A DNA stretch of 63,998 nt, filler included, from Stramenopiles sp. TOSAG23-6 (lineage: Eukaryota), in assembly GCA_900128565.1 (NCBI GenBank). It is 8 parts of 8 records of this genome, joined end to end, with 100 filler letters (N's around TTAATTAATTAA, not from the genome) between each part and the next. Parts side by side here need not be neighbours in the genome. Positions count along the whole stretch, not along the records: positions 24,100 to 32,025 come from LT636499.1; 7 more parts are not named here. One strand, 5' to 3'. Below, piece by piece: positions 1 through 63,998 of the stretch. A program made the translations under genes and the position numbers. How positions within the stretch are numbered: the first letter of the stretch is position 1; each line of letters begins with the position of its first letter. The notes under the pieces are model-generated. The model was not told the DNA's origin and made no database searches. It saw only the letters and a program-made list of their open reading frames with translations.

Positions 1-467
1 TTGTGAAAAAATATTTTTTCACTACTAGAGTTATATTTTTAAATTTATTTCGAAATTCAAACTTCATTTTTTGAAAATTTGCTACTGCCAAATGCGCGGG
101 CAATATTGCCGCCCGATTCGTAACTAGTACCTTTATCACTAAATATTTCCATTCTTTTCAAATTGTGCATTTTTGCATTCGCCGAAACATGGCTTGCCTA
201 CAACGCTTTCGACGAGCACATAGTGTGTTTTCCCCTACACGCTATCACAATAAAGCCATTTCGAGACATATTGTCACTGGTGANNNNNNNNNNNNNNNNN
301 NNNNNNNNNNNNNNNNNNNNNNNNNNNNNNNNNNNNNNNNNNNNNNNNNNNNNNNNNNNNNNNNNNNNNNNNNNNNNNNNNNNNNNNNNNNNNNNNNNNN
401 NNNNNNNNNNNNNNNNNNNNNNNNNNNNNNNNNNNNNNNNNNNNNNNNNNNNNNNNNNNNNNNNNNG

Positions 468-3400
468 GAGTAGGTCTTGTGGCAAACATTAAAGGAAAAC
501 CTCTCCGTAAAATTATGGATGATGGTCGTATCGTATTAGAGAGGCTCGAACACCGTGGAGCTGTTGGTGAAGAAGTCAACACGGGTGATGGGGCTGGAAT
601 TATGACTTCTATACCACACGATTTTTTTGTAAAGGTCATAAAAGATTTGGATTTTAAGCTTCCCAGTGAAGGGCAATATCTAGTCGGAAATATTTTCCTG
701 AACCCACACCGCGCAATTCGACTACAAACCAAGAAAAGATTCCAGCAGATTGCGGAAGATCTTAATCTCAAGATACTTGGATGGCGGAAACTTCCTACTG
801 ACAATAGCACTTTAGGTCCGAGCGCACTATCTCTAGTACGTATAAAGGTCAATTTACGTGCAGCCAACTGTATGACTACTATGAAGATCTATGCGATCCT
901 CATTATCATTCAAAATTTGCAATGGTCCACTCTCGATTTTCGACAAACACATTTCCTTCATGGGAGAGAGCCCAACCGATGCGTTACATGTGCCACAATG
1001 GAGAGATCAACACAGTGCGAGGCAATAGAAACTGGATGAGGGCCAGGGAAGGTATAATGGGCAGTAAAGTAATATCTCGTGAGAAGCTTGAGAGAACATA
1101 CCCTGTTGTTGACGAGTCTGGAAGTGATAGTAGTTGCCTCGATGACGTCGTTCAATTCATGCAACATTGCACTGACCGAAGCCTTCCAGAAATTATGATG
1201 ATGTGTGTTCCGGAGGCATGGGAAAATCAAACTGAAGCAACAATGGAGCTCAGCAAACGAAAGTTCTATGAATGGAGTTCTTTTGTCATGGAACCGTGGG
1301 ATGGTCCCGCTTTATTTGCTTTTTCTAACGGAGATCACGTTGGTGCTACCTTGGATCGTAATGGCTTGAGACCGTGTAGATACTACATCACTACAGATGA
1401 TCATTTGATTATGTCATCAGAGGTAGGTGTGTTGGATCTACCTGCGAAATCGGTTCGTTCAAAAGGTCATATTGAACCCGGTAAAATGTTACTGGTTGAC
1501 TTAAAATATGGCGAGTTTGTTCCAGACGAGGAAATAAAGCGAACAGTTACTAGTCAATTTCCATACCCCGAATGGTGCACTAAGTCCATCACAGTCGATG
1601 ACGTTGTCGCAAATAAACCCCCACTGTCTGTACCTATACCTGTTAGCCGTGAAATGATCGGTGGGGGAGATTCTGTTACAGTAGATCCACGTCTCAGTGC
1701 TTTTGGATATACCCAGGAGCACTTAGATTTGATTCTACCTCCAATGTGCATGACAGGTAAAGAGGGACTAGGTAGCATGGGTAATGATGCTCCTCTTGCA
1801 TGTCTGTCCAAAAGTCCAAAACTACTATTCGAATACTTTAAGCAGCACTTTGCGCAGGTTACTAATCCACCAATTGATCCATTTCGTGAAGCCTCCGTGA
1901 TGACATTGAGAACACCAATTGGACCGCATGGCAATCTTCTCACAGAGTCACAAGATCATTGTCGCCGTTTGGTTTTAGATCTACCTTTGCTGACTAATAA
2001 TGAATTAGAGGCCATTGTTACTTCGCCACCAGCAAAAAAAGATAGACTACCAGGGGCTAAAGCAAGGGAAAATCGTCGACGAGCAGAGAAGCGTCGCAAT
2101 CTTGATTCTCGTGATTTAACTCGTTCTCGACCAAATAAAGCGAATCCAGATAGTAATGAAGGATGGAGGGGTCGTTCAGCATGTATAGGTCCAACTGCGG
2201 TCGTCGATATGACTTTCCCAAAATATCCTAAAAATGTTGGTCGAGGTGTTGGTTTAGAACACGAGCTCAGACATCTTTTAATGAAAGTAGATGAGGAGAT
2301 AGATGCTGGTGCAGCATACATTGTACTAAGTGATAGACTTGTTGACTATGACAATGTTCCTATTCCTTCATTGTTGGCTGTCGGAGCTGTGCATCAACAT
2401 TTGGTTCGCCAACGACGTCGTCTAGATGTCGGTCTTATAGTTGATACTGCAGAGCCTAGAGAGGTACATCATTTTGCTGCACTTTTAGGATTTGGAGCCG
2501 ATGCGATTTGTCCATATTTAGCGCTGGATACAATACATAAGCTAGTATCTGAAGGTTTCATTCAAAAGCATGGTCTGACGCTTGCTGGAGCCACGGATAA
2601 TTATTTTAAAGCAGTTGGTATGGGTTTACGAAAGATTATGGCTAAAATGGGTATATCAACTCTACAGGGTTACAAGGGTGCTCAAATTTTTGAGGCTGTA
2701 GGTCTTGGCAATGATGTAATGAGTATGTGTTTTACAGGTACACCGTCACGCATTGGTGGGCAATCGTTTGAGGATATTGGTTTAGCTTCTCTCGTGCGTC
2801 ACGACTATGGTTTTCCTGCTCGTGAAAGTACCGAACGTACAGTGGAAGCTCCCGTTAGACAGAATTTTGGAGAGTACCATTTCCGGGAAGGAGGCGAATC
2901 TCATGTGAATACTCCGTCTGCCATTGCGTATTTACAGTCGAGTGTTCGAGCCGAAAGTTGCGATCATGAAGCATATTTGAACTATCAAGATTTCTCTCGG
3001 ATGCAAAGGGATGCAATTCAATCATGTACAATTCGAGGTGCCCTCGATATCGTTGGTACCGTGGAGAGTGGTATACCAATTGAGTCTGTGGAACCAGCGG
3101 AGAATATTGTGAAACGATTTGCCACTGGCGCTATGAGTTATGGAAGTATCTCTGAAGAAGCTCATGAGACATTAGCTATTGCTATGAACAGACTTGGAGG
3201 GAAATCAAATACTGGAGAAGGTGGTGAAGATCCTGATAGATATCTAACGATTGATTCCTCAGGTGATAGTCGTCGCAGTGCTATTAAACAAGTTGCGAGT
3301 GGGCGCTTTGGAGTCACAATTGACTATCTATCTAATGCGGATGAGATACAAATTAAAATGGCGCAAGGTGCAAAACCTGGTGAAGGCGGAGAACTACCTG

Positions 3401-6400
3401 GGCATAAGGTATCAGAAAGTATTGCAAAGACGCGGCATAGCACACCAGGTGTAGGTTTGATTAGTCCCCCTCCCCACCATGATATTTATAGTATTGAGGA
3501 TCTTTCACAGCTTATTCTTGACCTAAAAAGTGCCAACCCCTCCGCTAGAATCAGTGTTAAACTAGTTTCAGAGTGTGGTGTTGGAACCATCGCAGCAGGC
3601 GTTGCCAAAGCACATAGTGAACACATTCTTGTTAGTGGTCATGATGGAGGAACAGGTGCATCTTCTTGGACAGGCGTAAAACATGCTGGATTGCCCTGGG
3701 AATTAGGCCTTGCAGAAACTCATCAAACACTTGTGCTAAATAATTTGAGAAGCAGAGTAACACTACAAACAGATGGTCAGCTGCGAACAGGAAGAGATGT
3801 TGTGATTGCAGCTCTACTTGGTGCAGAAGAATTTGGTTTTGCAACAGCGCCACTGATTGCTATGGGTTGCATTATGATGCGAAAGTGTCATCTTAATTCG
3901 TGTCCGGTGGGCATTGCTACTCAAAATCCCGAATTACGCGCCAAGTTTGAGGGTAAACCCGAACATGTCGTCAACTACTTCTTTGCAGTTGCTGAAGAAG
4001 CTCGCCACTACATGTCTACTTTAGGATTCAAAAGCATTGACGAAATGATAGGGAGAACTGATGTACTACGACCTTCAGAACGCGCGCGTGATCTTAAACT
4101 AGATTTTGAAGGACTTTTAATGCCTGCAACTTCGTTGAGATCTGATGTACCTGTTCTCCAAAGTATTGCACAAGAACACAATCTTGAGTCACGACAAGAA
4201 CATCAGATTGCGATGGACCTTGAAAGCCATCTTCGATCAACACCTTTGCAGACATTCGAACGGAGCATTCAGATTCATAACACAGATCGATCCTTTGGTG
4301 CGTCTCTGTCACATATAATATCAAAATTTATGACACAAAATGATGATTTATTGACACCACCGACAGTCTTGATGAAGTTGAAAGGATCAATAGGACAATC
4401 ATTTGGAGCATTTGGTGCTAAAGGTTTACAACTGCAATTGGAAGGAGATGCAAATGACTATGGTATGTGAAAAATTTTATTTATCTTCTTTTAACTATAT
4501 TTGTACTACAAAACATGTGCTCATTTTCAAACAACTCTCTCTATATACATACACTAATAGTCGCGAAAGGATTATCTGGTGCCGAAATATCCATTTTCCC
4601 ATCATCGGAGCATCCAGCAGAATTCAATGAGACAGAAAGTACCATTGTAGGTAATGCGTGTTTATACGGTGCAACTGCTGGTAATGCGTATTTCTGTGGT
4701 CGAGCTGGGCAGAGATTTTGTGTACGCAATAGTGGAGCAACTGCTGTTGTCGAAGGTGTTGGGGATCATGGTGCAGAATATATGACAGGTGGTAATCTAA
4801 TTGTCCTCGGGCAAACGGGTAAAAATTTTGCTGCTGGAATGAGTGGCGGTCTTGCCTTTGTCTACGACCCAAGCGGCACATTTGCGATAGCGTCGTGTAA
4901 TACTGAAACAGTCGACGTGGTTCCTCTTGAAAACGAAGATGTCGCTTTTGTACAATCTTGTGTTGAAAATCACCTCTCAAAAACCAGCTCAAAGAAAGCG
5001 CAACATCTTTTACTCAACTGGGATATTGAGTGCAGACACTTTGTGAAGGTGTACCCTGAAGATTATCGAAGAGTGGTTGAAAGCTTGCAGGCAAATGTCG
5101 ACGGTTTGAATTTGAAAAAGATGCCGACAAAACAAAAGCAAACAGCAACACTCAATAATATTCAAAATAGATCGTTCAGCACATCGACACAAAATTTTCC
5201 ATTTATGACGGTTCCTCGATCGGAGCAATTATACCGCGATCCTCGTGAACGTATTTCTGATTGGTCTGAAATTAAAGCAGACACAAACAATCGGAGCGAA
5301 GAAGTGCAAACACAAGCCACTCGTTGCATGGACTGCGGTACACCATTTTGTCAATCATCCACTGGATGTCCTCTAGGAAATGTTATACCAGAATGGAATA
5401 GTTTTGTGAGCCACGGGCAATATCTTGATGCATATAATAAGCTAATCTTAACAAACAATTTCCCAGAATTTACGGGTAGTGTATGTCCTGCCCCGTGCGA
5501 GGGTGCATGTGTTTTAGGCATCAACAGCGATCCTGTTTCAATCAAAAATATAGAAATGGATATTATCGATTATGCATTTGAACATGACTTTGTAAAGCCT
5601 GCGGTTCCGTTGAAACGCACAGGAATGTCAGTCGCTGTGATTGGAAGTGGACCTTGTGGGCTCGCAGCAGCGGATCAGCTAAATTCCGCGGGTCATCAAG
5701 TGACAGTGTATGAACGGAGTGATGAGATTGGAGGCCTGCTTATGTATGGCATCCCAAACATGAAGCTGGAGAAGGAAGTTGTCCATAGACGGGTGAAAAT
5801 TCTCAAAGAAGCTGGTATTTCGTTTCAAACAAATTCTGAAGTTGGAGTCAATGTTGATATTGAAGAAGTGACATCGAGTTATGATGCTGTTTTAATTGCC
5901 GTAGGATCGACAATTCCAAGAACTTTAGGCAATATGAAAGGATCGAAACTAAAGGGCGTTGTGAGTGCAATGGACTATTTGACACCAGCAACAAAGAAAC
6001 TTCTAGGCAATGCAAATGAAAGTGCGCATGACGAGTATCTTAATGCGGAAGGAAAAAATGTAGTTGTTATTGGCGGCGGCGATACTGGTGTTGATTGCAT
6101 TGCAACGGCATTGCGTCAAAATGCCAAGAGTATTATCTCACTTGAAATTCTGGATATGCCACCGTTGAAACGAGGTGTTGGCAATCCTTGGCCAATGTGG
6201 CCTCGAATTTATCGTACGGACTATGCACATGAAGAAAGTATTGCAAAGTTTAATGAAGATCCCCGCAAATATAATATTATTACTAAAAGTATTCTCGATA
6301 ATGGTAGTGGAGCTGTTGCAGGTGTTGAAGTGAATAATGTCGAATGGATTCCTGCACCGATTGTTGATGGTGAACGTGCAAGTTATGAACTACGAGAATT

Positions 6401-6803
6401 AGAATCTACGACACCAAAGGTATTTGATGCTGATCTTGTTTTGCTTGCTATGGGTTTTACCGGTCCAGAGACAACTATTGCTGAAAAATTAAATATTGAG
6501 CTTACGGAAGCAAATAACTACAAATCCAAGAGAGGGAAGATATTTAAAACGGACACACATAATGTATGGGTTGCAGGAGATTGTCGACGTGGGCAATCAC
6601 TTGCTGTGTGGGCCATTGAGGAGGGTAGGCAAGCTGCTCGAGAAATTGACATTGCTTTGCTCGGATCAACAGCCCTTACAGTAAGTGGTGGTGTTAAAAG
6701 ATTAACATATACTGCGTCATTGAATAGTTCAAAACTTGTTGATGAAACTGATCCAGCGGAATCATCTCAAAGAGATCGGCTTTTAAAGGGAATTGGGTGG
6801 TAA
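468..6803 (+). CDS. GLT1: NADH-dependent glutamate synthase (fused alpha+beta GOGAT), 5' end lost in N gap; frameshifting deletion near 836; canonical intron 4463-4560
   Basis: Motifs HRGA..GDGAG, HSRFSTNTFPSW, HNGEINT, EPWDGPA, QIKMAQGAKPGEGG, CHLNSCPVGIATQ, then beta-subunit RCMDCGTPFC, NNFPEFTG, GGGDTG, GDCRRGQSL; intron removal gives ANDY|VAKGLSG. Confidence 0.95.
4463..4560 (+). other. canonical GT-AG intron (not of the repeat family)
   Basis: GTATGT...ACTAATAG; removal restores DANDYVAKGLSG. Confidence 0.9.
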
Positions 6804-6807
6804 GACA

Positions 6808-6916
6808 AAAATTTATGTAATCTTTATCTATCTCATGTAAAATAAATTTATGTAATCTTTATCTATCTCATATAAAATAAATTTATGTAATCTTTATCTA
6901 TATCTCATACAAAATA
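6808..6916. repeat. 3 x ~35-bp tandem repeat just after GLT1 stop
   Basis: AAATTTATGTAATCTTTATCTATCTCAT..AAAAT repeated three times. Confidence 0.9.
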
Positions 6917-7065
6917 TGAACCAATTACAAGAAAAGATAGGCTTCAAATGAAAGCATACATCACAACATCAATGACTTTGCCATTTGAACTGCTAAAACT
7001 ATAATATAAAAAAGGCACTCAAAACGATTTGAGAGATTATTGACATATAAAAAATAAATGAACTT

Positions 7066-7936
7066 TTAATTGTAATTTACTGAGTCACTCCATGCACGTT
7101 CAGCCTCCCCTTTTGCTACTGAACTTTCAGAGTTAGCAGTACACAAATGAGTTCGAAGACCTTGTCCAAAGTCGATGTATTGTGATAAAATATTTTTTTA
7201 GTAAAAAAAATTGTTAGCTACGAAATTTTCTACTAAAAAAAAATCGAAATTCACAATGAAAACGTTCACTGGTCTAGGATTTTCTTCAATTGCTTTTAGC
7301 ATTCCAACTATACATTCATCCCGAGAAGCAACTAAATCTTCCATTGTTGTTCCTTTTGTCTCTCGTTCGGAACCTGCGACAAGCAATGTTTTCATATCGT
7401 CCGTTACTGGAGGAGCATGTATTGAAAAAGTATTTCAAAATTTCAAAAATTTGTTAGATACAAAATTTAGTACGAAAAAAAATCGAGATTAAAAAAAATA
7501 TTTCTAAAATTTGAAATTCATTATGAAAACGTACAACTAGACGTGATATAATGCGTGTAATATGTCAATTGTGCAACAAATGAGTACATTGAGATACCTA
7601 GGATAAAATTCGGGTTTGTGTGTGTAACACTCAGTAAATTCGAAATTCGTTAGGTACAAAATGTAGTACGGATTAAATTTCAAATTAACTTGGGATGTAT
7701 TTTGGAAAAATATTTCAAAAAATAATTCGTTAGGTACAAAATTGCGTACGAAAAAAAAAAATTCAAAATTGAAAAAAAATAAAACATACGTATTATAATA
7801 TTGATAATAGTGCATATAACATTCTCCAAATAATGTGTACAAAACGATAATTAAAATATAAATGAGTTCTAATTCAAAAAAAAAAAAAATTGTTAGGTAC
7901 AAAATTGCGTACGAAAAATAAATTCGAAATTGAAAA
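7066..7936 (-). CDS. partial intron-rich gene of unknown function; exon phases uncertain
   Basis: Coding-like segments (APPVTDDMKTLLVAGSERE...) between minus-strand family elements at ~7175-7267, 7417-7534 and 7695-7789. Confidence 0.35.
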
Positions 7937-8036
7937 NNNNNNNNNNNNNNNNNNNNNNNNNNNNNNNNNNNNNNNNNNNNTTAATTAATTAANNNNNNNN
8001 NNNNNNNNNNNNNNNNNNNNNNNNNNNNNNNNNNNN
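7937..8036. other. artificial contig spacer (also 15969-16068, 24000-24099, 32026-32125, 40044-40143, 48058-48157, 56054-56153)
   Basis: Identical 100-bp N-TTAATTAATTAA-N linker with stops in all six frames. Confidence 0.98.
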
Positions 8037-8097
8037 TACGAAATTTTGTACCTAACAAATTTTAGTTTTTTTTTTGAAATATTTTTCCAAAATATAT

Positions 8098-8530
8098 GCT
8101 CAGTATGCTTTATAATTGGATTTTGGCCAAAATTGATGGCCAAATTTCTTTTGCTGTTTTTATTACCTATTACTATATTTGTCCACGATATGTGGACAAT
8201 TGAGGACTCATCTAAGCCACGTTTTCAACAGGCGACAGGTGAAAGTCATCGAAAGCATACAAACAGTACGTTTTCATTATGAATTTCTAATTTAATTTTT
8301 TTTTCGTACGAAATTTTGTACCTAACAAATTTTTACTAAAACAAATATTTTCCAAAAATATATGTAAGCCTACAAAACGTGATGAAGTCTCTCTTTCACC
8401 AATTGCTACACGAAATGTCCCAACATTTATATCAGACTTTGATAATGAATTTGTACATTTTTTCAAAAATATTGGAATGATTGGAGGTTTAATTTTATAT
8501 ATTGAACTTTCAAACGAGAATTGTATGTAA
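8098..8530 (+). CDS. DoxX/SURF4-like membrane protein, 3' part; intron 8266-8363
   Basis: Hydrophobic helix FLLLFLLPITIFVHDMW, then after splicing EFVHFFKNIGMIGGLILY. Confidence 0.65.
8266..8363 (+). mobile_element. introner-like GT-AT intron
   Basis: GTACGTTTT..CGTACGAAATTTTGTACCTAAC..AATATAT; the AT end keeps frame to the FFKN motif, the next AG does not. Confidence 0.75.
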
Positions 8531-8658
8531 AAGAATGTTCAAAATCAAATAAATATTTTCAATTTAACTCTCTCTCTATTCTACTATTTTATTTCACTTG
8601 ACTCTCTCTCTATTCTACTATTTTACTTTTGATTGGTATAAAACAAAATACATTCACA

Positions 8659-10483
8659 CTATTGTGACAACTGCATTTCCTTCAATAGTTCAATATTATA
8701 TTCCAGCTGTTGCTTTTCAATACATTTTGTAATCCAGGGATAAGTCTCTGTTATATCTTCCCAATTAATTTTTTTTCCAAAATTGAATATATTTGATGTT
8801 TTAACCATATCTTTGAATTCCAACATTTCATTTGCCAGAAAAAGCGCTATAACTGAGGTTAGTTCCTCCGAAAATCTTTGGGCTATATAACCTTTGTATA
8901 ACAGTTCAATCCAAGCTATATACGACTTGACTAATGAATATTTCACCATATTACGAATCCTAAAAGAACTGCGAATCTGTCGAAGAATGCATGTACTAGC
9001 AGGTGAAGGATTATCCATTGAAAACAATTCAAGTCCCATGTATTTGGAAAAATATTTCAAAAAAATAATCGTTAGGTACAAAATTTCGTACGAAAAAAAC
9101 ACTCGAAATTGAAAAAAAAATAAAACATACATGAAAGTCTCCCCGGTTTTTTTTATTTGCTGTAGGATTTCATCAAAATAAATTACACTTTTAGAAAGAT
9201 CATGTTTACTATTGGAATTGCATAGTGCCTCTGCACAAGTCCATTTCAGAAATAAATGATTTGGATATAATTTAATCAAAGAATTACATGGATTATGAAA
9301 AAATATTTCAAAGAAAAAACGTTAGGTACAATATTTCGTACAAAAAAACAAATTTGAAATTGAAATGAAAACGTATAATATCCAGTTGCTACACCAGAAA
9401 TCTCCGAAATCTCCGATCTCGGGATGTTCGTATCTGGAGCAGGACCTGCCCACCATTCAATAACTAGAACCTGTCTAATACCGCTTGTTATTGGTGCAAC
9501 ACCGTGCATCTCAAATGACCGCCAAAGAATACATATATTGTGAAAAAATATTTTTTTTAAAATCATTAGGTACTAAATTTGGTACGACAAAAAAAAAATA
9601 ATGATAAAAACGTACAGTCGCCCTGATGCATAGTGTACGAGACAACACCTGAAAGGCTATTTTGGGCCATGAACTCTCCACCTGTATAGTTGCTGTAGTT
9701 TGAAAGCATGAAGCCAGCACTACCATGCGAGAAAATGTCCATATGCCATCCTATTTGTGCGGCTTCGAATTCGTCCGTAGAGCCTTCATATTCTAAAAAT
9801 TCAATGCAGCGAATTTTAAGTGTCTGGCCTGTTTTTAACACAGCGGTTTGAAGACCCCATCCAGATGCCTCATCTTGATTTCTGAAAATGTTCTCCAGTT
9901 TTTTAAGAAGTTTTGGATACATATTTTTGAAATGAGTATGTAAATATGTCACTTTATGACCAGGCTCAGGACTCAACTCATTTACCCCAAACTTACGAGG
10001 CGCCTGTTTAAATGCTGCTGGAATACTCTCATCTGCCAGCACGCGATCTTTCACGTTCTTTATATTACGAATATCCTCATCATTTAGAGCATTTGATATC
10101 CTGATTGTTCCAGGCATTAATTCCAGTGTTGAGTTGAGACATGAAAACTCATCTCTCCAAAACGAGGAAATTGCATGTTGCATCTCAGGAGTAGTTATAC
10201 CCACTTCCCCTAGATCTTGCGGTGTGAACATCATAATATCTAAAGTTTCTCCGTCTATGTTGTTTTTTATTAAATTCTTTCGGAATGTTGACACCTGGTT
10301 TTGATCAGGGTCAAGTGAGTCAAGAGTTTGATTACCCTTGTCACTACTAACAACACGATTTAGCCACTCAAGAATATCACCATTTGACCACTGTACTGGT
10401 GATTTTGTCACGCTACATTCATCCACTATCTCACCCAAACTTGATGAAACAAAATGCAGTACAATTAATAGCGGTATTTTCAT
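8659..10483 (-). CDS. secreted 2OG-Fe(II) oxygenase with SAM-like domain; introns 9533-9615, 9288-9376, 9038-9130
   Basis: Signal peptide; WH-D motif, YTGGEF, spliced GD|CILWRSFEMHGVAPITSGIRQVLVIEWW typical of the 2OG-Fe(II) fold. Confidence 0.75.
9038..9130 (-). mobile_element. introner-like GT-AT intron
   Basis: AT|GTATG..core..AAATACAT|G, 93 nt. Confidence 0.75.
9288..9376 (-). mobile_element. introner-like intron with apparent AT-AT ends
   Basis: ATACGTTTT at the family donor position, core present, ends ATCCAT; frame joined correctly. Confidence 0.55.
9533..9615 (-). mobile_element. introner-like GT-AT intron
   Basis: CT|GTACG..TACCTAAT..CAATATAT|GT; restores GDCILW. Confidence 0.8.
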
Positions 10484-10812
10484 GTTTCTTTTGATTGCTT
10501 TATTGTTCGTCGGTTTGATGAATCAATGGATAGATAGATGATATAAAAGAAGGATTATATTTTTTACCCCACTGTGTAGTACAGTACCTAGTAGGAACCG
10601 GAAAAGAATACCATTTTTTTGCTTTGGATCCACTTCGATTTTTTTGGTCGAATTTGCAATTTAGCAATCAACACGAAATCCCGAAAAACAGAAAAAATAT
10701 TTATTTCAAATTGTAGTTGACAAAATTATTGTAAAAAAATATTGACAGATAAACATAAAAAGTAAGATGTAATGTTTAATGATTAATGTTTATGCAAATT
10801 TGAAACTTGAAA

Positions 10813-13800
10813 TTAAAATGCACCATTGATTAGATCACGACCAGCTTTGGCCAATCTCTCTTCATCGTTATTTCGTACACGATTTAAATTCACAGGAGGA
10901 ATAGTAGGTGCTTGTGTTTTTTGCCACAATGGTCCAGTTTTGTGCCAAGTTCGGAGAGGCGGAATTTTTCGCTTTGCTAATATTGTATTCATTCTGGGTT
11001 GCATTTTATCTGCGTGAATCGCTGTGATGAATTTCATTTCTGGATTAATAAATTTACTTGCATCATCATCCTTACCCATTTTGCTCTCATAATCAAGTGC
11101 TTCGGTAAAGGGTTCACCAGCATAGACAGGAATGTCAGATAAACCTTTTGATACTACAGTTTTTAATGTTTTTGTCTTTGGTTCTCCGTGCCGAAGACCA
11201 CGAAATTTATCAATTTGATTACTCTTCTTTTTAGTAAAGTGTGGCATAAATCTTATGTTATCAACAACAACTTTCGATTGCCACTCCTTTTCTTCTCTTT
11301 CCTTTTTAGATTTAGCAGCTAATGCTGCTCCTTCGCCTCCACCCGATACTAAATGAACAGATTTAAAATATTCAGGATCTTGTTTACCTGTATTAGGGTC
11401 AATGAGGCCATATACCATTGAACCACTTTTAATAGGAGTCGTATTGAAGCCTGATTTTGTCATCATTAATGTATCAATCGTATACTCTGTTGGTCGCGCT
11501 ATCCCTTTAGATGCACCTTCCACCCATCTTTCACGAAGTTCTTCTGCTCGAGATGCCGATGGTGCATCAGGATGTTTTATAAATTCTATGGGATCTTTCG
11601 GTGCAGGATAAACAAAGCCAGACTTTGTGGTCCATCGACTTTTGTTATTCGCTTTTGCTTGCTGTTCGACATCATCAGGATTAATAGGCGCGACAGTTGA
11701 ACCAAAAAAGTCACGCGAATATGTATAAGAAGCATTAGTATCATTTGCAATACGCTGTCGAAGTTCTTCTTTATCTTTTTCTAATGATCTAAGCTTCTGT
11801 GGACCATATATATAGATTTCACATGGATCATTCTTTGCTTCCTCCGCTTCTCGTTGTTTTTTCTGTCTCGCAATTTCACGAAATTGTTTTGCTGTATCTA
11901 AATGTTGTGATAAAAAATCCTTTCTCGGCTGTGAGCTGCGTTCCATTAAATATTTTTCATAATCTTCGTTGGCAGTATCTAGAGGAGCTTTCTTAGATGA
12001 TACCGTATTTTCTTCTTCTGGGACAGGATCGGTTGTTTCCGTAATCGAAGTAGTTCCTGTTGATGTTGTAGTACTAGCCCCACCGAGTGATCCTTTTGGG
12101 CGTCTTTTTTTCTTCTTTCGCACTTCTCCCTCCATATCATATAAAGTAACTGTCTCGCCATATTTGTTTTCCATTTCATTCATTGCATTTACTGAAGGGA
12201 AAAGACTACGATCGCGCAAGTCTTTGAGGGTATCAACAGCGCCAGAACGAATTTCAGAAAGTCCCTGCATCCCAGAGAAGCATTCAGAACTAACTTTATT
12301 ACGATTATACAATTCAGGCATCTGAATAAGACGAGGTAAAGGATTACGCAATCGGATTATCTTGATATCAACATCAAATGAGGCATACATTCGTCGATTA
12401 AAGCAGCATGTGGAATTCATCATAATTTTAGTTTCCTTTGTGTTCGGACCCTCACGTTTTATTGCATCTCTAATGCGGGCCATTCCTCCATTAGATAAAC
12501 CCTCAACAACAAGTAAACGACAATGATCATCAACAATTTGAAAACCTGTAATTATATCCAACTCTCCATGATTAGCTGCAGAAACTTCTTCTTCTGTGAG
12601 TTGATATGAACGTAGTGATATTCCAGGTAATGCGGATGTATTCACAGCGGCATGTACTTTTCGAACTTTAATTAGCAATTCTGGATTTTTGTAAGGAAAT
12701 ACAAACACAGCCCTTTCAAATATGGGTAATGGAACTGCATCATTTGGATTAATTTGAAATATAGGATGACATAAAGTTAAATCCAAAACCATTCGAGTTT
12801 CAGATTCAACATATTTAGCAGGTCGCATTGCTATGAGCTGAGCATCTGAGAATTCCCACTCAGCAGCCTTTGCTGCACCTTTTGGTAAACATCTCCGTTT
12901 CATTGGTACAACAGGCTCAACAAGTTTTAGGTTTACAGATTGTTCGAAATCGTCCGGGTGAAGCAAACCCGCAGAGCGCTGAAATGCTTGTTTTACTTCA
13001 TTAACACGGTCTAAAAGCCCATTTAATCTAAAGCTAGCTTCTCCATGCGTAGAAAAATCTCCTGAACGGAGAACATCATTTTCTTGTTCAGCAATGATTA
13101 TATTTTGTACGTCCCACACATCTCGGCATGTATCTAAACCATCTTTATCAGAAGTCGTGTCATCATCACTAGCACTTTCGTTATCTTCTTCAATGTTCAC
13201 TGCCAATAACTTTTCGTACCTCAATTCATTTTCCACTATACTTTCCTCATTAGGCCACGTATCTCTATCGTGAAGTTCTACAACTAGTGGGTTTGCTTCA
13301 ATGCACTGATAAACCTCTGATGCTGGCATCAGACCAGCAAGAAAAACTGTCTTGTGGAACCATTTTACATTCCCACCAGTTTCAACCTGTTTAGGCTGGG
13401 GTAAGCGTAATGTTCTTACAACTCTCGGGGTTAGATCGCCATCAAAAAACTGAAATGAAGCTCTAATTTGCCTGCAGTGTTTATCCAAAACAGAGTACAT
13501 TGTAGGTCGGCTAAAATCTTTATGCCCAGCTAATTCATGAAGGCTCAGGTCAAGATTTGTTCCTGGAAGACCTTTCACAGACCGTAATGTCATAGATAAG
13601 GGATTGACTTCCTCTTCAACTTCTTTAGATAACATTTTTTTGTCTGATAAAACTGATACTTCTAAAACATCGATTATATTTAATAACCCTATTGGAGGTT
13701 CCGCTGCAGAAAAGTAATCATTTGAAGTGGATGCATCTTCATTTTGTGCCAAGTCTCCTACAAATTCACTGGTAGCCCAAAGTTTTCGCACTTCTTTATC

Positions 13801-14559
13801 GCCTGCTAAAAATGGACTCAAATCTAATTGAACAAATCCGGCGAATTTCCGATCTTGAGAAGATTCCACTTGATCTATTTCCAATAAATTCTCATCACCT
13901 TCTTGTTCTTCTTCATTTGTATTATCTTGGATTACTTTTTTAGAAGTCCCGAAAAATATGTTCAAGAATGGCTGATTTTCAAATGAGTCTGCAAACGAGC
14001 TATCGTTATTTTTATCTTCTAAAGTGAAAACTTGTTCAAAAGTTAGAAAATCATATTTTGGTGCCTCATTTGTGTTTTCACTTTTTAAAATGTCGTCATT
14101 GACGTCTTCATTTTCGAGTTTTAACTCATCAGACGAAATGTCATCTATTATTTCTGTATCGTCTGTTTTATCATCCATATCGACAGTTTGAGGATTCATT
14201 TGCTTTGGACCTATACGGCATAACTCAGTTTCTATGACCGAACTAATTTTCCAACTACTAACACTTTCAGTAGTCACTCGCTCATTTCCTATCGGAAACT
14301 CAAACCTTGCATAAGGATCTTCAGCTTCATTTTGACCACGCTGTACCCGGATACGTAATGTAAAAGACACGGATCCTCCTCTAGGACTATCGGGAGGTCT
14401 TTTCCTTACTGGAATTGGAGCTTGTGCTGCATTTCCAGATTTTTCATTTTCGTTTTCAGTTGCTACTTCTAAGTTTTGAGTTTCATTCGATGATTCGATA
14501 ACATTATCATCGACTTCTGTGCTTATTGGTACATCTGGGGTATCAGGCTCATCTTCCAT
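10813..14559 (-). CDS. 1248-aa intronless protein, CFAP92-like cilia-associated protein
   Basis: Long ORF; HKTVFLAG..VVELHDRD and IITGFQIVD..LLVVEGL segments recall CFAP92 homologues (from memory, not searched). Confidence 0.55.
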   Translation of the reverse strand: MEDEPDTPDVPISTEVDDNVIESSNETQNLEVATENENEKSGNAAQAPIPVRKRPPDSPRGGSVSFTLRIRVQRGQNEAEDPYARFEFPIGNERVTTESVSSWKISSVIETELCRIGPKQMNPQTVDMDDKTDDTEIIDDISSDELKLENEDVNDDILKSENTNEAPKYDFLTFEQVFTLEDKNNDSSFADSFENQPFLNIFFGTSKKVIQDNTNEEEQEGDENLLEIDQVESSQDRKFAGFVQLDLSPFLAGDKEVRKLWATSEFVGDLAQNEDASTSNDYFSAAEPPIGLLNIIDVLEVSVLSDKKMLSKEVEEEVNPLSMTLRSVKGLPGTNLDLSLHELAGHKDFSRPTMYSVLDKHCRQIRASFQFFDGDLTPRVVRTLRLPQPKQVETGGNVKWFHKTVFLAGLMPASEVYQCIEANPLVVELHDRDTWPNEESIVENELRYEKLLAVNIEEDNESASDDDTTSDKDGLDTCRDVWDVQNIIIAEQENDVLRSGDFSTHGEASFRLNGLLDRVNEVKQAFQRSAGLLHPDDFEQSVNLKLVEPVVPMKRRCLPKGAAKAAEWEFSDAQLIAMRPAKYVESETRMVLDLTLCHPIFQINPNDAVPLPIFERAVFVFPYKNPELLIKVRKVHAAVNTSALPGISLRSYQLTEEEVSAANHGELDIITGFQIVDDHCRLLVVEGLSNGGMARIRDAIKREGPNTKETKIMMNSTCCFNRRMYASFDVDIKIIRLRNPLPRLIQMPELYNRNKVSSECFSGMQGLSEIRSGAVDTLKDLRDRSLFPSVNAMNEMENKYGETVTLYDMEGEVRKKKKRRPKGSLGGASTTTSTGTTSITETTDPVPEEENTVSSKKAPLDTANEDYEKYLMERSSQPRKDFLSQHLDTAKQFREIARQKKQREAEEAKNDPCEIYIYGPQKLRSLEKDKEELRQRIANDTNASYTYSRDFFGSTVAPINPDDVEQQAKANNKSRWTTKSGFVYPAPKDPIEFIKHPDAPSASRAEELRERWVEGASKGIARPTEYTIDTLMMTKSGFNTTPIKSGSMVYGLIDPNTGKQDPEYFKSVHLVSGGGEGAALAAKSKKEREEKEWQSKVVVDNIRFMPHFTKKKSNQIDKFRGLRHGEPKTKTLKTVVSKGLSDIPVYAGEPFTEALDYESKMGKDDDASKFINPEMKFITAIHADKMQPRMNTILAKRKIPPLRTWHKTGPLWQKTQAPTIPPVNLNRVRNNDEERLAKAGRDLINGAF

Positions 14560-14800
14560 GGTTTTGCACTCAATAAGGAAAGATCTACAAGTAGCTATAT
14601 GAGAGTCACTGAGAGTAGTTTGTCCGTAGTATCAAACAAACTTCTGTCAACCTTTGTAACGAATTTCGTAACTGTGATCGATAAGTTACCCGGTAATACG
14701 AGAAATCGATTCAGTGCTCATAATTTTTTGTCAAAACAAACTGTAACAACCGTCATAGCAACTATAGGTGGTGTAGTTTAGTCAGCTCTACACTCTAAAA

Positions 14801-15916
14801 ATGGCTGGTAATCCAGCAAGCCATGCGAGCTCAGTCGCATCTAGTGTCAGAGATATGCTTAAGAAGCAAGGCATTGGGAGTGCTGATTCAAAAAAACCGA
14901 CGCGTTCTAAAGAAAAAGCTAGAAAAATACGAAAAGGGCGTAAAAAGGCAGAAAGAGTAAAATCGGCTAAAAGTTTTGCCCGCAAAGTGCAGAAAGCCAA
15001 TTTCCCTGCTTCATCTGTAGGTGATTTATCAAGAAAATCTGGAGATGCTAAGAAAGCTTTGCGTAAAATGAGCCGAACCGGTATTGACAATAGAGCTCAT
15101 GTTAATGCTGTTGAGGAGAAACGAAAGGGAGACGCTGCAAAACGAGGAAAACATAAAAAGAAGCAGAAAGCCAAGTTGGTAAATCCAGCGCAAGTACCTC
15201 ATAAAAATGTTGATATATTCAGTAAATGCTCACAATGGTGGAGTGTAACAGGAGAGGCTGGTGATATAGTCGTTGGTCGCAAAAAAGCTCTTCATGGAAG
15301 TCATTTATTACAACGTGGTAGTGTAGAACTTTCTAATTGGCAAGATTCTGTTGAACAGTTATTCGAAACAGATGTCCGTCGATTTGGACCTGAAAGTCGG
15401 TCTGCGGGAGGCCACAAGGGGGACCAACGATGGTTGCGTACTGTAATGAGGGGTGGTACTTTAACAGATAGAGTCGCAGCGATGACTTTAACGATACAAT
15501 CTTCTCCCGTGTACGGCATCAAAGTCTTAGAAGCATTGACAACAATGGCTGAAAAAAATAATCAACGGGAATCTGGTCTTGCAATTACAGCACTGAAAGA
15601 TTTATACGTGAACAACTTATTACCACCTCACAGACGATTGAAATATTTACACGAACAACCGCTGCTTCATGGAAATGTCTCTGAAACTCATAAAAAGGCG
15701 TTCTTTTTTGAGGATAAATTGAAGCATTGTTTTAACAAACTAGTTCAGGTCTTAGAAAAAGGTAGCAATAATAATTTAGACTTTTTCAAGTCCAAGTGTA
15801 TTCGTATCGCCCATGAACTTCTTTGTGAACGTCCAGAAGGTGAACAATCTCTACTTGCATTACTCGTGAATAAGCTTGGAGATCCTGCGAGAAAAATTGC
15901 TGGCAAAGCTACGCAT
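14801..15916 (+). CDS. NOC1: NOC1/MAK21/CEBPZ ribosome biogenesis factor, 5' part; truncated at a family intron starting 15917
   Basis: GTLTDRVAAMTL, FEDKLK, RPEGEQSLLALLVNKLGDP. Confidence 0.9.
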
Positions 15917-16265
15917 GTATGTTTTATTTTTTTTCAAATTCGATTTTTTTTCATACGAAATTTTGTACNNNNNNNNNNNNNNNNNNNNNNNNNNNNNNNN
16001 NNNNNNNNNNNNTTAATTAATTAANNNNNNNNNNNNNNNNNNNNNNNNNNNNNNNNNNNNNNNNNNNNCCTTTTGTATTGTAAAAAAAATTTTTTTTTTT
16101 TTTTTTTTTTTTTGTTAGGTACAATATTTACTATGAAAAAAAAATGTAAAAAAAAAATCAAAATTTTTTTTTTTTGGTTTAGGTACAAAATATCGTACGA
16201 AAAAAAAAATTAAAAAAATAAAAATAAAAAAAACGAAAATTAAGTGTAGGGTAAAAAAAACGTAC

Positions 16266-16455
16266 TTCCATTACACAACATTGATATGATTGCAACATAT
16301 GTAAATGGTGTTATACATTCACAATATTTCTGCTGCATTGTTTCAAATATTTGTAACGCAGTGTTTAATTGATTTGTTTCTTTACACACACGTAAGGCTA
16401 TTTGAAAACTATGTCTATTTGGCTTGATTTTGTCATTCTGGAATATATCAAAACA
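16266..16455 (-). CDS. isolated exon with PPR-like repeat between two family introns
   Basis: IKPNRHSFQIALRVCKETNQLNTALQIFETMQ..PFTYVAIISMLC. Confidence 0.55.
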
Positions 16456-16580
16456 ATGTATTTTGGAAAAATATTTCAAAATTTTTTTTTTTTTTAGTTT
16501 CAAAAAAAAAAAAAAAAAAAAAAAAAAAATTAAAAAAAAAAAAAAAAAAATTTTTTAGGTAAAAATTTTTGTATAAAAAA

Positions 16581-16614
<34 letters not shown>

Positions 16615-16684
16615 CTAAAAAAAAAAAAAAAAATTTCTAAAAAAAAAAAAAAAATTGAAAACATTTGAAATGATGAAAACAAAC

Positions 16685-17410
16685 ATTTACTTCTCCTGGT
16701 TTCTTCAGTAAAGTCTCCCCAGATTTGTTTGCAAAACAATAATATGTTTGAAACATATATCGGCGATATTTGCGTTTATCAATGAACTCAGTTCCATCTG
16801 GAGCTACATATTTTATCACTTCATCAGGTTTCTTTATTTCCTGGACTAAAATTTTTTCGCGAATTACATTTTCTTCCACATCCCCATCGTCATAAGTAAC
16901 TACATATGTTCCATTATCATTGACTTTTGTTACTTTTCCAGGATAATACGTCTGTGTATCTTTGAAGCGACATGTCACCATCGAATCTTTCTCAATAGGT
17001 CCCGTTTGATCAGCAGCGGCTACAGTTGGAGGGCCTAAAAGTTTAATCTTTTCACGTCCGACATTTGCTTCAGTGTCTCCGTCATCATATGTTATTGTAT
17101 ATGTTCCATTCAGATTAGTTGCCGTAACTTTCCCCCCATAATAAGTTTCCGACTTTTGAAAACGACAATTCACACGGGTACCAACAATAATGGGTGTATT
17201 CACGACTAGATGATTACGTGGTACGTTTTCTTCAACTTCTCCGTCATCATATGTCACTTTATATGTACCGTCGTCTGATAAACATGTGACCTTTGCACCA
17301 TACCATGTTTGAGAACCTTGATAAGCACATCGTACAAGTGTACCTACGGTAACAACTGCACCAAGGGAGGATCCAGCATCCGCAGTAGGTGGGGCAGGAG
17401 GAACTGACAT
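16685..17410 (-). CDS. triple Tudor/Agenet-like repeat protein followed by the start of an RP2/TBCC-like domain, partial
   Basis: Three repeats of YGAKVT..DGTYxVTYDDGxxEENV; YCFANKSGETLLKKPGEVN resembles the RP2 C-CAP entry; ends at donor GTTTG (16684). Confidence 0.6.
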
Positions 17411-17755
17411 ATCTTTATAGTCGGATTATATTTTTAATTTGATGTACAAGTAAGGAATAGAGACAGACACCAATTTCTAATAAATAAATAAATAACAACA
17501 CTTGAGGCGTTATTTATATTTTTTTAACGGCAAAACACGCGAACAAACCTGCTCTCGAATGAAGAAGTTTTTTTTTTATTTTTTTGACTTCATTTTGGCT
17601 CAAGAAAACCGCAAGAACAACAACAACAAAAAGAGACAAAAAAAAGAAGAAAAAAAAAATCCAAAGAAGATCGATATCTAGTTTAGGTTGGAAGTTCTTC
17701 CTTCATACATTGTTTCTTTAATGTATTCCGAATAATGATAAACATATAAAGTGTA

Positions 17756-18343
17756 ATGCCTCATATACGAAGGGGAAGTCGCATACTCTTTGTAGTATTC
17801 TACAGTGTATTCTGCAAAGTTAATTGTAATTTACTCAGAAATAAGAGTAAAGATGAACAAGTGATTCAGCTGGACAACTTTCCAACGGATAACGAGAATC
17901 ACTTGCAAGTAAATTTAGTTCCTGAAAATGCTTCTCCATCAGACACAAGAGTCATTCATGGAACATTTACCGGTTCATTTCGTAATTCATTTGATGGGCC
18001 ACTATCGTTCGTTCCAACAAAAGAACAACAGCCTACAGCGACCGAATACAAATTTGATGCTAGAGTTCCTTTATACGCAACTTTCCCTCCAGGTATGTTG
18101 GTTCATAATACTATTGAAACTGATGATATTCAAGAACCTGAAAGCGATTTTTCTGTAGTCACTGTAAAAAATGAAAACAATGCTCCCATGAGAGAATCGA
18201 TTTTGCGTTCTTCAATGAGGGATTTAATTAGGGAACCGAATTTACACGTAATGGGACACGACACTAGTAGATTAGTAGGACTAATTGTTGCTCCAATGCC
18301 TGCAACGGAAAGATTAAATAAGTATACATCAGATAACAAATAA
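17756..18343 (+). CDS. hypothetical protein with signal-peptide-like N-terminus
   Basis: 195-aa ORF, hydrophobic N-terminus. Confidence 0.5.
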   Translation: MPHIRRGSRILFVVFYSVFCKVNCNLLRNKSKDEQVIQLDNFPTDNENHLQVNLVPENASPSDTRVIHGTFTGSFRNSFDGPLSFVPTKEQQPTATEYKFDARVPLYATFPPGMLVHNTIETDDIQEPESDFSVVTVKNENNAPMRESILRSSMRDLIREPNLHVMGHDTSRLVGLIVAPMPATERLNKYTSDNK

Positions 18344-18525
18344 AGACTACCAAACAAAACTTGAAACAGAAAATATTATGTTTATATCAAATTAAAACAA
18401 ATTGTTTCTTTTTTTTGTAAAGTAAACTACGTACTATTTTTGGTACCAAATGAATTTCAAAACTTTTTTCGTACCTACCGATTTTCAATTTGGTATATTT
18501 ACTTGACTACAACACAAAATTAAGT

Positions 18526-20107
18526 TTAAAGAGCATTTTGAACTTCCTTATCTTCCTCACGCATGTCCATTATTTCATGGTACAATTTATTAATTGCACC
18601 ATCTCCATCAAGATCAGTACAGTACTTGTTAAATGATTTCTTGTTTCGCAATGAGTACAATTCAATTAACAATTTCACCTCCATATCGACTTCTGCTGCT
18701 TTTTTTTCTGCTAACTCTTCAGATGTCAAGCCTTCAAGTTCAGCAAATGAGAAACGTCCACGCCGAGTCATATCTACTCCATAATGTTCCCCATTTAATT
18801 CAAAAGACACATCATCAGTCACAATAGACTGAGAAGCCTTAGCCATTGCACTTTCCTGCTCAGCTGTGAGCGGTTCCAATTTCCCTCTGTTTGCCAATTC
18901 TTGCATTCTTTCCAATAACTTTCCTGCCATTTCGAGGTCTTTAAATTCACCATTATTTATTTCAAGATATTCGTCCACTTTTGCAATCAATTCAGATGTC
19001 TTGGTAAGAGCAAGATCTTCTGTGGAAATTTTCTTTTCCGTGAGGATTGAAGCAACATTATCTTTAGTTAAAGAAGATGCCCAGGTTTTCAAATCTGTTG
19101 ATGACATTTCTTTAAATGATGCACCAACCGCTTTATATGCTGATTCATCTTTGGCTGCCTGCTGAGCTCGAGATTCAATTTCTTTTTTGAAATATGCCAA
19201 TTGTTCATCAGACACATCACCAGCCGTAACAGAGTGACCGGATGCTTGTCGTTTTTCCATAGCTGTAATCTCATCAAGAAATTCACGTTGAGTATCTTCG
19301 TCGAGCGTTCCAAAAGCTTTTGTATCCCATCGTTCCTGAATGAGTGCAACACGAGCAGCATTGACGTCAACAGCATCAACTTCATTATCATAGTTATGTT
19401 TTGCTAAGTCGGCTTCGAGCTCTGCTTCAATGTCGGGAAATCGAGCAGCGACCGAGTCATAATCTGTCTCTGCATTCGTACGGGTTGCTTCCAATTCAGC
19501 AAGTTGTTCTTTAGCAGCACCCAAATGCACATTCATATCACTTTGTGTTTGAGAGATGCTAGCGAGGACGTCCGATTCAGTCGCTTTGAGAGAAGCTTTT
19601 TCTTCTGCTGCATCCTTGGAGAAATCAGTGTATTTGTAGCTTGAGTATTCTTGTCTCACCTTTGCAACAGCATCTTTACCAAGAATTTTTTCATAAGCTG
19701 CCCAATCTACCTCACCTAACGCCTCTTGTGATTGAGCTGTTGCGAGGGACGTTCGTTTACTCATGTCAGCAAGTTTCGTTCCCCACTCGAGTTTTTTTGA
19801 CTCTGGGATCATATTACCCATGTTGGACCTGTAATGTAAAGGATATACAAAAAAATACATCTAATGAGAATATGAGTCACATGAAATTATGTGAATATAA
19901 AGTTTGTATAATTGAAACGAGACCCACACGGCACTCGCCAAAAATGACGTCGCTGTGCGAATAGTGTTTAATACTTCATGGACAGAAAAAATATAGTCCA
20001 TAATGATTGAACATTCGTATAAATAGTACTTACCAGTGATTACCAGTTGCTAATGCTCGAACACCATTGGTGTGTGAAGCAACACGGAGAGTGCGGAAGA
20101 GCATCAT
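18526..20107 (-). CDS. mitochondrial ATP synthase subunit d-like protein, C-terminally extended (~458 aa); canonical intron 19829-20033
   Basis: Exon 1 MMLFRTLRVASHTNGVRALAT is a presequence; GTAAGT..TTACAG intron; EVDWAAYEKIL and ARFPDIEAELEADL resemble subunit d. Confidence 0.6.
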
Positions 20108-20217
20108 CTTTATATTGTGCCGTTAAATCTATAAGAAATCGACAATAAAGGCGCAGAGAGAGAGAGAGAGAGAGACAACGAACTCGTGAAAAGGAAGACG
20201 CGTGTTTGGTTGGCCAA

Positions 20218-20260
20218 CTAACCCTAACCCTAATTACAATTTTACCTAACCCTAACCCTA
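20218..20260. repeat. interstitial telomere-like (CCCTAA)n tract; (GA)n microsatellite at ~20155-20175
   Basis: CTAACCCTAACCCTAA..CCTAACCCTAACCCTA. Confidence 0.85.
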
Positions 20261-20326
20261 GAAGTACGTGTTGTATTATATATAGTCATAACCAAATTTA
20301 TTTATTTTATTATACAATATTAAAAA

Positions 20327-20989
20327 CTACTCGGAATCATTTTTAAGCATTACAAATACCCTTGCAGGGCGAATGACTTGCTCATCACATGAATAGCCAA
20401 CTTGCACAACAGAAGTTACTTCGTTATGTTTTGCATTTTCCACTTCATCAACTGTACTACGCCCTACAGCTTCATGACAGTCAGGATTAAATTCCGATCC
20501 TAATGGGTTTATTTTGACAATGCCATGTTTTGTAAATGTTTTTTGTAGTTGCATCTTGGTCATGGACACGCCTTCAAGTAATGCTTCTTTTGATGTATCT
20601 GTTTTTTCAATGTCTGACGCCCTTTCCAAGTTATCTGCAACATCGAGAAGATCCTTTGCGAATCGGACTTTACCCTGTTGACGTGCCTTTTTTACATCAA
20701 CTGCTGATCGCTTTTGAAGAGTTTCTATTTGTTTTGCATACATTTGTCTGATAGAATGCCGTTCAAGCTTTAAGCGCCGCCTCGATAATGCATATATCGT
20801 AGCTACACTTGCACACACAGCAACTCCACCTAGAGCTAAAGCCACCTTTGCATTTCGTTCTAATTCTTCTCTTTGTTCTTTGAGTCCTGTGACTTCTTCT
20901 ATTAAACGTTGACGTCGACGGTTCTCGGACTCAATGTGTCGGGCATGTGCAGCACGAAGCTCTCGATCATTGGATAATACACCACCCAT
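20327..20989 (-). CDS. grpE: GrpE nucleotide exchange factor with N-terminal coiled coil and TM segment
   Basis: FAKDLLDVADNLERA, EFNPDCHEAV, VVQVGY..VIRPARVFV. Confidence 0.85.
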   Translation of the reverse strand: MGGVLSNDRELRAAHARHIESENRRRQRLIEEVTGLKEQREELERNAKVALALGGVAVCASVATIYALSRRRLKLERHSIRQMYAKQIETLQKRSAVDVKKARQQGKVRFAKDLLDVADNLERASDIEKTDTSKEALLEGVSMTKMQLQKTFTKHGIVKINPLGSEFNPDCHEAVGRSTVDEVENAKHNEVTSVVQVGYSCDEQVIRPARVFVMLKNDSE

Positions 20990-21349
20990 GGAGAGAATGA
21001 TTTGCTGGAACCTTAAAAAAATATGATATAGAAACGAGAACAACCAAAAGAAGGGGAAGAAAATCGAGTTGACTTTCAAGGTATTTATTTATTACCGGGT
21101 ATCGGAAAAAATTTTTAAGTCGAAAAAAGTTTCAAAAAACGATTTTGTGAAATCACACTCTATCGGCAATTATCAAGAATTTTGCAACGTATATACGTTA
21201 CTTTTCAAAAGTAATTACAAATAGTATCTACTTCGATCTACTTGTTTTAGTCTAGCTTTTATTTATCCGTTCGAAGTTCGAACTCTATCCGCATCTTCTT
21301 TCCCCCACTTATTCAACATTCACGACAATCGACAATAATCGACAATAAT

Positions 21350-23077
21350 ATGAAAAACTGTTACATCAGCATTTTGTCCATTGTATGCTTTTCCTTTGTG
21401 GCAACAGAAGTTATGTCGGCGCTGTCGTCGGAGGTGAAGCGGGCGGCATCCCGTAGCGCTCTCCGCAATCTCCGTAATGCGAATGATCGTGAACGACAGT
21501 ATTCAGTATGGAATAAAACAAAAAATTCAATACGTGAAGATCCAGAGAAGATGCGTAACCTGTTTTTACGACATATTGTTGCTAAATTTCAGTCACAAGA
21601 TCCGAAAGAGACAGAAAAGTATACAAAGTTTTTGAAATTGGCACAAACAATTGAACAACAACAGCTTCAACAAAGTAATGTTCAGTGCCCTTCTGGTCGA
21701 TTACAACAAACTTTTTTCAACGCATATAATTGTATTCTAAATGCCAAAATGGAACTAGGAGAATTGCGACAACAACAAACCAACTTTGAAGGAGCATCTT
21801 CAGTATTCTATCCAGAATGTGAAGTAGCCAGAAAAATTTCGAAATGTTTTGATGATTGTTGTGATGATATAGAAGAATTTGTCAACTTTGCTATGCAAAA
21901 TGTTGGCAAATATCATGTTCAAAGTTTTTCTGCATCTGAAGTTTGCGATGCTTCTCAATACTACGGCTACAATCCATCACAAAAACAATACAAACTCAAA
22001 TTTGAGTGTCAGCGAAGTGTAGATGATCAAAAGAGGTTTGAGGCACAGGAAAAATTACAAAAACAAATAAAGGAAGAAGAGGAAGCCAATGCAAGAAGAG
22101 AGAAGATAAGGAAAGAATCTCAAAAACAAAGAAAACAGCGACTGGCAGAAGAGAAACAGCAACTGGCAGAAGAGCAACTGGAAGAGCAACTGGTAGAAAA
22201 GTTGCAAGAAGAGACAGAGAGAGCTCAAAATTTTTTGATACAATTGAACAAGGAAATTTCAGACACTCAAGAAGAGGAAATGGTCATTCCAAAAGGCAAT
22301 GTATATGCAAAACAATCAAATGATTCGGATCATACTCTAGAAAAGATGTTACAGAACGGGAAAGTGAAGAAAATTGGTAAAGTGATGAAAAGTGGTACAG
22401 ATGGGTTTTTTTATGGAACAGTGAAAGAAAGAGATTTATATGTTGATACATGGTCATCCAAATGTCCTAAAAATGATGGATTTATTGACGCCGCTAGATT
22501 CCCAGAGAGAGCCAAACTTTGGGATGAACATGTTGCACAAAATGGACTCTGTCTCCGATTTTATTACTGTGAAATGAATTCATTGAGTCCAAAAGGTGAA
22601 TTTGTGATACTAAACCCCAAACAGATGATTATTGACTCCCAGTACCAAGATTTGGTGTCAATTTATCCATCATATGCATCAAAATCAGGAAGAAACAATA
22701 CAAAAAAGCCAAAGCCCTTTACATTTACACAAGTCACTTTTCAATTTCAATGCATTGTTTCCACAAAATTTGAGCCTAGGCTACAACAGCGGCAAAAAAA
22801 ACACGGAACAAACACCACTGGATACTATTACGAAACGATGTATGTTTTATTTTTTTTTTCAATTTCAAATATTTTTTTCGTACGAAATTTTGTACCTAAC
22901 GTTTTTTTTTTTGAAAATATTTGTACAAAATACATACTAGGACAGTTTGTATCTAAAGGGAAAGGTTGTGGGAATAAGACATTTGATTTTGATGTAGAAT
23001 CCAAAATAGGAGGAGACAATGTCCCCAGCTCTCATTTGGAAATGGTAACACGGCATACGAGAACCATCCATTGGTGA
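21350..23077 (+). CDS. secreted coiled-coil protein of unknown function; 96-nt family intron 22840-22935
   Basis: Signal peptide, Cys-rich and E/Q/K-rich segments; the ORF reads through an in-frame element. Confidence 0.65.
   Translation: MKNCYISILSIVCFSFVATEVMSALSSEVKRAASRSALRNLRNANDRERQYSVWNKTKNSIREDPEKMRNLFLRHIVAKFQSQDPKETEKYTKFLKLAQTIEQQQLQQSNVQCPSGRLQQTFFNAYNCILNAKMELGELRQQQTNFEGASSVFYPECEVARKISKCFDDCCDDIEEFVNFAMQNVGKYHVQSFSASEVCDASQYYGYNPSQKQYKLKFECQRSVDDQKRFEAQEKLQKQIKEEEEANARREKIRKESQKQRKQRLAEEKQQLAEEQLEEQLVEKLQEETERAQNFLIQLNKEISDTQEEEMVIPKGNVYAKQSNDSDHTLEKMLQNGKVKKIGKVMKSGTDGFFYGTVKERDLYVDTWSSKCPKNDGFIDAARFPERAKLWDEHVAQNGLCLRFYYCEMNSLSPKGEFVILNPKQMIIDSQYQDLVSIYPSYASKSGRNNTKKPKPFTFTQVTFQFQCIVSTKFEPRLQQRQKKHGTNTTGYYYETMYVLFFFSISNIFFVRNFVPNVFFFENICTKYILGQFVSKGKGCGNKTFDFDVESKIGGDNVPSSHLEMVTRHTRTIHW
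22840..22935 (+). mobile_element. introner-like GT-AT intron
   Basis: AT|GTATG..CGTACGAAATTTTGTACCTAAC..AAAATACAT|A. Confidence 0.7.
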
Positions 23078-23452
23078 TCAATGATGTTGTGTATGTATCA
23101 GTATGTATACATGTGTACGTATGATTGTTGTAGTGAAGTTTTCTTTTGAGCATTTGAGCTTTTGAGCGTTTGAGTCGGTGGAATGAATTCTTTACTTTTG
23201 ACATCTTTATAAGTCAATTTGAAACAGTTATTTGGTAGGAAAGGAATTTCATTATTATTGCCAATAAAAAAAAATGTACACAATATAATCTTTTTTATTT
23301 TGTTTTTGTTTTTGTATTTTTGTCAATTTTTGTATCGCACTTCTCCATCCCCGCCAGTTCAATGTAGGTGCTTATAATATACAAATCAAATTGCTGTGGT
23401 ATTTTGATGCTTATATATACTTTTTTTGTATCGCAATCATATAGGTGCAATT

Positions 23453-23999
23453 TCAAATATTCCCATTGCTTCTTGCGGCAGCTATTTCTTGTCTTCTTGC
23501 AGCAGCTATTATTTGTTGGCGTCTTGCGACTCTTTCTGCCATTGCCTCTCCTGCTCTTCTTCTTGCTTCGTTTATATAGGCTCTTCTTTCGGCTGCTTCT
23601 CTTTCGGCTTCTCTTACTTTTGCTGGTCTTGCATTTGCTTTTCTTCTTTCGCCTGCTCTTGTTGCTGCTGCTCTTATTATTGCTAATCTTGCATTTGCTT
23701 CATTTATTTCGTCTGCTGTTCTTACTGTTTCTTTTCCTTCTCCCATTGCTTTAAAGTGTTTTCTTGTTTTTTCATCGATGTTGACACATTTGCTCTTTAC
23801 AACGCTGTTTCGATGTTGAACAAATGATTTTTTTCCGGTTATGGTGGTACGAATGTTCGGATTTTGGTCCGGTTCCATCCCTAAAAGTTCACGAATTGTT
23901 TTTTTGGTTTTTTTCTGGCCATCCTCTCCCATTGCTGCCATTGCTGCACACTCCGCAAACGTTTCTTTATATGTTGAGTGTTGAATGCCCAACACCTCG
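23453..23999 (-). CDS. partial Ala/Arg/Glu-rich repetitive helical protein
   Basis: ORF open to contig end; AAARRQ/EAERE repeats. Confidence 0.45.
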
Positions 24000-24133
24000 N
24001 NNNNNNNNNNNNNNNNNNNNNNNNNNNNNNNNNNNNNNNNNNNTTAATTAATTAANNNNNNNNNNNNNNNNNNNNNNNNNNNNNNNNNNNNNNNNNNNNG
24101 GGGGGGGGGGAAAAATTTTTTTTTTTAATTTTT

Positions 24134-24186
<53 letters not shown>

Positions 24187-24285
24187 CGAAAAAAAAAAAA
24201 ATCGAATTTTTTTTTTTTTTGAAAAATTTTGTACCTAACAAATTTTTTTTTTAGAAAAATTTTGAAATATTTTTCCAAAATACAT

Positions 24286-27200
24286 GGAGAACACAAATCG
24301 AAAGGTATAAAAACAGCAATAAATATTGCACTGAAAGCCATTACAAACAAATGGGGTGGTAATATTTCGTATAATCCAACTAAAAAAATAGCATCTTTAG
24401 AGTCGATTTTGGAGAAAAAAAAAAAACTGTTGAATGATTTTTATACCGAAAACCAAGATACAATAAATCATGCAAATAGAGTAGCTGCTGCTACAACTAT
24501 TCAGTCTGCTGTACGTCGCCGTCAAGAAAGAATGCGACAAGAGGAAGCAGCAGCAGCAAGAGAAGCTGCTGCTACAACTATTCAGTCTGCTGTTGAGTCT
24601 GCTATTGATTCTGCTGTACGTCACCATAAAGCAACTAATAATAATAATAATAATAATGATGATGATGATGATAATGATGCTCATCAAAAAACAACAGATT
24701 TTTCTGAAACAGATGATGATATTGATAATGTTTATACTACTGCTGATAGTGATAATGTTTATACTACTGCTGATAGTGATACTATTTATACTACAAATGA
24801 TACTACTACAAACCCTAAAAAATACCCTAAAACAAATAGTACTAATGCTATTACAACAAAATATCAACAATTGAAGAAAGATAAAAACGATGCATTCGAA
24901 AAAAAGGTACATGAAGAATTGAAACATTCATTCAGTATTACAAATCCAGTTACAAAAACAAATTTTAAATTTCAATTACAAAAATTGAAATTAAAAAATT
25001 TATCTGACGTTAAAGATATTCAATTAAGAGAAGGAGACACAAATCAATCGCTCAATGTAGAATTAAAAACAGGTAAAATTTTTGTCGAAGCTACAATACA
25101 ACTTGATATAAAGGCTAATAAATGCGCTAGTATATGTCGTCAAGATGATCCAGATACAGCAAAGCATCATGTACGTTTTTTTTTTTTTAAAAAAAATTTA
25201 CGTTTTTTACATTTCGTACGAAATTTTGTACCTAACAAAATTTTTTATTTTTTTTTGAAATATTTTTTCAAAATACATTGTCCTTTATTGAATAAATGGA
25301 CAACAGCTGCTCGTGCAATCCCAAATGTTATCTATCGAACGGCTCCTACTGAAAGCAGTCCCCCAACGTATTGGCGGAATAAAAAGTCATGTCATCGTTG
25401 TCTTGATGATATTGAAAGGTATGTATCGTTACCCGGTAATGAAAATGATTTTGAGAAAATCGGATTAACATACGACTGTGTAGCTAACCCAACGTGGGCA
25501 GATGATCCTAATGCTCCACCTGGTTCTGTATCAACAAGCAAAACATTTACAATCAAAACTTCAATTGAGAACATTGACACGGCGTTTGATTTGTTTCTTG
25601 GACTAAATTTTAAAAAAATGTTAAATCTCGAATTAGGCGATGTTGTTCAAGAACCAATCCGCTGTTTATCTTCTTTAATTATGGGTTCTGAGGATACAGA
25701 AACATTTGGAATGTTAGAAGGAGATGAAACACAACAAAAAGCGATACAATTGGTTCATATGGATGTTAATATTGGAACATGTATGTCTTATTTTTATTTA
25801 TTTTTTTCAAAATTTCAATTTTTTTTTCGTAGTAAATTTTGTACCTAACAAAAAAAATGTAAAATTTTCAAAAAAAAAAAAAATATTTTTCCATAATATA
25901 GTGTCACAAATTGAATTTTTTGGTATTGAGAATCAAACATTGTTGACTGCTTTGGATGTCAGTGCTGAAGTTTTAAATATTGTTTTTAAGAATTTAATTT
26001 CTAGATTTACGCCAAGTCTTGCACAAAATGCAATTCGTCCACTTATGAATGTATGTTTTTTTTTTATTTTTTTAAAATTTCAATTTTTATTTTTTTTTTC
26101 ATACGAAATTTCGTACCTAACAAATTTTTTTTTTAGAAAATTTTCAAATATTTTTCCAAAATGAATGATTCGATTCATAAGTATTTAGATACACCAGGAA
26201 ATACGATATGTCCATCTAGAAAAAGAGCTACAATTAGTGAAGTCATTCAGATAATTCTTGGAATTAAATTACATAAACCTCTTGATGATATACGAAATTC
26301 ATTTGATTCGAAATCAACAATAAAAAGTTTTTTTGATACTCAAAACCCTGTCATTATAACAGTTGAATCATCATCAGTGCAATCATCAGGTGCTGGTATA
26401 GGGGCTACAGTCAGTGACGCAAAAGAACAAAAAGAACAAAAAGAAATATCAATCACACCTCAAGACATTATTGATGTATGTTTTTTTTTTTTTTTTTTTT
26501 ACAAATTCTGAAATTTTTTTTTCATAAAAATTTTGTACCTAACAAATTTTCAAAATTTTTTTTTTGAAATATTTTTCCAAAATACATGATTTGAAAAAAG
26601 AATTTGATACTTTGAAAGATGAATCGTTTATACCTAAGAATGCAATTGACTTGTCTTTGCCTAAATTAGCTGAAACAATTTCTGAAAACATAAAAAAGAG
26701 AAATGCATTATATGTTGCACCTGGCCAATTCACTAAACAACATGTAACTGAAGCTATATTTGATATGTTACCAAAGACATATCAAAAACCTATGCTTCAA
26801 ACTTGGGCTGAAAAAGAATTTAAGATTGGAAAAGGTTCTGTTATGTCCTTATTTTTGTATAGTTTGACCAAGAACAAACAACCAACCAATGATCAATGTA
26901 AAGACAAAGTTTCAGTACAACAATGGTTTAGGGATATTGTAAGTGATTTTCAAACATTTCATGTAGTGGATTTTGAGGAAACGTCAAGTAACGCTCAAGT
27001 TGATAAATTGAAATTGAGATATTTAGATCAAACTGAAACACCAAAGGAAAATGCTGCATGGGTTTTGGAACGGACATTTAGTGAAGGTAAACTTTTTGGT
27101 CCAGGTAGTAAGGAGCGGGAAAAATTGCTACCCCCATGCTCCAGAGTGAAAGATGGCGAAGAAAAAAAAAAGACAATACCAACATTAAATAGGAATTTAG

Positions 27201-30200
27201 CAAAGACTATCGCTTCTACAAAAAATAATACAGAAAATAATACAGTAAATGATGATGATGAAGCGGAGTCAGAAGAAAAAACTTGTTTAAACATAATTGA
27301 TTTTAATAATTATTGGATAATGGATTATATTCAACTTTTAAAACATATATTTTTGGAAGGGTATAGTGCAAATGGTGAATACAAGATTAATACGATTTTA
27401 CGTAAAATATTTGAGCATGGGAATATGCTCAATCGACCTCTTGATATTATTATGTATGATAGTTTGCGTGATGAACGAGATATCTATAAAAATCAAGCTA
27501 AAGATGCTGATCCTGAAGATGAACTTTTAGTTAAATTTAAAAGAATTGAGATCACAGGAGCGAATACGTTTAATGGTGATCCTGAGAAATTTAAACCATT
27601 CGAAGTTTTTTCACCAAAGGAATTAACAAAATTAGGTCAAAATGACTCGACCACAAATAACCCTACATTACGTTCAAGTCATACCATTAATACTAAATTC
27701 GAAATTGAAAAATTGGATGTTGACCTATTTCTCGAAATTGTTTCAAAAAAACCACCTCGCTTCCCTGAAGAAGCTGCTCTTGTTGGAATTAAAAAAACAG
27801 ATACCATTACTGAAACAGGACAAATTAAAGTTAGGGTTAGGACAAAAAATATCAAGGTTGATTCGTCTGCTTTAGTAGCGTTTGATAAAGATATTTTGGA
27901 GGAAACCATGATTGGATCAATTTACAATAGTCCAGGTACCTGTTTAGCCCATATGATTAAGGCTGCTGAATTTACTAAATTTACGATAGATGCTGATGTT
28001 GATGATATTAAAGTTGAGGATGTTAAAATGGGTGGTGATGACATCCTTACAGGTGGAACAAAGATGGTGATTGAGTCGTCTATTCATTTATTTAATATGA
28101 TTTTAAAAGAGAGAATTAAATCCTTTCTTAGCCACTTTATCATGCCACTTGTCAATGATGAAATAAAATCATCTATCAAAGACCAAAAGCAAAAAGATTG
28201 TGATATTCCACTTGGTGATTATAATGATATCGTTAACGTTGGAGCTGATGCATTTGTTCAAAATTGGAGGCATAAGTTACAAGTTTTGTTTGAAAATCCA
28301 GATTTTTTAAATATGGAAATAGGTGATGTCATTAGTGGTTGGAAGTTAAATGCATCTTTGGACTATTTGGACACACAAATTGAAGAATTGAATCAAGAAT
28401 TAATTGATATTCAAAACAATTCCCAAAATTCAAAAACAGATAAAGAAAAAAAAGATGAAATTATCAAAAAGAAAACTAAAATTATTGAAAGAAAACAAGA
28501 AATTATTCAACAAGCTAAAGAAAAAGCGAAAAATGATGCAATATTGGCCCGATTAAAATCAAATTATGATGAAAATTATGATGAAAATTATGATGAAAAT
28601 TATGATGAAACAATTGCTGTAGACAAAACAAATAAACAATTTGAAAAAAAATCTACAAAAGCATTGACATTGACTGGCACTACTACAACAAATGATGATG
28701 TAGACGAGTATGTCTGTCCTGCAGATTTTTGTAATGAAGATGTATTATATGTATGTTTTATTTTTTTTTCAATTTTTTTTTTCAATTTTTTTTTGTTTTT
28801 TTTTCATAGTAAATTTTGTACCTAAACCTAAAAGATTTTTTTTTTTTTTTNAAATNTTTTTCCAAAATACATAGTATATATGATAAAACTTTAGATTTTG
28901 CTGATCCAAAAGAAAAAGGTAGTTATAATCCAATATCCATTGGATTATTAGATTCACAATTTAAAAATGTAAAGATTGATGGTGTAGCCTCAATACAAAA
29001 ATCTGATTTGTTAGAGATCATCCCAAAAGATAAATTTGGAATAAAAAATCATATTATTTCAGGTAGTAAACCAATAGGTCCATTAGGAATCATGATTGAT
29101 TTTATGTTTGATTTAACTCAAGGCAAAGAAAATTTGGCCATACATAATGCATTGCGCATAGGTGTAAAGATGTTGGATGTTGACTTTATTGCTAATTTTC
29201 ATGCCCAAGTATCGAGGTTAAGAGTCTTAGAAATGCCTATCGTACAATTATTAACTCCAAGTTGTTGGTTATCAACACTGACAACACAACAAGCTCAAAC
29301 GGGGTTAGAATTAGATCCTTTGTTTGATCATCATGGAAATTTAATTCCTAAACGATACGATGGTCGAAAGTTCAAAGCTTGGGTTGATGAATGTATGTTT
29401 TTTTTTTTTTTGAAAAAAAAATCGAATTTTTTTTTCATAGTAAATTTTGTACCTAACAATTTTTTTTTTTTTTTTGAAATATTTTTCCAAAATACATTTT
29501 CCTTATCATTTAAGCGATTGGGTATAGAAATCAATTGTATAGAAGAAGATCGGAGTTGTTCTTCTCCAGGTTTTAAAGAAATACAAAAGAACTTAGATGA
29601 CGATACAATCAAATCCTTTACGAACGACATCAACACTGCTATTCATTATGTATTTCAACATTTTTCTAAACTTGAAGGAAGCGAAGCTTTAGATATTGTC
29701 TTGAATAAAATGCCAGGGTATTGCGAGAGGAACACAATGTTAATGTATGTTTTATTTTTATTTTTTTCGGTAAAAAAAAAATCGAATTTTTTTTTCGTAC
29801 GAAATTTTGTACCTAACAAAATTTAATTTTTTTTTTGAAATATTTTTACAAAATACATTGCCCCTGGTCGAAGAAAACCACAACCACCAAGAAAAGATCC
29901 AAACACGAAACCTGGACATCATTTTATGAATAATGTTGAAGATGGAATGAAAACATTTCGTGACATGTGGGGTGGACTGTTATTCTGGATTTCTGTGGCG
30001 TTTTTAAGTATTTGTATCTGTATGTTTTTTTTTTTTTGATTTTTTTTTTGATTTTTTTTTTCGTACGAAATTTTGTACCTAACAAAAAAAACAAAAAAAA
30101 CCTAAAGATTTTTTTTTTGAAATATTTTTCTAAAATACATGTATATGTCTTGGTTGTTGTGTGTGTAGACGACGAAGACGCGCAGATCGTGTAATTTTGG

Positions 30201-30854
30201 AATATCATGAAAAACTATCAGCAGCAGCTCATTTAGCAAAACAACATACAATAAATCCTAACCCTAACAAAATCCTTGGAAATGATCAAAGTAATCATGA
30301 CATTTGTGACAGTTCATCTTTTTCTTCTCTTGTATCTTCATCTACATTATCCAATAGGACCAATAGGAAAAAAAGAAACTCAATTCAAAAACAAAAAAGT
30401 GAAGTTTTAAATCGTTTCAAAAGACAAAAAAGTGGAAATTCAATTTCCCCCCAAATTGAGGAAGAGATTGAGGAGATTGAGGAGTTAGAAAATGGTACAA
30501 GAATTTGTAGTCACCCTACAAAAACCCCTAACCCTAGTATTCTAACTACAATGACTACAATTACACCATCCATAACAAATGAGACAAAAGACGAGACAAA
30601 AGAGACAAAAGAGAAAAATCATTCGGATTTGTTAGGTACAAAATTTGGTACAGAAAAAAATAATCAAAATGATCCGAACCCTAACCCTAACCCTAACGCA
30701 ACGAAATCAAATCAATCAAATCATTCAAATTCGAAGCGTTATTGTTCATCTTTTGATCTAACGACATTTGATGATAGTAAACATCAACTCGTTACAGAAC
30801 ACTTAGCTGATGAACATTCTATGTATGTTTTATTTTATTTTTTTTTTTTTACCG

Positions 30855-30886
<32 letters not shown>

Positions 30887-31905
30887 TTTTTTTTTTTTTT
30901 TTTTTAAAGGAAAATTTTTTCCTAAACATTTTTTTTTTTTTTTTTTTTTTTTTTTCACAATGCAGTGTTACTGTTGACGTTGCTGGAGATTCCATTTTAA
31001 AACAATTACCCGTCTTTACCTTTTCATTAGCTGGTTCGTTGAAAGACATGTATGAGGCACGTGCCTATGCTTTAGTTTTGATAGTAGGGCTATTTTCTGG
31101 TGTTTGGCCATATGTCAAATGTTTGCTACTCTTGTACTCATGGTTTGCTCCTCCTTGGGTATACTCATCCCGATCTCGCGGGAAAATGTTACAAGCTCTA
31201 GATATCATGGGGAAATGGTCTTTGATGGATGTTTATGTTTTGGTATTGTGTATGATTGCGTATAGATTACGTATTTTCAATCCTCCCAATTCTCTAATAT
31301 TGTTACCAGAACAATTTGTTGTTGTGGATATTGAAGTAGTTCCAATGTGGGGATTATATGTATGTTTTATTTTTTTTTTTTAAATTTGAAATTGAAATTT
31401 TTTTTTCGTACGAAATTTTGTACCTAACAAATTTTATAATTTTTTTTTGAAATATTTTTCCAAAATACATGCGTTTCTTGTGGCTGCAATTTCGGCTCTT
31501 CTCGTAAATCATGTAGTCATCCATTCTCATAGAAATGCAATTGCTGAAGAAATTTCTGTTGCTGAAATTGCAAGAGCTTGTGAAAAAGCTAAAGCCAAAT
31601 GGAAGAGAAAACACGAAAAACACGAAAAACAGAAATTAAAAATGCTGTTATTGAAATTGCAAGAGCTTGTGAGAAAGATAAAGCCAAATGGAAGAGAAAA
31701 CACGAAAAACAGAAATAATCATAATGGGGATCATTTTCAACTAACAATGTTTGAAAATAATCAAAATAATCAAAATGATCAAGGTAATATCATGAGTAAT
31801 ACAACGGATAATACGGATAATACAATAAATAATACAACAAATAATACGACGAATAACGAATTTGATGATGAGTTTGAACTCATTGCTGATCATGTAAACA
31901 ATCAT
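24286..31905 (+). CDS. large multi-exon membrane protein with C-terminal PqiA-like domain, partial at both ends; ten internal family introns
   Basis: Continuous frame after removing 25171-25278, 25781-25901, 26051-26166, 26476-26587, 28751-28872, 29393-29497, 29745-29858, 30020-30140, 30823-30965, 31360-31470; FSGVWPYVK..LDIMGKWSLMDVYV..WGLY|AF is PqiA-like. Confidence 0.7.
25781..25901 (+). mobile_element. family intron with GT-AG ends
   Basis: Same core; ends AATATAG where the others end AATACAT. Confidence 0.8.
30020..30140 (+). mobile_element. introner-like GT-AT intron
   Basis: CT|GTATG..core..AAAATACAT|GT; joins TM helix ..SICICICLGCCVCRRRRR. Confidence 0.75.
31360..31470 (+). mobile_element. 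introner-like GT-AT intron
   Basis: TAT|GTATG..core..AAAATACAT|GCG; restores WGLYAFLVAA. Confidence 0.8.
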
Positions 31906-31936
31906 GTACGTTTTCAAAATTGAATTTCAAAATTTA

Positions 31937-31986
<50 letters not shown>

Positions 31987-32601
31987 TCCGCACCAAAAAA
32001 ATTTAAAAAAAAAAAAAAAAAAAAANNNNNNNNNNNNNNNNNNNNNNNNNNNNNNNNNNNNNNNNNNNNTTAATTAATTAANNNNNNNNNNNNNNNNNNN
32101 NNNNNNNNNNNNNNNNNNNNNNNNNAATAATATGGAAAAATATCTCGTAGGTAGAATGATAAATAATATATAACTTATCTAGTAGAATCTATAATTATAA
32201 TAAAAGGACAGTACATCATGCTAATGTAATTTTTAAATTATCATTATCATCTAAGGATTGAGTTCATTAATATTTTTATTAATTAAGACATTAATTCAGT
32301 TTTTTAAAAATTCATTAACTTAGGGTTAGGGTACTCGATTTTGAGACTAGAATCTGATAAACTCTCTCTCGTGTCTCGCTGATCTCTCTCACTGATCTCT
32401 CACTGATCAGCCTATAAAGTATATTTTTCCAGTATACGTCGAGGTACTGTAATTAAAACGCGGAAAATTCTATCTGTCCACTCCGGGATAAATGTGTAAT
32501 GAATGAAACCTTTTCACACTCTTGCCATATTCTTTCTTATTTTGTATTATTAGGGTTCGTAAGTGATTTCTACTATAATAGTTGCTTGTCCAATAAAGGT
32601 G

Positions 32602-32982
32602 ATGACACTATCTCCTGCTGAAGTTCCGTCAGAACTTTCACAATCTGTTGCTGCAGAAACTGATGGCATCACAGGAATTCAACACTTGCTAGATAAAGCA
32701 GTATCGAAATTTCATGATTCGATGCATCAGCTGCAAAATGCGCAGGATAGTACTCAAAGTTTACGCGAGGTATCCGAGCATTTTGCTTTAATTGATTTAG
32801 CTATTGAGAACCTTGCTGGAGTTGAAAGGACAGAGGACGAACAACTTTCGGAACTATCTTTGTTAGAGTCAAAAAATCGAGCTGCTTTAGAGGAATTACA
32901 CAATGCTATTTGTTTTGCTGATGATACCGCTAAGTTAGCACATGTTATCATTGATTCAAGTGTTAGAACCCTAAATCAATAA
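32602..32982 (+). CDS. small coiled-coil hypothetical protein
   Basis: 126-aa ORF from ATG with heptad-like composition. Confidence 0.5.
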   Translation: MTLSPAEVPSELSQSVAAETDGITGIQHLLDKAVSKFHDSMHQLQNAQDSTQSLREVSEHFALIDLAIENLAGVERTEDEQLSELSLLESKNRAALEELHNAICFADDTAKLAHVIIDSSVRTLNQ

Positions 32983-33583
32983 AAGAAGATGAATTACACC
33001 CTTCCAAGGACAAGTCACAGTCGCTTGTATATCATTCTATTCCACTTGTTTACAATCATTTAATAATAGAATCTGGATCCTTGAACATGGAAATTGGACA
33101 ATTACTGTTGTAGAAGTTATTTTCATTCTTCTGCTCTTGAAATAGATTTGCTAGTTCTTTGCATGGATTGGAATTGGGGAAAATTCAAGGCTCTCATTTG
33201 CAGATATTGTTTTGATATATTTGACTTTTGTGAACTTCGAAATGGTAATTTACATCAAATATATTATAGAATGTTTTTATTAAAGAGATTTAAAAAAGTT
33301 TCTATTTTAATCTGATTTTAGGCTTTTTTTTCTAATTTTTGATTTCAGATTTTCTGAGCATTTTATAATATAATTCAATTTTGTAACAACAGAACACGAA
33401 CACAATTAATTCGAAGTTGACATATCATGACTACTCACTCATGAGTCATAACGACATCAACAATGTCATGAGCTTGAGCGTGAGTTTTTTAGACGTATAT
33501 ATGACTAATCTAGACGAAAACTACCGTATAATTTACATCTTCTTTGATTGATAATTATATCAACAAAATTTTCTTAAGTTGTG

Positions 33584-34588
33584 ATGTATAATTCAGGCGC
33601 GGCTCTTTTAGTTGTGGGCATTACTGGTTTACTCACAGTCTTCACAGTCTTGTGGTTAATTATAAATGTGTTGACACAAACGAAGAAAGAGGCGAAAACC
33701 AAAANGAATGCAAACAATCCACAAATTACACGTGCACAGAGACGGACAGAATTAAAAAGTAAGTTGCGACGACGAAGAGCAGCAGAACGTCGTTCTTTGG
33801 TTAACGGGGGGAATTTAGATAGTGTCGAAGAGCAAGATGTTGAAGTTGGCTCTGAAGATTCAGATTTGGTTGATATAGCAAATTTTCAGGGTTCAAAGAA
33901 AAAACTTCGGAAATTGAAAAAAAAACAAGAGAAGAAAGATCGCCGCGAGTGGGAAGCACACCAAAGAGAGGAAAAATTGATCAGCGAGGAGGAGAAAAGA
34001 GCGGCTAGTAATTATGAACATAAAGTTGCTGAAGAAGAGCGCCTTAGACGAGAGAAAATGGAGATTGAAGAAAATCGCAAAGCTGAGGAGGAAGCGCAGA
34101 AAGAATTTGACTCCTGGAAAGGTTTATTCGAAGTCAGTGAAGCGGGAGATGAAATTGATACGGTAGATTTCAATTCTGATTGCTTACTTCAAAAATTTAT
34201 AAGTTATATAAAGTTAAGAAAAATTGTTATTTTGGAAGATGTCGCTGCAGAATTTGGCTTACACTCAAAAGACGTTATACACCGCATTAATTCATTACAA
34301 TCAATGGGGACTATCACAGGTGTTTTTGATGATAGAGGCAAGTTCATTTATATTACAGAAGAAGAAATGCTTCGTATAGCAAATTTTATTAAGACAGAAG
34401 GACGAGTCTCTTTGACAACTTTAGCTGAGAGGAGCAATGAACTGATTAATCTACTTCCACTTAAAATTTTACCTGAGAAGGATATTGAAGCTAAACTAAT
34501 TGATGAAGTTGTATATCAAGAGTGTAAGAATACAATTAGTACTGGTGGTGATGTAGTAATAATTGAAAAGGTACAACAAGGAAGATAA
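33584..34588 (+). CDS. DDRGK1: DDRGK domain-containing protein 1 (UFBP1)
   Basis: N-terminal TM, charged coil, FISYIKLRKIVILEDVAAEFGL..ITGVFDDRGKFIYI. Confidence 0.95.
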   Translation: MYNSGAALLVVGITGLLTVFTVLWLIINVLTQTKKEAKTKXNANNPQITRAQRRTELKSKLRRRRAAERRSLVNGGNLDSVEEQDVEVGSEDSDLVDIANFQGSKKKLRKLKKKQEKKDRREWEAHQREEKLISEEEKRAASNYEHKVAEEERLRREKMEIEENRKAEEEAQKEFDSWKGLFEVSEAGDEIDTVDFNSDCLLQKFISYIKLRKIVILEDVAAEFGLHSKDVIHRINSLQSMGTITGVFDDRGKFIYITEEEMLRIANFIKTEGRVSLTTLAERSNELINLLPLKILPEKDIEAKLIDEVVYQECKNTISTGGDVVIIEKVQQGR

Positions 34589-34738
34589 GGAAAAAAAATC
34601 ATGATATGGAATAAACCTGCTTTCTTATATTATAGAAAAAAGAGAGAGAGAAAAAAACGAAGACCGTTACATTTGTGTCAAAAGATTGAGAAGTGCAAAT
34701 CTTCTGCTATTCCCCCATTTAGTTCAACAAATTGTAAA

Positions 34739-37684
34739 ATGAGTAAAGTGCCATCAGCACCATCCGCACTATCCCTTGACTGGTCTTTAGGAGTGAACAA
34801 TGATATTGTTGATGGAGTTCATAGTTTGTGTGACGGTAGCCGAAATGCTCTTTTTTATGTCGCTGCACACTCAGGTGTAATTTATGACTTTCAGAACAGA
34901 ACTCAGAAACTCCTTCAAGGTCATTGTAACGTAATTACTTCTGCATGTACAAGTCAGGACAAAAGATGGATAGCGACAGCAGATAAAGGTAATGATTCGA
35001 TGATTGTCGTTTGGGACTCTTTCACTGGGGCACCCATCAAAACTATATTTAATCCTCACGAAAAAGGTGTAATTGCCATGGATATGTCACCTGATGCAAT
35101 GCTTCTCGTCACATTATCTAACGATGAATCTAATGAAACCGAAGGAACATCAGATGAAACCAGTGAAAGAGAAATTGTACAAGAAATTTGTTTATGGGAG
35201 TGGACCGCGGATAGAGTTGGTCCATTATACAGATCTAGAGTACCTATAAATGATGTACAAACATCTGTACGTTTTAACCCCAACGACGTTCGGGAAATTG
35301 TGAGTAATGGTTCACAACGTGTTGTGTTTTGGTGTTGGGAAAAACGAAAATTAGAGTCCATTTCACCAGTTATTAATCCTTCTGATTTCCAGCAAGAAAT
35401 TGGAACTTTCACTCAGTCTGTATTTTTGCCAAATGATTCAAGTGTAGTAACAGCGACAACAGACGGTGACGTTGTATTATGGGATTGTACGACAACTTCA
35501 CCTGATAAAGCACGTCGGGCAGTAAAGATAATTCATTTATCAGAATCAGGAATATTGTGTATTTATGTGGCTAATAATTATATCGTTACTGGTTGCGCTA
35601 GTGGTGCGGTTCGTTTCTTTGATTTACGTTTTCGAATTGAAGGTTGGTTTGAGGATATAAAAGCTGGTCCAGTAACTTCATTATCATTTGCAAATGGTAT
35701 ACCACGACTCTCTGTTTCATCTGATCCAGATTGCTTTGCTATACAAGATTTTATTTGTGGTACAAAAAAATCCTTAGTTGTATGTTTCCATCATTCGTTT
35801 CAAAATTTAATTTAAATATTTTTTTCATAGTACATTTCGTACCTAACGATGTTTTTCACTAAAATAAATATTTTTCACAATACATGTAGGTCTTGAAGCC
35901 CCACTTTGTGACGAAGTTGATGAAACTCGGCGTAGAGGTGTTCTTTTATTACAAGGAATCTCTAGTTCAATTCGAGGTTTATCCACCCATCCGCGAATGT
36001 CACATGTTGCACTCAGTTCATCGAATGGCTCTGTTCAATTATGGGACTTTGAATCAAAACGGTTATTGATGATACGTTCTTTTGACGATAGTAAAGGTGA
36101 ACCAGTATCGCTTCAGTATCATCCTAGGGGTAATTATCTTGTCCAAGGTATGGCAGATGGGACTCTAATGTGTCTTCATCCAACTACGCTTGAGAATGTA
36201 CCGAATGGATTATTTAAAACTGGTGAAGGGGCAATCACTGATATACGTTTTTCACTTGATGGATTATTTATGGCAACAGCTGACACTGAGTTGTGTGTTG
36301 CTTTGTATTATATGGGTGAGGAATGGATATTTTTGGGAAAGTATAAAAGCCATTCTGCGCCTATTACAGGTTTAGAATTTGGAATTTCAAACAAAGGTGT
36401 ACCTTTTCTTGTTTCTGTTGGTGAAGATAGGCATATTGTTGAATACGACATTGAAGGATCTTCAGTAAGAAATGGTCTTTTATTAGCTCATCCAAGGAAT
36501 AAAGTAGAGCAACGTGCTATTCCTACGACATGTATGGTATATAAAAATCCCACAAAAGATCCTAGTGATGACACGAGTGGAGAAGATTTTGTTTTGATTG
36601 CAAATAATGAATTTAAAGTTTGTACATGGAGTACAACATACGAAGTGTGTAGACACACATCTCTTGGGCCTACGTATGTATGTTTTTTTTTTTTTTCAAT
36701 TTTGAATTTTTTTTTCATACGAAATTTTGTACCTAACAATTGTTTTTAGATTTTTTTTTGAAATATTTTTCTACAATACATGGAGGCCCCTTAAATAGGA
36801 TGTTGCCGATACCAAATGGAGAAACAAACGGTAATGAGAATTCTGTATATCAAAGTTCAAAGTCTAAATATATTGCATATTCTACATTAAACAAAGTCGT
36901 TGGTATCGCCAAGCTTCCATTGGATGGTAATGGAAATAGTACTGTTGGATTAATTGCACATCCTGATGAAATTGCGAATATATCAGTTTCTTATGATGGT
37001 CGATATTTACTAACTGCCGGGGCGAATGATCGTACGGTCAATATATGGAAAATAAACACCAATATTGTTGATGATGATGACGTAGTGATAGATGATAATT
37101 TTAAATCAAAAAACATTAAACCAAGTATGATACCATTTATCTCTCAATTAGATGGAGGTATTTCTGGGAGTGTTTATAAAGATCTCTGTGACTATTTTTA
37201 TTATGCACAATTGAGAATGCAAGGTGAAAAATGTTTGAATGATCGAGAGATCACAGGAAAAATTACATTGTCTGAAATTCCCAATATAATGCGTGCTTTA
37301 GGGTATTACCCAAGCAAATGGGAATGTGCACGAATGTGCAACGAAATTAAATACAGTAATTTTGTACAGTCCGGCAAAATCGAGACTTTAATTGATTTAG
37401 ATTGTTTGATTAAGTTGTATGTGAATCACAGACCATTGTTTACCGTTGACAAGGAAGCAATTACGAAAGCATTTGAAACACTTACGCAAGGGACAATGGA
37501 ACTCGAGTGGAAAGAACTTTTATCAAGGTTGAAGAATGAAGGCGAATGTATGAGTAACGAGGAAATGGATGCATGCTTACATGCCTTGGTGGATAAAGAA
37601 CAACCACCAGCACTTGTAGATCCGAAAAAGTTTGCTACAGATGTGTTGGGTTTTGAAGAGTATGTTGAAGAACATGAAGGTTAG
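34739..37684 (+). CDS. CFAP251: cilia- and flagella-associated protein 251 (WDR66); GT-AT introns 35780-35885 and 36678-36781
   Basis: QKLLQGHCN, WIATADKG, LGPTY|GGP, LPLDGN, IAHP, DYFYYAQLR, MRALGYYPS, LYVNHRP. Confidence 0.9.
35780..35885 (+). mobile_element. introner-like GT-AT intron
   Basis: GTT|GTATG..TACCTAAC..CAATACAT|GTA GGT; nearby AG is out of frame. Confidence 0.75.
36678..36781 (+). mobile_element. introner-like GT-AT intron
   Basis: TAT|GTATG..core..CAATACAT|GGA; restores conserved LGPTYG. Confidence 0.85.
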
Positions 37685-37933
37685 TGTTATTTGCTATAGA
37701 TGTGTTGGGTTTTGAAGAGTATGTTGAAGAACAAGGCTAATATAGTTAAAAGCACAAAAAAAAATGCAGTAGAAATACACCAGACTACAACAAAACACGT
37801 TGTACTTGAGACTTTAATAAAATATATTTTTAAAAGATTTGTGTAGTATCATGACTTAAAATATAAATATTAAACACGTGAAGTCAACCTATGTAATATT
37901 ATTTATACGAAAATTAATATATTAAACGTATAT

Positions 37934-49268: not shown

Positions 49269-52200
49269 ATGCCGAAGAAGAAAACGGCAAGTGCACTAAG
49301 GCGTAAAGCCAAGCGTGCGCAACGCTTTTCTGGTGGTGCTGTATCGATAATAGATGCGAAAAATGCTAAAAAGGTGCAAAAAAAGAAAGAGGAGAAGAAG
49401 AATCGCCGTGCTGCAGGAAAAGATTTTAGTAACTCAAGACATGTTACAAAAAAAACAAAACACACCTTAGCAAAGGGTGCATCTAAAAATTCCAAAAAGC
49501 AATGGAAACAAAATGTTGGTGTACGTCAATCATCAGGTTCTGCTACTCTTGATATGAATGATGAAAATGAATATGAAGTTGGAAGTCGTGAGCATGCGGC
49601 CAAAGTTGCTGCAGAAGTTTTAGCTCAAGAAGAAGCTGACCTTGCTCCGATGGATGAGGAATATGCAGAGTATTCATCATTTCTTACCCAGATGAATCTT
49701 CCTGAAGTAGGAGAAAATCAGTCTAATTCTAATAGAAAGAAAAAACGCGACATAAAAAAGAGGAAGCACTCTGAAGTATCCGTTGGTGATGCCAAGCTTC
49801 CAGTAAATGATCACGTTAATAGTGACGACGCTTCCGTCAACAATGGTTATGATAATACTGCGAATAAAGAATACATTTCAAGTGATGATTGTGACGTGGA
49901 TCTTTCATCTGATGAAGATGGAGAAAATGAAGAAGCAGAATTTGAATTGAGTCGTCGACGTGTTCCAAATAACTGGAAAGATTGTGGTGATGAGAGGGCT
50001 GAGCGACTTCCAGTGAGAGACGCTGTAACTGGTAAAATGGTCATACCAACAGCTAAGCTTGATTTAGGGAGTTTAAGTCGTCGTGAAATGGCCCGATTGG
50101 CCCAAAAAAAACAAAATATATCAAAAGACTCCATTGAAGTCGATTCCACTCAGAAAGATAATGATGAAGTTGTTGACAATGATAAAGTTGTTGATGATAC
50201 AGTAGAAGATATAATATCTGATAAAATAAGTATTAATACTGAAATCAAAGATGATATAATAGAAACAACATTTACTGATGAAGAAATTTTACTGTATAAG
50301 AAAAAAAATCGTCGATATTTTCAACTTTATATTGCAGAGTTATGCGAATGTATGTTTTATTTTTTTTTTTTTGTATGAATTTTTTTTTCATACGAAATTT
50401 TGTACCTAACAATTTTTTTTTTTAAGAAAATTTTGAAATATTTTTCCAAAATACATGTATAATTTCTGATCCAACGAAAGCTGTTCGTTCTCATCATGGT
50501 GGTCCTTCTAAAATACAAAATCTATTAAAGATTTGTAAAGGTGAGACAAATTATGAATCAATTAGCTCTTCTGGTAATGATCCTACAACAATGAAAACAA
50601 TGAAAACAATGAAAACAGATACATATATTCAGAAAATGGCAATGCTTTCTCTGTACGTTTTCAAAATTTGAATTTTTTACCTATATATTTTTTCATAGTA
50701 AATTTTGTACCTAACTATTTTTTTTTATTTTCGGTAAAAAAAAAAAATATTTTTTATAAGATATGGTCGCTGTATTTGCAGATATTCTTCCAGGTTTTAG
50801 AATACGACTTCCCTCTGCTGCGGAAATGCGAATGTCAGTTACGAAAGAAGTCAAAATGCTTCGCGCAAAAGAAAAAGCCACATTAGATGTATATTCTTCA
50901 TTTTTGAAATTTTTGAGCCAGGAAATACATGGTCGCCGTCCAGTGGGACATCATGGAACGAACCGTTTTTCTGGACGATCTAAAAATGGAAATTCAGCTA
51001 AAGAAAATGTATTTTTTTTTTACAAAAAAATCGAATTTTTTTTCGTACGAAATTTTGTACCTAACAAATTTTAGTTTTTTTTTTACAAAAAAATCGAATT
51101 TATTTTTTATAGTAAATTTTGTACCTAACAAATTTTAGTTTTTTGTTTTGAAATATTTTTCCAAAATACATGAGGAATTTGCACAAGCTAAAACAAAGAT
51201 GCAAAAAGATCATAAAGCAAAACAAGGTCGAGGTCCTCTTTTTGTGACTGCAGTTCGATGTTTGTCTCGTTTGTTGGAAAGTCGACCGGAATTTAATTTT
51301 TGGGAGTCTTTAGTAGCTACACTTGTACCTCTCGCCGCAAACCGTAAAACGATAGTCTGTGAAGAAGTATGCCAATGTTTTCATCAGATGTTTAAGAAAG
51401 ACATAAAAGGAGAATTTTCAAGTGTAGCTGTCCGTTCAATTGGCAAAACTATGAAATCTAAAAACAATGTTGTTAGTAGTCATTTAATGAGATGCTTACA
51501 AGAAGCTAAAGTTTCGACTACAGAAAAAATAGTAAAAAAACGTAAACGAAAACGTCGAAGATTGGATGAAGTAGCTGCTCAAATGGAAGAAGCAAATGCT
51601 ACTGAAAATGCTGCGACAGTTGCTGCATTTCGACAAACGACACTTCGAGAGATTATGATCATTTATTTACGATGTATACGGAATTCTTGTGCAACCTCTC
51701 CTGCATTACCTGCTGCATTGAAAGGTGTCACTAGAGTCTGTCATTTAATGAATCTCGACATTGCAGAAGAAGTGATTGAACTGTTTCGTGGACTTTTGGA
51801 AGATCCCAAACTTCCATTGGAAAGTGGTTTGCAGATTGTATTAGCGACACTTCGAATGCTTCAAGGTCCTGGACGAGAGTTAGATGCTGATATTAGTACT
51901 TTCCTTAATTACGTGTCAGAGTCATTTTTTAGAGTTGGAAATATTTCAAGATTTTATAGTTGTGTAGAAACAGCTATTAATTGCGTTGATAATGCATTGA
52001 TGAAGAGGCGGGAAAGGCAACCTTCGCGTATACGTCAAATTGCAAGTCGAATTCTTGATGCTAGTCTTCAAATGCCTCCTCACTCTACTTTAGCATTACT
52101 CAGTTTATTTCGTAGTTTATCAGCGAGGTATCCTGCGCTTAAATCATTATTTCTAGCTCCTGAGAGTGATATTGCTAACCCTAACACTAATTTTTCTCAA

Positions 52201-52833
52201 AGAAAAAAACATGTGAAGAATCTTGTTGGTGGTGGAGGTGTTGGATTTGCTGCAGGTAGTCTAGGTGCAGCTGCTCTGAACTTTTGTTCGACAGGAGAAA
52301 AACAAAATCGAGGGATGGGTAAAATAACACAGAGGAATTCTGGAATTTCGTGTGGTGATTATTCAACTGCTTGGCATTTGTCTCTTTTGACTCAACATTA
52401 TCATCCTTATCTTGCTACTTTTGCTGCTGAAACCGTATCATGTGTAGATGTATTGCCGTCACAAGGATGGAGGAGAGTGATTAAAGCATATGATGCATCA
52501 GGTGGTGGTTTTAATCCTCCAATTAAAATGCCTGCAGCAATACGAGCTGCTGCTGCATCTGCTGCTACCGCTGGAGGTAAAAGTTTTAAAGCTGGAAAAT
52601 TAATAAGATCCAAAATGAAACTCATGCAAGGAAACAGTGATGGTCAACAATCTGGGCGTAAAAGTCGTATTGCATTAGCAATGAATGGTTGGGGTTCAAC
52701 CAAAAATACCAGAAATAGTGATTTTGGAAACAAGAAAAAGAAAGCTGTAGATTTGGGACTTTCAAACTTTTTCAGAGCAGAACATCCAAAGTGGAGAAAA
52801 GCTCGTCTTAATTTCTTAACAATGACAAATTAA
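49269..52833 (+). CDS. NOC3: nucleolar complex protein 3; family introns 50350-50456, 50653-50764, 51009-51171
   Basis: IAELCE|CIISDP, MAMLS|LVAVFADILPGFRIR, PEFNFW, LLTQHYHP. Confidence 0.88.
50653..50764 (+). mobile_element. introner-like GT-AT intron
   Basis: CT|GTACG..TACCTAAC..AAGATAT|G; restores LSLVAVFADILPG; the AG 4 nt upstream is out of frame. Confidence 0.85.
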
Positions 52834-53129
52834 AAAAAATATCATAATGTATATGTTTCTGTTAATTAAAATATTTATAACCATAATAGCAAACGTGTAA
52901 CCACCACAGACCAATGACGCAACAGGCGGATCTAAAGTAAAAAAAATCGCACTGGCTACTTTGATTTTTTGATTTAGAAAATTTCTTACCTGGCATAAAA
53001 TTCCGTAGTTAAAATATTGGTCAGCTGACCTGACGCGCATCTCCGTCAGTAGTCAGTTCAGTTCTCTTTGCGTAACTAATTGGTACAAACAAACATAAGT
53101 ATATTACCTTTTGATTGGAAAAGAACATT

Positions 53130-54656
53130 ATGACAATCTTATTCACTGCATGCGCTATGTTGTTGTTATTAATGATGATTGCTCTTGTCAATGTTTCACA
53201 AAATCTCGGTCTGGTGCTATCTCCCTCACCTCCCGCTGCTGGTAGTCTTGCAAACCAGCTTGCAAATCAATCTGTCGGTGCGCTACAGTTCATGAATAAC
53301 GATGGTACGATGCGCCATCTAAGACGACAATTTCTTACTCCGTCTGACATATCGTCTCTTTCCGCTACAAATAAAGTGATATATCAGACTATCAGTGGAG
53401 ATATTAAGCAAGAAGCGGAGTACTTAATAACGAAACTTGTCGCAATATTTCAAGAAAACACCACTGAAGAAGATCAAAAGGGAGAACTTACCAAACAAAT
53501 GAAAGAACTTACCAAAAAAACCCAAAATGAATCTTTATTGAAGTGGCTATACCGTGTTAAAAGAATTTACAGAATGTATAGAATGTTTTTTGAAAGTTTT
53601 AATCGCCTCAACGTAAAAATAACCACCCTCACAAAAAAGGGAAACGAAACCTGTGACGAATGGTTAAGCCGTGTAGAAAGTATTAATCGTAAGTTATTGG
53701 AAAAAGAAGCTTTAACTGCATTGTATGATAATACAAATGGGGATGGTTGGCAGCGTAAGATACATTGGAAGACAAATGCAGATATTTGTGAATGGGAGGG
53801 AATTAGGTGTACTGAAGAAGGAAGTGTTACTCAATTGACCTCGTATGGAAACAACCTAACTGGTTCAATTCCAAAAGAAATTGGGCAACTAACAAACCTT
53901 ACAATTTTGAACTTGGGTAAAAACGATCTATCTGGTTCAATACCAACGGAAATTGGTAAACTAACATATATCAAAGAATTGGCCTTGAATAGTAACCAAC
54001 TAACTGGTCCGATTCCAACCGAAATTGGTCAACTAAGAAATCTTGAAACATTGATCTTGTATAGCAACAACCTANCTGGTTCAATACCAAAAGAAATTGG
54101 TCAACTAACAAGTCTTAAACATTTGTACTTGNAAGACAACAAACTATCTGGTTCAATACCAACTGAAATTGGTCAACTAAAAAAGCTCGAAAGTTTGTAC
54201 TTGAATCGTAACAAACTATCTGATCCAATACCAAGTGAAATTGGTCAACTAAGAAATCTCAATTACTTGGTATTGAATAATAACAACCTATCTGGTTCAA
54301 TTCCAAGTGAAATTGGTCAACTAACAAATCTCAATTACTTGATATTGATTAAAAACAACCTATCTGGTTCAATTCCAACGGAAATTGGTCAACTAGTAAG
54401 TCTTGAATATTTGAAGTTGCCAGGCAACGAACTAACTGGTTCAATTCCAACGCAAATTGGTCAACTAACAAATCTCAAAGTATTGAACTTGGATAACAAC
54501 AAACTATCTGGCCCAATTCCAACAGAAATTGGTCAACTAACAAAACTCGAAAAANTGTATTTGAAAAACAACAACCTATCTGATCCAATACCAATGGAAA
54601 TTGGTCAACTACAAAATCTCGAATATACTTCCGGATTGGACAACTTGATCAACTAA
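53130..54656 (+). CDS. membrane-anchored or secreted leucine-rich repeat protein (plant-type 24-aa LRRs)
   Basis: LRRNT cap ALTALYDNTNGDGW..W..ICEWEGIRC and ~11 repeats of NNLSGSIPTEIGQLTNL. Confidence 0.92.
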   Translation: MTILFTACAMLLLLMMIALVNVSQNLGLVLSPSPPAAGSLANQLANQSVGALQFMNNDGTMRHLRRQFLTPSDISSLSATNKVIYQTISGDIKQEAEYLITKLVAIFQENTTEEDQKGELTKQMKELTKKTQNESLLKWLYRVKRIYRMYRMFFESFNRLNVKITTLTKKGNETCDEWLSRVESINRKLLEKEALTALYDNTNGDGWQRKIHWKTNADICEWEGIRCTEEGSVTQLTSYGNNLTGSIPKEIGQLTNLTILNLGKNDLSGSIPTEIGKLTYIKELALNSNQLTGPIPTEIGQLRNLETLILYSNNLXGSIPKEIGQLTSLKHLYLXDNKLSGSIPTEIGQLKKLESLYLNRNKLSDPIPSEIGQLRNLNYLVLNNNNLSGSIPSEIGQLTNLNYLILIKNNLSGSIPTEIGQLVSLEYLKLPGNELTGSIPTQIGQLTNLKVLNLDNNKLSGPIPTEIGQLTKLEKXYLKNNNLSDPIPMEIGQLQNLEYTSGLDNLIN

Positions 54657-55110
54657 AAAAGCTTGAATTTTTTCACTTGTATAACAACAACCTATCTGGT
54701 AAATTGGTGTTTATAAATTGTTACAACCAGATGCAGATATATTGTACTGTGACTTGAATTTGTTTTTTTAGAGTAAGTGAAGTCAATTTTTCATTTTAGA
54801 TGATTTTTTTTTAATGTTAAAAAATGAATTGAAAATATTTCTGTTGATCTTACATAATTTTAATGAATCTATCGGCTATCGCTCGAGATTCTAAATTTAA
54901 AAAAAATGAAATTGTACCTAAATTTGTAGACCCTAACCCTACTATTGACTATACTACTGACCTATAATTAATTCGAAAATACTATTGCTGGCCGCGGCCA
55001 ACATGGCCATTGGCCGCGGCACACTCACTTCAACCTTTCATTCATTGTCTCTTTCAAAAGCTTTTATAATTTAGGTAATTTTCGATTGTTATTTACCCAA
55101 TCCTCAAAGA

Positions 55111-55968
55111 ATGGATTCATCAAGTACTATAAACCAAAACCGCACAATTCTGAATGCATCAGAGAATGCAACTCTTGATCTTCTTCTCGAAGTTGGGCAA
55201 GGCCATCTTATTTCTTCGTGGCCAGCCCCAGGTGTTGATGACGACGGAAAGCACCGACTACTGTTACAGGCAAAAACATTAGACGAAAAGTACCCTGGAG
55301 GTCTTAAGACATATGTTTCAAATGCAAAACGTCTTCTAGAAAAATCACGCGTGGGCGCAAATCCATTTGAAGGGTGTAATCCGAGTGTTCCCAAAGGCGA
55401 GCGTTTGAAAGTAGGTACTTCTCAATTTCGAGAGTTCGAGAAACTCGGAAAAAGTGTTATTGCAGACATATGTTTTGTATTGGTCGCGGGTGGATTAGGC
55501 GAACGCCTTGGTTACAATGGAATCAAAATCGAGCTTCCAATTGATATAACAACAAATGATTGTTACCTTGGTCGATATTGTCAACATATTTTATCTCTAC
55601 AGGCACTTGCTCGCTCACTTTCTCAAACAAATGTTGAATTACCATTGTTTATTATGACTTCTGGTGACACACACGTAAAAACTTTAGCATTATTAAAACG
55701 TTTTAATAACTTTGGATTATCCTCAAATCAAATTTATGTACATCAACAGGAAAAAGTTCCTGCTATAGTTGATAATGAAGGTAAATTTACTGTGACTTCA
55801 GAAGATTCTTTTGAAATTGCAACAAAACCTCATGGTCACGGAGATGTTCATATGGTGTTACATACGAGCGGAGTTGCAAAAAAATGGGTCAATGAGGGTC
55901 GCAAATGGGTATTATTCTTCCAAGATACCAATGGCTTAGTATTCCACTCTGCGCTTGCAGCGATAGGT
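55111..55968 (+). CDS. USP: UDP-sugar pyrophosphorylase, 5' part; truncated at family intron (donor GTGCG, 55969)
   Basis: YPGGL..Y, FVLVAGGLGERLGYNGIK, IMTSGDTH, QEKVP, TKPHGHGDVH, FFQDTN. Confidence 0.92.
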
Positions 55969-56252
55969 GTGCGTTTTATTTTTTTTCAATTTCAATTTAA
56001 TTTTTTTTTCGTACGAAATTTTGTACCTAACGATTTTTTTTTGAAATATTTTTNNNNNNNNNNNNNNNNNNNNNNNNNNNNNNNNNNNNNNNNNNNNTTA
56101 ATTAATTAANNNNNNNNNNNNNNNNNNNNNNNNNNNNNNNNNNNNNNNNNNNNGNCAGAACTTGTTGTTTTACTTTTATGGCATCCAGTATGAAACATGT
56201 CGTATCAATAGAGTATACTAGTTGCAGATAGTAATTATTACAGTGCATCATA

Positions 56253-56762
56253 ATGGTAATACAGACATCATCTCTTTATGAATCTCTCAGAGTTTTGTCT
56301 TCTGCCGACATATCTAGTTTGAAGAAAGTTTTCCCCCAATATTCCAAACTTACGTTAGTTCCACCTCTGGTTTTCCTATGCTTGAGTGATCCTTTTATAA
56401 GTCCAACTGATGGTGACGTAAGGAAACTCGTCAACCAACTAGAGTGTATGGGTTTTGTGTCGGGAACACAGCTCGCTGATTACCGTGAGCAGTACATTAA
56501 ACTTTCTACTCCTGATTTTAGTCGAATAGAACACATTGAAATTTGTGATGAAATATTTCTTATCACCAAAGTTACTTCAGGTGCTGTATTTACGTCCAAC
56601 ATCGATACATCCAAAGGTGGTGGTTTAATTATCGTATTGACTTCTTCATCCGTTCTTTTAGTCTGTAGTTACCCGGGGGAAACACATGGTCGTGCACGTG
56701 TGGCCCTTGGTATGCTTGAAACAAAAATAAATTCTATAGGAAATAAAAGAAATAAAAGGTAA
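56253..56762 (+). CDS. hypothetical protein, C-terminus weakly profilin-like
   Basis: KGGGLIIVLT..VLLVCSY.GE..G pattern; 5' end uncertain. Confidence 0.35.
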   Translation: MVIQTSSLYESLRVLSSADISSLKKVFPQYSKLTLVPPLVFLCLSDPFISPTDGDVRKLVNQLECMGFVSGTQLADYREQYIKLSTPDFSRIEHIEICDEIFLITKVTSGAVFTSNIDTSKGGGLIIVLTSSSVLLVCSYPGETHGRARVALGMLETKINSIGNKRNKR

Positions 56763-56812
56763 ATTCAAAAAAATTATATTTTTTTTTAATCTACAAACTA
56801 TTTTTTTTAAAT

Positions 56813-58294
56813 CTACAAACTAATTTTTTCTCTCATCATCTGTACCCAACTAAGTACTCGTAATTGTATGGAGGCATCTTCGCCACAAACGGATACATAT
56901 AATGAGGCATTTTCATCTGTTGAATCTTTCGCTGCAACACTTGCTGCGAACTTTCGGCCATCGTGGCTGATCTTTCCTGAGCCACTCCCAAGGTTTGTAT
57001 TTGAACTATCATCAAAAAGTGTCAAACGACCCATCACCTTTAACGAAGAATCTTCTATATGTTGCACATTCTTTATATCTTCTATATTGCTTTTAATAAA
57101 TGCGTTCTCCGGGCACTCTAAAAATATCCCAGTGTTATCACTCCTGTGAATGCCAGATACTCCAAGTTTATTTTTTGAGAAATCATTTTTTGTACTATTT
57201 TTTGTGGTGCTTTCAGATGTGGTATTTTCTGAGCAACGCAATAACGTTGGAAATCCATGAGTTGTATCATCAATTACGACTTCATTCAATTCTCCAGTAG
57301 CGGCATCAAGTTCTAGATCTACCTCAACCGGTGCTGCAATGGAAACAACTACAGAGCCTTTGACGTGAGTAGTTCTGAGAGAACTCGAGCCACTCAGGCT
57401 ATCAAAATGAGCTTTAATACCACCGGTACCATTAGTTTCTGCAGAGATAGATCCCGAAATAGATCCAATATTCACATGTCCATCATTACATTTTGCCTCA
57501 CACGTACCTTGAACTGTACCAACAATTATATTACCAGATCCAATACTCGTTAAAGTTGATTTTTCAGAATATAATGCTGCCAAGTCTATTCCAGAGGCCA
57601 ATTTATTGGTTGCAGTAGATGACACGTAAACTTTTGGACCCATCAACAATTTCCCCTTTACACCGTGTAAACCACTGACAATGTCTAGATACCCTTCGAC
57701 TGCAGAACCTATGCGAATTCCACCAAGCGGTCCAGAATGAAGTTTGACTAAAGGACCTCTCAGCTTATTCACATTGATGCTACCAGTTTTGCTACACGCT
57801 ACTATTTCATCCCCCTCTATTTTGTCATGAACCGTAATATCTCCAGATGAGATGTCAATATTTAAGTTAAAATAAGTGGGTATCATAACTCTAAGAATAT
57901 TGTTATTAGTCTTTGTTTCGCTTACACTAGAAACTTTAGTATCGATACAAAGAACTTCGTTTTCGACTTTCCACTCTATCGGAATAGAACAATCACGATC
58001 TTTTTTACCACTCACGTCTACATGTTTTGCTTCTTCTTGGTATACTTCAATAACACACTCATCTTCCCACCAAGTTGGAAAAATTTCTACTTTTTGGAAG
58101 CAACCTTGATGGACGAAGTCACTTATTGACAAAGTACCTTGTCTTGCCACAACAACTCGTTCACTACATAACTGCTTCCATTCAGCACCTAATTTTGTAC
58201 TTGAACGAAGGTAGCTTGCAGAAGGATTATGAACAACTGTTGTAGATGCATTACGAATGGAAAAATTATTCAGACACTTTCGAATACCAAACAT
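56813..58294 (-). CDS. FAM185A-like (DUF4097 beta-solenoid) protein with mitochondrial-type presequence
   Basis: MFGIRKCLNNFSIRNAST; IPTYFNLNIDISSGDITV..KIEGD, repeated G-x-I-x-V strands. Confidence 0.6.
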   Translation of the reverse strand: MFGIRKCLNNFSIRNASTTVVHNPSASYLRSSTKLGAEWKQLCSERVVVARQGTLSISDFVHQGCFQKVEIFPTWWEDECVIEVYQEEAKHVDVSGKKDRDCSIPIEWKVENEVLCIDTKVSSVSETKTNNNILRVMIPTYFNLNIDISSGDITVHDKIEGDEIVACSKTGSINVNKLRGPLVKLHSGPLGGIRIGSAVEGYLDIVSGLHGVKGKLLMGPKVYVSSTATNKLASGIDLAALYSEKSTLTSIGSGNIIVGTVQGTCEAKCNDGHVNIGSISGSISAETNGTGGIKAHFDSLSGSSSLRTTHVKGSVVVSIAAPVEVDLELDAATGELNEVVIDDTTHGFPTLLRCSENTTSESTTKNSTKNDFSKNKLGVSGIHRSDNTGIFLECPENAFIKSNIEDIKNVQHIEDSSLKVMGRLTLFDDSSNTNLGSGSGKISHDGRKFAASVAAKDSTDENASLYVSVCGEDASIQLRVLSWVQMMREKISL

Positions 58295-59452
58295 TTTGCA
58301 AAGTGTTCCAATCGGCAAAGACACATAATAAAAAAGCTTGTTGTTGTTATGACGTCGCACGTGTGTGTCAAAAACACGAAATATGGGATTAAAATATGAA
58401 ATTTGAGATTCTTGGTGAAAGGAAGGCCATTTTTTATGTTTTGAATTAAGTAATGGTAAAGACTTTTTAAGTGGTGTAGATGAGTAAAAACTGTGTGATG
58501 AATGTTGAAATTGGGGTGTTATACAATCGCTCACAGTTAAATTAGCTTGCCGGTAGGTTTAAAACTATTTTCTATGTGGATGCATCTATCTAAGCTGGAA
58601 GAAATATGATGCCTGATTCAAGGTGTGTGGTAGGCTTTACGTATATATAACGTAAAATTAATATATCTATTTCGACGAATATGGTCATGAGTGGGGGAAT
58701 AATGATTATAAAAGACTAAAGACAAAAGAGACGTAAATAGATTTGGATGCGTAAGGTTGTACAAATCGAGTTCAGTTTTGTTTCCTCGTTATAACTTAAT
58801 ATACTTAATATAGCTTTATTCAATAAAATATTGAGTTTATAATAACTATATTTTCGAGAATGATCATAATTATGAGCAAACTTTAGTCAACTTTTTTCTC
58901 TAGGTGTTTTTTCTTCTGCTCTTCAGTTAGATATCGACTAGCTTTATTGGCAGCGTGGATTCCTAAACTCGCGTGCTCATCGTGGGTCATCTTTTCCGCA
59001 TTTTTGCTACTCATAAAAAAAAAGAGCAGTATTGGAAGTAATATCCAAATGAATCCGTTATCAACTGTCATGAAATTGTCTGTAAGGGTAAATTTGTTTT
59101 TGTTTTAACAAATGTGTGTGTTTCAAAAGATTTCCCCGGTCGTTTCTGCCTTGCCTTCTTTTAGATATAGTATGATATGAAATAGAAACGTATCTTTGCG
59201 CTTGCAGCCGCTTGCCTTGGCTTGCCTGCATCAAGATTTCGTGTCGTGCGACTCGTTTCAAAATATATTAAACAGCAGGTTTGTCAGAGTCAATCAATGG
59301 CCAAATTGAAATTGGCTCTCGCCACGCGTGTCTTCCTCCATTTTTTGACTACTCAAACGGAGCGAGAAGCCTAGTTTTCCCTGGGGAAGTATAAGTGCTT
59401 TAGAGGTGGCGACATTAGTCTCTAGTTATAAGACAGGTAGAATACTTTTACG

Positions 59453-62118
59453 ATGGCGGGTGGACAAGTTAACATGCCGGAAATCCTGGCCAACTGTCAG
59501 GTTCCAAACGACGAGATTCGTAATCACGCGGAGAAAATGTTGACCGATATGCGGAACAGCAACCTTGGTGCTTTTGTGTCTTTACTCGCCCAAGAACTCT
59601 GTGTTGAGGGTAAGAATGTTCAACTACGTCAGCTCGCTGGTTTACAGCTTAAGAATACATTGGATGCTCAAGATGAGGCGCTTGCTCAGCAACGTGCTGA
59701 TGCCTGGCTTTCTGTTGCTCCAGAGATTCGCGCCAAAGTAAAACATGGGGTTTTAACAACACTTCAATCTCCTGACCACAAAGCTGCCCATACATGTGCC
59801 CAGGTGATAGCAAAAATCGCACGAATTGAGTTTCCAGCTGGTAAATGGAACGAGCTTGTGCCAACACTCCTGCAAAATGTACAACAGGAAGCAAACGACG
59901 GTTTAGTTCAATCTTCCCTTCAGTCTCTAGGGTATTTCTGCGAAGAGGTCGACGCTGACAGTATACAGCAAACAGTTGTTGATCAGATTCTTACCGCTAT
60001 TGTACAAGGCACAAAACGTCAGAAGTCAAAGGATATTGTCCATGCAGGAGCGATGGCCATGCTTCACGCGTTGGACTTTGTCCACGCTAATTTTACTAAA
60101 AAGCAGGAACGCGATGCTATCATGAGTGCCATTATGACTACTTCGTTAAATCATGAAGAGAAAGTACGCGTTGTTGCATATGAGTGTATTGGACAGGTAG
60201 CGAGCTTATACTATGAACATCTCCGAGATTATATGCAAGATCTTTTTAAAATGACTTTTAACACTGTTCGAACAGACTCTCCCACAGTGGGTATGCAAGC
60301 CCTTGAGTTTTGGTCTACTCTGTGTGACACTGAGCTCGGAATCATAGATATGAAGGAAAATGGTGAAGAAACTATTGCATGTGCCCATTACATCAAAGGT
60401 GCGTTGCATCCTCTTGTGGAGCTGTTGACCGAAACATTAACTAAACAAGATGATGTTCAAGATGATGATACTTGGAATATTGCAATGGCTGGTGGTACTT
60501 GTCTTTCTCTTGCTGCTCAAGTTGTTCGTGACGATATTGTTCCTAAAATCACACCTTTTATTCACCGAAATATTCGCGATCCAAATTGGCGCAAACGTGA
60601 AGCTGCAATGCTTGCATTCGGTTCGATAATGGAAGGTCCCGATGAACGTACATTGGGTCCTATGTATGTTTTCAAAATTGAATTTCTAATTTATTTATTT
60701 TTCATACGAAATTTTGTACCTAACGAATTTCGAATGTAACATTTTTTTTTTCACAATACATGGTGGAACAAGCATTACCTTTATTACTGAATCTGATGAA
60801 AACCGATACCGATTCGAGAGTGAAGGACACTACTGCGTGGACTATTGGTCGTATTTGTGGGTTACATATTGGAGCTGTAAAACCAGGAATGTGGCCAGAG
60901 CTAATGCATGTATTGATGCATTCTCAGAATGATGAACCACGAGTTGCTGCCAACATATGCTTCGCTTGTAATAATTTAGCTCAATCGATGGAAGAATTCT
61001 CTGATAATGAAGGAAGTAATGCTCTATCGCCATACTTCAAAGGACTTGTGGAAAAACTTTTATCTACTGCTGATCGAGACGATTGGGATATAAATAACTT
61101 ACGAGTATCAGCATATGAAGCAGTGAATATGTTGGTGTCTAGTGCTGCTGAGGATATGAAACCTCTCATTAAAGAATTAGTGCCTTATTTCTGCGGGAAG
61201 TTGAACGATTCTCTAAATTTTAAGATAGTCACTACGGATGACAAAGATGAACACTATCAGTTGCAAGCTCTTTTGTGTGGTACAATACAGACTGCGATAA
61301 ATCGTCTGGATGATGAGATAAAGTCACAAGCTGATACAATAATGAAACTTTTATTAAGGGTATTTAGCTGCAACTCGGCTACAGCTCACGAAGAAGCATA
61401 CATGGCCATTGGAGCTCTAGCAAATGCGGTTGAACAAGACTTTGATAGGTATATGAATGTATTTGTGCCATTTCTTAAACGAGGTCTCGAACGTCACGAT
61501 GAGCACCAGGTGTGTGTCGTTGCCGCTGGAGTAGTTGGTGATGTGACACGAGCGTTAGAGCAAAAGGTCACTCCTTACTGTAAAGATATAATGGCACTCC
61601 TTATCCAAAATCTCCAAAATTCTAATCTTGACCGTGCTGTGAAACCTCCAATACTCGGTGTTTTTGGAGATATTGCATTGGCTATCGGAGGTGACTTCAA
61701 TTTCTTTTTGCCAGTTGTTATGACAATGCTTCACCAGGCTGGTAAAATTCCTACTCCTGATGATGCAGATGAAGATATGGTTGAGTATATAGCCACTCTG
61801 CGAGAAAACATACTCGATGCTTATGCAGGAATTATCCAGGGTATGCATGAAGGCAATCAAGCTGCAATGCTCGCTCCATTTGCTGACCAAATTGGTCAGT
61901 TTCTTGGCACAGTTTCAATGGATCCTCAAAGAGATGATGCTACTAGTCGCTCTATTGCCGGTGTGTTAGGTGATTTAGCAATGTCTTTGGGAAGTAGGGT
62001 AAAACCAATCGTGACTCATCAGTTTGCACAGGGTGTCCTTGGAGATTGCAAAAATTCTCCAAATGAAGATACGCGTGAAATGGGGAAATGGGCGACTACT
62101 AAAATTTTGGAACTCTGA
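59453..62118 (+). CDS. KPNB1: importin subunit beta-1; GT-AT intron 60664-60761
   Basis: RQLAGLQLKN, QALEFWST, DDDTWNIAMAGGTCL, WRKREAAMLAFGSIMEGP, VKDTTAWTIGRIC, VKPPILGVFGDIALAIG. Confidence 0.96.
60664..60761 (+). mobile_element. introner-like GT-AT intron
   Basis: CCT AT|GTATG..CATACGAAATTTTGTACCTAAC..CAATACAT|G GTG; no AG anywhere in the intron; restores TLGPMVEQALP. Confidence 0.88.
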
Positions 62119-62409
62119 AGACTTCACACTCATATCAAATTAGTGAAAGTATAGAGATAAAATATAGAAATGATCTATTTACTTCAGCAGACGTGCATGT
62201 TTGCAGCAAATATGGAATGGACTTTTCTTTTTTGTCAAAGTCGAAGCTTTAGATGCTTTGAGAAGTATAATGTTTTTGAATAATATTACTACTTCAAGCT
62301 TTCAAACTTCTAATAAAAGATATCACANTGNANTTNAAAAAGCNTTCTANGTATTGTATAAATCAATTTATTTTTGTAATTGTCCGTTACTTTGCAACAC
62401 GCCAGTTAT

Positions 62410-63987
62410 TCATTCAGTAATATCCTTTGGAGGCAATAGGTTTTTTCTCATAATGTATCCATCGTCGGTGATAGGTATGACATATTTTGATATGTGTTTA
62501 GGTGATTGTTTTGGCAAGGATAGCCCAATTGGCATTGGCACCCCAAGTGATCTAATCCCTATATAATGACACAACTCATCGAATAATATAAACCCATCGT
62601 TTTTATCATCGAGAACTCTGAATTCAGCAAAATATTCTTTAGTAGAAAGTCGAGCTCCAAGTCTATGTAACCCATCACGAAACTCATTTATATCTATTTT
62701 TTTGTCATCATGACTTGTACTAACAGTTAGATCCATCGAATTAGTATTACTATTTACTCCAAAGACATGCCATAATTTATCAAAGAAAAAAATATTTCGT
62801 AATAAAGCTGCAAATTCGTGTTTTTTAATCCATGTTTCTTCAGTAGAGCCACCTGATTTTCGTACTGTAAAATGAAATGCACTCACCAAAGCTTCCTCAT
62901 TATTAAATCCTTTAAACCCTGGTATACATGTGATAAATGTAAGCATACTCAGAATTGAACATACACCAGTCTCCTTAGTAACTACAGTATCCCAAATTTG
63001 ACAAAGTTTCGCTTGATTTTGTAAAAAAGAATTTATTTTTTCATCACATTCCGATCGATTTTCAAGAAAGAACTTTCGTAGTCCAATTGCATCTGATACT
63101 TCAGTTTCAACTACATTTTTCGTTACATTGTTCATTGAATTCTGATTATCTAGATTTTGTGGTTTTTGTTTTCGTTTTCGTTTGTATCTTTTACTTTTGT
63201 ATTTGGAAACATGTTTGTTTATTCTGTGTGTTTTATATTTTAATTCGTATCCTTTTCTCATTTTATAAAAAATGTTACTTCTTTGTTTATACACACATGC
63301 ATACCGGTGTTTGCTCTGCTTCGTCGGTTGCATATACCCCGGTATCTTCCTGTTGTGGCTATTTTGATACGTATTTTCTGTCATTATTGGTGTTTGAGCA
63401 TTCGTATCAACAGTTATATTTTCATACGTATTTTTGGTCATTATTGGTGTTTGAGCAGTCGTATCAACAGTTATATTCTCATACGTGTTTTTGGTCATCA
63501 TTGGTGTTTGAGCAGTGGTATCAACTGTTACATGTCTGATTGGAACTGTCTGTGTATTACTTTTCCTAACAAGAGGACTATCTACTGCGTTGGAATCAGT
63601 ATTACTCGGCATTCTCATTCGCGCAACTTCTTGTACAATATTTGCCATCTCCTCAAGACGGTTTGTTGGTATGTTTGTAAATGACTTTAGCAACATTTGT
63701 TCTACATTGATGTTGTTATTTGATTCGGTTTTATCTTCCAAAACTCGTTTTAAAGCTATTTCTAGTTTCAAGAAATTTTCTAGTTGGGGTTTCTCTTCCG
63801 TGAAATACGGAGATTTCGCAATAATCTCGTTATCATTTTGTTTGATAAAAAATGTTTTGGAGTTATTCCGGTGAGCGCCATTCACAGATGTCACTTGTTT
63901 CATTTTCACATTCCATGCTACTGATGGATGCTCTTTTTGTATCTTTGCTTGTTTATCTTGATAACTTTCTGCTTTTGATTCATTCAT
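62410..63987 (-). CDS. EF-hand protein with calflagin-like C-terminal domain
   Basis: WIKKHEFAALLRNIFFFDKLWHVF, DDKKIDINEF, FRVLDDKNDGFILFDELC. Confidence 0.65.
   Translation of the reverse strand: MNESKAESYQDKQAKIQKEHPSVAWNVKMKQVTSVNGAHRNNSKTFFIKQNDNEIIAKSPYFTEEKPQLENFLKLEIALKRVLEDKTESNNNINVEQMLLKSFTNIPTNRLEEMANIVQEVARMRMPSNTDSNAVDSPLVRKSNTQTVPIRHVTVDTTAQTPMMTKNTYENITVDTTAQTPIMTKNTYENITVDTNAQTPIMTENTYQNSHNRKIPGYMQPTKQSKHRYACVYKQRSNIFYKMRKGYELKYKTHRINKHVSKYKSKRYKRKRKQKPQNLDNQNSMNNVTKNVVETEVSDAIGLRKFFLENRSECDEKINSFLQNQAKLCQIWDTVVTKETGVCSILSMLTFITCIPGFKGFNNEEALVSAFHFTVRKSGGSTEETWIKKHEFAALLRNIFFFDKLWHVFGVNSNTNSMDLTVSTSHDDKKIDINEFRDGLHRLGARLSTKEYFAEFRVLDDKNDGFILFDELCHYIGIRSLGVPMPIGLSLPKQSPKHISKYVIPITDDGYIMRKNLLPPKDITE
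63364..63531 (-). repeat. 3 x 57-bp coding tandem repeat (TVDTTAQTPMMTKNTYENI)
   Basis: Three near-identical 19-aa units in the ORF. Confidence 0.9.
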
Positions 63988-63998
63988 ATTTACATTCC

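Follow-up and report, generated by a model that had tools for sequence, protein, structure and literature searches.

Repeated, introner-like elements with putative GT..AT intron boundaries in the genes of a probable MAST-3-like stramenopile

Thirty-eight copies of a single element of about 100 bases lie between positions 7175 and 60761 of the stretch of DNA analyzed here (the window, 63,998 nt with filler, eight contigs joined). Of these, 32 are complete, five are cut by contig ends, and one is degenerate. The initial annotation had estimated 35-40 copies of an intron with non-canonical ends, which agrees with this count, but it overlooked that the copies are one repeated, introner-like family. 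We think it likely that they are spliceosomal introns, all belonging to this high-copy family, which probably derives from a small non-autonomous DNA element. Every copy would supply its own GTAYGT 5' splice site, a CCTAAC branch-like site and a T-rich tract, and the intron would end in YAT where other eukaryotes have YAG. We infer that a U2-type spliceosome removes the elements and either tolerates a terminal intron T or favors it. By best protein matches, the host looks like a MAST-3-like stramenopile.

The case, as read from the DNA sequence, is that the copies form one family with defined boundaries, lie in sense orientation and, upon removal, restore reading frames and conserved motifs. 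Copies were curated by donor, core and 3' block, and are listed below together with the one clear intron outside the family (slashes mark intron boundaries or the corresponding protein junctions).

4465..4560, plus: comparator, the one clear non-family intron, GT..TAG, glutamate synthase (GDANDY/V.KGLSG)
7175..7267, minus: family copy; donor GAACGT, end CAT; frame open across (ENPRP/VDFGQG)
7417..7534, minus: family copy, probably a 5'UTR intron; GTACGT..CAT
7695..7789, minus: family copy, probably a 5'UTR intron; GTATGT..CAT
7870..7936, minus: degenerate or truncated copy at contig end; core 7892-7911
8037..8097, plus: 3' part, cut by contig start; end TAT
8266..8363, plus: family copy; CA/GTACGT..TAT/G
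9038..9130, minus: family copy, 2OG-oxygenase/TPR gene; AT/GTATGT..CAT/G
9288..9376, minus: family copy, odd donor ATACGT, end CAT; one-residue alignment gap three residues past the junction, exact ends putative
9533..9615, minus: family copy, 2OG oxygenase; CT/GTACGT..TAT/G; restores GD/CILWRS
16073..16265, minus: family copy, duplicated core; 3' end CAA, 4 nt from contig end
16456..16684, minus: long diverged copy; GTTTGT..CAT
22840..22935, plus: family copy; AT/GTATGT..CAT/A
24100..24285, plus: 3' part of copy at contig start; end CAT
25171..25278, plus: family copy; CAT/GTACGT..CAT/T; no variant listed at the last T in four runs
25781..25901, plus: family copy, canonical acceptor in same register; end TAG
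26051..26166, plus: family copy; last 6 nt, ATGAAT, equal the 6 exon nt before the donor
26476..26587, plus: family copy
28751..28872, plus: family copy
29393..29497, plus: family copy
29745..29858, plus: family copy
30020..30140, plus: family copy; CT/GTATGT..CAT/G
30823..30965, plus: degenerate copy; end CAG
31360..31470, plus: family copy, PqiA-like gene
35780..35885, plus: family copy, CFAP251; TT/GTATGT..CAT/G; SLV/VGLE gap-free against homologues
36678..36781, plus: family copy, CFAP251; restores PTY/GGPLN; internal TAG 13 nt past branch A bypassed
40144..40194, plus: 3' part of copy at contig start; end CAT
40378..40473, plus: family copy, fully canonical; AG/GTATGT..TAG/G
40547..40656, plus: family copy; single ORF through three junctions to stop
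47273..47372, plus: family copy, TMEM115 (DUF1751); TT/GT..CAT/G
47444..47543, plus: family copy, TMEM115
47608..47761, plus: family copy, duplicated core, end TAT; 253 codons and no stops with three copies removed
47943..48057, plus: 5' part, cut by contig end
48187..48370, plus: family copy, duplicated core; end AAT
50350..50456, plus: family copy, NOC3; IAELCE/CIISDP gap-free
50653..50764, plus: family copy, NOC3; CT/GTACGT..TAT/G; AMLS L VAVFADILPGFRIR gap-free
51009..51171, plus: family copy, NOC3, duplicated core; region not conserved among homologues
55969..56053, plus: 5' part, cut by contig end; donor GTGCGT
60664..60761, plus: family copy, importin beta; AT/GTATGT..CAT/G; no AG inside

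The family consensus is (AT)/GTAYGTTTT…TTTCGTACGAAATTTTGTACCTAAC…GAAATATTTTTCCAAAATACAT/, and its core, TACGAAATTTTGTACCTAAC, has 41 matches at three or fewer mismatches versus 0.01 expected from shuffles. An alignment of 26 copies resolves into three conserved blocks, between which the spacers are unrelated T/A-rich filler that differs greatly among copies. About 60 of the roughly 100 nt are conserved, including a 25-nt near-palindromic core. The copies sit in at least 12 different genes across the eight contigs, and their lengths cover all three mod-3 classes. They had been described as uniformly sense to their host genes. Of the 32 complete copies, 28 are sense to the open frame they interrupt and none lies antisense inside a clear ORF; the remaining four are in probable UTRs or at contig ends. 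The family accounts for nearly all detectable introns of the window. Among 36 visible intron 3' ends (35 from the family plus the GT-AG intron of glutamate synthase), 31 are AT, in keeping with the earlier view that most introns here are non-canonical.

The first two bases of the complete copies are GT in 30, AT in one and GA in one, and the last two are AT in 28, AG in three and AA in one, so that a YAG end is not the rule. Three copies cut at the 5' side also end in AT, giving 31 AT, three AG and one AA among the 35 visible family ends. In the three AG members, TAG or CAG occupies the very position of CAT or TAT in the rest. The penultimate base is A in 32/32 complete copies, and the last three bases are YAT in 26/32. 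On the donor side, +3 is A in 31/32, +5 is G in 31/32 and +6 is T in 32/32, as in a GTRNGT-like U2-type 5' splice site, and the per-position tallies place GTAYGT in 29/32. The two copies with non-GT donors (ATACGT and GAACGT) could be defective or undergo splicing in another way. A branch-like CCTAAC, exact or with one mismatch, is located 33-53 nt from the 3' end in 31/32 copies and 99 nt away in one, and downstream of it the tail is T-rich, with a pyrimidine tract. The last 22 nt are much more conserved than a normal acceptor requires, and a TAG located 10-16 nt past the branch-like A is bypassed in five copies.

Judged by these motifs, the copies carry U2-type rather than U12-type signals, as had been proposed from the GTAYGT donor and the CTAAC-like branch. 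The U12-type donor RTATCCTT had been called absent. This holds for all 32 aligned donors, whose +5/+6 bases are G/T where RTATCCTT has C and C; in the window as a whole the motif occurs five times, on both strands. The branch-like site is also positioned differently from a U12 branch, TCCTTAAC, which lies close to the 3' end.

With the sequence from GT to AT removed, 22 of 30 copies are flanked on each side by an open frame of 40 codons or more. When the acceptor is moved by -2, -1, +1 or +2, this holds for only 3, 5, 3 and 5 of the 30, respectively. Five of the eight apparent failures have short neighboring exons, and their joined exons are single open frames. Within 40195-40790, one frame runs through three junctions to a stop. 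Likewise, TMEM115 without its three copies reads with no stops, whereas the other two frames have 16 and 14.

The genes named as examples in the initial annotation (importin beta, CFAP251, NOC3, the 2OG oxygenase, TMEM115/DUF1751 and the PqiA-like gene) were all found interrupted where it had placed the introns, and the importin beta copy indeed has no AG inside. That GT..AT removal restores conserved motifs was borne out at six junctions that align gap-free: one in importin beta, two each in CFAP251 and NOC3, and one in the 2OG oxygenase. The importin beta junction was compared with PDB 1ukl, and in both proteins three residues lie between P404 and Q408. The 2OG oxygenase junction is gap-free against 11 homologues, some with PF13640. 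Homology cannot separate TG..xA, GT..AT and TA..TG, because the last exon base is T and the next exon begins with G at all six junctions; GT..AT was chosen because no other register both suits all copies and agrees with the donor consensus. By these tests the elements behave as introns bounded GT..AT. The removed unit would be the element plus one copy of the flanking AT, which restores the host reading frame. The splicing machinery of this organism therefore probably accepts the unusual end AT.

Element-like contigs are present in four runs from three studies, and the elements are not an assembly artefact. In run X1, summed depth in element bins is 54,848-655,643 versus 160-862 in most bins away from them, which is very roughly 100 to 1000 times the flanks. 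Of the 14 internal contig ends, about half fall within or beside a copy. A concern had been that raw reads might carry AG in place of AT; among the listed variants that reach 10%, none falls on the last T of the copies ending at 25278, 26166 and 26587.

The copies could also be GT..AT introns that were never mobile and instead display a convergent or preserved long splicing consensus needed by a co-evolved spliceosome, an explanation we consider unlikely. Such a pattern is seen in intron-poor lineages whose 5', branch and 3' motifs are extended. Conservation may largely reflect constraint rather than recent copying, because the spacers between the three blocks differ and because two CFAP251 introns seem to be shared, at apparently the same positions, with a relative of 88% protein identity. 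Subfamily linkage of 5' and 3' variants is not significant (7/4 versus 7/14, Fisher P = 0.14). The core was not found in metagenome or viral collections, an orthologue search in metagenome contigs gave no match, and neither an empty site nor a polymorphism nor an autonomous partner came to light. There are TIR-like 6-nt ends (ATGTAT/ATACAT) and an AT direct repeat at 19/32 flanks. Since this AT is invariant, the flanking "target duplication" has no locus-specific signal in 31/32 copies, the exception being the 6-nt repeat of copy 26051-26166. Against a purely splicing-driven consensus, the extent of conservation, above all in the near-palindromic core, far exceeds what a branch site needs. Four copies carry tandem core duplications, and the palindrome also occurs outside introns, at 41495-41564. 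Moreover, the blocks are missing from the glutamate synthase intron, which nonetheless has to be spliced. Contigs that break at elements and the depth excess are expected for dispersed repeats. An introner-like family remains our preferred reading, and it may have spread by transposition, although the sequence case for a transposon origin is weak.

Other explanations question how, or whether, the elements are removed. Paired ends could define the cuts at the RNA level, outside the ordinary spliceosomal route, in the style proposed for the nonconventional introns of euglenids and for the hairpin introns of Amoebophrya or diplonemids, an explanation we regard as improbable. The ends plus two exon bases can form a 6-bp stem (AUGUAU/AUACAU), which appears in 6/6 minimum-energy folds, and such a route would suit both the bypassed TAGs and the conserved last 22 nt. 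However, the folds scarcely exceed shuffles in stability (z -0.1 to -2.9), the partner base does not change to compensate in copies with C at +4 or T at -3, and the AG-ending members share the register. The end stem is only 6 bp, and the conserved donor, the branch-like motif and the T-tract are signals that the cited extract describes as absent from euglenid nonconventional introns (PMC11282704). It is very improbable that the true termini are AT..AC, either U12-type or U2-type, with boundaries slid two bases upstream. AT precedes the donor in 19/32 copies (NAT in 19/32, YAT in 10/32), versus a 9.4% background for the dinucleotide, and these 19 are equally writable as AT..AC and give the same mRNA either way. 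In the other 13 this AT is missing, and three of them are among the six homology-verified junctions (35780, 50653 and 9615), which for that reason cannot be written as AT..AC. Donors of the ATATCCTT type are absent from all copies, and the branch-like site is farther from the 3' end than the 10-20 nt typical of U12-type introns. Least probable of all is that the elements are never removed, being pseudogene insertions or assembly or amplification artefacts, or that they are excised from DNA like ciliate IESs. The source is single amplified samples, none of the runs listed is recorded as RNA, and one "metatranscriptomic" run shows no spliced joint over 24190-28850. Nevertheless, the interrupted genes are conserved and single-copy, their exons remain open and conserved, and the elements recur across runs and studies. 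For DNA excision, strict sense orientation would be unexpected, and no exact element skip is seen among the 15 listed of 354 DNA joints, a weak argument given how few of the joints these are.

Among known systems, the tunicate Fritillaria and the protist Amoebophrya are, by analogy, the closest precedents for a spliceosomal GT..AT family. Henriet et al. (2019) reportedly described non-canonical, MITE-derived introns in Fritillaria. AT is the commonest 3' end in that genus, with 44% of F. pellucida and 34% of F. borealis introns (PMC13326754), removal by the U2-type spliceosome is shown, and a U2AF duplication is reported (PMC13326754, PMC11282704). There, as here, short introns dominate the genome, AT outnumbers every other 3' end, the introns retain a uridine-rich tract, and the triplet that closes the intron tends to stand before the 5' splice site as well (YAY there, mostly NAT here); a transposon origin applies there and is putative here. 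Unlike the present family, Fritillaria introns are described as having diverse, non-canonical 5' ends (AG/AC, AG/AT), whereas here a textbook GTAYGT donor is kept and nearly all copies belong to one sequence family with a single boundary type. Additionally, the host here is a stramenopile protist rather than an animal.

More than 60% of Amoebophrya introns, according to the cited extracts, are non-canonical and these include introners; classical gene predictors fail on them (PMC7789003). A repeated subset has terminal inverted repeats and 3-5 nt direct repeats across the boundaries, which resembles the present elements. In contrast, Amoebophrya splice-site pairs are described as highly variable and family-specific inverted repeats as lacking, its GC content is high (53.75-58.48%, quoted for nuclear genes; PMC7789003), and U1 snRNA is apparently absent (review PMC11282704). 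The elements here lie in AT-rich DNA, share a single boundary type and keep canonical signals at donor and branch site.

Introners are recorded in Micromonas, Aureococcus, Symbiodinium, Chrysochromulina and others (PMC9860276, PMC12130899, PMC11282704). As portrayed in these extracts, they too are related short introns in unrelated genes of aquatic protists, in hundreds to thousands of copies. Of the two splice sites, one is carried by the element and the other is supplied by the insertion site or target duplication, TIRs and TSDs are often present, and mRNA length is unchanged after splicing. The families described there are GY..AG, whereas the co-opted 3' site here would be AT. A 2025 survey is stated to have dropped families with mainly unfamiliar splice sites unless transcript-supported (PMC12130899), a filter that a GT..AT family lacking RNA data would have failed. 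The nonconventional introns of euglenids and diplonemids also have pairable ends, TSD-like junction repeats and a proposed MITE origin (PMC11282704, PMC12621601). Unlike the present copies, they are described as lacking a U1-complementary donor and a polypyrimidine tract and as having variable or G/C-rich ends, and those of Euglena leave as circles. The initial annotation was not aware of a described dominant GT-AT class. The Fritillaria AT ends (PMC13326754) and Amoebophrya (PMC7789003) are precedents; for the MAST-3-like stramenopile lineage, no description of such introns was found.

On balance, we lean toward the broader view that one introner family fills the genes of an abundant, uncultured marine MAST-3-like stramenopile, in which AT would be the normal 3' splice site of more than 80% of introns while the GT donor and CTAAC are kept. 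If true, this would mean that non-canonical splicing became dominant independently in a protist, and would provide a natural system in which the change is confined to 3' splice-site recognition. Altered U2AF1/U2AF2, altered Prp8, Slu7 or Prp18 contacts, or a second-step G(+1)-U(-1) pairing would then be expected.

Standard gene finders probably misread genes that carry GT..AT introns. The public model P0121 corresponds to the 88%-identical relative of the CFAP251 protein in the window. When a GT-AG model shifted by +4 is forced on the window gene, the junctions read VVCLE and TYVCPL, which matches exactly the unusual residues found in P0121. They break a conserved GG whose first G is present in 9/9 other aligned homologues and whose second is present in 8/9. 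At the other CFAP251 junction, the G is kept in 7/9 homologues.

Few signals in eukaryotic genes are as constant as the terminal AG of introns, and to our knowledge the AG rule has been broken genome-wide in only a few lineages. The repeated elements of about 100 nt analyzed here, which usually end in AT, appear from the DNA to be a real and striking family of GT..AT introns. Their near-palindromic core, TACGAAATTTTGTACCTAAC, has 41 matches in the window with at most three mismatches, whereas 0.01 would be expected. When membership was defined by the core plus a donor and a 3′ block, 38 copies were curated (32 complete, five cut by contig ends, and one degenerate), in line with the roughly 35–40 copies claimed in the initial annotation. 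These copies span positions 7175 to 60761, with 29 on the plus strand and nine on the minus strand, and the elements have a median length of 109 nt (range 83–229). An alignment of 26 copies gives the consensus (AT)|GTATGTTTT – T-rich spacer – TTTTTTTCGTACGAAATTTTGTACCTAAC – spacer – TTTTTGAAATATTTTTCCAAAATACAT|G.

Bases at the element boundaries in the 32 complete copies
First two intron bases: GT 30, AT 1, GA 1
Intron positions +3 / +5 / +6: A 31 / G 31 / T 32
Intron position −3: C 24, T 6, A 2
Intron position −2: A 32
Last two intron bases: AT 28, AG 3, AA 1

Three copies truncated on the 5′ side end in AT as well. The sequence CCTAAC, or a form with one mismatch, lies 33–53 nt before the 3′ end in 31 of the 32 complete copies, and a T-rich tail comes after it. 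Together with a GTAYGT donor, these are U2-type signals. No U12-type donor occurs among the complete copies, in which the bases at +5 and +6 are nearly invariant, and the proposed U2 character of the splicing signals is borne out. Two copies have donors other than GT, with frames open across both, and could reflect sequencing errors, tolerated variants, or dying introns. In four others the core block is duplicated in tandem, and these copies are 154–193 nt long.

9288-9376, minus strand: copy with an ATACGT donor
7175-7267, minus strand: copy with a GAACGT donor
16073-16265, 47608-47761, 48187-48370, and 51009-51171: copies with a tandem core-block duplication

Removal of GT..AT left at least 40 open codons on each side in 22 of the 30 copies tested, compared with 3, 5, 3, and 5 of 30 when the acceptor was shifted by −2, −1, +1, and +2, respectively. 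Element lengths fall into all three classes modulo 3, and all three codon phases are present. Short exons account for five of the eight failures. Exons 40195-40377, 40474-40546, and 40657-40790 join into one frame that runs to a stop. The TMEM115 exons, joined across 47273-47372, 47444-47543, and 47608-47761, give 253 codons without a stop, whereas the other frames hold 16 and 14 stops. The copy at 7175-7267 lies inside an open frame, whereas 7417-7534 and 7695-7789 are probably 5′UTR introns.

Because reading frames reveal length only modulo 3, exact length was tested against homologues. Six junctions inside conserved motifs proved to be free of gaps: one in importin beta, two in CFAP251, two in NOC3, and one in a 2OG oxygenase, four of the six genes for which motif restoration had previously been reported. 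When importin beta is aligned with PDB 1ukl_A, the upstream exon extends to P404 and the downstream exon resumes at Q408, and the three intervening residues, LVI, have the tripeptide MVE of the spliced product as their counterpart. The CFAP251 junctions read SLV|VGLE and PTY|GGPLN. Two of the three NOC3 junctions read IAELCE|CIISDP and AMLS-L-VAVFADILPGFRIR, and the third (51009-51171) is uninformative since it falls in an unconserved stretch. In the 2OG oxygenase/TPR gene, removal of 9533-9615 restores GD|CILWRS…H.V.P…G.R…EWW. The junctions at 9288-9376 and 9038-9130 of this gene lie in poorly conserved stretches and are likewise uninformative. A one-residue alignment gap near the former leaves the exact ends of the copy with the ATACGT donor undecided. 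The putative identity of this oxygenase comes from distant homologues carrying PF13640; Pfam and PDB searches with single exons of the gene gave no significant match. As far as DNA goes, the GT..AT boundaries hold, by both frames and homologue junctions.

The choice of register deserves comment. At all six verified junctions the last exon base is T and the next exon begins with G, so homology is unable to tell TG..xA, GT..AT, and TA..TG apart. In addition, 19 of 32 copies have AT directly before the donor, the background frequency of this dinucleotide being 9.4%, and for these copies the boundaries could equally be spelled AT..AC. However, the upstream AT is missing in 13 copies, including those with verified junctions at 35780, 50653, and 9615. 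We choose GT..AT as the presumptive register because it is the only one that fits all copies, coincides with the textbook donor, and is kept by the three members that end in AG (25781-25901, TAG; 40378-40473, TAG; 30823-30965, CAG). In these three, the AG triplet sits exactly where the others have CAT or TAT, and the frames are intact. The possibility that raw reads carry AG at the ends of the AT copies had also been raised; the variants listed at a level of 10% or more include none at the terminal T in the three fully covered copies.

A public CFAP251 protein model from a close relative, P0121, illustrates what happens to such introns during annotation. At the junctions created by removal of 35780-35885 and 36678-36781, the window product reads VVGLE and TYGGPL, whereas P0121 has VVCLE and TYVCPL, with VC where homologues carry G in the former case and GG in the latter. 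All nine further homologues in the alignment have the first G of this pair, eight have the second, and seven have G at the VVGLE junction. Standard gene predictors force GT-AG. When a canonical model was forced on the window DNA, with the second GT of GTATGT as donor and the AG four bases beyond CAT as acceptor, it yielded the P0121 residues exactly. The relative therefore very probably has both of these introns, and a predictor restricted to GT-AG mis-splices both. At these junctions, canonical GT-AG boundaries perform worse than GT..AT at conserved positions, and in most copies a nearby AG of that kind is missing altogether. By the same reasoning, many small errors or broken genes are likely in the published proteomes of this group, which is ecologically important.

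A scan of the window for further frame-breaking introns found only one, in glutamate synthase (4465-4560, GT..TAG). With a single clear non-family intron, 31 of the 36 visible intron 3′ ends are AT, which sustains the view that most introns in the window are non-canonical. Within its 96 nt, the glutamate synthase intron has a sequence, TTTGTACTACAAAAC, that weakly resembles the family core, and the intron may be an old, decayed family member.

The ORF that the element interrupts is read in the same direction as the element in 28 of the 32 complete copies, and none is antisense within a clear ORF. This orientation fits removal at the RNA level, most plausibly by the spliceosome. In five copies, including the one at the verified CFAP251 junction 36678-36781, a TAG located 10–16 nt past the branch-like A must be skipped, and in the 26-copy alignment the last 22 nt of the element are conserved well past the needs of a normal acceptor. 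These features suggest that the 3′ end is defined by more than the first AG after the branch. A changed U2AF, an altered second-step factor, or pairing of the element ends are candidate means of 3′ end choice. The element ends, together with two bases of exon, pair as a 6-bp stem in all six minimum-energy folds; overall stability is near that of shuffled sequences (z from −0.1 to −2.9), and no compensating base changes in the stem were seen among the copies. When contigs from four public sequencing runs (X5, X3, X1, and X4) were aligned to 24190-28850, no spliced joint was present among the 15 of 354 joints listed, which says nothing about expression. None of the runs listed as matching 24100-32025 is RNA, and the sole one labeled metatranscriptomic was flagged as probably DNA. 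Rfam and tRNA scans across the window found no RNA gene.

An origin of the family as introners is likely but unproven. In run X1, summed depth in bins with elements ranges from 54,848 to 655,643, compared with 160–862 in most bins away from elements, and 8,273 contigs of the 17.7-Mb assembly align to only 4.7 kb. This depth implies a high copy number and counts toward mobility, as do element ends that resemble terminal inverted repeats with a flanking AT repeat, the tandem core duplications, and the occurrence of the same near-palindrome outside introns. Moreover, the last six bases of the copy at 26051-26166, ATGAAT, depart from the consensus and repeat the six exon bases preceding its donor. 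Three studies contributed the four runs in which element-like contigs occur, a seawater metagenome from a different year among them, and an assembly artefact was rejected. Alternatively, the shared sequence could reflect constraint rather than mobile origin. The spacers between conserved blocks are unrelated, two CFAP251 introns seem to be common to the window and the relative, linkage of 5′ with 3′ sequence variants is not significant (P = 0.14), and neither an empty site nor an autonomous partner was seen.

The core 20-mer had no match among metagenome contigs and viral contigs. An exact match in a Bacteroidales metagenome-assembled genome (L001, 6187-6206) lacks any other family feature and was dismissed as chance. 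Within the window, two palindromic sequences lie between divergent genes, 100–170 nt upstream of the start of an M16 peptidase gene. The intron core resembles one half of this motif, which may be a putative protein-binding site common to promoters and the element.

41495-41520: perfect 26-nt palindrome, ATTAGGTACAAAATTTTGTACCTAAT
41539-41564: second near-copy

The closest published parallels come from other lineages. GT/AG boundaries account for fewer than 10% of introns in the tunicate Fritillaria borealis, in which AT is the top 3′ end at 34%, as it is in F. pellucida at 44%; in these tunicates the triplet YAY both precedes the 5′ site and forms the 3′ end, and U2AF is duplicated (PMC13326754). 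Genome-scale departures from GT-AG are also described for Amoebophrya (PMC7789003) and for euglenids and some diplonemids (PMC11282704, PMC12621601). Aquatic protists commonly have introners that carry one splice site of their own and borrow the other from the duplicated target (PMC9860276). The window family works like introners and resembles Fritillaria introns at its 3′ end, but differs from known systems in combining a canonical donor and branch site with a single boundary type in a stramenopile host. For this lineage we found no published description of GT-AT introns, although supplements may hold notes on gene models. In the main texts examined on single-cell or metagenome genomes of the group, the word "intron" is absent, used in passing with splice sites left unmentioned, or confined to genome architecture, and a GT-AT family is unmentioned. 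A 2025 introner survey kept families whose splice sites were mainly unfamiliar only if transcripts supported them (PMC12130899), and surveys built on annotated or canonical introns would overlook families such as this one. The family would add a case of introner gain alongside changed splice-site tolerance. Furthermore, a lineage with a canonical donor and branch but an AT end would isolate 3′ end recognition in the second splicing step.

Named best protein matches place the host among stramenopiles. One CFAP251 exon is 88% identical to P0121, followed by oomycete, Platysulcus-like, and brown-algal proteins, and the source name of P0121 points to a MAST-3 assembly. The same exon used as a query for an orthologous locus among metagenome contigs found no relative. 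GC content of the window is 29–41%. N runs and TTAATTAATTAA linkers divide it into eight pieces, in descending order from 7,936 to 7,845 bases, so it consists of contigs of one assembly strung together rather than one continuous locus.

7937-8036, 15969-16068, 24000-24099, 32026-32125, 40044-40143, 48058-48157, and 56054-56153: N44-TTAATTAATTAA-N44 linkers at the joins of pieces

Of the 14 internal contig ends, about half fall within or directly beside an element copy, the pattern that assembly breaks at a dispersed repeat would produce.

Several other features of the window were noted. Telomere-like runs of two to three CCCTAA or TTAGGG units are found in intergenic regions upstream of genes, and a further run falls within a long open frame.

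20222-20233, 32320-32331, and 54929-54941: intergenic telomere-like runs; within 54905-54941, the last of these adjoins a GTACCTAA motif
30679-30696: telomere-like run that would encode PNPNPN, with an adjacent core-like palindrome at 30631-30650
54990-55020: GC-rich palindromic stretch, GGCCGCGGCC…GGCCGCGGC, in AT-rich intergenic surroundings

Finally, an ORF for a DDRGK-domain protein and the CFAP251 ORF share the same frame and are separated by one stop codon (34586-34588). This implies an extremely short intergenic spacer, unless the two ORFs are somehow linked.

What the first reader, a model, noticed from the sequence alone, without database searches (positions are those of the whole stretch)
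24286..31906. The introns look like a mobile element (introner) with TIRs and an A/T target preference
Seen: typical junctions read AT|GTAT...ATAC|AT, so ATGTAT and ATACAT are exact reverse complements. The exon base before the donor is T in nearly all copies (AT most often, also CT, TT, GT). The interior holds the palindrome TTTCGTACGAAA overlapping near-palindrome GTACGAAATTTTGTAC. Inference, two models: (a) element GTAT..ATAC with a 2-bp AT target duplication whose 3' copy became the acceptor; (b) element TGTA..TACA inserting without duplication before a T, preferring A^T. Either way splicing GT..AT restores the original codons, making insertion nearly neutral. Established: introners in Micromonas and Aureococcus co-opt target duplications as splice sites, but with AG acceptors.
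Basis: partly seen in the sequence, partly recalled or inferred. Interest (0 to 1): 0.85.

Follow-up and report, generated by a model that had tools for sequence, protein, structure and literature searches.

The report
Repeated introns that end in AT
The genes of this AT-rich marine flagellate are interrupted by near-identical introns of about 110 bases that look like copies of one spreading element and that apparently have to be cut out at GT...AT instead of the almost universal GT...AG.

Summary
The window is a chain of ~8 kb contigs. The region 24286-31905 is one gene interrupted by 10 complete and 2 partial copies of a single intron family. That family occurs at 40 places in all 8 contigs.

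Removing the 10 complete copies at the consensus ends gives 2149 codons without a stop. The product aligns with a homologue without a gap at 4 GT..AT junctions. Importin-beta and CFAP251 give two more exact junctions.

Of 30 complete family copies, 27 end in AT and 3 in AG. 18 have no AG after the branch-like core.

Several results support a proliferated, introner-like family:
- whole-length similarity of 0.74-0.92 to the nearest copy;
- shared variants;
- 9370 of 119,919 contigs of a DNA run matching the stretch;
- contigs that break inside copies.

The transposon details are not shown. The direct repeat AT..AT is no more than the consensus predicts. The inverted repeat is 6 nt. No covariation, transposase or empty site was found. 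No RNA data exist.

Verdict: a new variant of a known kind. Interest 0.66.

The parts
24286..31905 (+). Eleven coding exons of one gene, cut off at both ends by the contig. It encodes a large protein with a PqiA-like membrane domain near its C-terminal end.
   Evidence: Joined in silico at the consensus ends: 6447 nt, 2149 codons, 0 stops. PqiA domain. Homologues P0125 and others.
24209..24285 (+). 3' part of a family copy (intron upstream of the first exon held); its 5' part is lost in the T/G runs at the contig start.
   Evidence: nhmmer E 3.6e-9, model positions 31-101. Ends ...CCAAAATACAT|GG.
25171..25278 (+). Family intron, GTACGT..ACAT, phase 0.
25781..25901 (+). Family intron ending in AG (..ATATAG), phase 1, with an A-rich spacer.
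26051..26166 (+). Family intron, GT..ATGAAT, phase 0.
26476..26587 (+). Family intron, GT..ACAT, phase 0.
   Evidence: In the DNA runs the repeat similarity ends at 26588 (table 7).
28751..28872 (+). Family intron, GT..ACAT, phase 0 (contains two N).
29393..29497 (+). Family intron, GT..ACAT, phase 1.
   Evidence: Junction gapless against P0125.
29745..29858 (+). Family intron, GT..ACAT, phase 2.
   Evidence: Junction gapless against P0125.
30020..30140 (+). Family intron, GT..ACAT, phase 1; the exon ends in CT.
   Evidence: Junction gapless against P0125.
30626..30667 (-). 42-nt antisense piece of the element core, lying in frame inside a coding exon.
   Evidence: nhmmer minus-strand hit E 1.2e-6, model positions 25-66; the plus-strand hit has E 4.7.
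30823..30965 (+). Degenerate family intron ending in AG (..ATGCAG), phase 2; its core reads TTCCTAAAC.
   Evidence: A 1-residue gap lies 3 residues before the junction in the P0125 alignment.
31360..31470 (+). Family intron, GT..ACAT, phase 0, inside the PqiA-like domain.
   Evidence: Junction gapless against P0125 and P0129.
31906..32025 (+). 5' part of a further intron (GTACGTTTTCAAAATTGAATTTC...) running into the contig end.
4463..4560 (+). Non-family GT..AG intron in the glutamate synthase gene. It serves as a comparison: it shows that AG acceptors work and that the family blocks are not required.
   Evidence: The Pfam GXGXG profile runs 63|64 across it. Sequence. Frame test 746 against 28 and 23. 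Identity to the family is at shuffle level, 0.66.
7175..7269 (-). Diverged family copy (donor GTGAAC, core GTAGCTAAC). It is the only coding copy whose consensus ends miss the frame, by 1 nt.
7417..7534 (-). Family intron, probably in a 5' UTR.
7695..7789 (-). Family intron, probably in a 5' UTR; a partial core follows at 7639-7673.
7880..7933 (-). Partial copy at a contig end.
8037..8097 (+). 3' part of a copy at a contig start (..ATATAT|).
8266..8363 (+). Family intron, GTACGT..ATATAT; the exon ends in CA.
9038..9130 (-). Family intron.
9288..9376 (-). Family intron with donor ATACGT and end ..TCCAT.
9533..9615 (-). Family intron, GTACGT..ATATAT, with an A-rich spacer.
15917..15968 (+). 5' part of a copy at a contig end.
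16112..16265 (-). Copy with two cores at a contig start.
22840..22935 (+). Family intron.
35780..35885 (+). Family intron in the CFAP251 gene, GT..ACAT, phase 0.
   Evidence: The exons abut at residues 355|356 of chain 8glv_LY. An AG 4 nt further on would break the frame.
36678..36781 (+). Family intron in the CFAP251 gene.
   Evidence: Frame test. Homology fixes the junction only to within about 8 residues.
40144..40194 (+). 3' part of a copy at a contig start.
40378..40473 (+). Family intron that uses AG (AAAG|GT..TATAG|GT).
   Evidence: The codon-usage score favours the AG reading: 17.4 and 20.1 against -5.1 and -16.4.
40547..40656 (+). Family intron, GT..ACAT, phase 1.
47273..47372 (+). 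Family intron with an A-rich spacer.
47444..47543 (+). Family intron.
47608..47761 (+). Family intron with an internal tandem duplication of about 64 nt.
47943..48057 (+). 5' part of a copy running into a T run at a contig end.
48187..48370 (+). Long copy with two cores, ending ..ATAAAT.
   Evidence: The frame test is uninformative here.
50350..50456 (+). Family intron.
50653..50764 (+). Family intron, GTACGT..AGATAT.
51009..51171 (+). Family intron with two cores of different variants (CGTACG and TATAGT).
55969..56053 (+). 5' part of a copy (donor GTGCGT) at a contig end.
60664..60761 (+). Family intron in the importin-beta gene, GT..ACAT, phase 2.
   Evidence: Exon 1 ends at residue 404 of chain 1ukl_A and exon 2 starts at 406, so the split codon is 405. 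The joined product of 856 aa aligns without a gap there.

Best explanation
The region is a protein-coding gene interrupted by members of one genome-wide family of short introns of about 83-125 nt, longer where part of the element is duplicated.

The consensus, from 5' to 3', is: GTATGTTTT, a T run, a CAATTTCGAATTT-like block, a T run, CGTACGAAATTTTGTACCTAAC, a T-rich or A-rich spacer, ATATTTTT(C/T)CA(A/C)AATA(C/T)AT.

Most likely the family arose by copy-and-insert spread of one element into transcribed DNA, that is, it is introner-like. Each copy brings its own donor (GTATGT) and a branch-site-like core (CCTAAC). Each copy is removed by the spliceosome exactly at GT...AT, or at GT...AG in about one copy in ten. 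In this organism an A-U dinucleotide therefore serves as the usual 3' splice site.

Shown:
- the family, its spread over unrelated genes and its very high copy number;
- that removal at exactly these ends is needed for an open frame and for colinearity with homologues.

Inferred:
- that removal happens in RNA and by the major spliceosome;
- that the copies arose by transposition or reverse splicing;
- which signal picks the right AT among several. My guess is the conserved AATAYAT context.

The AT in front of the donor reflects an insertion-site preference or a short target duplication. The data cannot tell which.
For: (1) One family.
- 43 nhmmer hits with E<1e-3 fall at 40 places, 3803 of 63,186 non-N bases, in all 8 contigs.
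- The nearest-neighbour identity is 0.74-0.92 over the whole length for 26 of the 30 family copies. It is 0.67-0.70 for the four long copies with duplicated or degenerate parts. The maximum for shuffled sequences is 0.69.
- The nearest copy often lies in another contig.
- An exact 25-mer is shared by 11 copies.

(2) High copy number. 9370 of 119,919 contigs of run X1, 7811 of 99,615 of X2 and 6215 of 6,561,904 of a seawater metagenome run of another study match the stretch. Only 12 of 40,381 contigs of a second organism of the first study do. Bins that hold a copy have about 1000 times the summed depth of exon bins. 9 of 14 contig ends in the window lie inside a copy.

(3) Exact excision at GT..AT.
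- 24 of 27 copies pass the frame test, where chance would give about 9. Of the three that fail, one is resolved and two look like UTR introns.
- The spliced gene has 2149 codons and no stop.
- Junctions are gapless at 29393-29497, 29745-29858, 30020-30140 and 31360-31470 against P0125.
- Importin-beta is exact at residues 404|405|406 of 1ukl_A.
- CFAP251 is exact at 355|356 of 8glv_LY.

(4) AG cannot explain it. 18 of 30 copies have no AG between the core and the 3' end, and the next exonic AG breaks the frame in 21 of 30.

(5) Descent rather than constraint.
- The multi-base variants CATAGT, CATACG and [CT]ATAAA of the left half of the palindrome recur in several unrelated copies.
- An A-rich-spacer form with ..TTTTTTCACAATA.. 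recurs in 40378, 47273 and 9615.
- The non-family GOGAT intron lacks the blocks, yet its removal is required.

(6) A major-spliceosome reading is plausible.
- GTATGT and a CTAAC core resemble yeast-type U2 signals (recalled).
- A U2-type spliceosome that handles 3' AU/AC introns through divergent U2AF is documented in Fritillaria borealis (passages).
Against: - No RNA run holds the stretch, so splicing, its exact register and its efficiency are inferred.
- No empty site, polymorphism or sister genome could be examined.
- The TSD test is negative or ambiguous.
- The inverted repeat is only 6 nt and has no covariation support.
- No transposase-like ORF was found among the 36 ORFs scanned.
- Every copy of 83 nt or more lies in sense orientation in a gene. 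No full copy was seen between genes. That is not what free DNA insertion predicts and fits reverse splicing or strong selection equally well.
- One coding copy (7175-7269) misses the frame by 1 nt.
- Only 64 kb of a single-cell-like, fragmented assembly was available.
- The conserved 3' block and core could be partly splice signals, which would inflate the similarity.
Confidence: 0.6

Rival explanations
1. These are introns of the minor (U12-type) spliceosome, or of a co-evolved derivative of it, multiplied by a transposon as proposed for Physarum. The tolerance for a non-G last base would then be the known laxity of U12-type 3' ends.
For: - The 5' signal is long and almost invariant to position +8 and resembles RTATCCTT at 6 of 8 positions.
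- The core CCTAAC resembles TTCCTTRAC with one T missing.
- The A-rich-spacer copies lack a pyrimidine tract.
[quoted passage not shown] Many U12-type introns there carry inverted repeats flanked by a TA direct repeat, and the U12 snRNA co-evolved with a changed branch motif (passages).
- TTYCAMAAT lies 6-13 nt before the 3' end, a U12-like distance.
Against: - Positions +5 and +6 are GT, not CC, in 28 and 29 of 30 copies. This is the exact yeast-type U2 donor GTATGT (yeast consensus recalled).
- In most copies the CCTAAC core lies 32-49 nt from the 3' end. In a few copies the script picked a later CTAA, which gave smaller figures.
- No U11, U12, U4atac or U6atac was found, but only 64 kb could be searched.
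- The reading needs co-evolved snRNAs for which there is no evidence.
Confidence: 0.15
2. The introns are not mobile. They are ordinary, possibly old introns of a lineage with unusually long obligatory splice signals. Their likeness reflects selection, and perhaps gene conversion, rather than copying.
For: - The best-conserved parts are where signals are expected: the donor, the CTAAC core and the last 20 nt.
- No TSD, no clear TIR and no transposase were found.
- All copies are in sense orientation in genes.
- Nearly every intron in the window is of this kind, as expected for a splice code.
Against: - Blocks with no expected signal role also align, namely the CAATTTCGAATTT-like block and the left half of the palindrome.
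- These blocks carry shared multi-base variants.
- The left half of the palindrome decays while the right half stays, which fits a relic.
- The GOGAT intron lacks all blocks but must be removed.
- A core piece sits antisense in an exon.
- Phases are even: 9, 9 and 8 among 26 coding copies, my tally.
- Importin-beta has a single intron in 856 codons while the gene of the finding has 12, an uneven load typical of insertion.
Confidence: 0.12
3. Removal is not spliceosomal. Either the ends pair and an unknown machinery removes the intron, as with euglenid and diplonemid nonconventional introns, or the elements are cut out of the DNA, as with ciliate internal eliminated sequences.
For: - The ends can pair: exon AU + GUAU with AUACAU. 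A single copy folds that way at -16.5 kcal/mol, z -2.04.
- A short direct repeat flanks the excised piece.
- The 3' end is non-canonical.
- Nonconventional introns with paired ends exist in Euglenozoa (abstract and passages).
Against: - The donor is conserved and U1-compatible in 29 of 30 copies, unlike nonconventional introns (listing of PMC6221363).
- There is no consensus structure and no compensatory change: 0 of 12 pairs, and cells paired 83.3% against 83.3% in shuffles.
- 7 of 200 shuffles fold as well as the single copy.
- No named euglenozoan protein appears among the best 120 importin-beta homologues, of which about a quarter carry a name.
- The elements are present in the DNA at the depth expected for a repeat.
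Confidence: 0.06

Closest known systems
Introner elements of marine algae (Micromonas pusilla, Aureococcus anophagefferens, Chrysochromulina, Symbiodinium and others; Huff et al. 2016, Gozashti et al. 2022)
   Same: Hundreds to thousands of near-identical short introns lie in unrelated genes of a marine protist. The element carries at least one splice site. A short repeat at the borders makes excision scarless. (passages of PMC9860276; Huff 2016 is recalled and listed in its references.)
   Different: Described introners use GY-AG. Here 27 of 30 end in AT. TSDs of 3-9 bp and clear TIRs are documented for many of those families; here the TSD is undecidable and the TIR is 6 nt. Almost all introns seen in the window belong to the one family.
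Introner elements / non-canonical introns of Amoebophrya (Farhat et al. 2021, PMC7789003)
   Same: These are repeated introns with non-GT-AG ends, 3-5 nt direct repeats over the borders and inverted repeats, in a marine protist. No transposase is linked to them (passages).
   Different: Amoebophrya shows no common terminal dinucleotides and has 8-20 nt inverted repeats that form hairpins. Here the ends are uniform (GT..AT), the donor is canonical and no hairpin is supported.
Non-canonical introns of the larvacean Fritillaria borealis (Henriet et al. 2019; PMC13326754)
   Same: A U2-type spliceosome processes introns whose 3' end is AU or AC, some preceded by purine-rich sequence. Less than 10% of its introns are GT/AG (passages). 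This is the best precedent for how an AT acceptor can work.
   Different: It is an animal. Its 5' ends are also non-canonical and diverse, and the mechanism rests on duplicated, divergent U2AF subunits. Here the donor is canonical and U2AF could not be examined. The best homologues of the window's proteins are not metazoan.
Transposon-like U12-type introns of Physarum polycephalum (bioRxiv 10.1101/2020.10.12.336362)
   Same: There was a mass gain of introns with extended conserved signals, inverted repeats at the ends and a flanking dinucleotide direct repeat (TA). GT-AT occurs among the non-canonical boundaries (passages).
   Different: The Physarum signals are RTATCTT and TTTGA at 10-12 nt from the 3' end, and most introns there end in AG or AC. 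Here the signals are GTATGTTTT and a CCTAAC core 32-49 nt from an AT end.
Introner-like elements of fungi (van der Burgt et al. 2012)
   Same: Sense-only, genic copies without TSD or TIR, for which reverse splicing has been proposed (passage).
   Different: The fungal elements use canonical GT-AG and are said to have stable predicted structure (recalled). Here the acceptor is AT and no structure is supported.

Membership tests
Introner / introner-like element | Many introns in unrelated genes that are alike over their whole length | tested here: met
   40 places in 8 contigs. Nearest-neighbour identity 0.74-0.92 for 26 of 30 copies, against a shuffled maximum of 0.69. 9370 of 119,919 contigs of run X1 match.
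Introner / introner-like element | The copies are removed from the transcript as introns | tested here: inconclusive
   Removal is required for an open frame and for colinearity with homologues. No RNA run was available.
Introner / introner-like element | Recent gain: empty sites in strains or sister species | not testable with these tools
   No genome is held. The scans of metagenome, genome and viral contigs gave 0 hits. The one call of read laying showed no contig bridging an intron in the relative's run.
Introner / introner-like element | Canonical GY-AG boundaries, as in all families described so far | tested here: not met
   27 of 30 copies end in AT and 3 of 30 in AG.
Non-autonomous DNA transposon (MITE) | Target-site duplication with a locus-specific match | tested here: inconclusive
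   The matches at -2 and -1 equal the shuffled expectation (21 against 21.0; 24 against 22.6). No other position is convincing. By the criteria quoted this is 'ambiguous'.
Non-autonomous DNA transposon (MITE) | Terminal inverted repeats | tested here: inconclusive
   ATGTAT/ATACAT is 6 nt, 2 of them in the exon. After a 1-nt bulge, 3 more pairs follow. There are no compensatory changes.
Non-autonomous DNA transposon (MITE) | Copies in both orientations and outside genes; an autonomous partner with the same ends | tested here: not met
   In the 64 kb, all copies of 83 nt or more lie in sense in genes. There is one 42-nt antisense core piece in an exon and two core-like palindromes between genes. 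No transposase domain was found in 36 ORFs. The rest of the genome was not available.
U12-type (minor) introns | 5' splice site RTATCCTT | tested here: not met
   The consensus is GTATGTTT. Positions +5 and +6 are G (28 of 30) and T (29 of 30). The U12 consensus is as quoted.
U12-type (minor) introns | Branch motif TTCCTTRAC close to the 3' end | tested here: not met
   The CCTAAC core lies 32-49 nt upstream in most copies. Only a loose TTYCAMAAT lies near the end.
U12-type (minor) introns | Minor snRNAs and proteins present in the genome | not testable with these tools
   Rfam found no family at gathering score in the window. No genome is held.
Euglenid/diplonemid nonconventional introns | No conserved borders and no U1-complementary donor | tested here: not met
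   The donor is GTAYGT in 28 of 30 copies; the exceptions are 51009 (GTATTT) and 7269 (GTGAAC). GT is present in 29 of 30.
Euglenid/diplonemid nonconventional introns | Stable pairing that brings the two ends together | tested here: inconclusive
   A 6-bp helix is possible in the consensus. There is no covariation and no RNAalifold structure.

The most novel reading that the evidence does not exclude
One selfish intron family has replaced almost the whole intron complement of a free-living marine eukaryote. In doing so it has moved the organism's default 3' splice site from AG to AT. The AT would be the element's own end or the copy of a 2-bp AT target. The major spliceosome, through U2AF or the pairing of the first G with the last base of the intron, would have adapted to it. 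That would be a case of a mobile element rewriting the core splice code while the donor stays canonical.
Probability: 0.35. Interest if true: 0.85.

Novelty: new variant of a known kind. Interest (0 to 1): 0.66.

Why it matters
The GT-AG rule is among the most constant features of eukaryotic genes. The exceptions known to me from the papers read here have varied ends, or also change the donor, or belong to the minor spliceosome: Fritillaria, Amoebophrya, euglenozoans and U12-type introns. A genome in which about nine introns in ten are GT-AT, uniform in sequence and apparently derived from one element, would help in three ways.

- It would be a clean natural system for asking how the last intron base is read, whether by the U2AF small subunit or by pairing of the first and last intron bases in the second catalytic step.
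- It would show how far a proliferating intron can push the splice code.
- It bears directly on the idea that the exon-AG / intron-AG symmetry of ordinary introns is a relic of target-site duplication, because here the same symmetry appears with T in place of G.

There is also a practical point. Gene finders that assume AG will mis-annotate nearly every gene of this organism.

Tried and rejected
- No RNA holder was listed among the sequencing runs. The four runs laid are DNA contigs. They gave copy number and the 3' limit of the repeat, but no contig bridging an intron in the relative's run and no empty site.
- The pattern AAATTTTGTACCTAACN{8,38}GAAATATTTTT matches 16 copies in the window. It found nothing in the metagenome, GTDB-genome or viral contigs.
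- The search for related loci with importin-beta exon 2 found no relative in metagenome contigs.
- The long exon 26588-28750 found no long homologue by the word-based search. The later HMMER search with the PqiA exon did.
- Rfam at gathering score gave no match in the window, so no snRNA could be examined.
- RNAalifold gave no consensus structure.
- A full-text search for the core motif returned only primers.
- Searches for GT-AT intron complements or for odd introns in orphan marine lineages found nothing that fits.
- The 2016 paper on single-cell genomes of marine diplonemids is not held. I know it only through what PMC12621601 says of it.
- I considered a diplonemid origin and set it aside. 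No named euglenozoan protein is among the best 120 importin-beta homologues, of which only about a quarter carry a name. The Atlas neighbours are Streptophyta, Ascomycota and Chordata clusters. The lineage stays unplaced: the best relative is an unnamed EukProt protein at 69% identity.
- Canonical splicing at an internal AG is rejected as the general rule. It remains possible as an alternative for 5 copies in which an AG lies 30 or 33 nt before the AT end in frame.
- The association of an upstream AT with the GAAATATTTTT-type copies (14 of 19 against 4 of 11, my hand count) is too weak to use.

Full report
WHAT THE WINDOW IS. The 63,998 bases are eight contigs of about 8 kb joined by N runs and TTAATTAATTAA linkers. 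GC is 27-44%.

The genes are eukaryotic:
- NADH-glutamate synthase
- importin-beta
- a CFAP251-like flagellar WD40 protein
- an M16 peptidase
- a mitochondrial carrier
- GrpE
- DDRGK

No whole genome is held. DNA runs that hold the stretch are labelled 'organism A' (two runs of one sample). A seawater metagenome of another study holds a small share of it.

The closest importin-beta is an unnamed EukProt protein at 69% identity, then a JGI protein at 66%. All others are at 52% or less, and no named euglenozoan or metazoan protein is among the best 120, of which about a quarter carry a name. I leave the lineage unplaced: a marine flagellate.

THE OBSERVATION. Contig 24100-32025 holds one gene on the + strand, cut off at both ends. 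It is interrupted by 10 complete elements and by partial ones at both contig ends.

The same element occurs in every contig:
- The core TTTGTACCTAAC occurs 41 times against 0.41 expected.
- An HMM built from 24 copies finds 43 hits with E<1e-3. These make up 40 places and 3803 of 63,186 non-N bases.

The junction logo from 30 complete copies is as follows.

| Position | Counts out of 30 |
|---|---|
| exon -2 | A 21 |
| exon -1 | T 25 |
| intron first 8 | G29 T30 A29 T23/C6 G28 T29 T28 T30 |
| intron last 8 | [A18/C8] A30 A29 T29 A27 C22/T6 A30 T27/G3 |
| exon +1 | G 19 |

TTTCGTACGAAA occurs 11 times and GTACGAAATTTTGTAC 12 times.

ARE THEY INTRONS, AND WHERE ARE THE ENDS? No RNA run was listed, so the evidence is indirect, but it is strong.

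(i) Frame test. With the donor fixed at GT and the acceptor at the consensus end, 24 of 27 copies give the longest open frame across the junction. Shifts of +1 or +2 do worse, and chance would give about 9.
- One of the three exceptions (40547-40656) is resolved once its neighbour 40378-40473 is read with its AG. The codon-usage scores are 17.4 and 20.1 against -5.1 and -16.4.
- The other two (7695-7789 and 7417-7534) precede a likely start codon and look like 5' UTR introns.
- One further copy (7175-7269, aberrant donor GTGAAC) misses the frame by one base. An assembly error in a homopolymer is possible.

(ii) Joining the 11 exons of the finding's gene at these ends gives 6447 nt, that is 2149 codons, without a stop.

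(iii) Homology within that gene.
- A HMMER search with the PqiA-like exon found 1679 relatives.
- The best, P0125 (1693 aa), aligns to the joined product at 58% identity over 187 columns and at 30% over 329 columns.
- There is no gap at the junctions of introns 29393-29497, 29745-29858, 30020-30140 and 31360-31470, all GT..AT.
- P0129 confirms the last of these.
- At the GT..AG intron 30823-30965, a one-residue gap lies three residues before the junction.

(iv) Homology in other genes.
- Importin-beta: exon 1 ends at residue 404 of chain 1ukl_A and exon 2 begins at 406, so the split codon is 405. The joined product of 856 aa aligns end to end with six homologues, without a gap at the junction.
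- CFAP251: the exons on either side of 35780-35885 abut at 355|356 of chain 8glv_LY.
- The second CFAP251 junction is fixed only to within about 8 residues.

(v) AG sites cannot rescue a canonical reading. 18 of 30 copies have no AG between the core and the 3' end, and the next AG in the exon breaks the frame in 21 of 30.

REGISTER. Where the exon ends in AT, the cuts AT..AC, TG..CA and GT..AT give the same mRNA. Over all copies only GT..AT gives constant dinucleotides. The other registers would need ends such as CT, TT, CA at the start and GA, CC, AA at the end in the variant copies.

Three family copies (25781-25901, 30823-30965, 40378-40473) and the one non-family intron found (glutamate synthase, 4463-4560) end in AG. 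The machinery therefore accepts both A-U and A-G.

IS IT ONE FAMILY BY DESCENT?
- Nearest-neighbour identity over the whole length is 0.74-0.92 for 26 of the 30 family copies, often with a copy in another contig. It is 0.67-0.70 for the four long copies with duplicated or degenerate parts.
- Shuffled sequences reach at most 0.69, and the glutamate synthase intron sits at that level, 0.66.
- The likeness includes blocks with no obvious signal role: a CAATTTCGAATTT-like block, the T runs and the left half of the palindrome.
- The left half of the palindrome occurs in recurrent multi-base variants in unrelated genes (CGTACG, CATACG, CATAGT, [CT]ATAAA), while the right half (AAATTTTGTACCTAAC) stays constant.
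- A second form has an A-rich instead of a T-rich spacer and ends ..TTTTTTCACAATAYA[T/G]. It recurs in 40378, 47273 and 9615, and more loosely in 25781 and 47608.
- Shared linked variants are what source-copy lineages produce. Independent decay or selection on signals would not produce them.

COPY NUMBER. The table gives the number of contigs in each run that match the 4.75 kb stretch.

| Run | Contigs matching | Contigs in run |
|---|---|---|
| X1 | 9370 | 119,919 |
| X2 | 7811 | 99,615 |
| X3 (seawater, another study) | 6215 | 6,561,904 |
| X4 (organism B, same study as X1) | 12 | 40,381 |

- Bins with a copy have summed depths of about 394,000-755,000, against about 360-930 for most exon bins. 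The tool warns that this is not a copy number; I use it only as an order of magnitude.
- The repeat similarity ends at 26588, one base past the intron end (table 7).
- 9 of 14 contig ends in the window fall inside a copy. This is what a high-copy repeat does to an assembly.

THE TRANSPOSON HALLMARKS.
- TSD. I used the test described by Gozashti et al. (methods passage): matches within a locus against matches of shuffled pairs. At exon -2/-1 against the last two intron bases the matches are 21 and 24 of 30, with 21.0 and 22.6 expected. Among the 16 positions tested, only -8 has P below 0.05 (0.027), which I take as chance. By their criteria the case is 'ambiguous': a 2-bp AT duplication, an AT|G insertion preference and a splice-site preference all fit.
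- TIR. It is ATGTAT/ATACAT only, and two of the six bases are exonic.
- RNA structure. Neither this end helix nor the core hairpin has a compensatory change: 0 of 12 pairs, and 83.3% of cells paired against 83.3% in shuffles. RNAalifold predicts no consensus structure. One copy folds with z -2.04, and 7 of 200 shuffles do as well.
- Autonomous partner. None of the 36 ORFs scanned has a transposase, reverse transcriptase or Rep domain.
- Orientation. All copies of 83 nt or more are in sense orientation in genes (coding or UTR). The only antisense trace is a 42-nt core piece in frame in exon 30626-30667. Between genes there are two core-like palindromes at 41497-41520 and 41541-41564.
- Phases. 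They are even, 9, 9 and 8 (my tally).

The family therefore looks proliferated, but whether through DNA or through reverse splicing is open.

HOW IT MOST LIKELY WORKS.
- The element supplies GTATGT. This is the yeast-type donor, which pairs with the conserved 5' end of U1 except at exon -1 (recalled knowledge).
- It also supplies a CTAAC branch-like core 32-49 nt upstream of the end.
- The T at exon -1 weakens rather than strengthens canonical U1 pairing. It is therefore better explained by the insertion site than by splicing (inference).
- The acceptor is the last AT of the conserved AATAYAT. Several other ATs lie between the core and the end, so context or distance must choose (inference).
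- In the second catalytic step the last G of ordinary introns pairs with the first G (recalled from yeast genetics and cryo-EM). A G-U contact is a plausible substitute (inference).
- A U2-type spliceosome that handles 3' AU and AC ends, by means of divergent U2AF subunits, is documented in Fritillaria borealis.

RIVALS. The main rival is a minor-spliceosome-like reading, as in Physarum. There TE-like U12-type introns carry a TA direct repeat, and GT-AT is a common non-canonical boundary. Against it stand the GT at +5/+6 and the distance of the core from the end. The two lesser rivals, plain extended splice signals and non-spliceosomal removal, are weighed in the Rival explanations section.

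COMPARISON AND NOVELTY. The thing works like an introner, but it fails one feature common to all described families, the AG acceptor. TSD, TIR and mobility could not be shown.
- My searches of the held library found no report of an intron complement dominated by GT-AT.
- The paper on marine diplonemid single-cell genomes, said to report many non-canonical introns, is not held.
- The supplements of the introner surveys are closed. An earlier description therefore cannot be excluded.
- I rate it a new variant of a known kind.

Noticed in passing
window 41497-41520 and 41541-41564: Two copies of a 24-nt palindrome lie 44 nt apart in the spacer between two divergent genes. The first, TTAGGTACAAAATTTTGTACCTAA, is perfect; the second differs slightly. 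They contain the intron core on both strands. They may be a relic of the element's ancestral form or a protein-binding site.
   Followed up: partly
window 40828-41319 (- strand): A visibly GC-richer ORF of 163 aa without a Pfam match sits inside an AT-rich contig. Its composition differs from that of the neighbouring genes.
   Followed up: no
window 47608-47761; 51009-51171; 48187-48370; 16112-16265: Four introns hold two cores. In 47608-47761 this is a nearly exact tandem duplication of about 64 nt. In 51009-51171 the two halves carry different core variants (CGTACG and TATAGT).
   Followed up: partly
window 26136, 40626, 47510, 50426, 51138 (internal AG sites): In 5 of the 9 copies that have an AG after the core, that AG lies 30 or 33 nt before the AT end, in frame. 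In the cases I read, no stop follows it. These AGs could be alternative acceptors that add 10-11 residues.
   Followed up: partly
window 4463-4560: This is the one intron found that is not of the family: GT..AG, 98 nt, in the glutamate synthase gene. That gene otherwise runs 5.9 kb without an intron, so the intron load differs strongly between genes.
   Followed up: yes
window 7175-7269 (- strand): A diverged copy (donor GTGAAC, core GTAGCTAAC) whose consensus ends miss the reading frame by one base. It is either cut one base off or there is an assembly error.
   Followed up: partly
window 30660-30700 and 30270-30285, 30525-30540: Telomere-like CCCTAA/CCTAAC repeats lie inside the coding exon, where they encode N-P repeats.
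   Followed up: no
window 31540-31700: A duplicated stretch of about 90 nt lies in the exon after the PqiA-like domain. It encodes a repeated lysine-rich segment.
   Followed up: no
window 24286-31905 (protein): The gene belongs to a large family of long proteins (about 1200-3400 aa) with a PqiA-like domain near the C-terminal end. The HMMER search found 1679 relatives at E<=0.001. The long middle exon found no homologue by the word-based search.
   Followed up: partly
whole window: The window is an artificial chain of contigs ordered by falling length and joined with six-frame stop linkers. Neighbouring contigs are not neighbours in the genome.
   Followed up: yes
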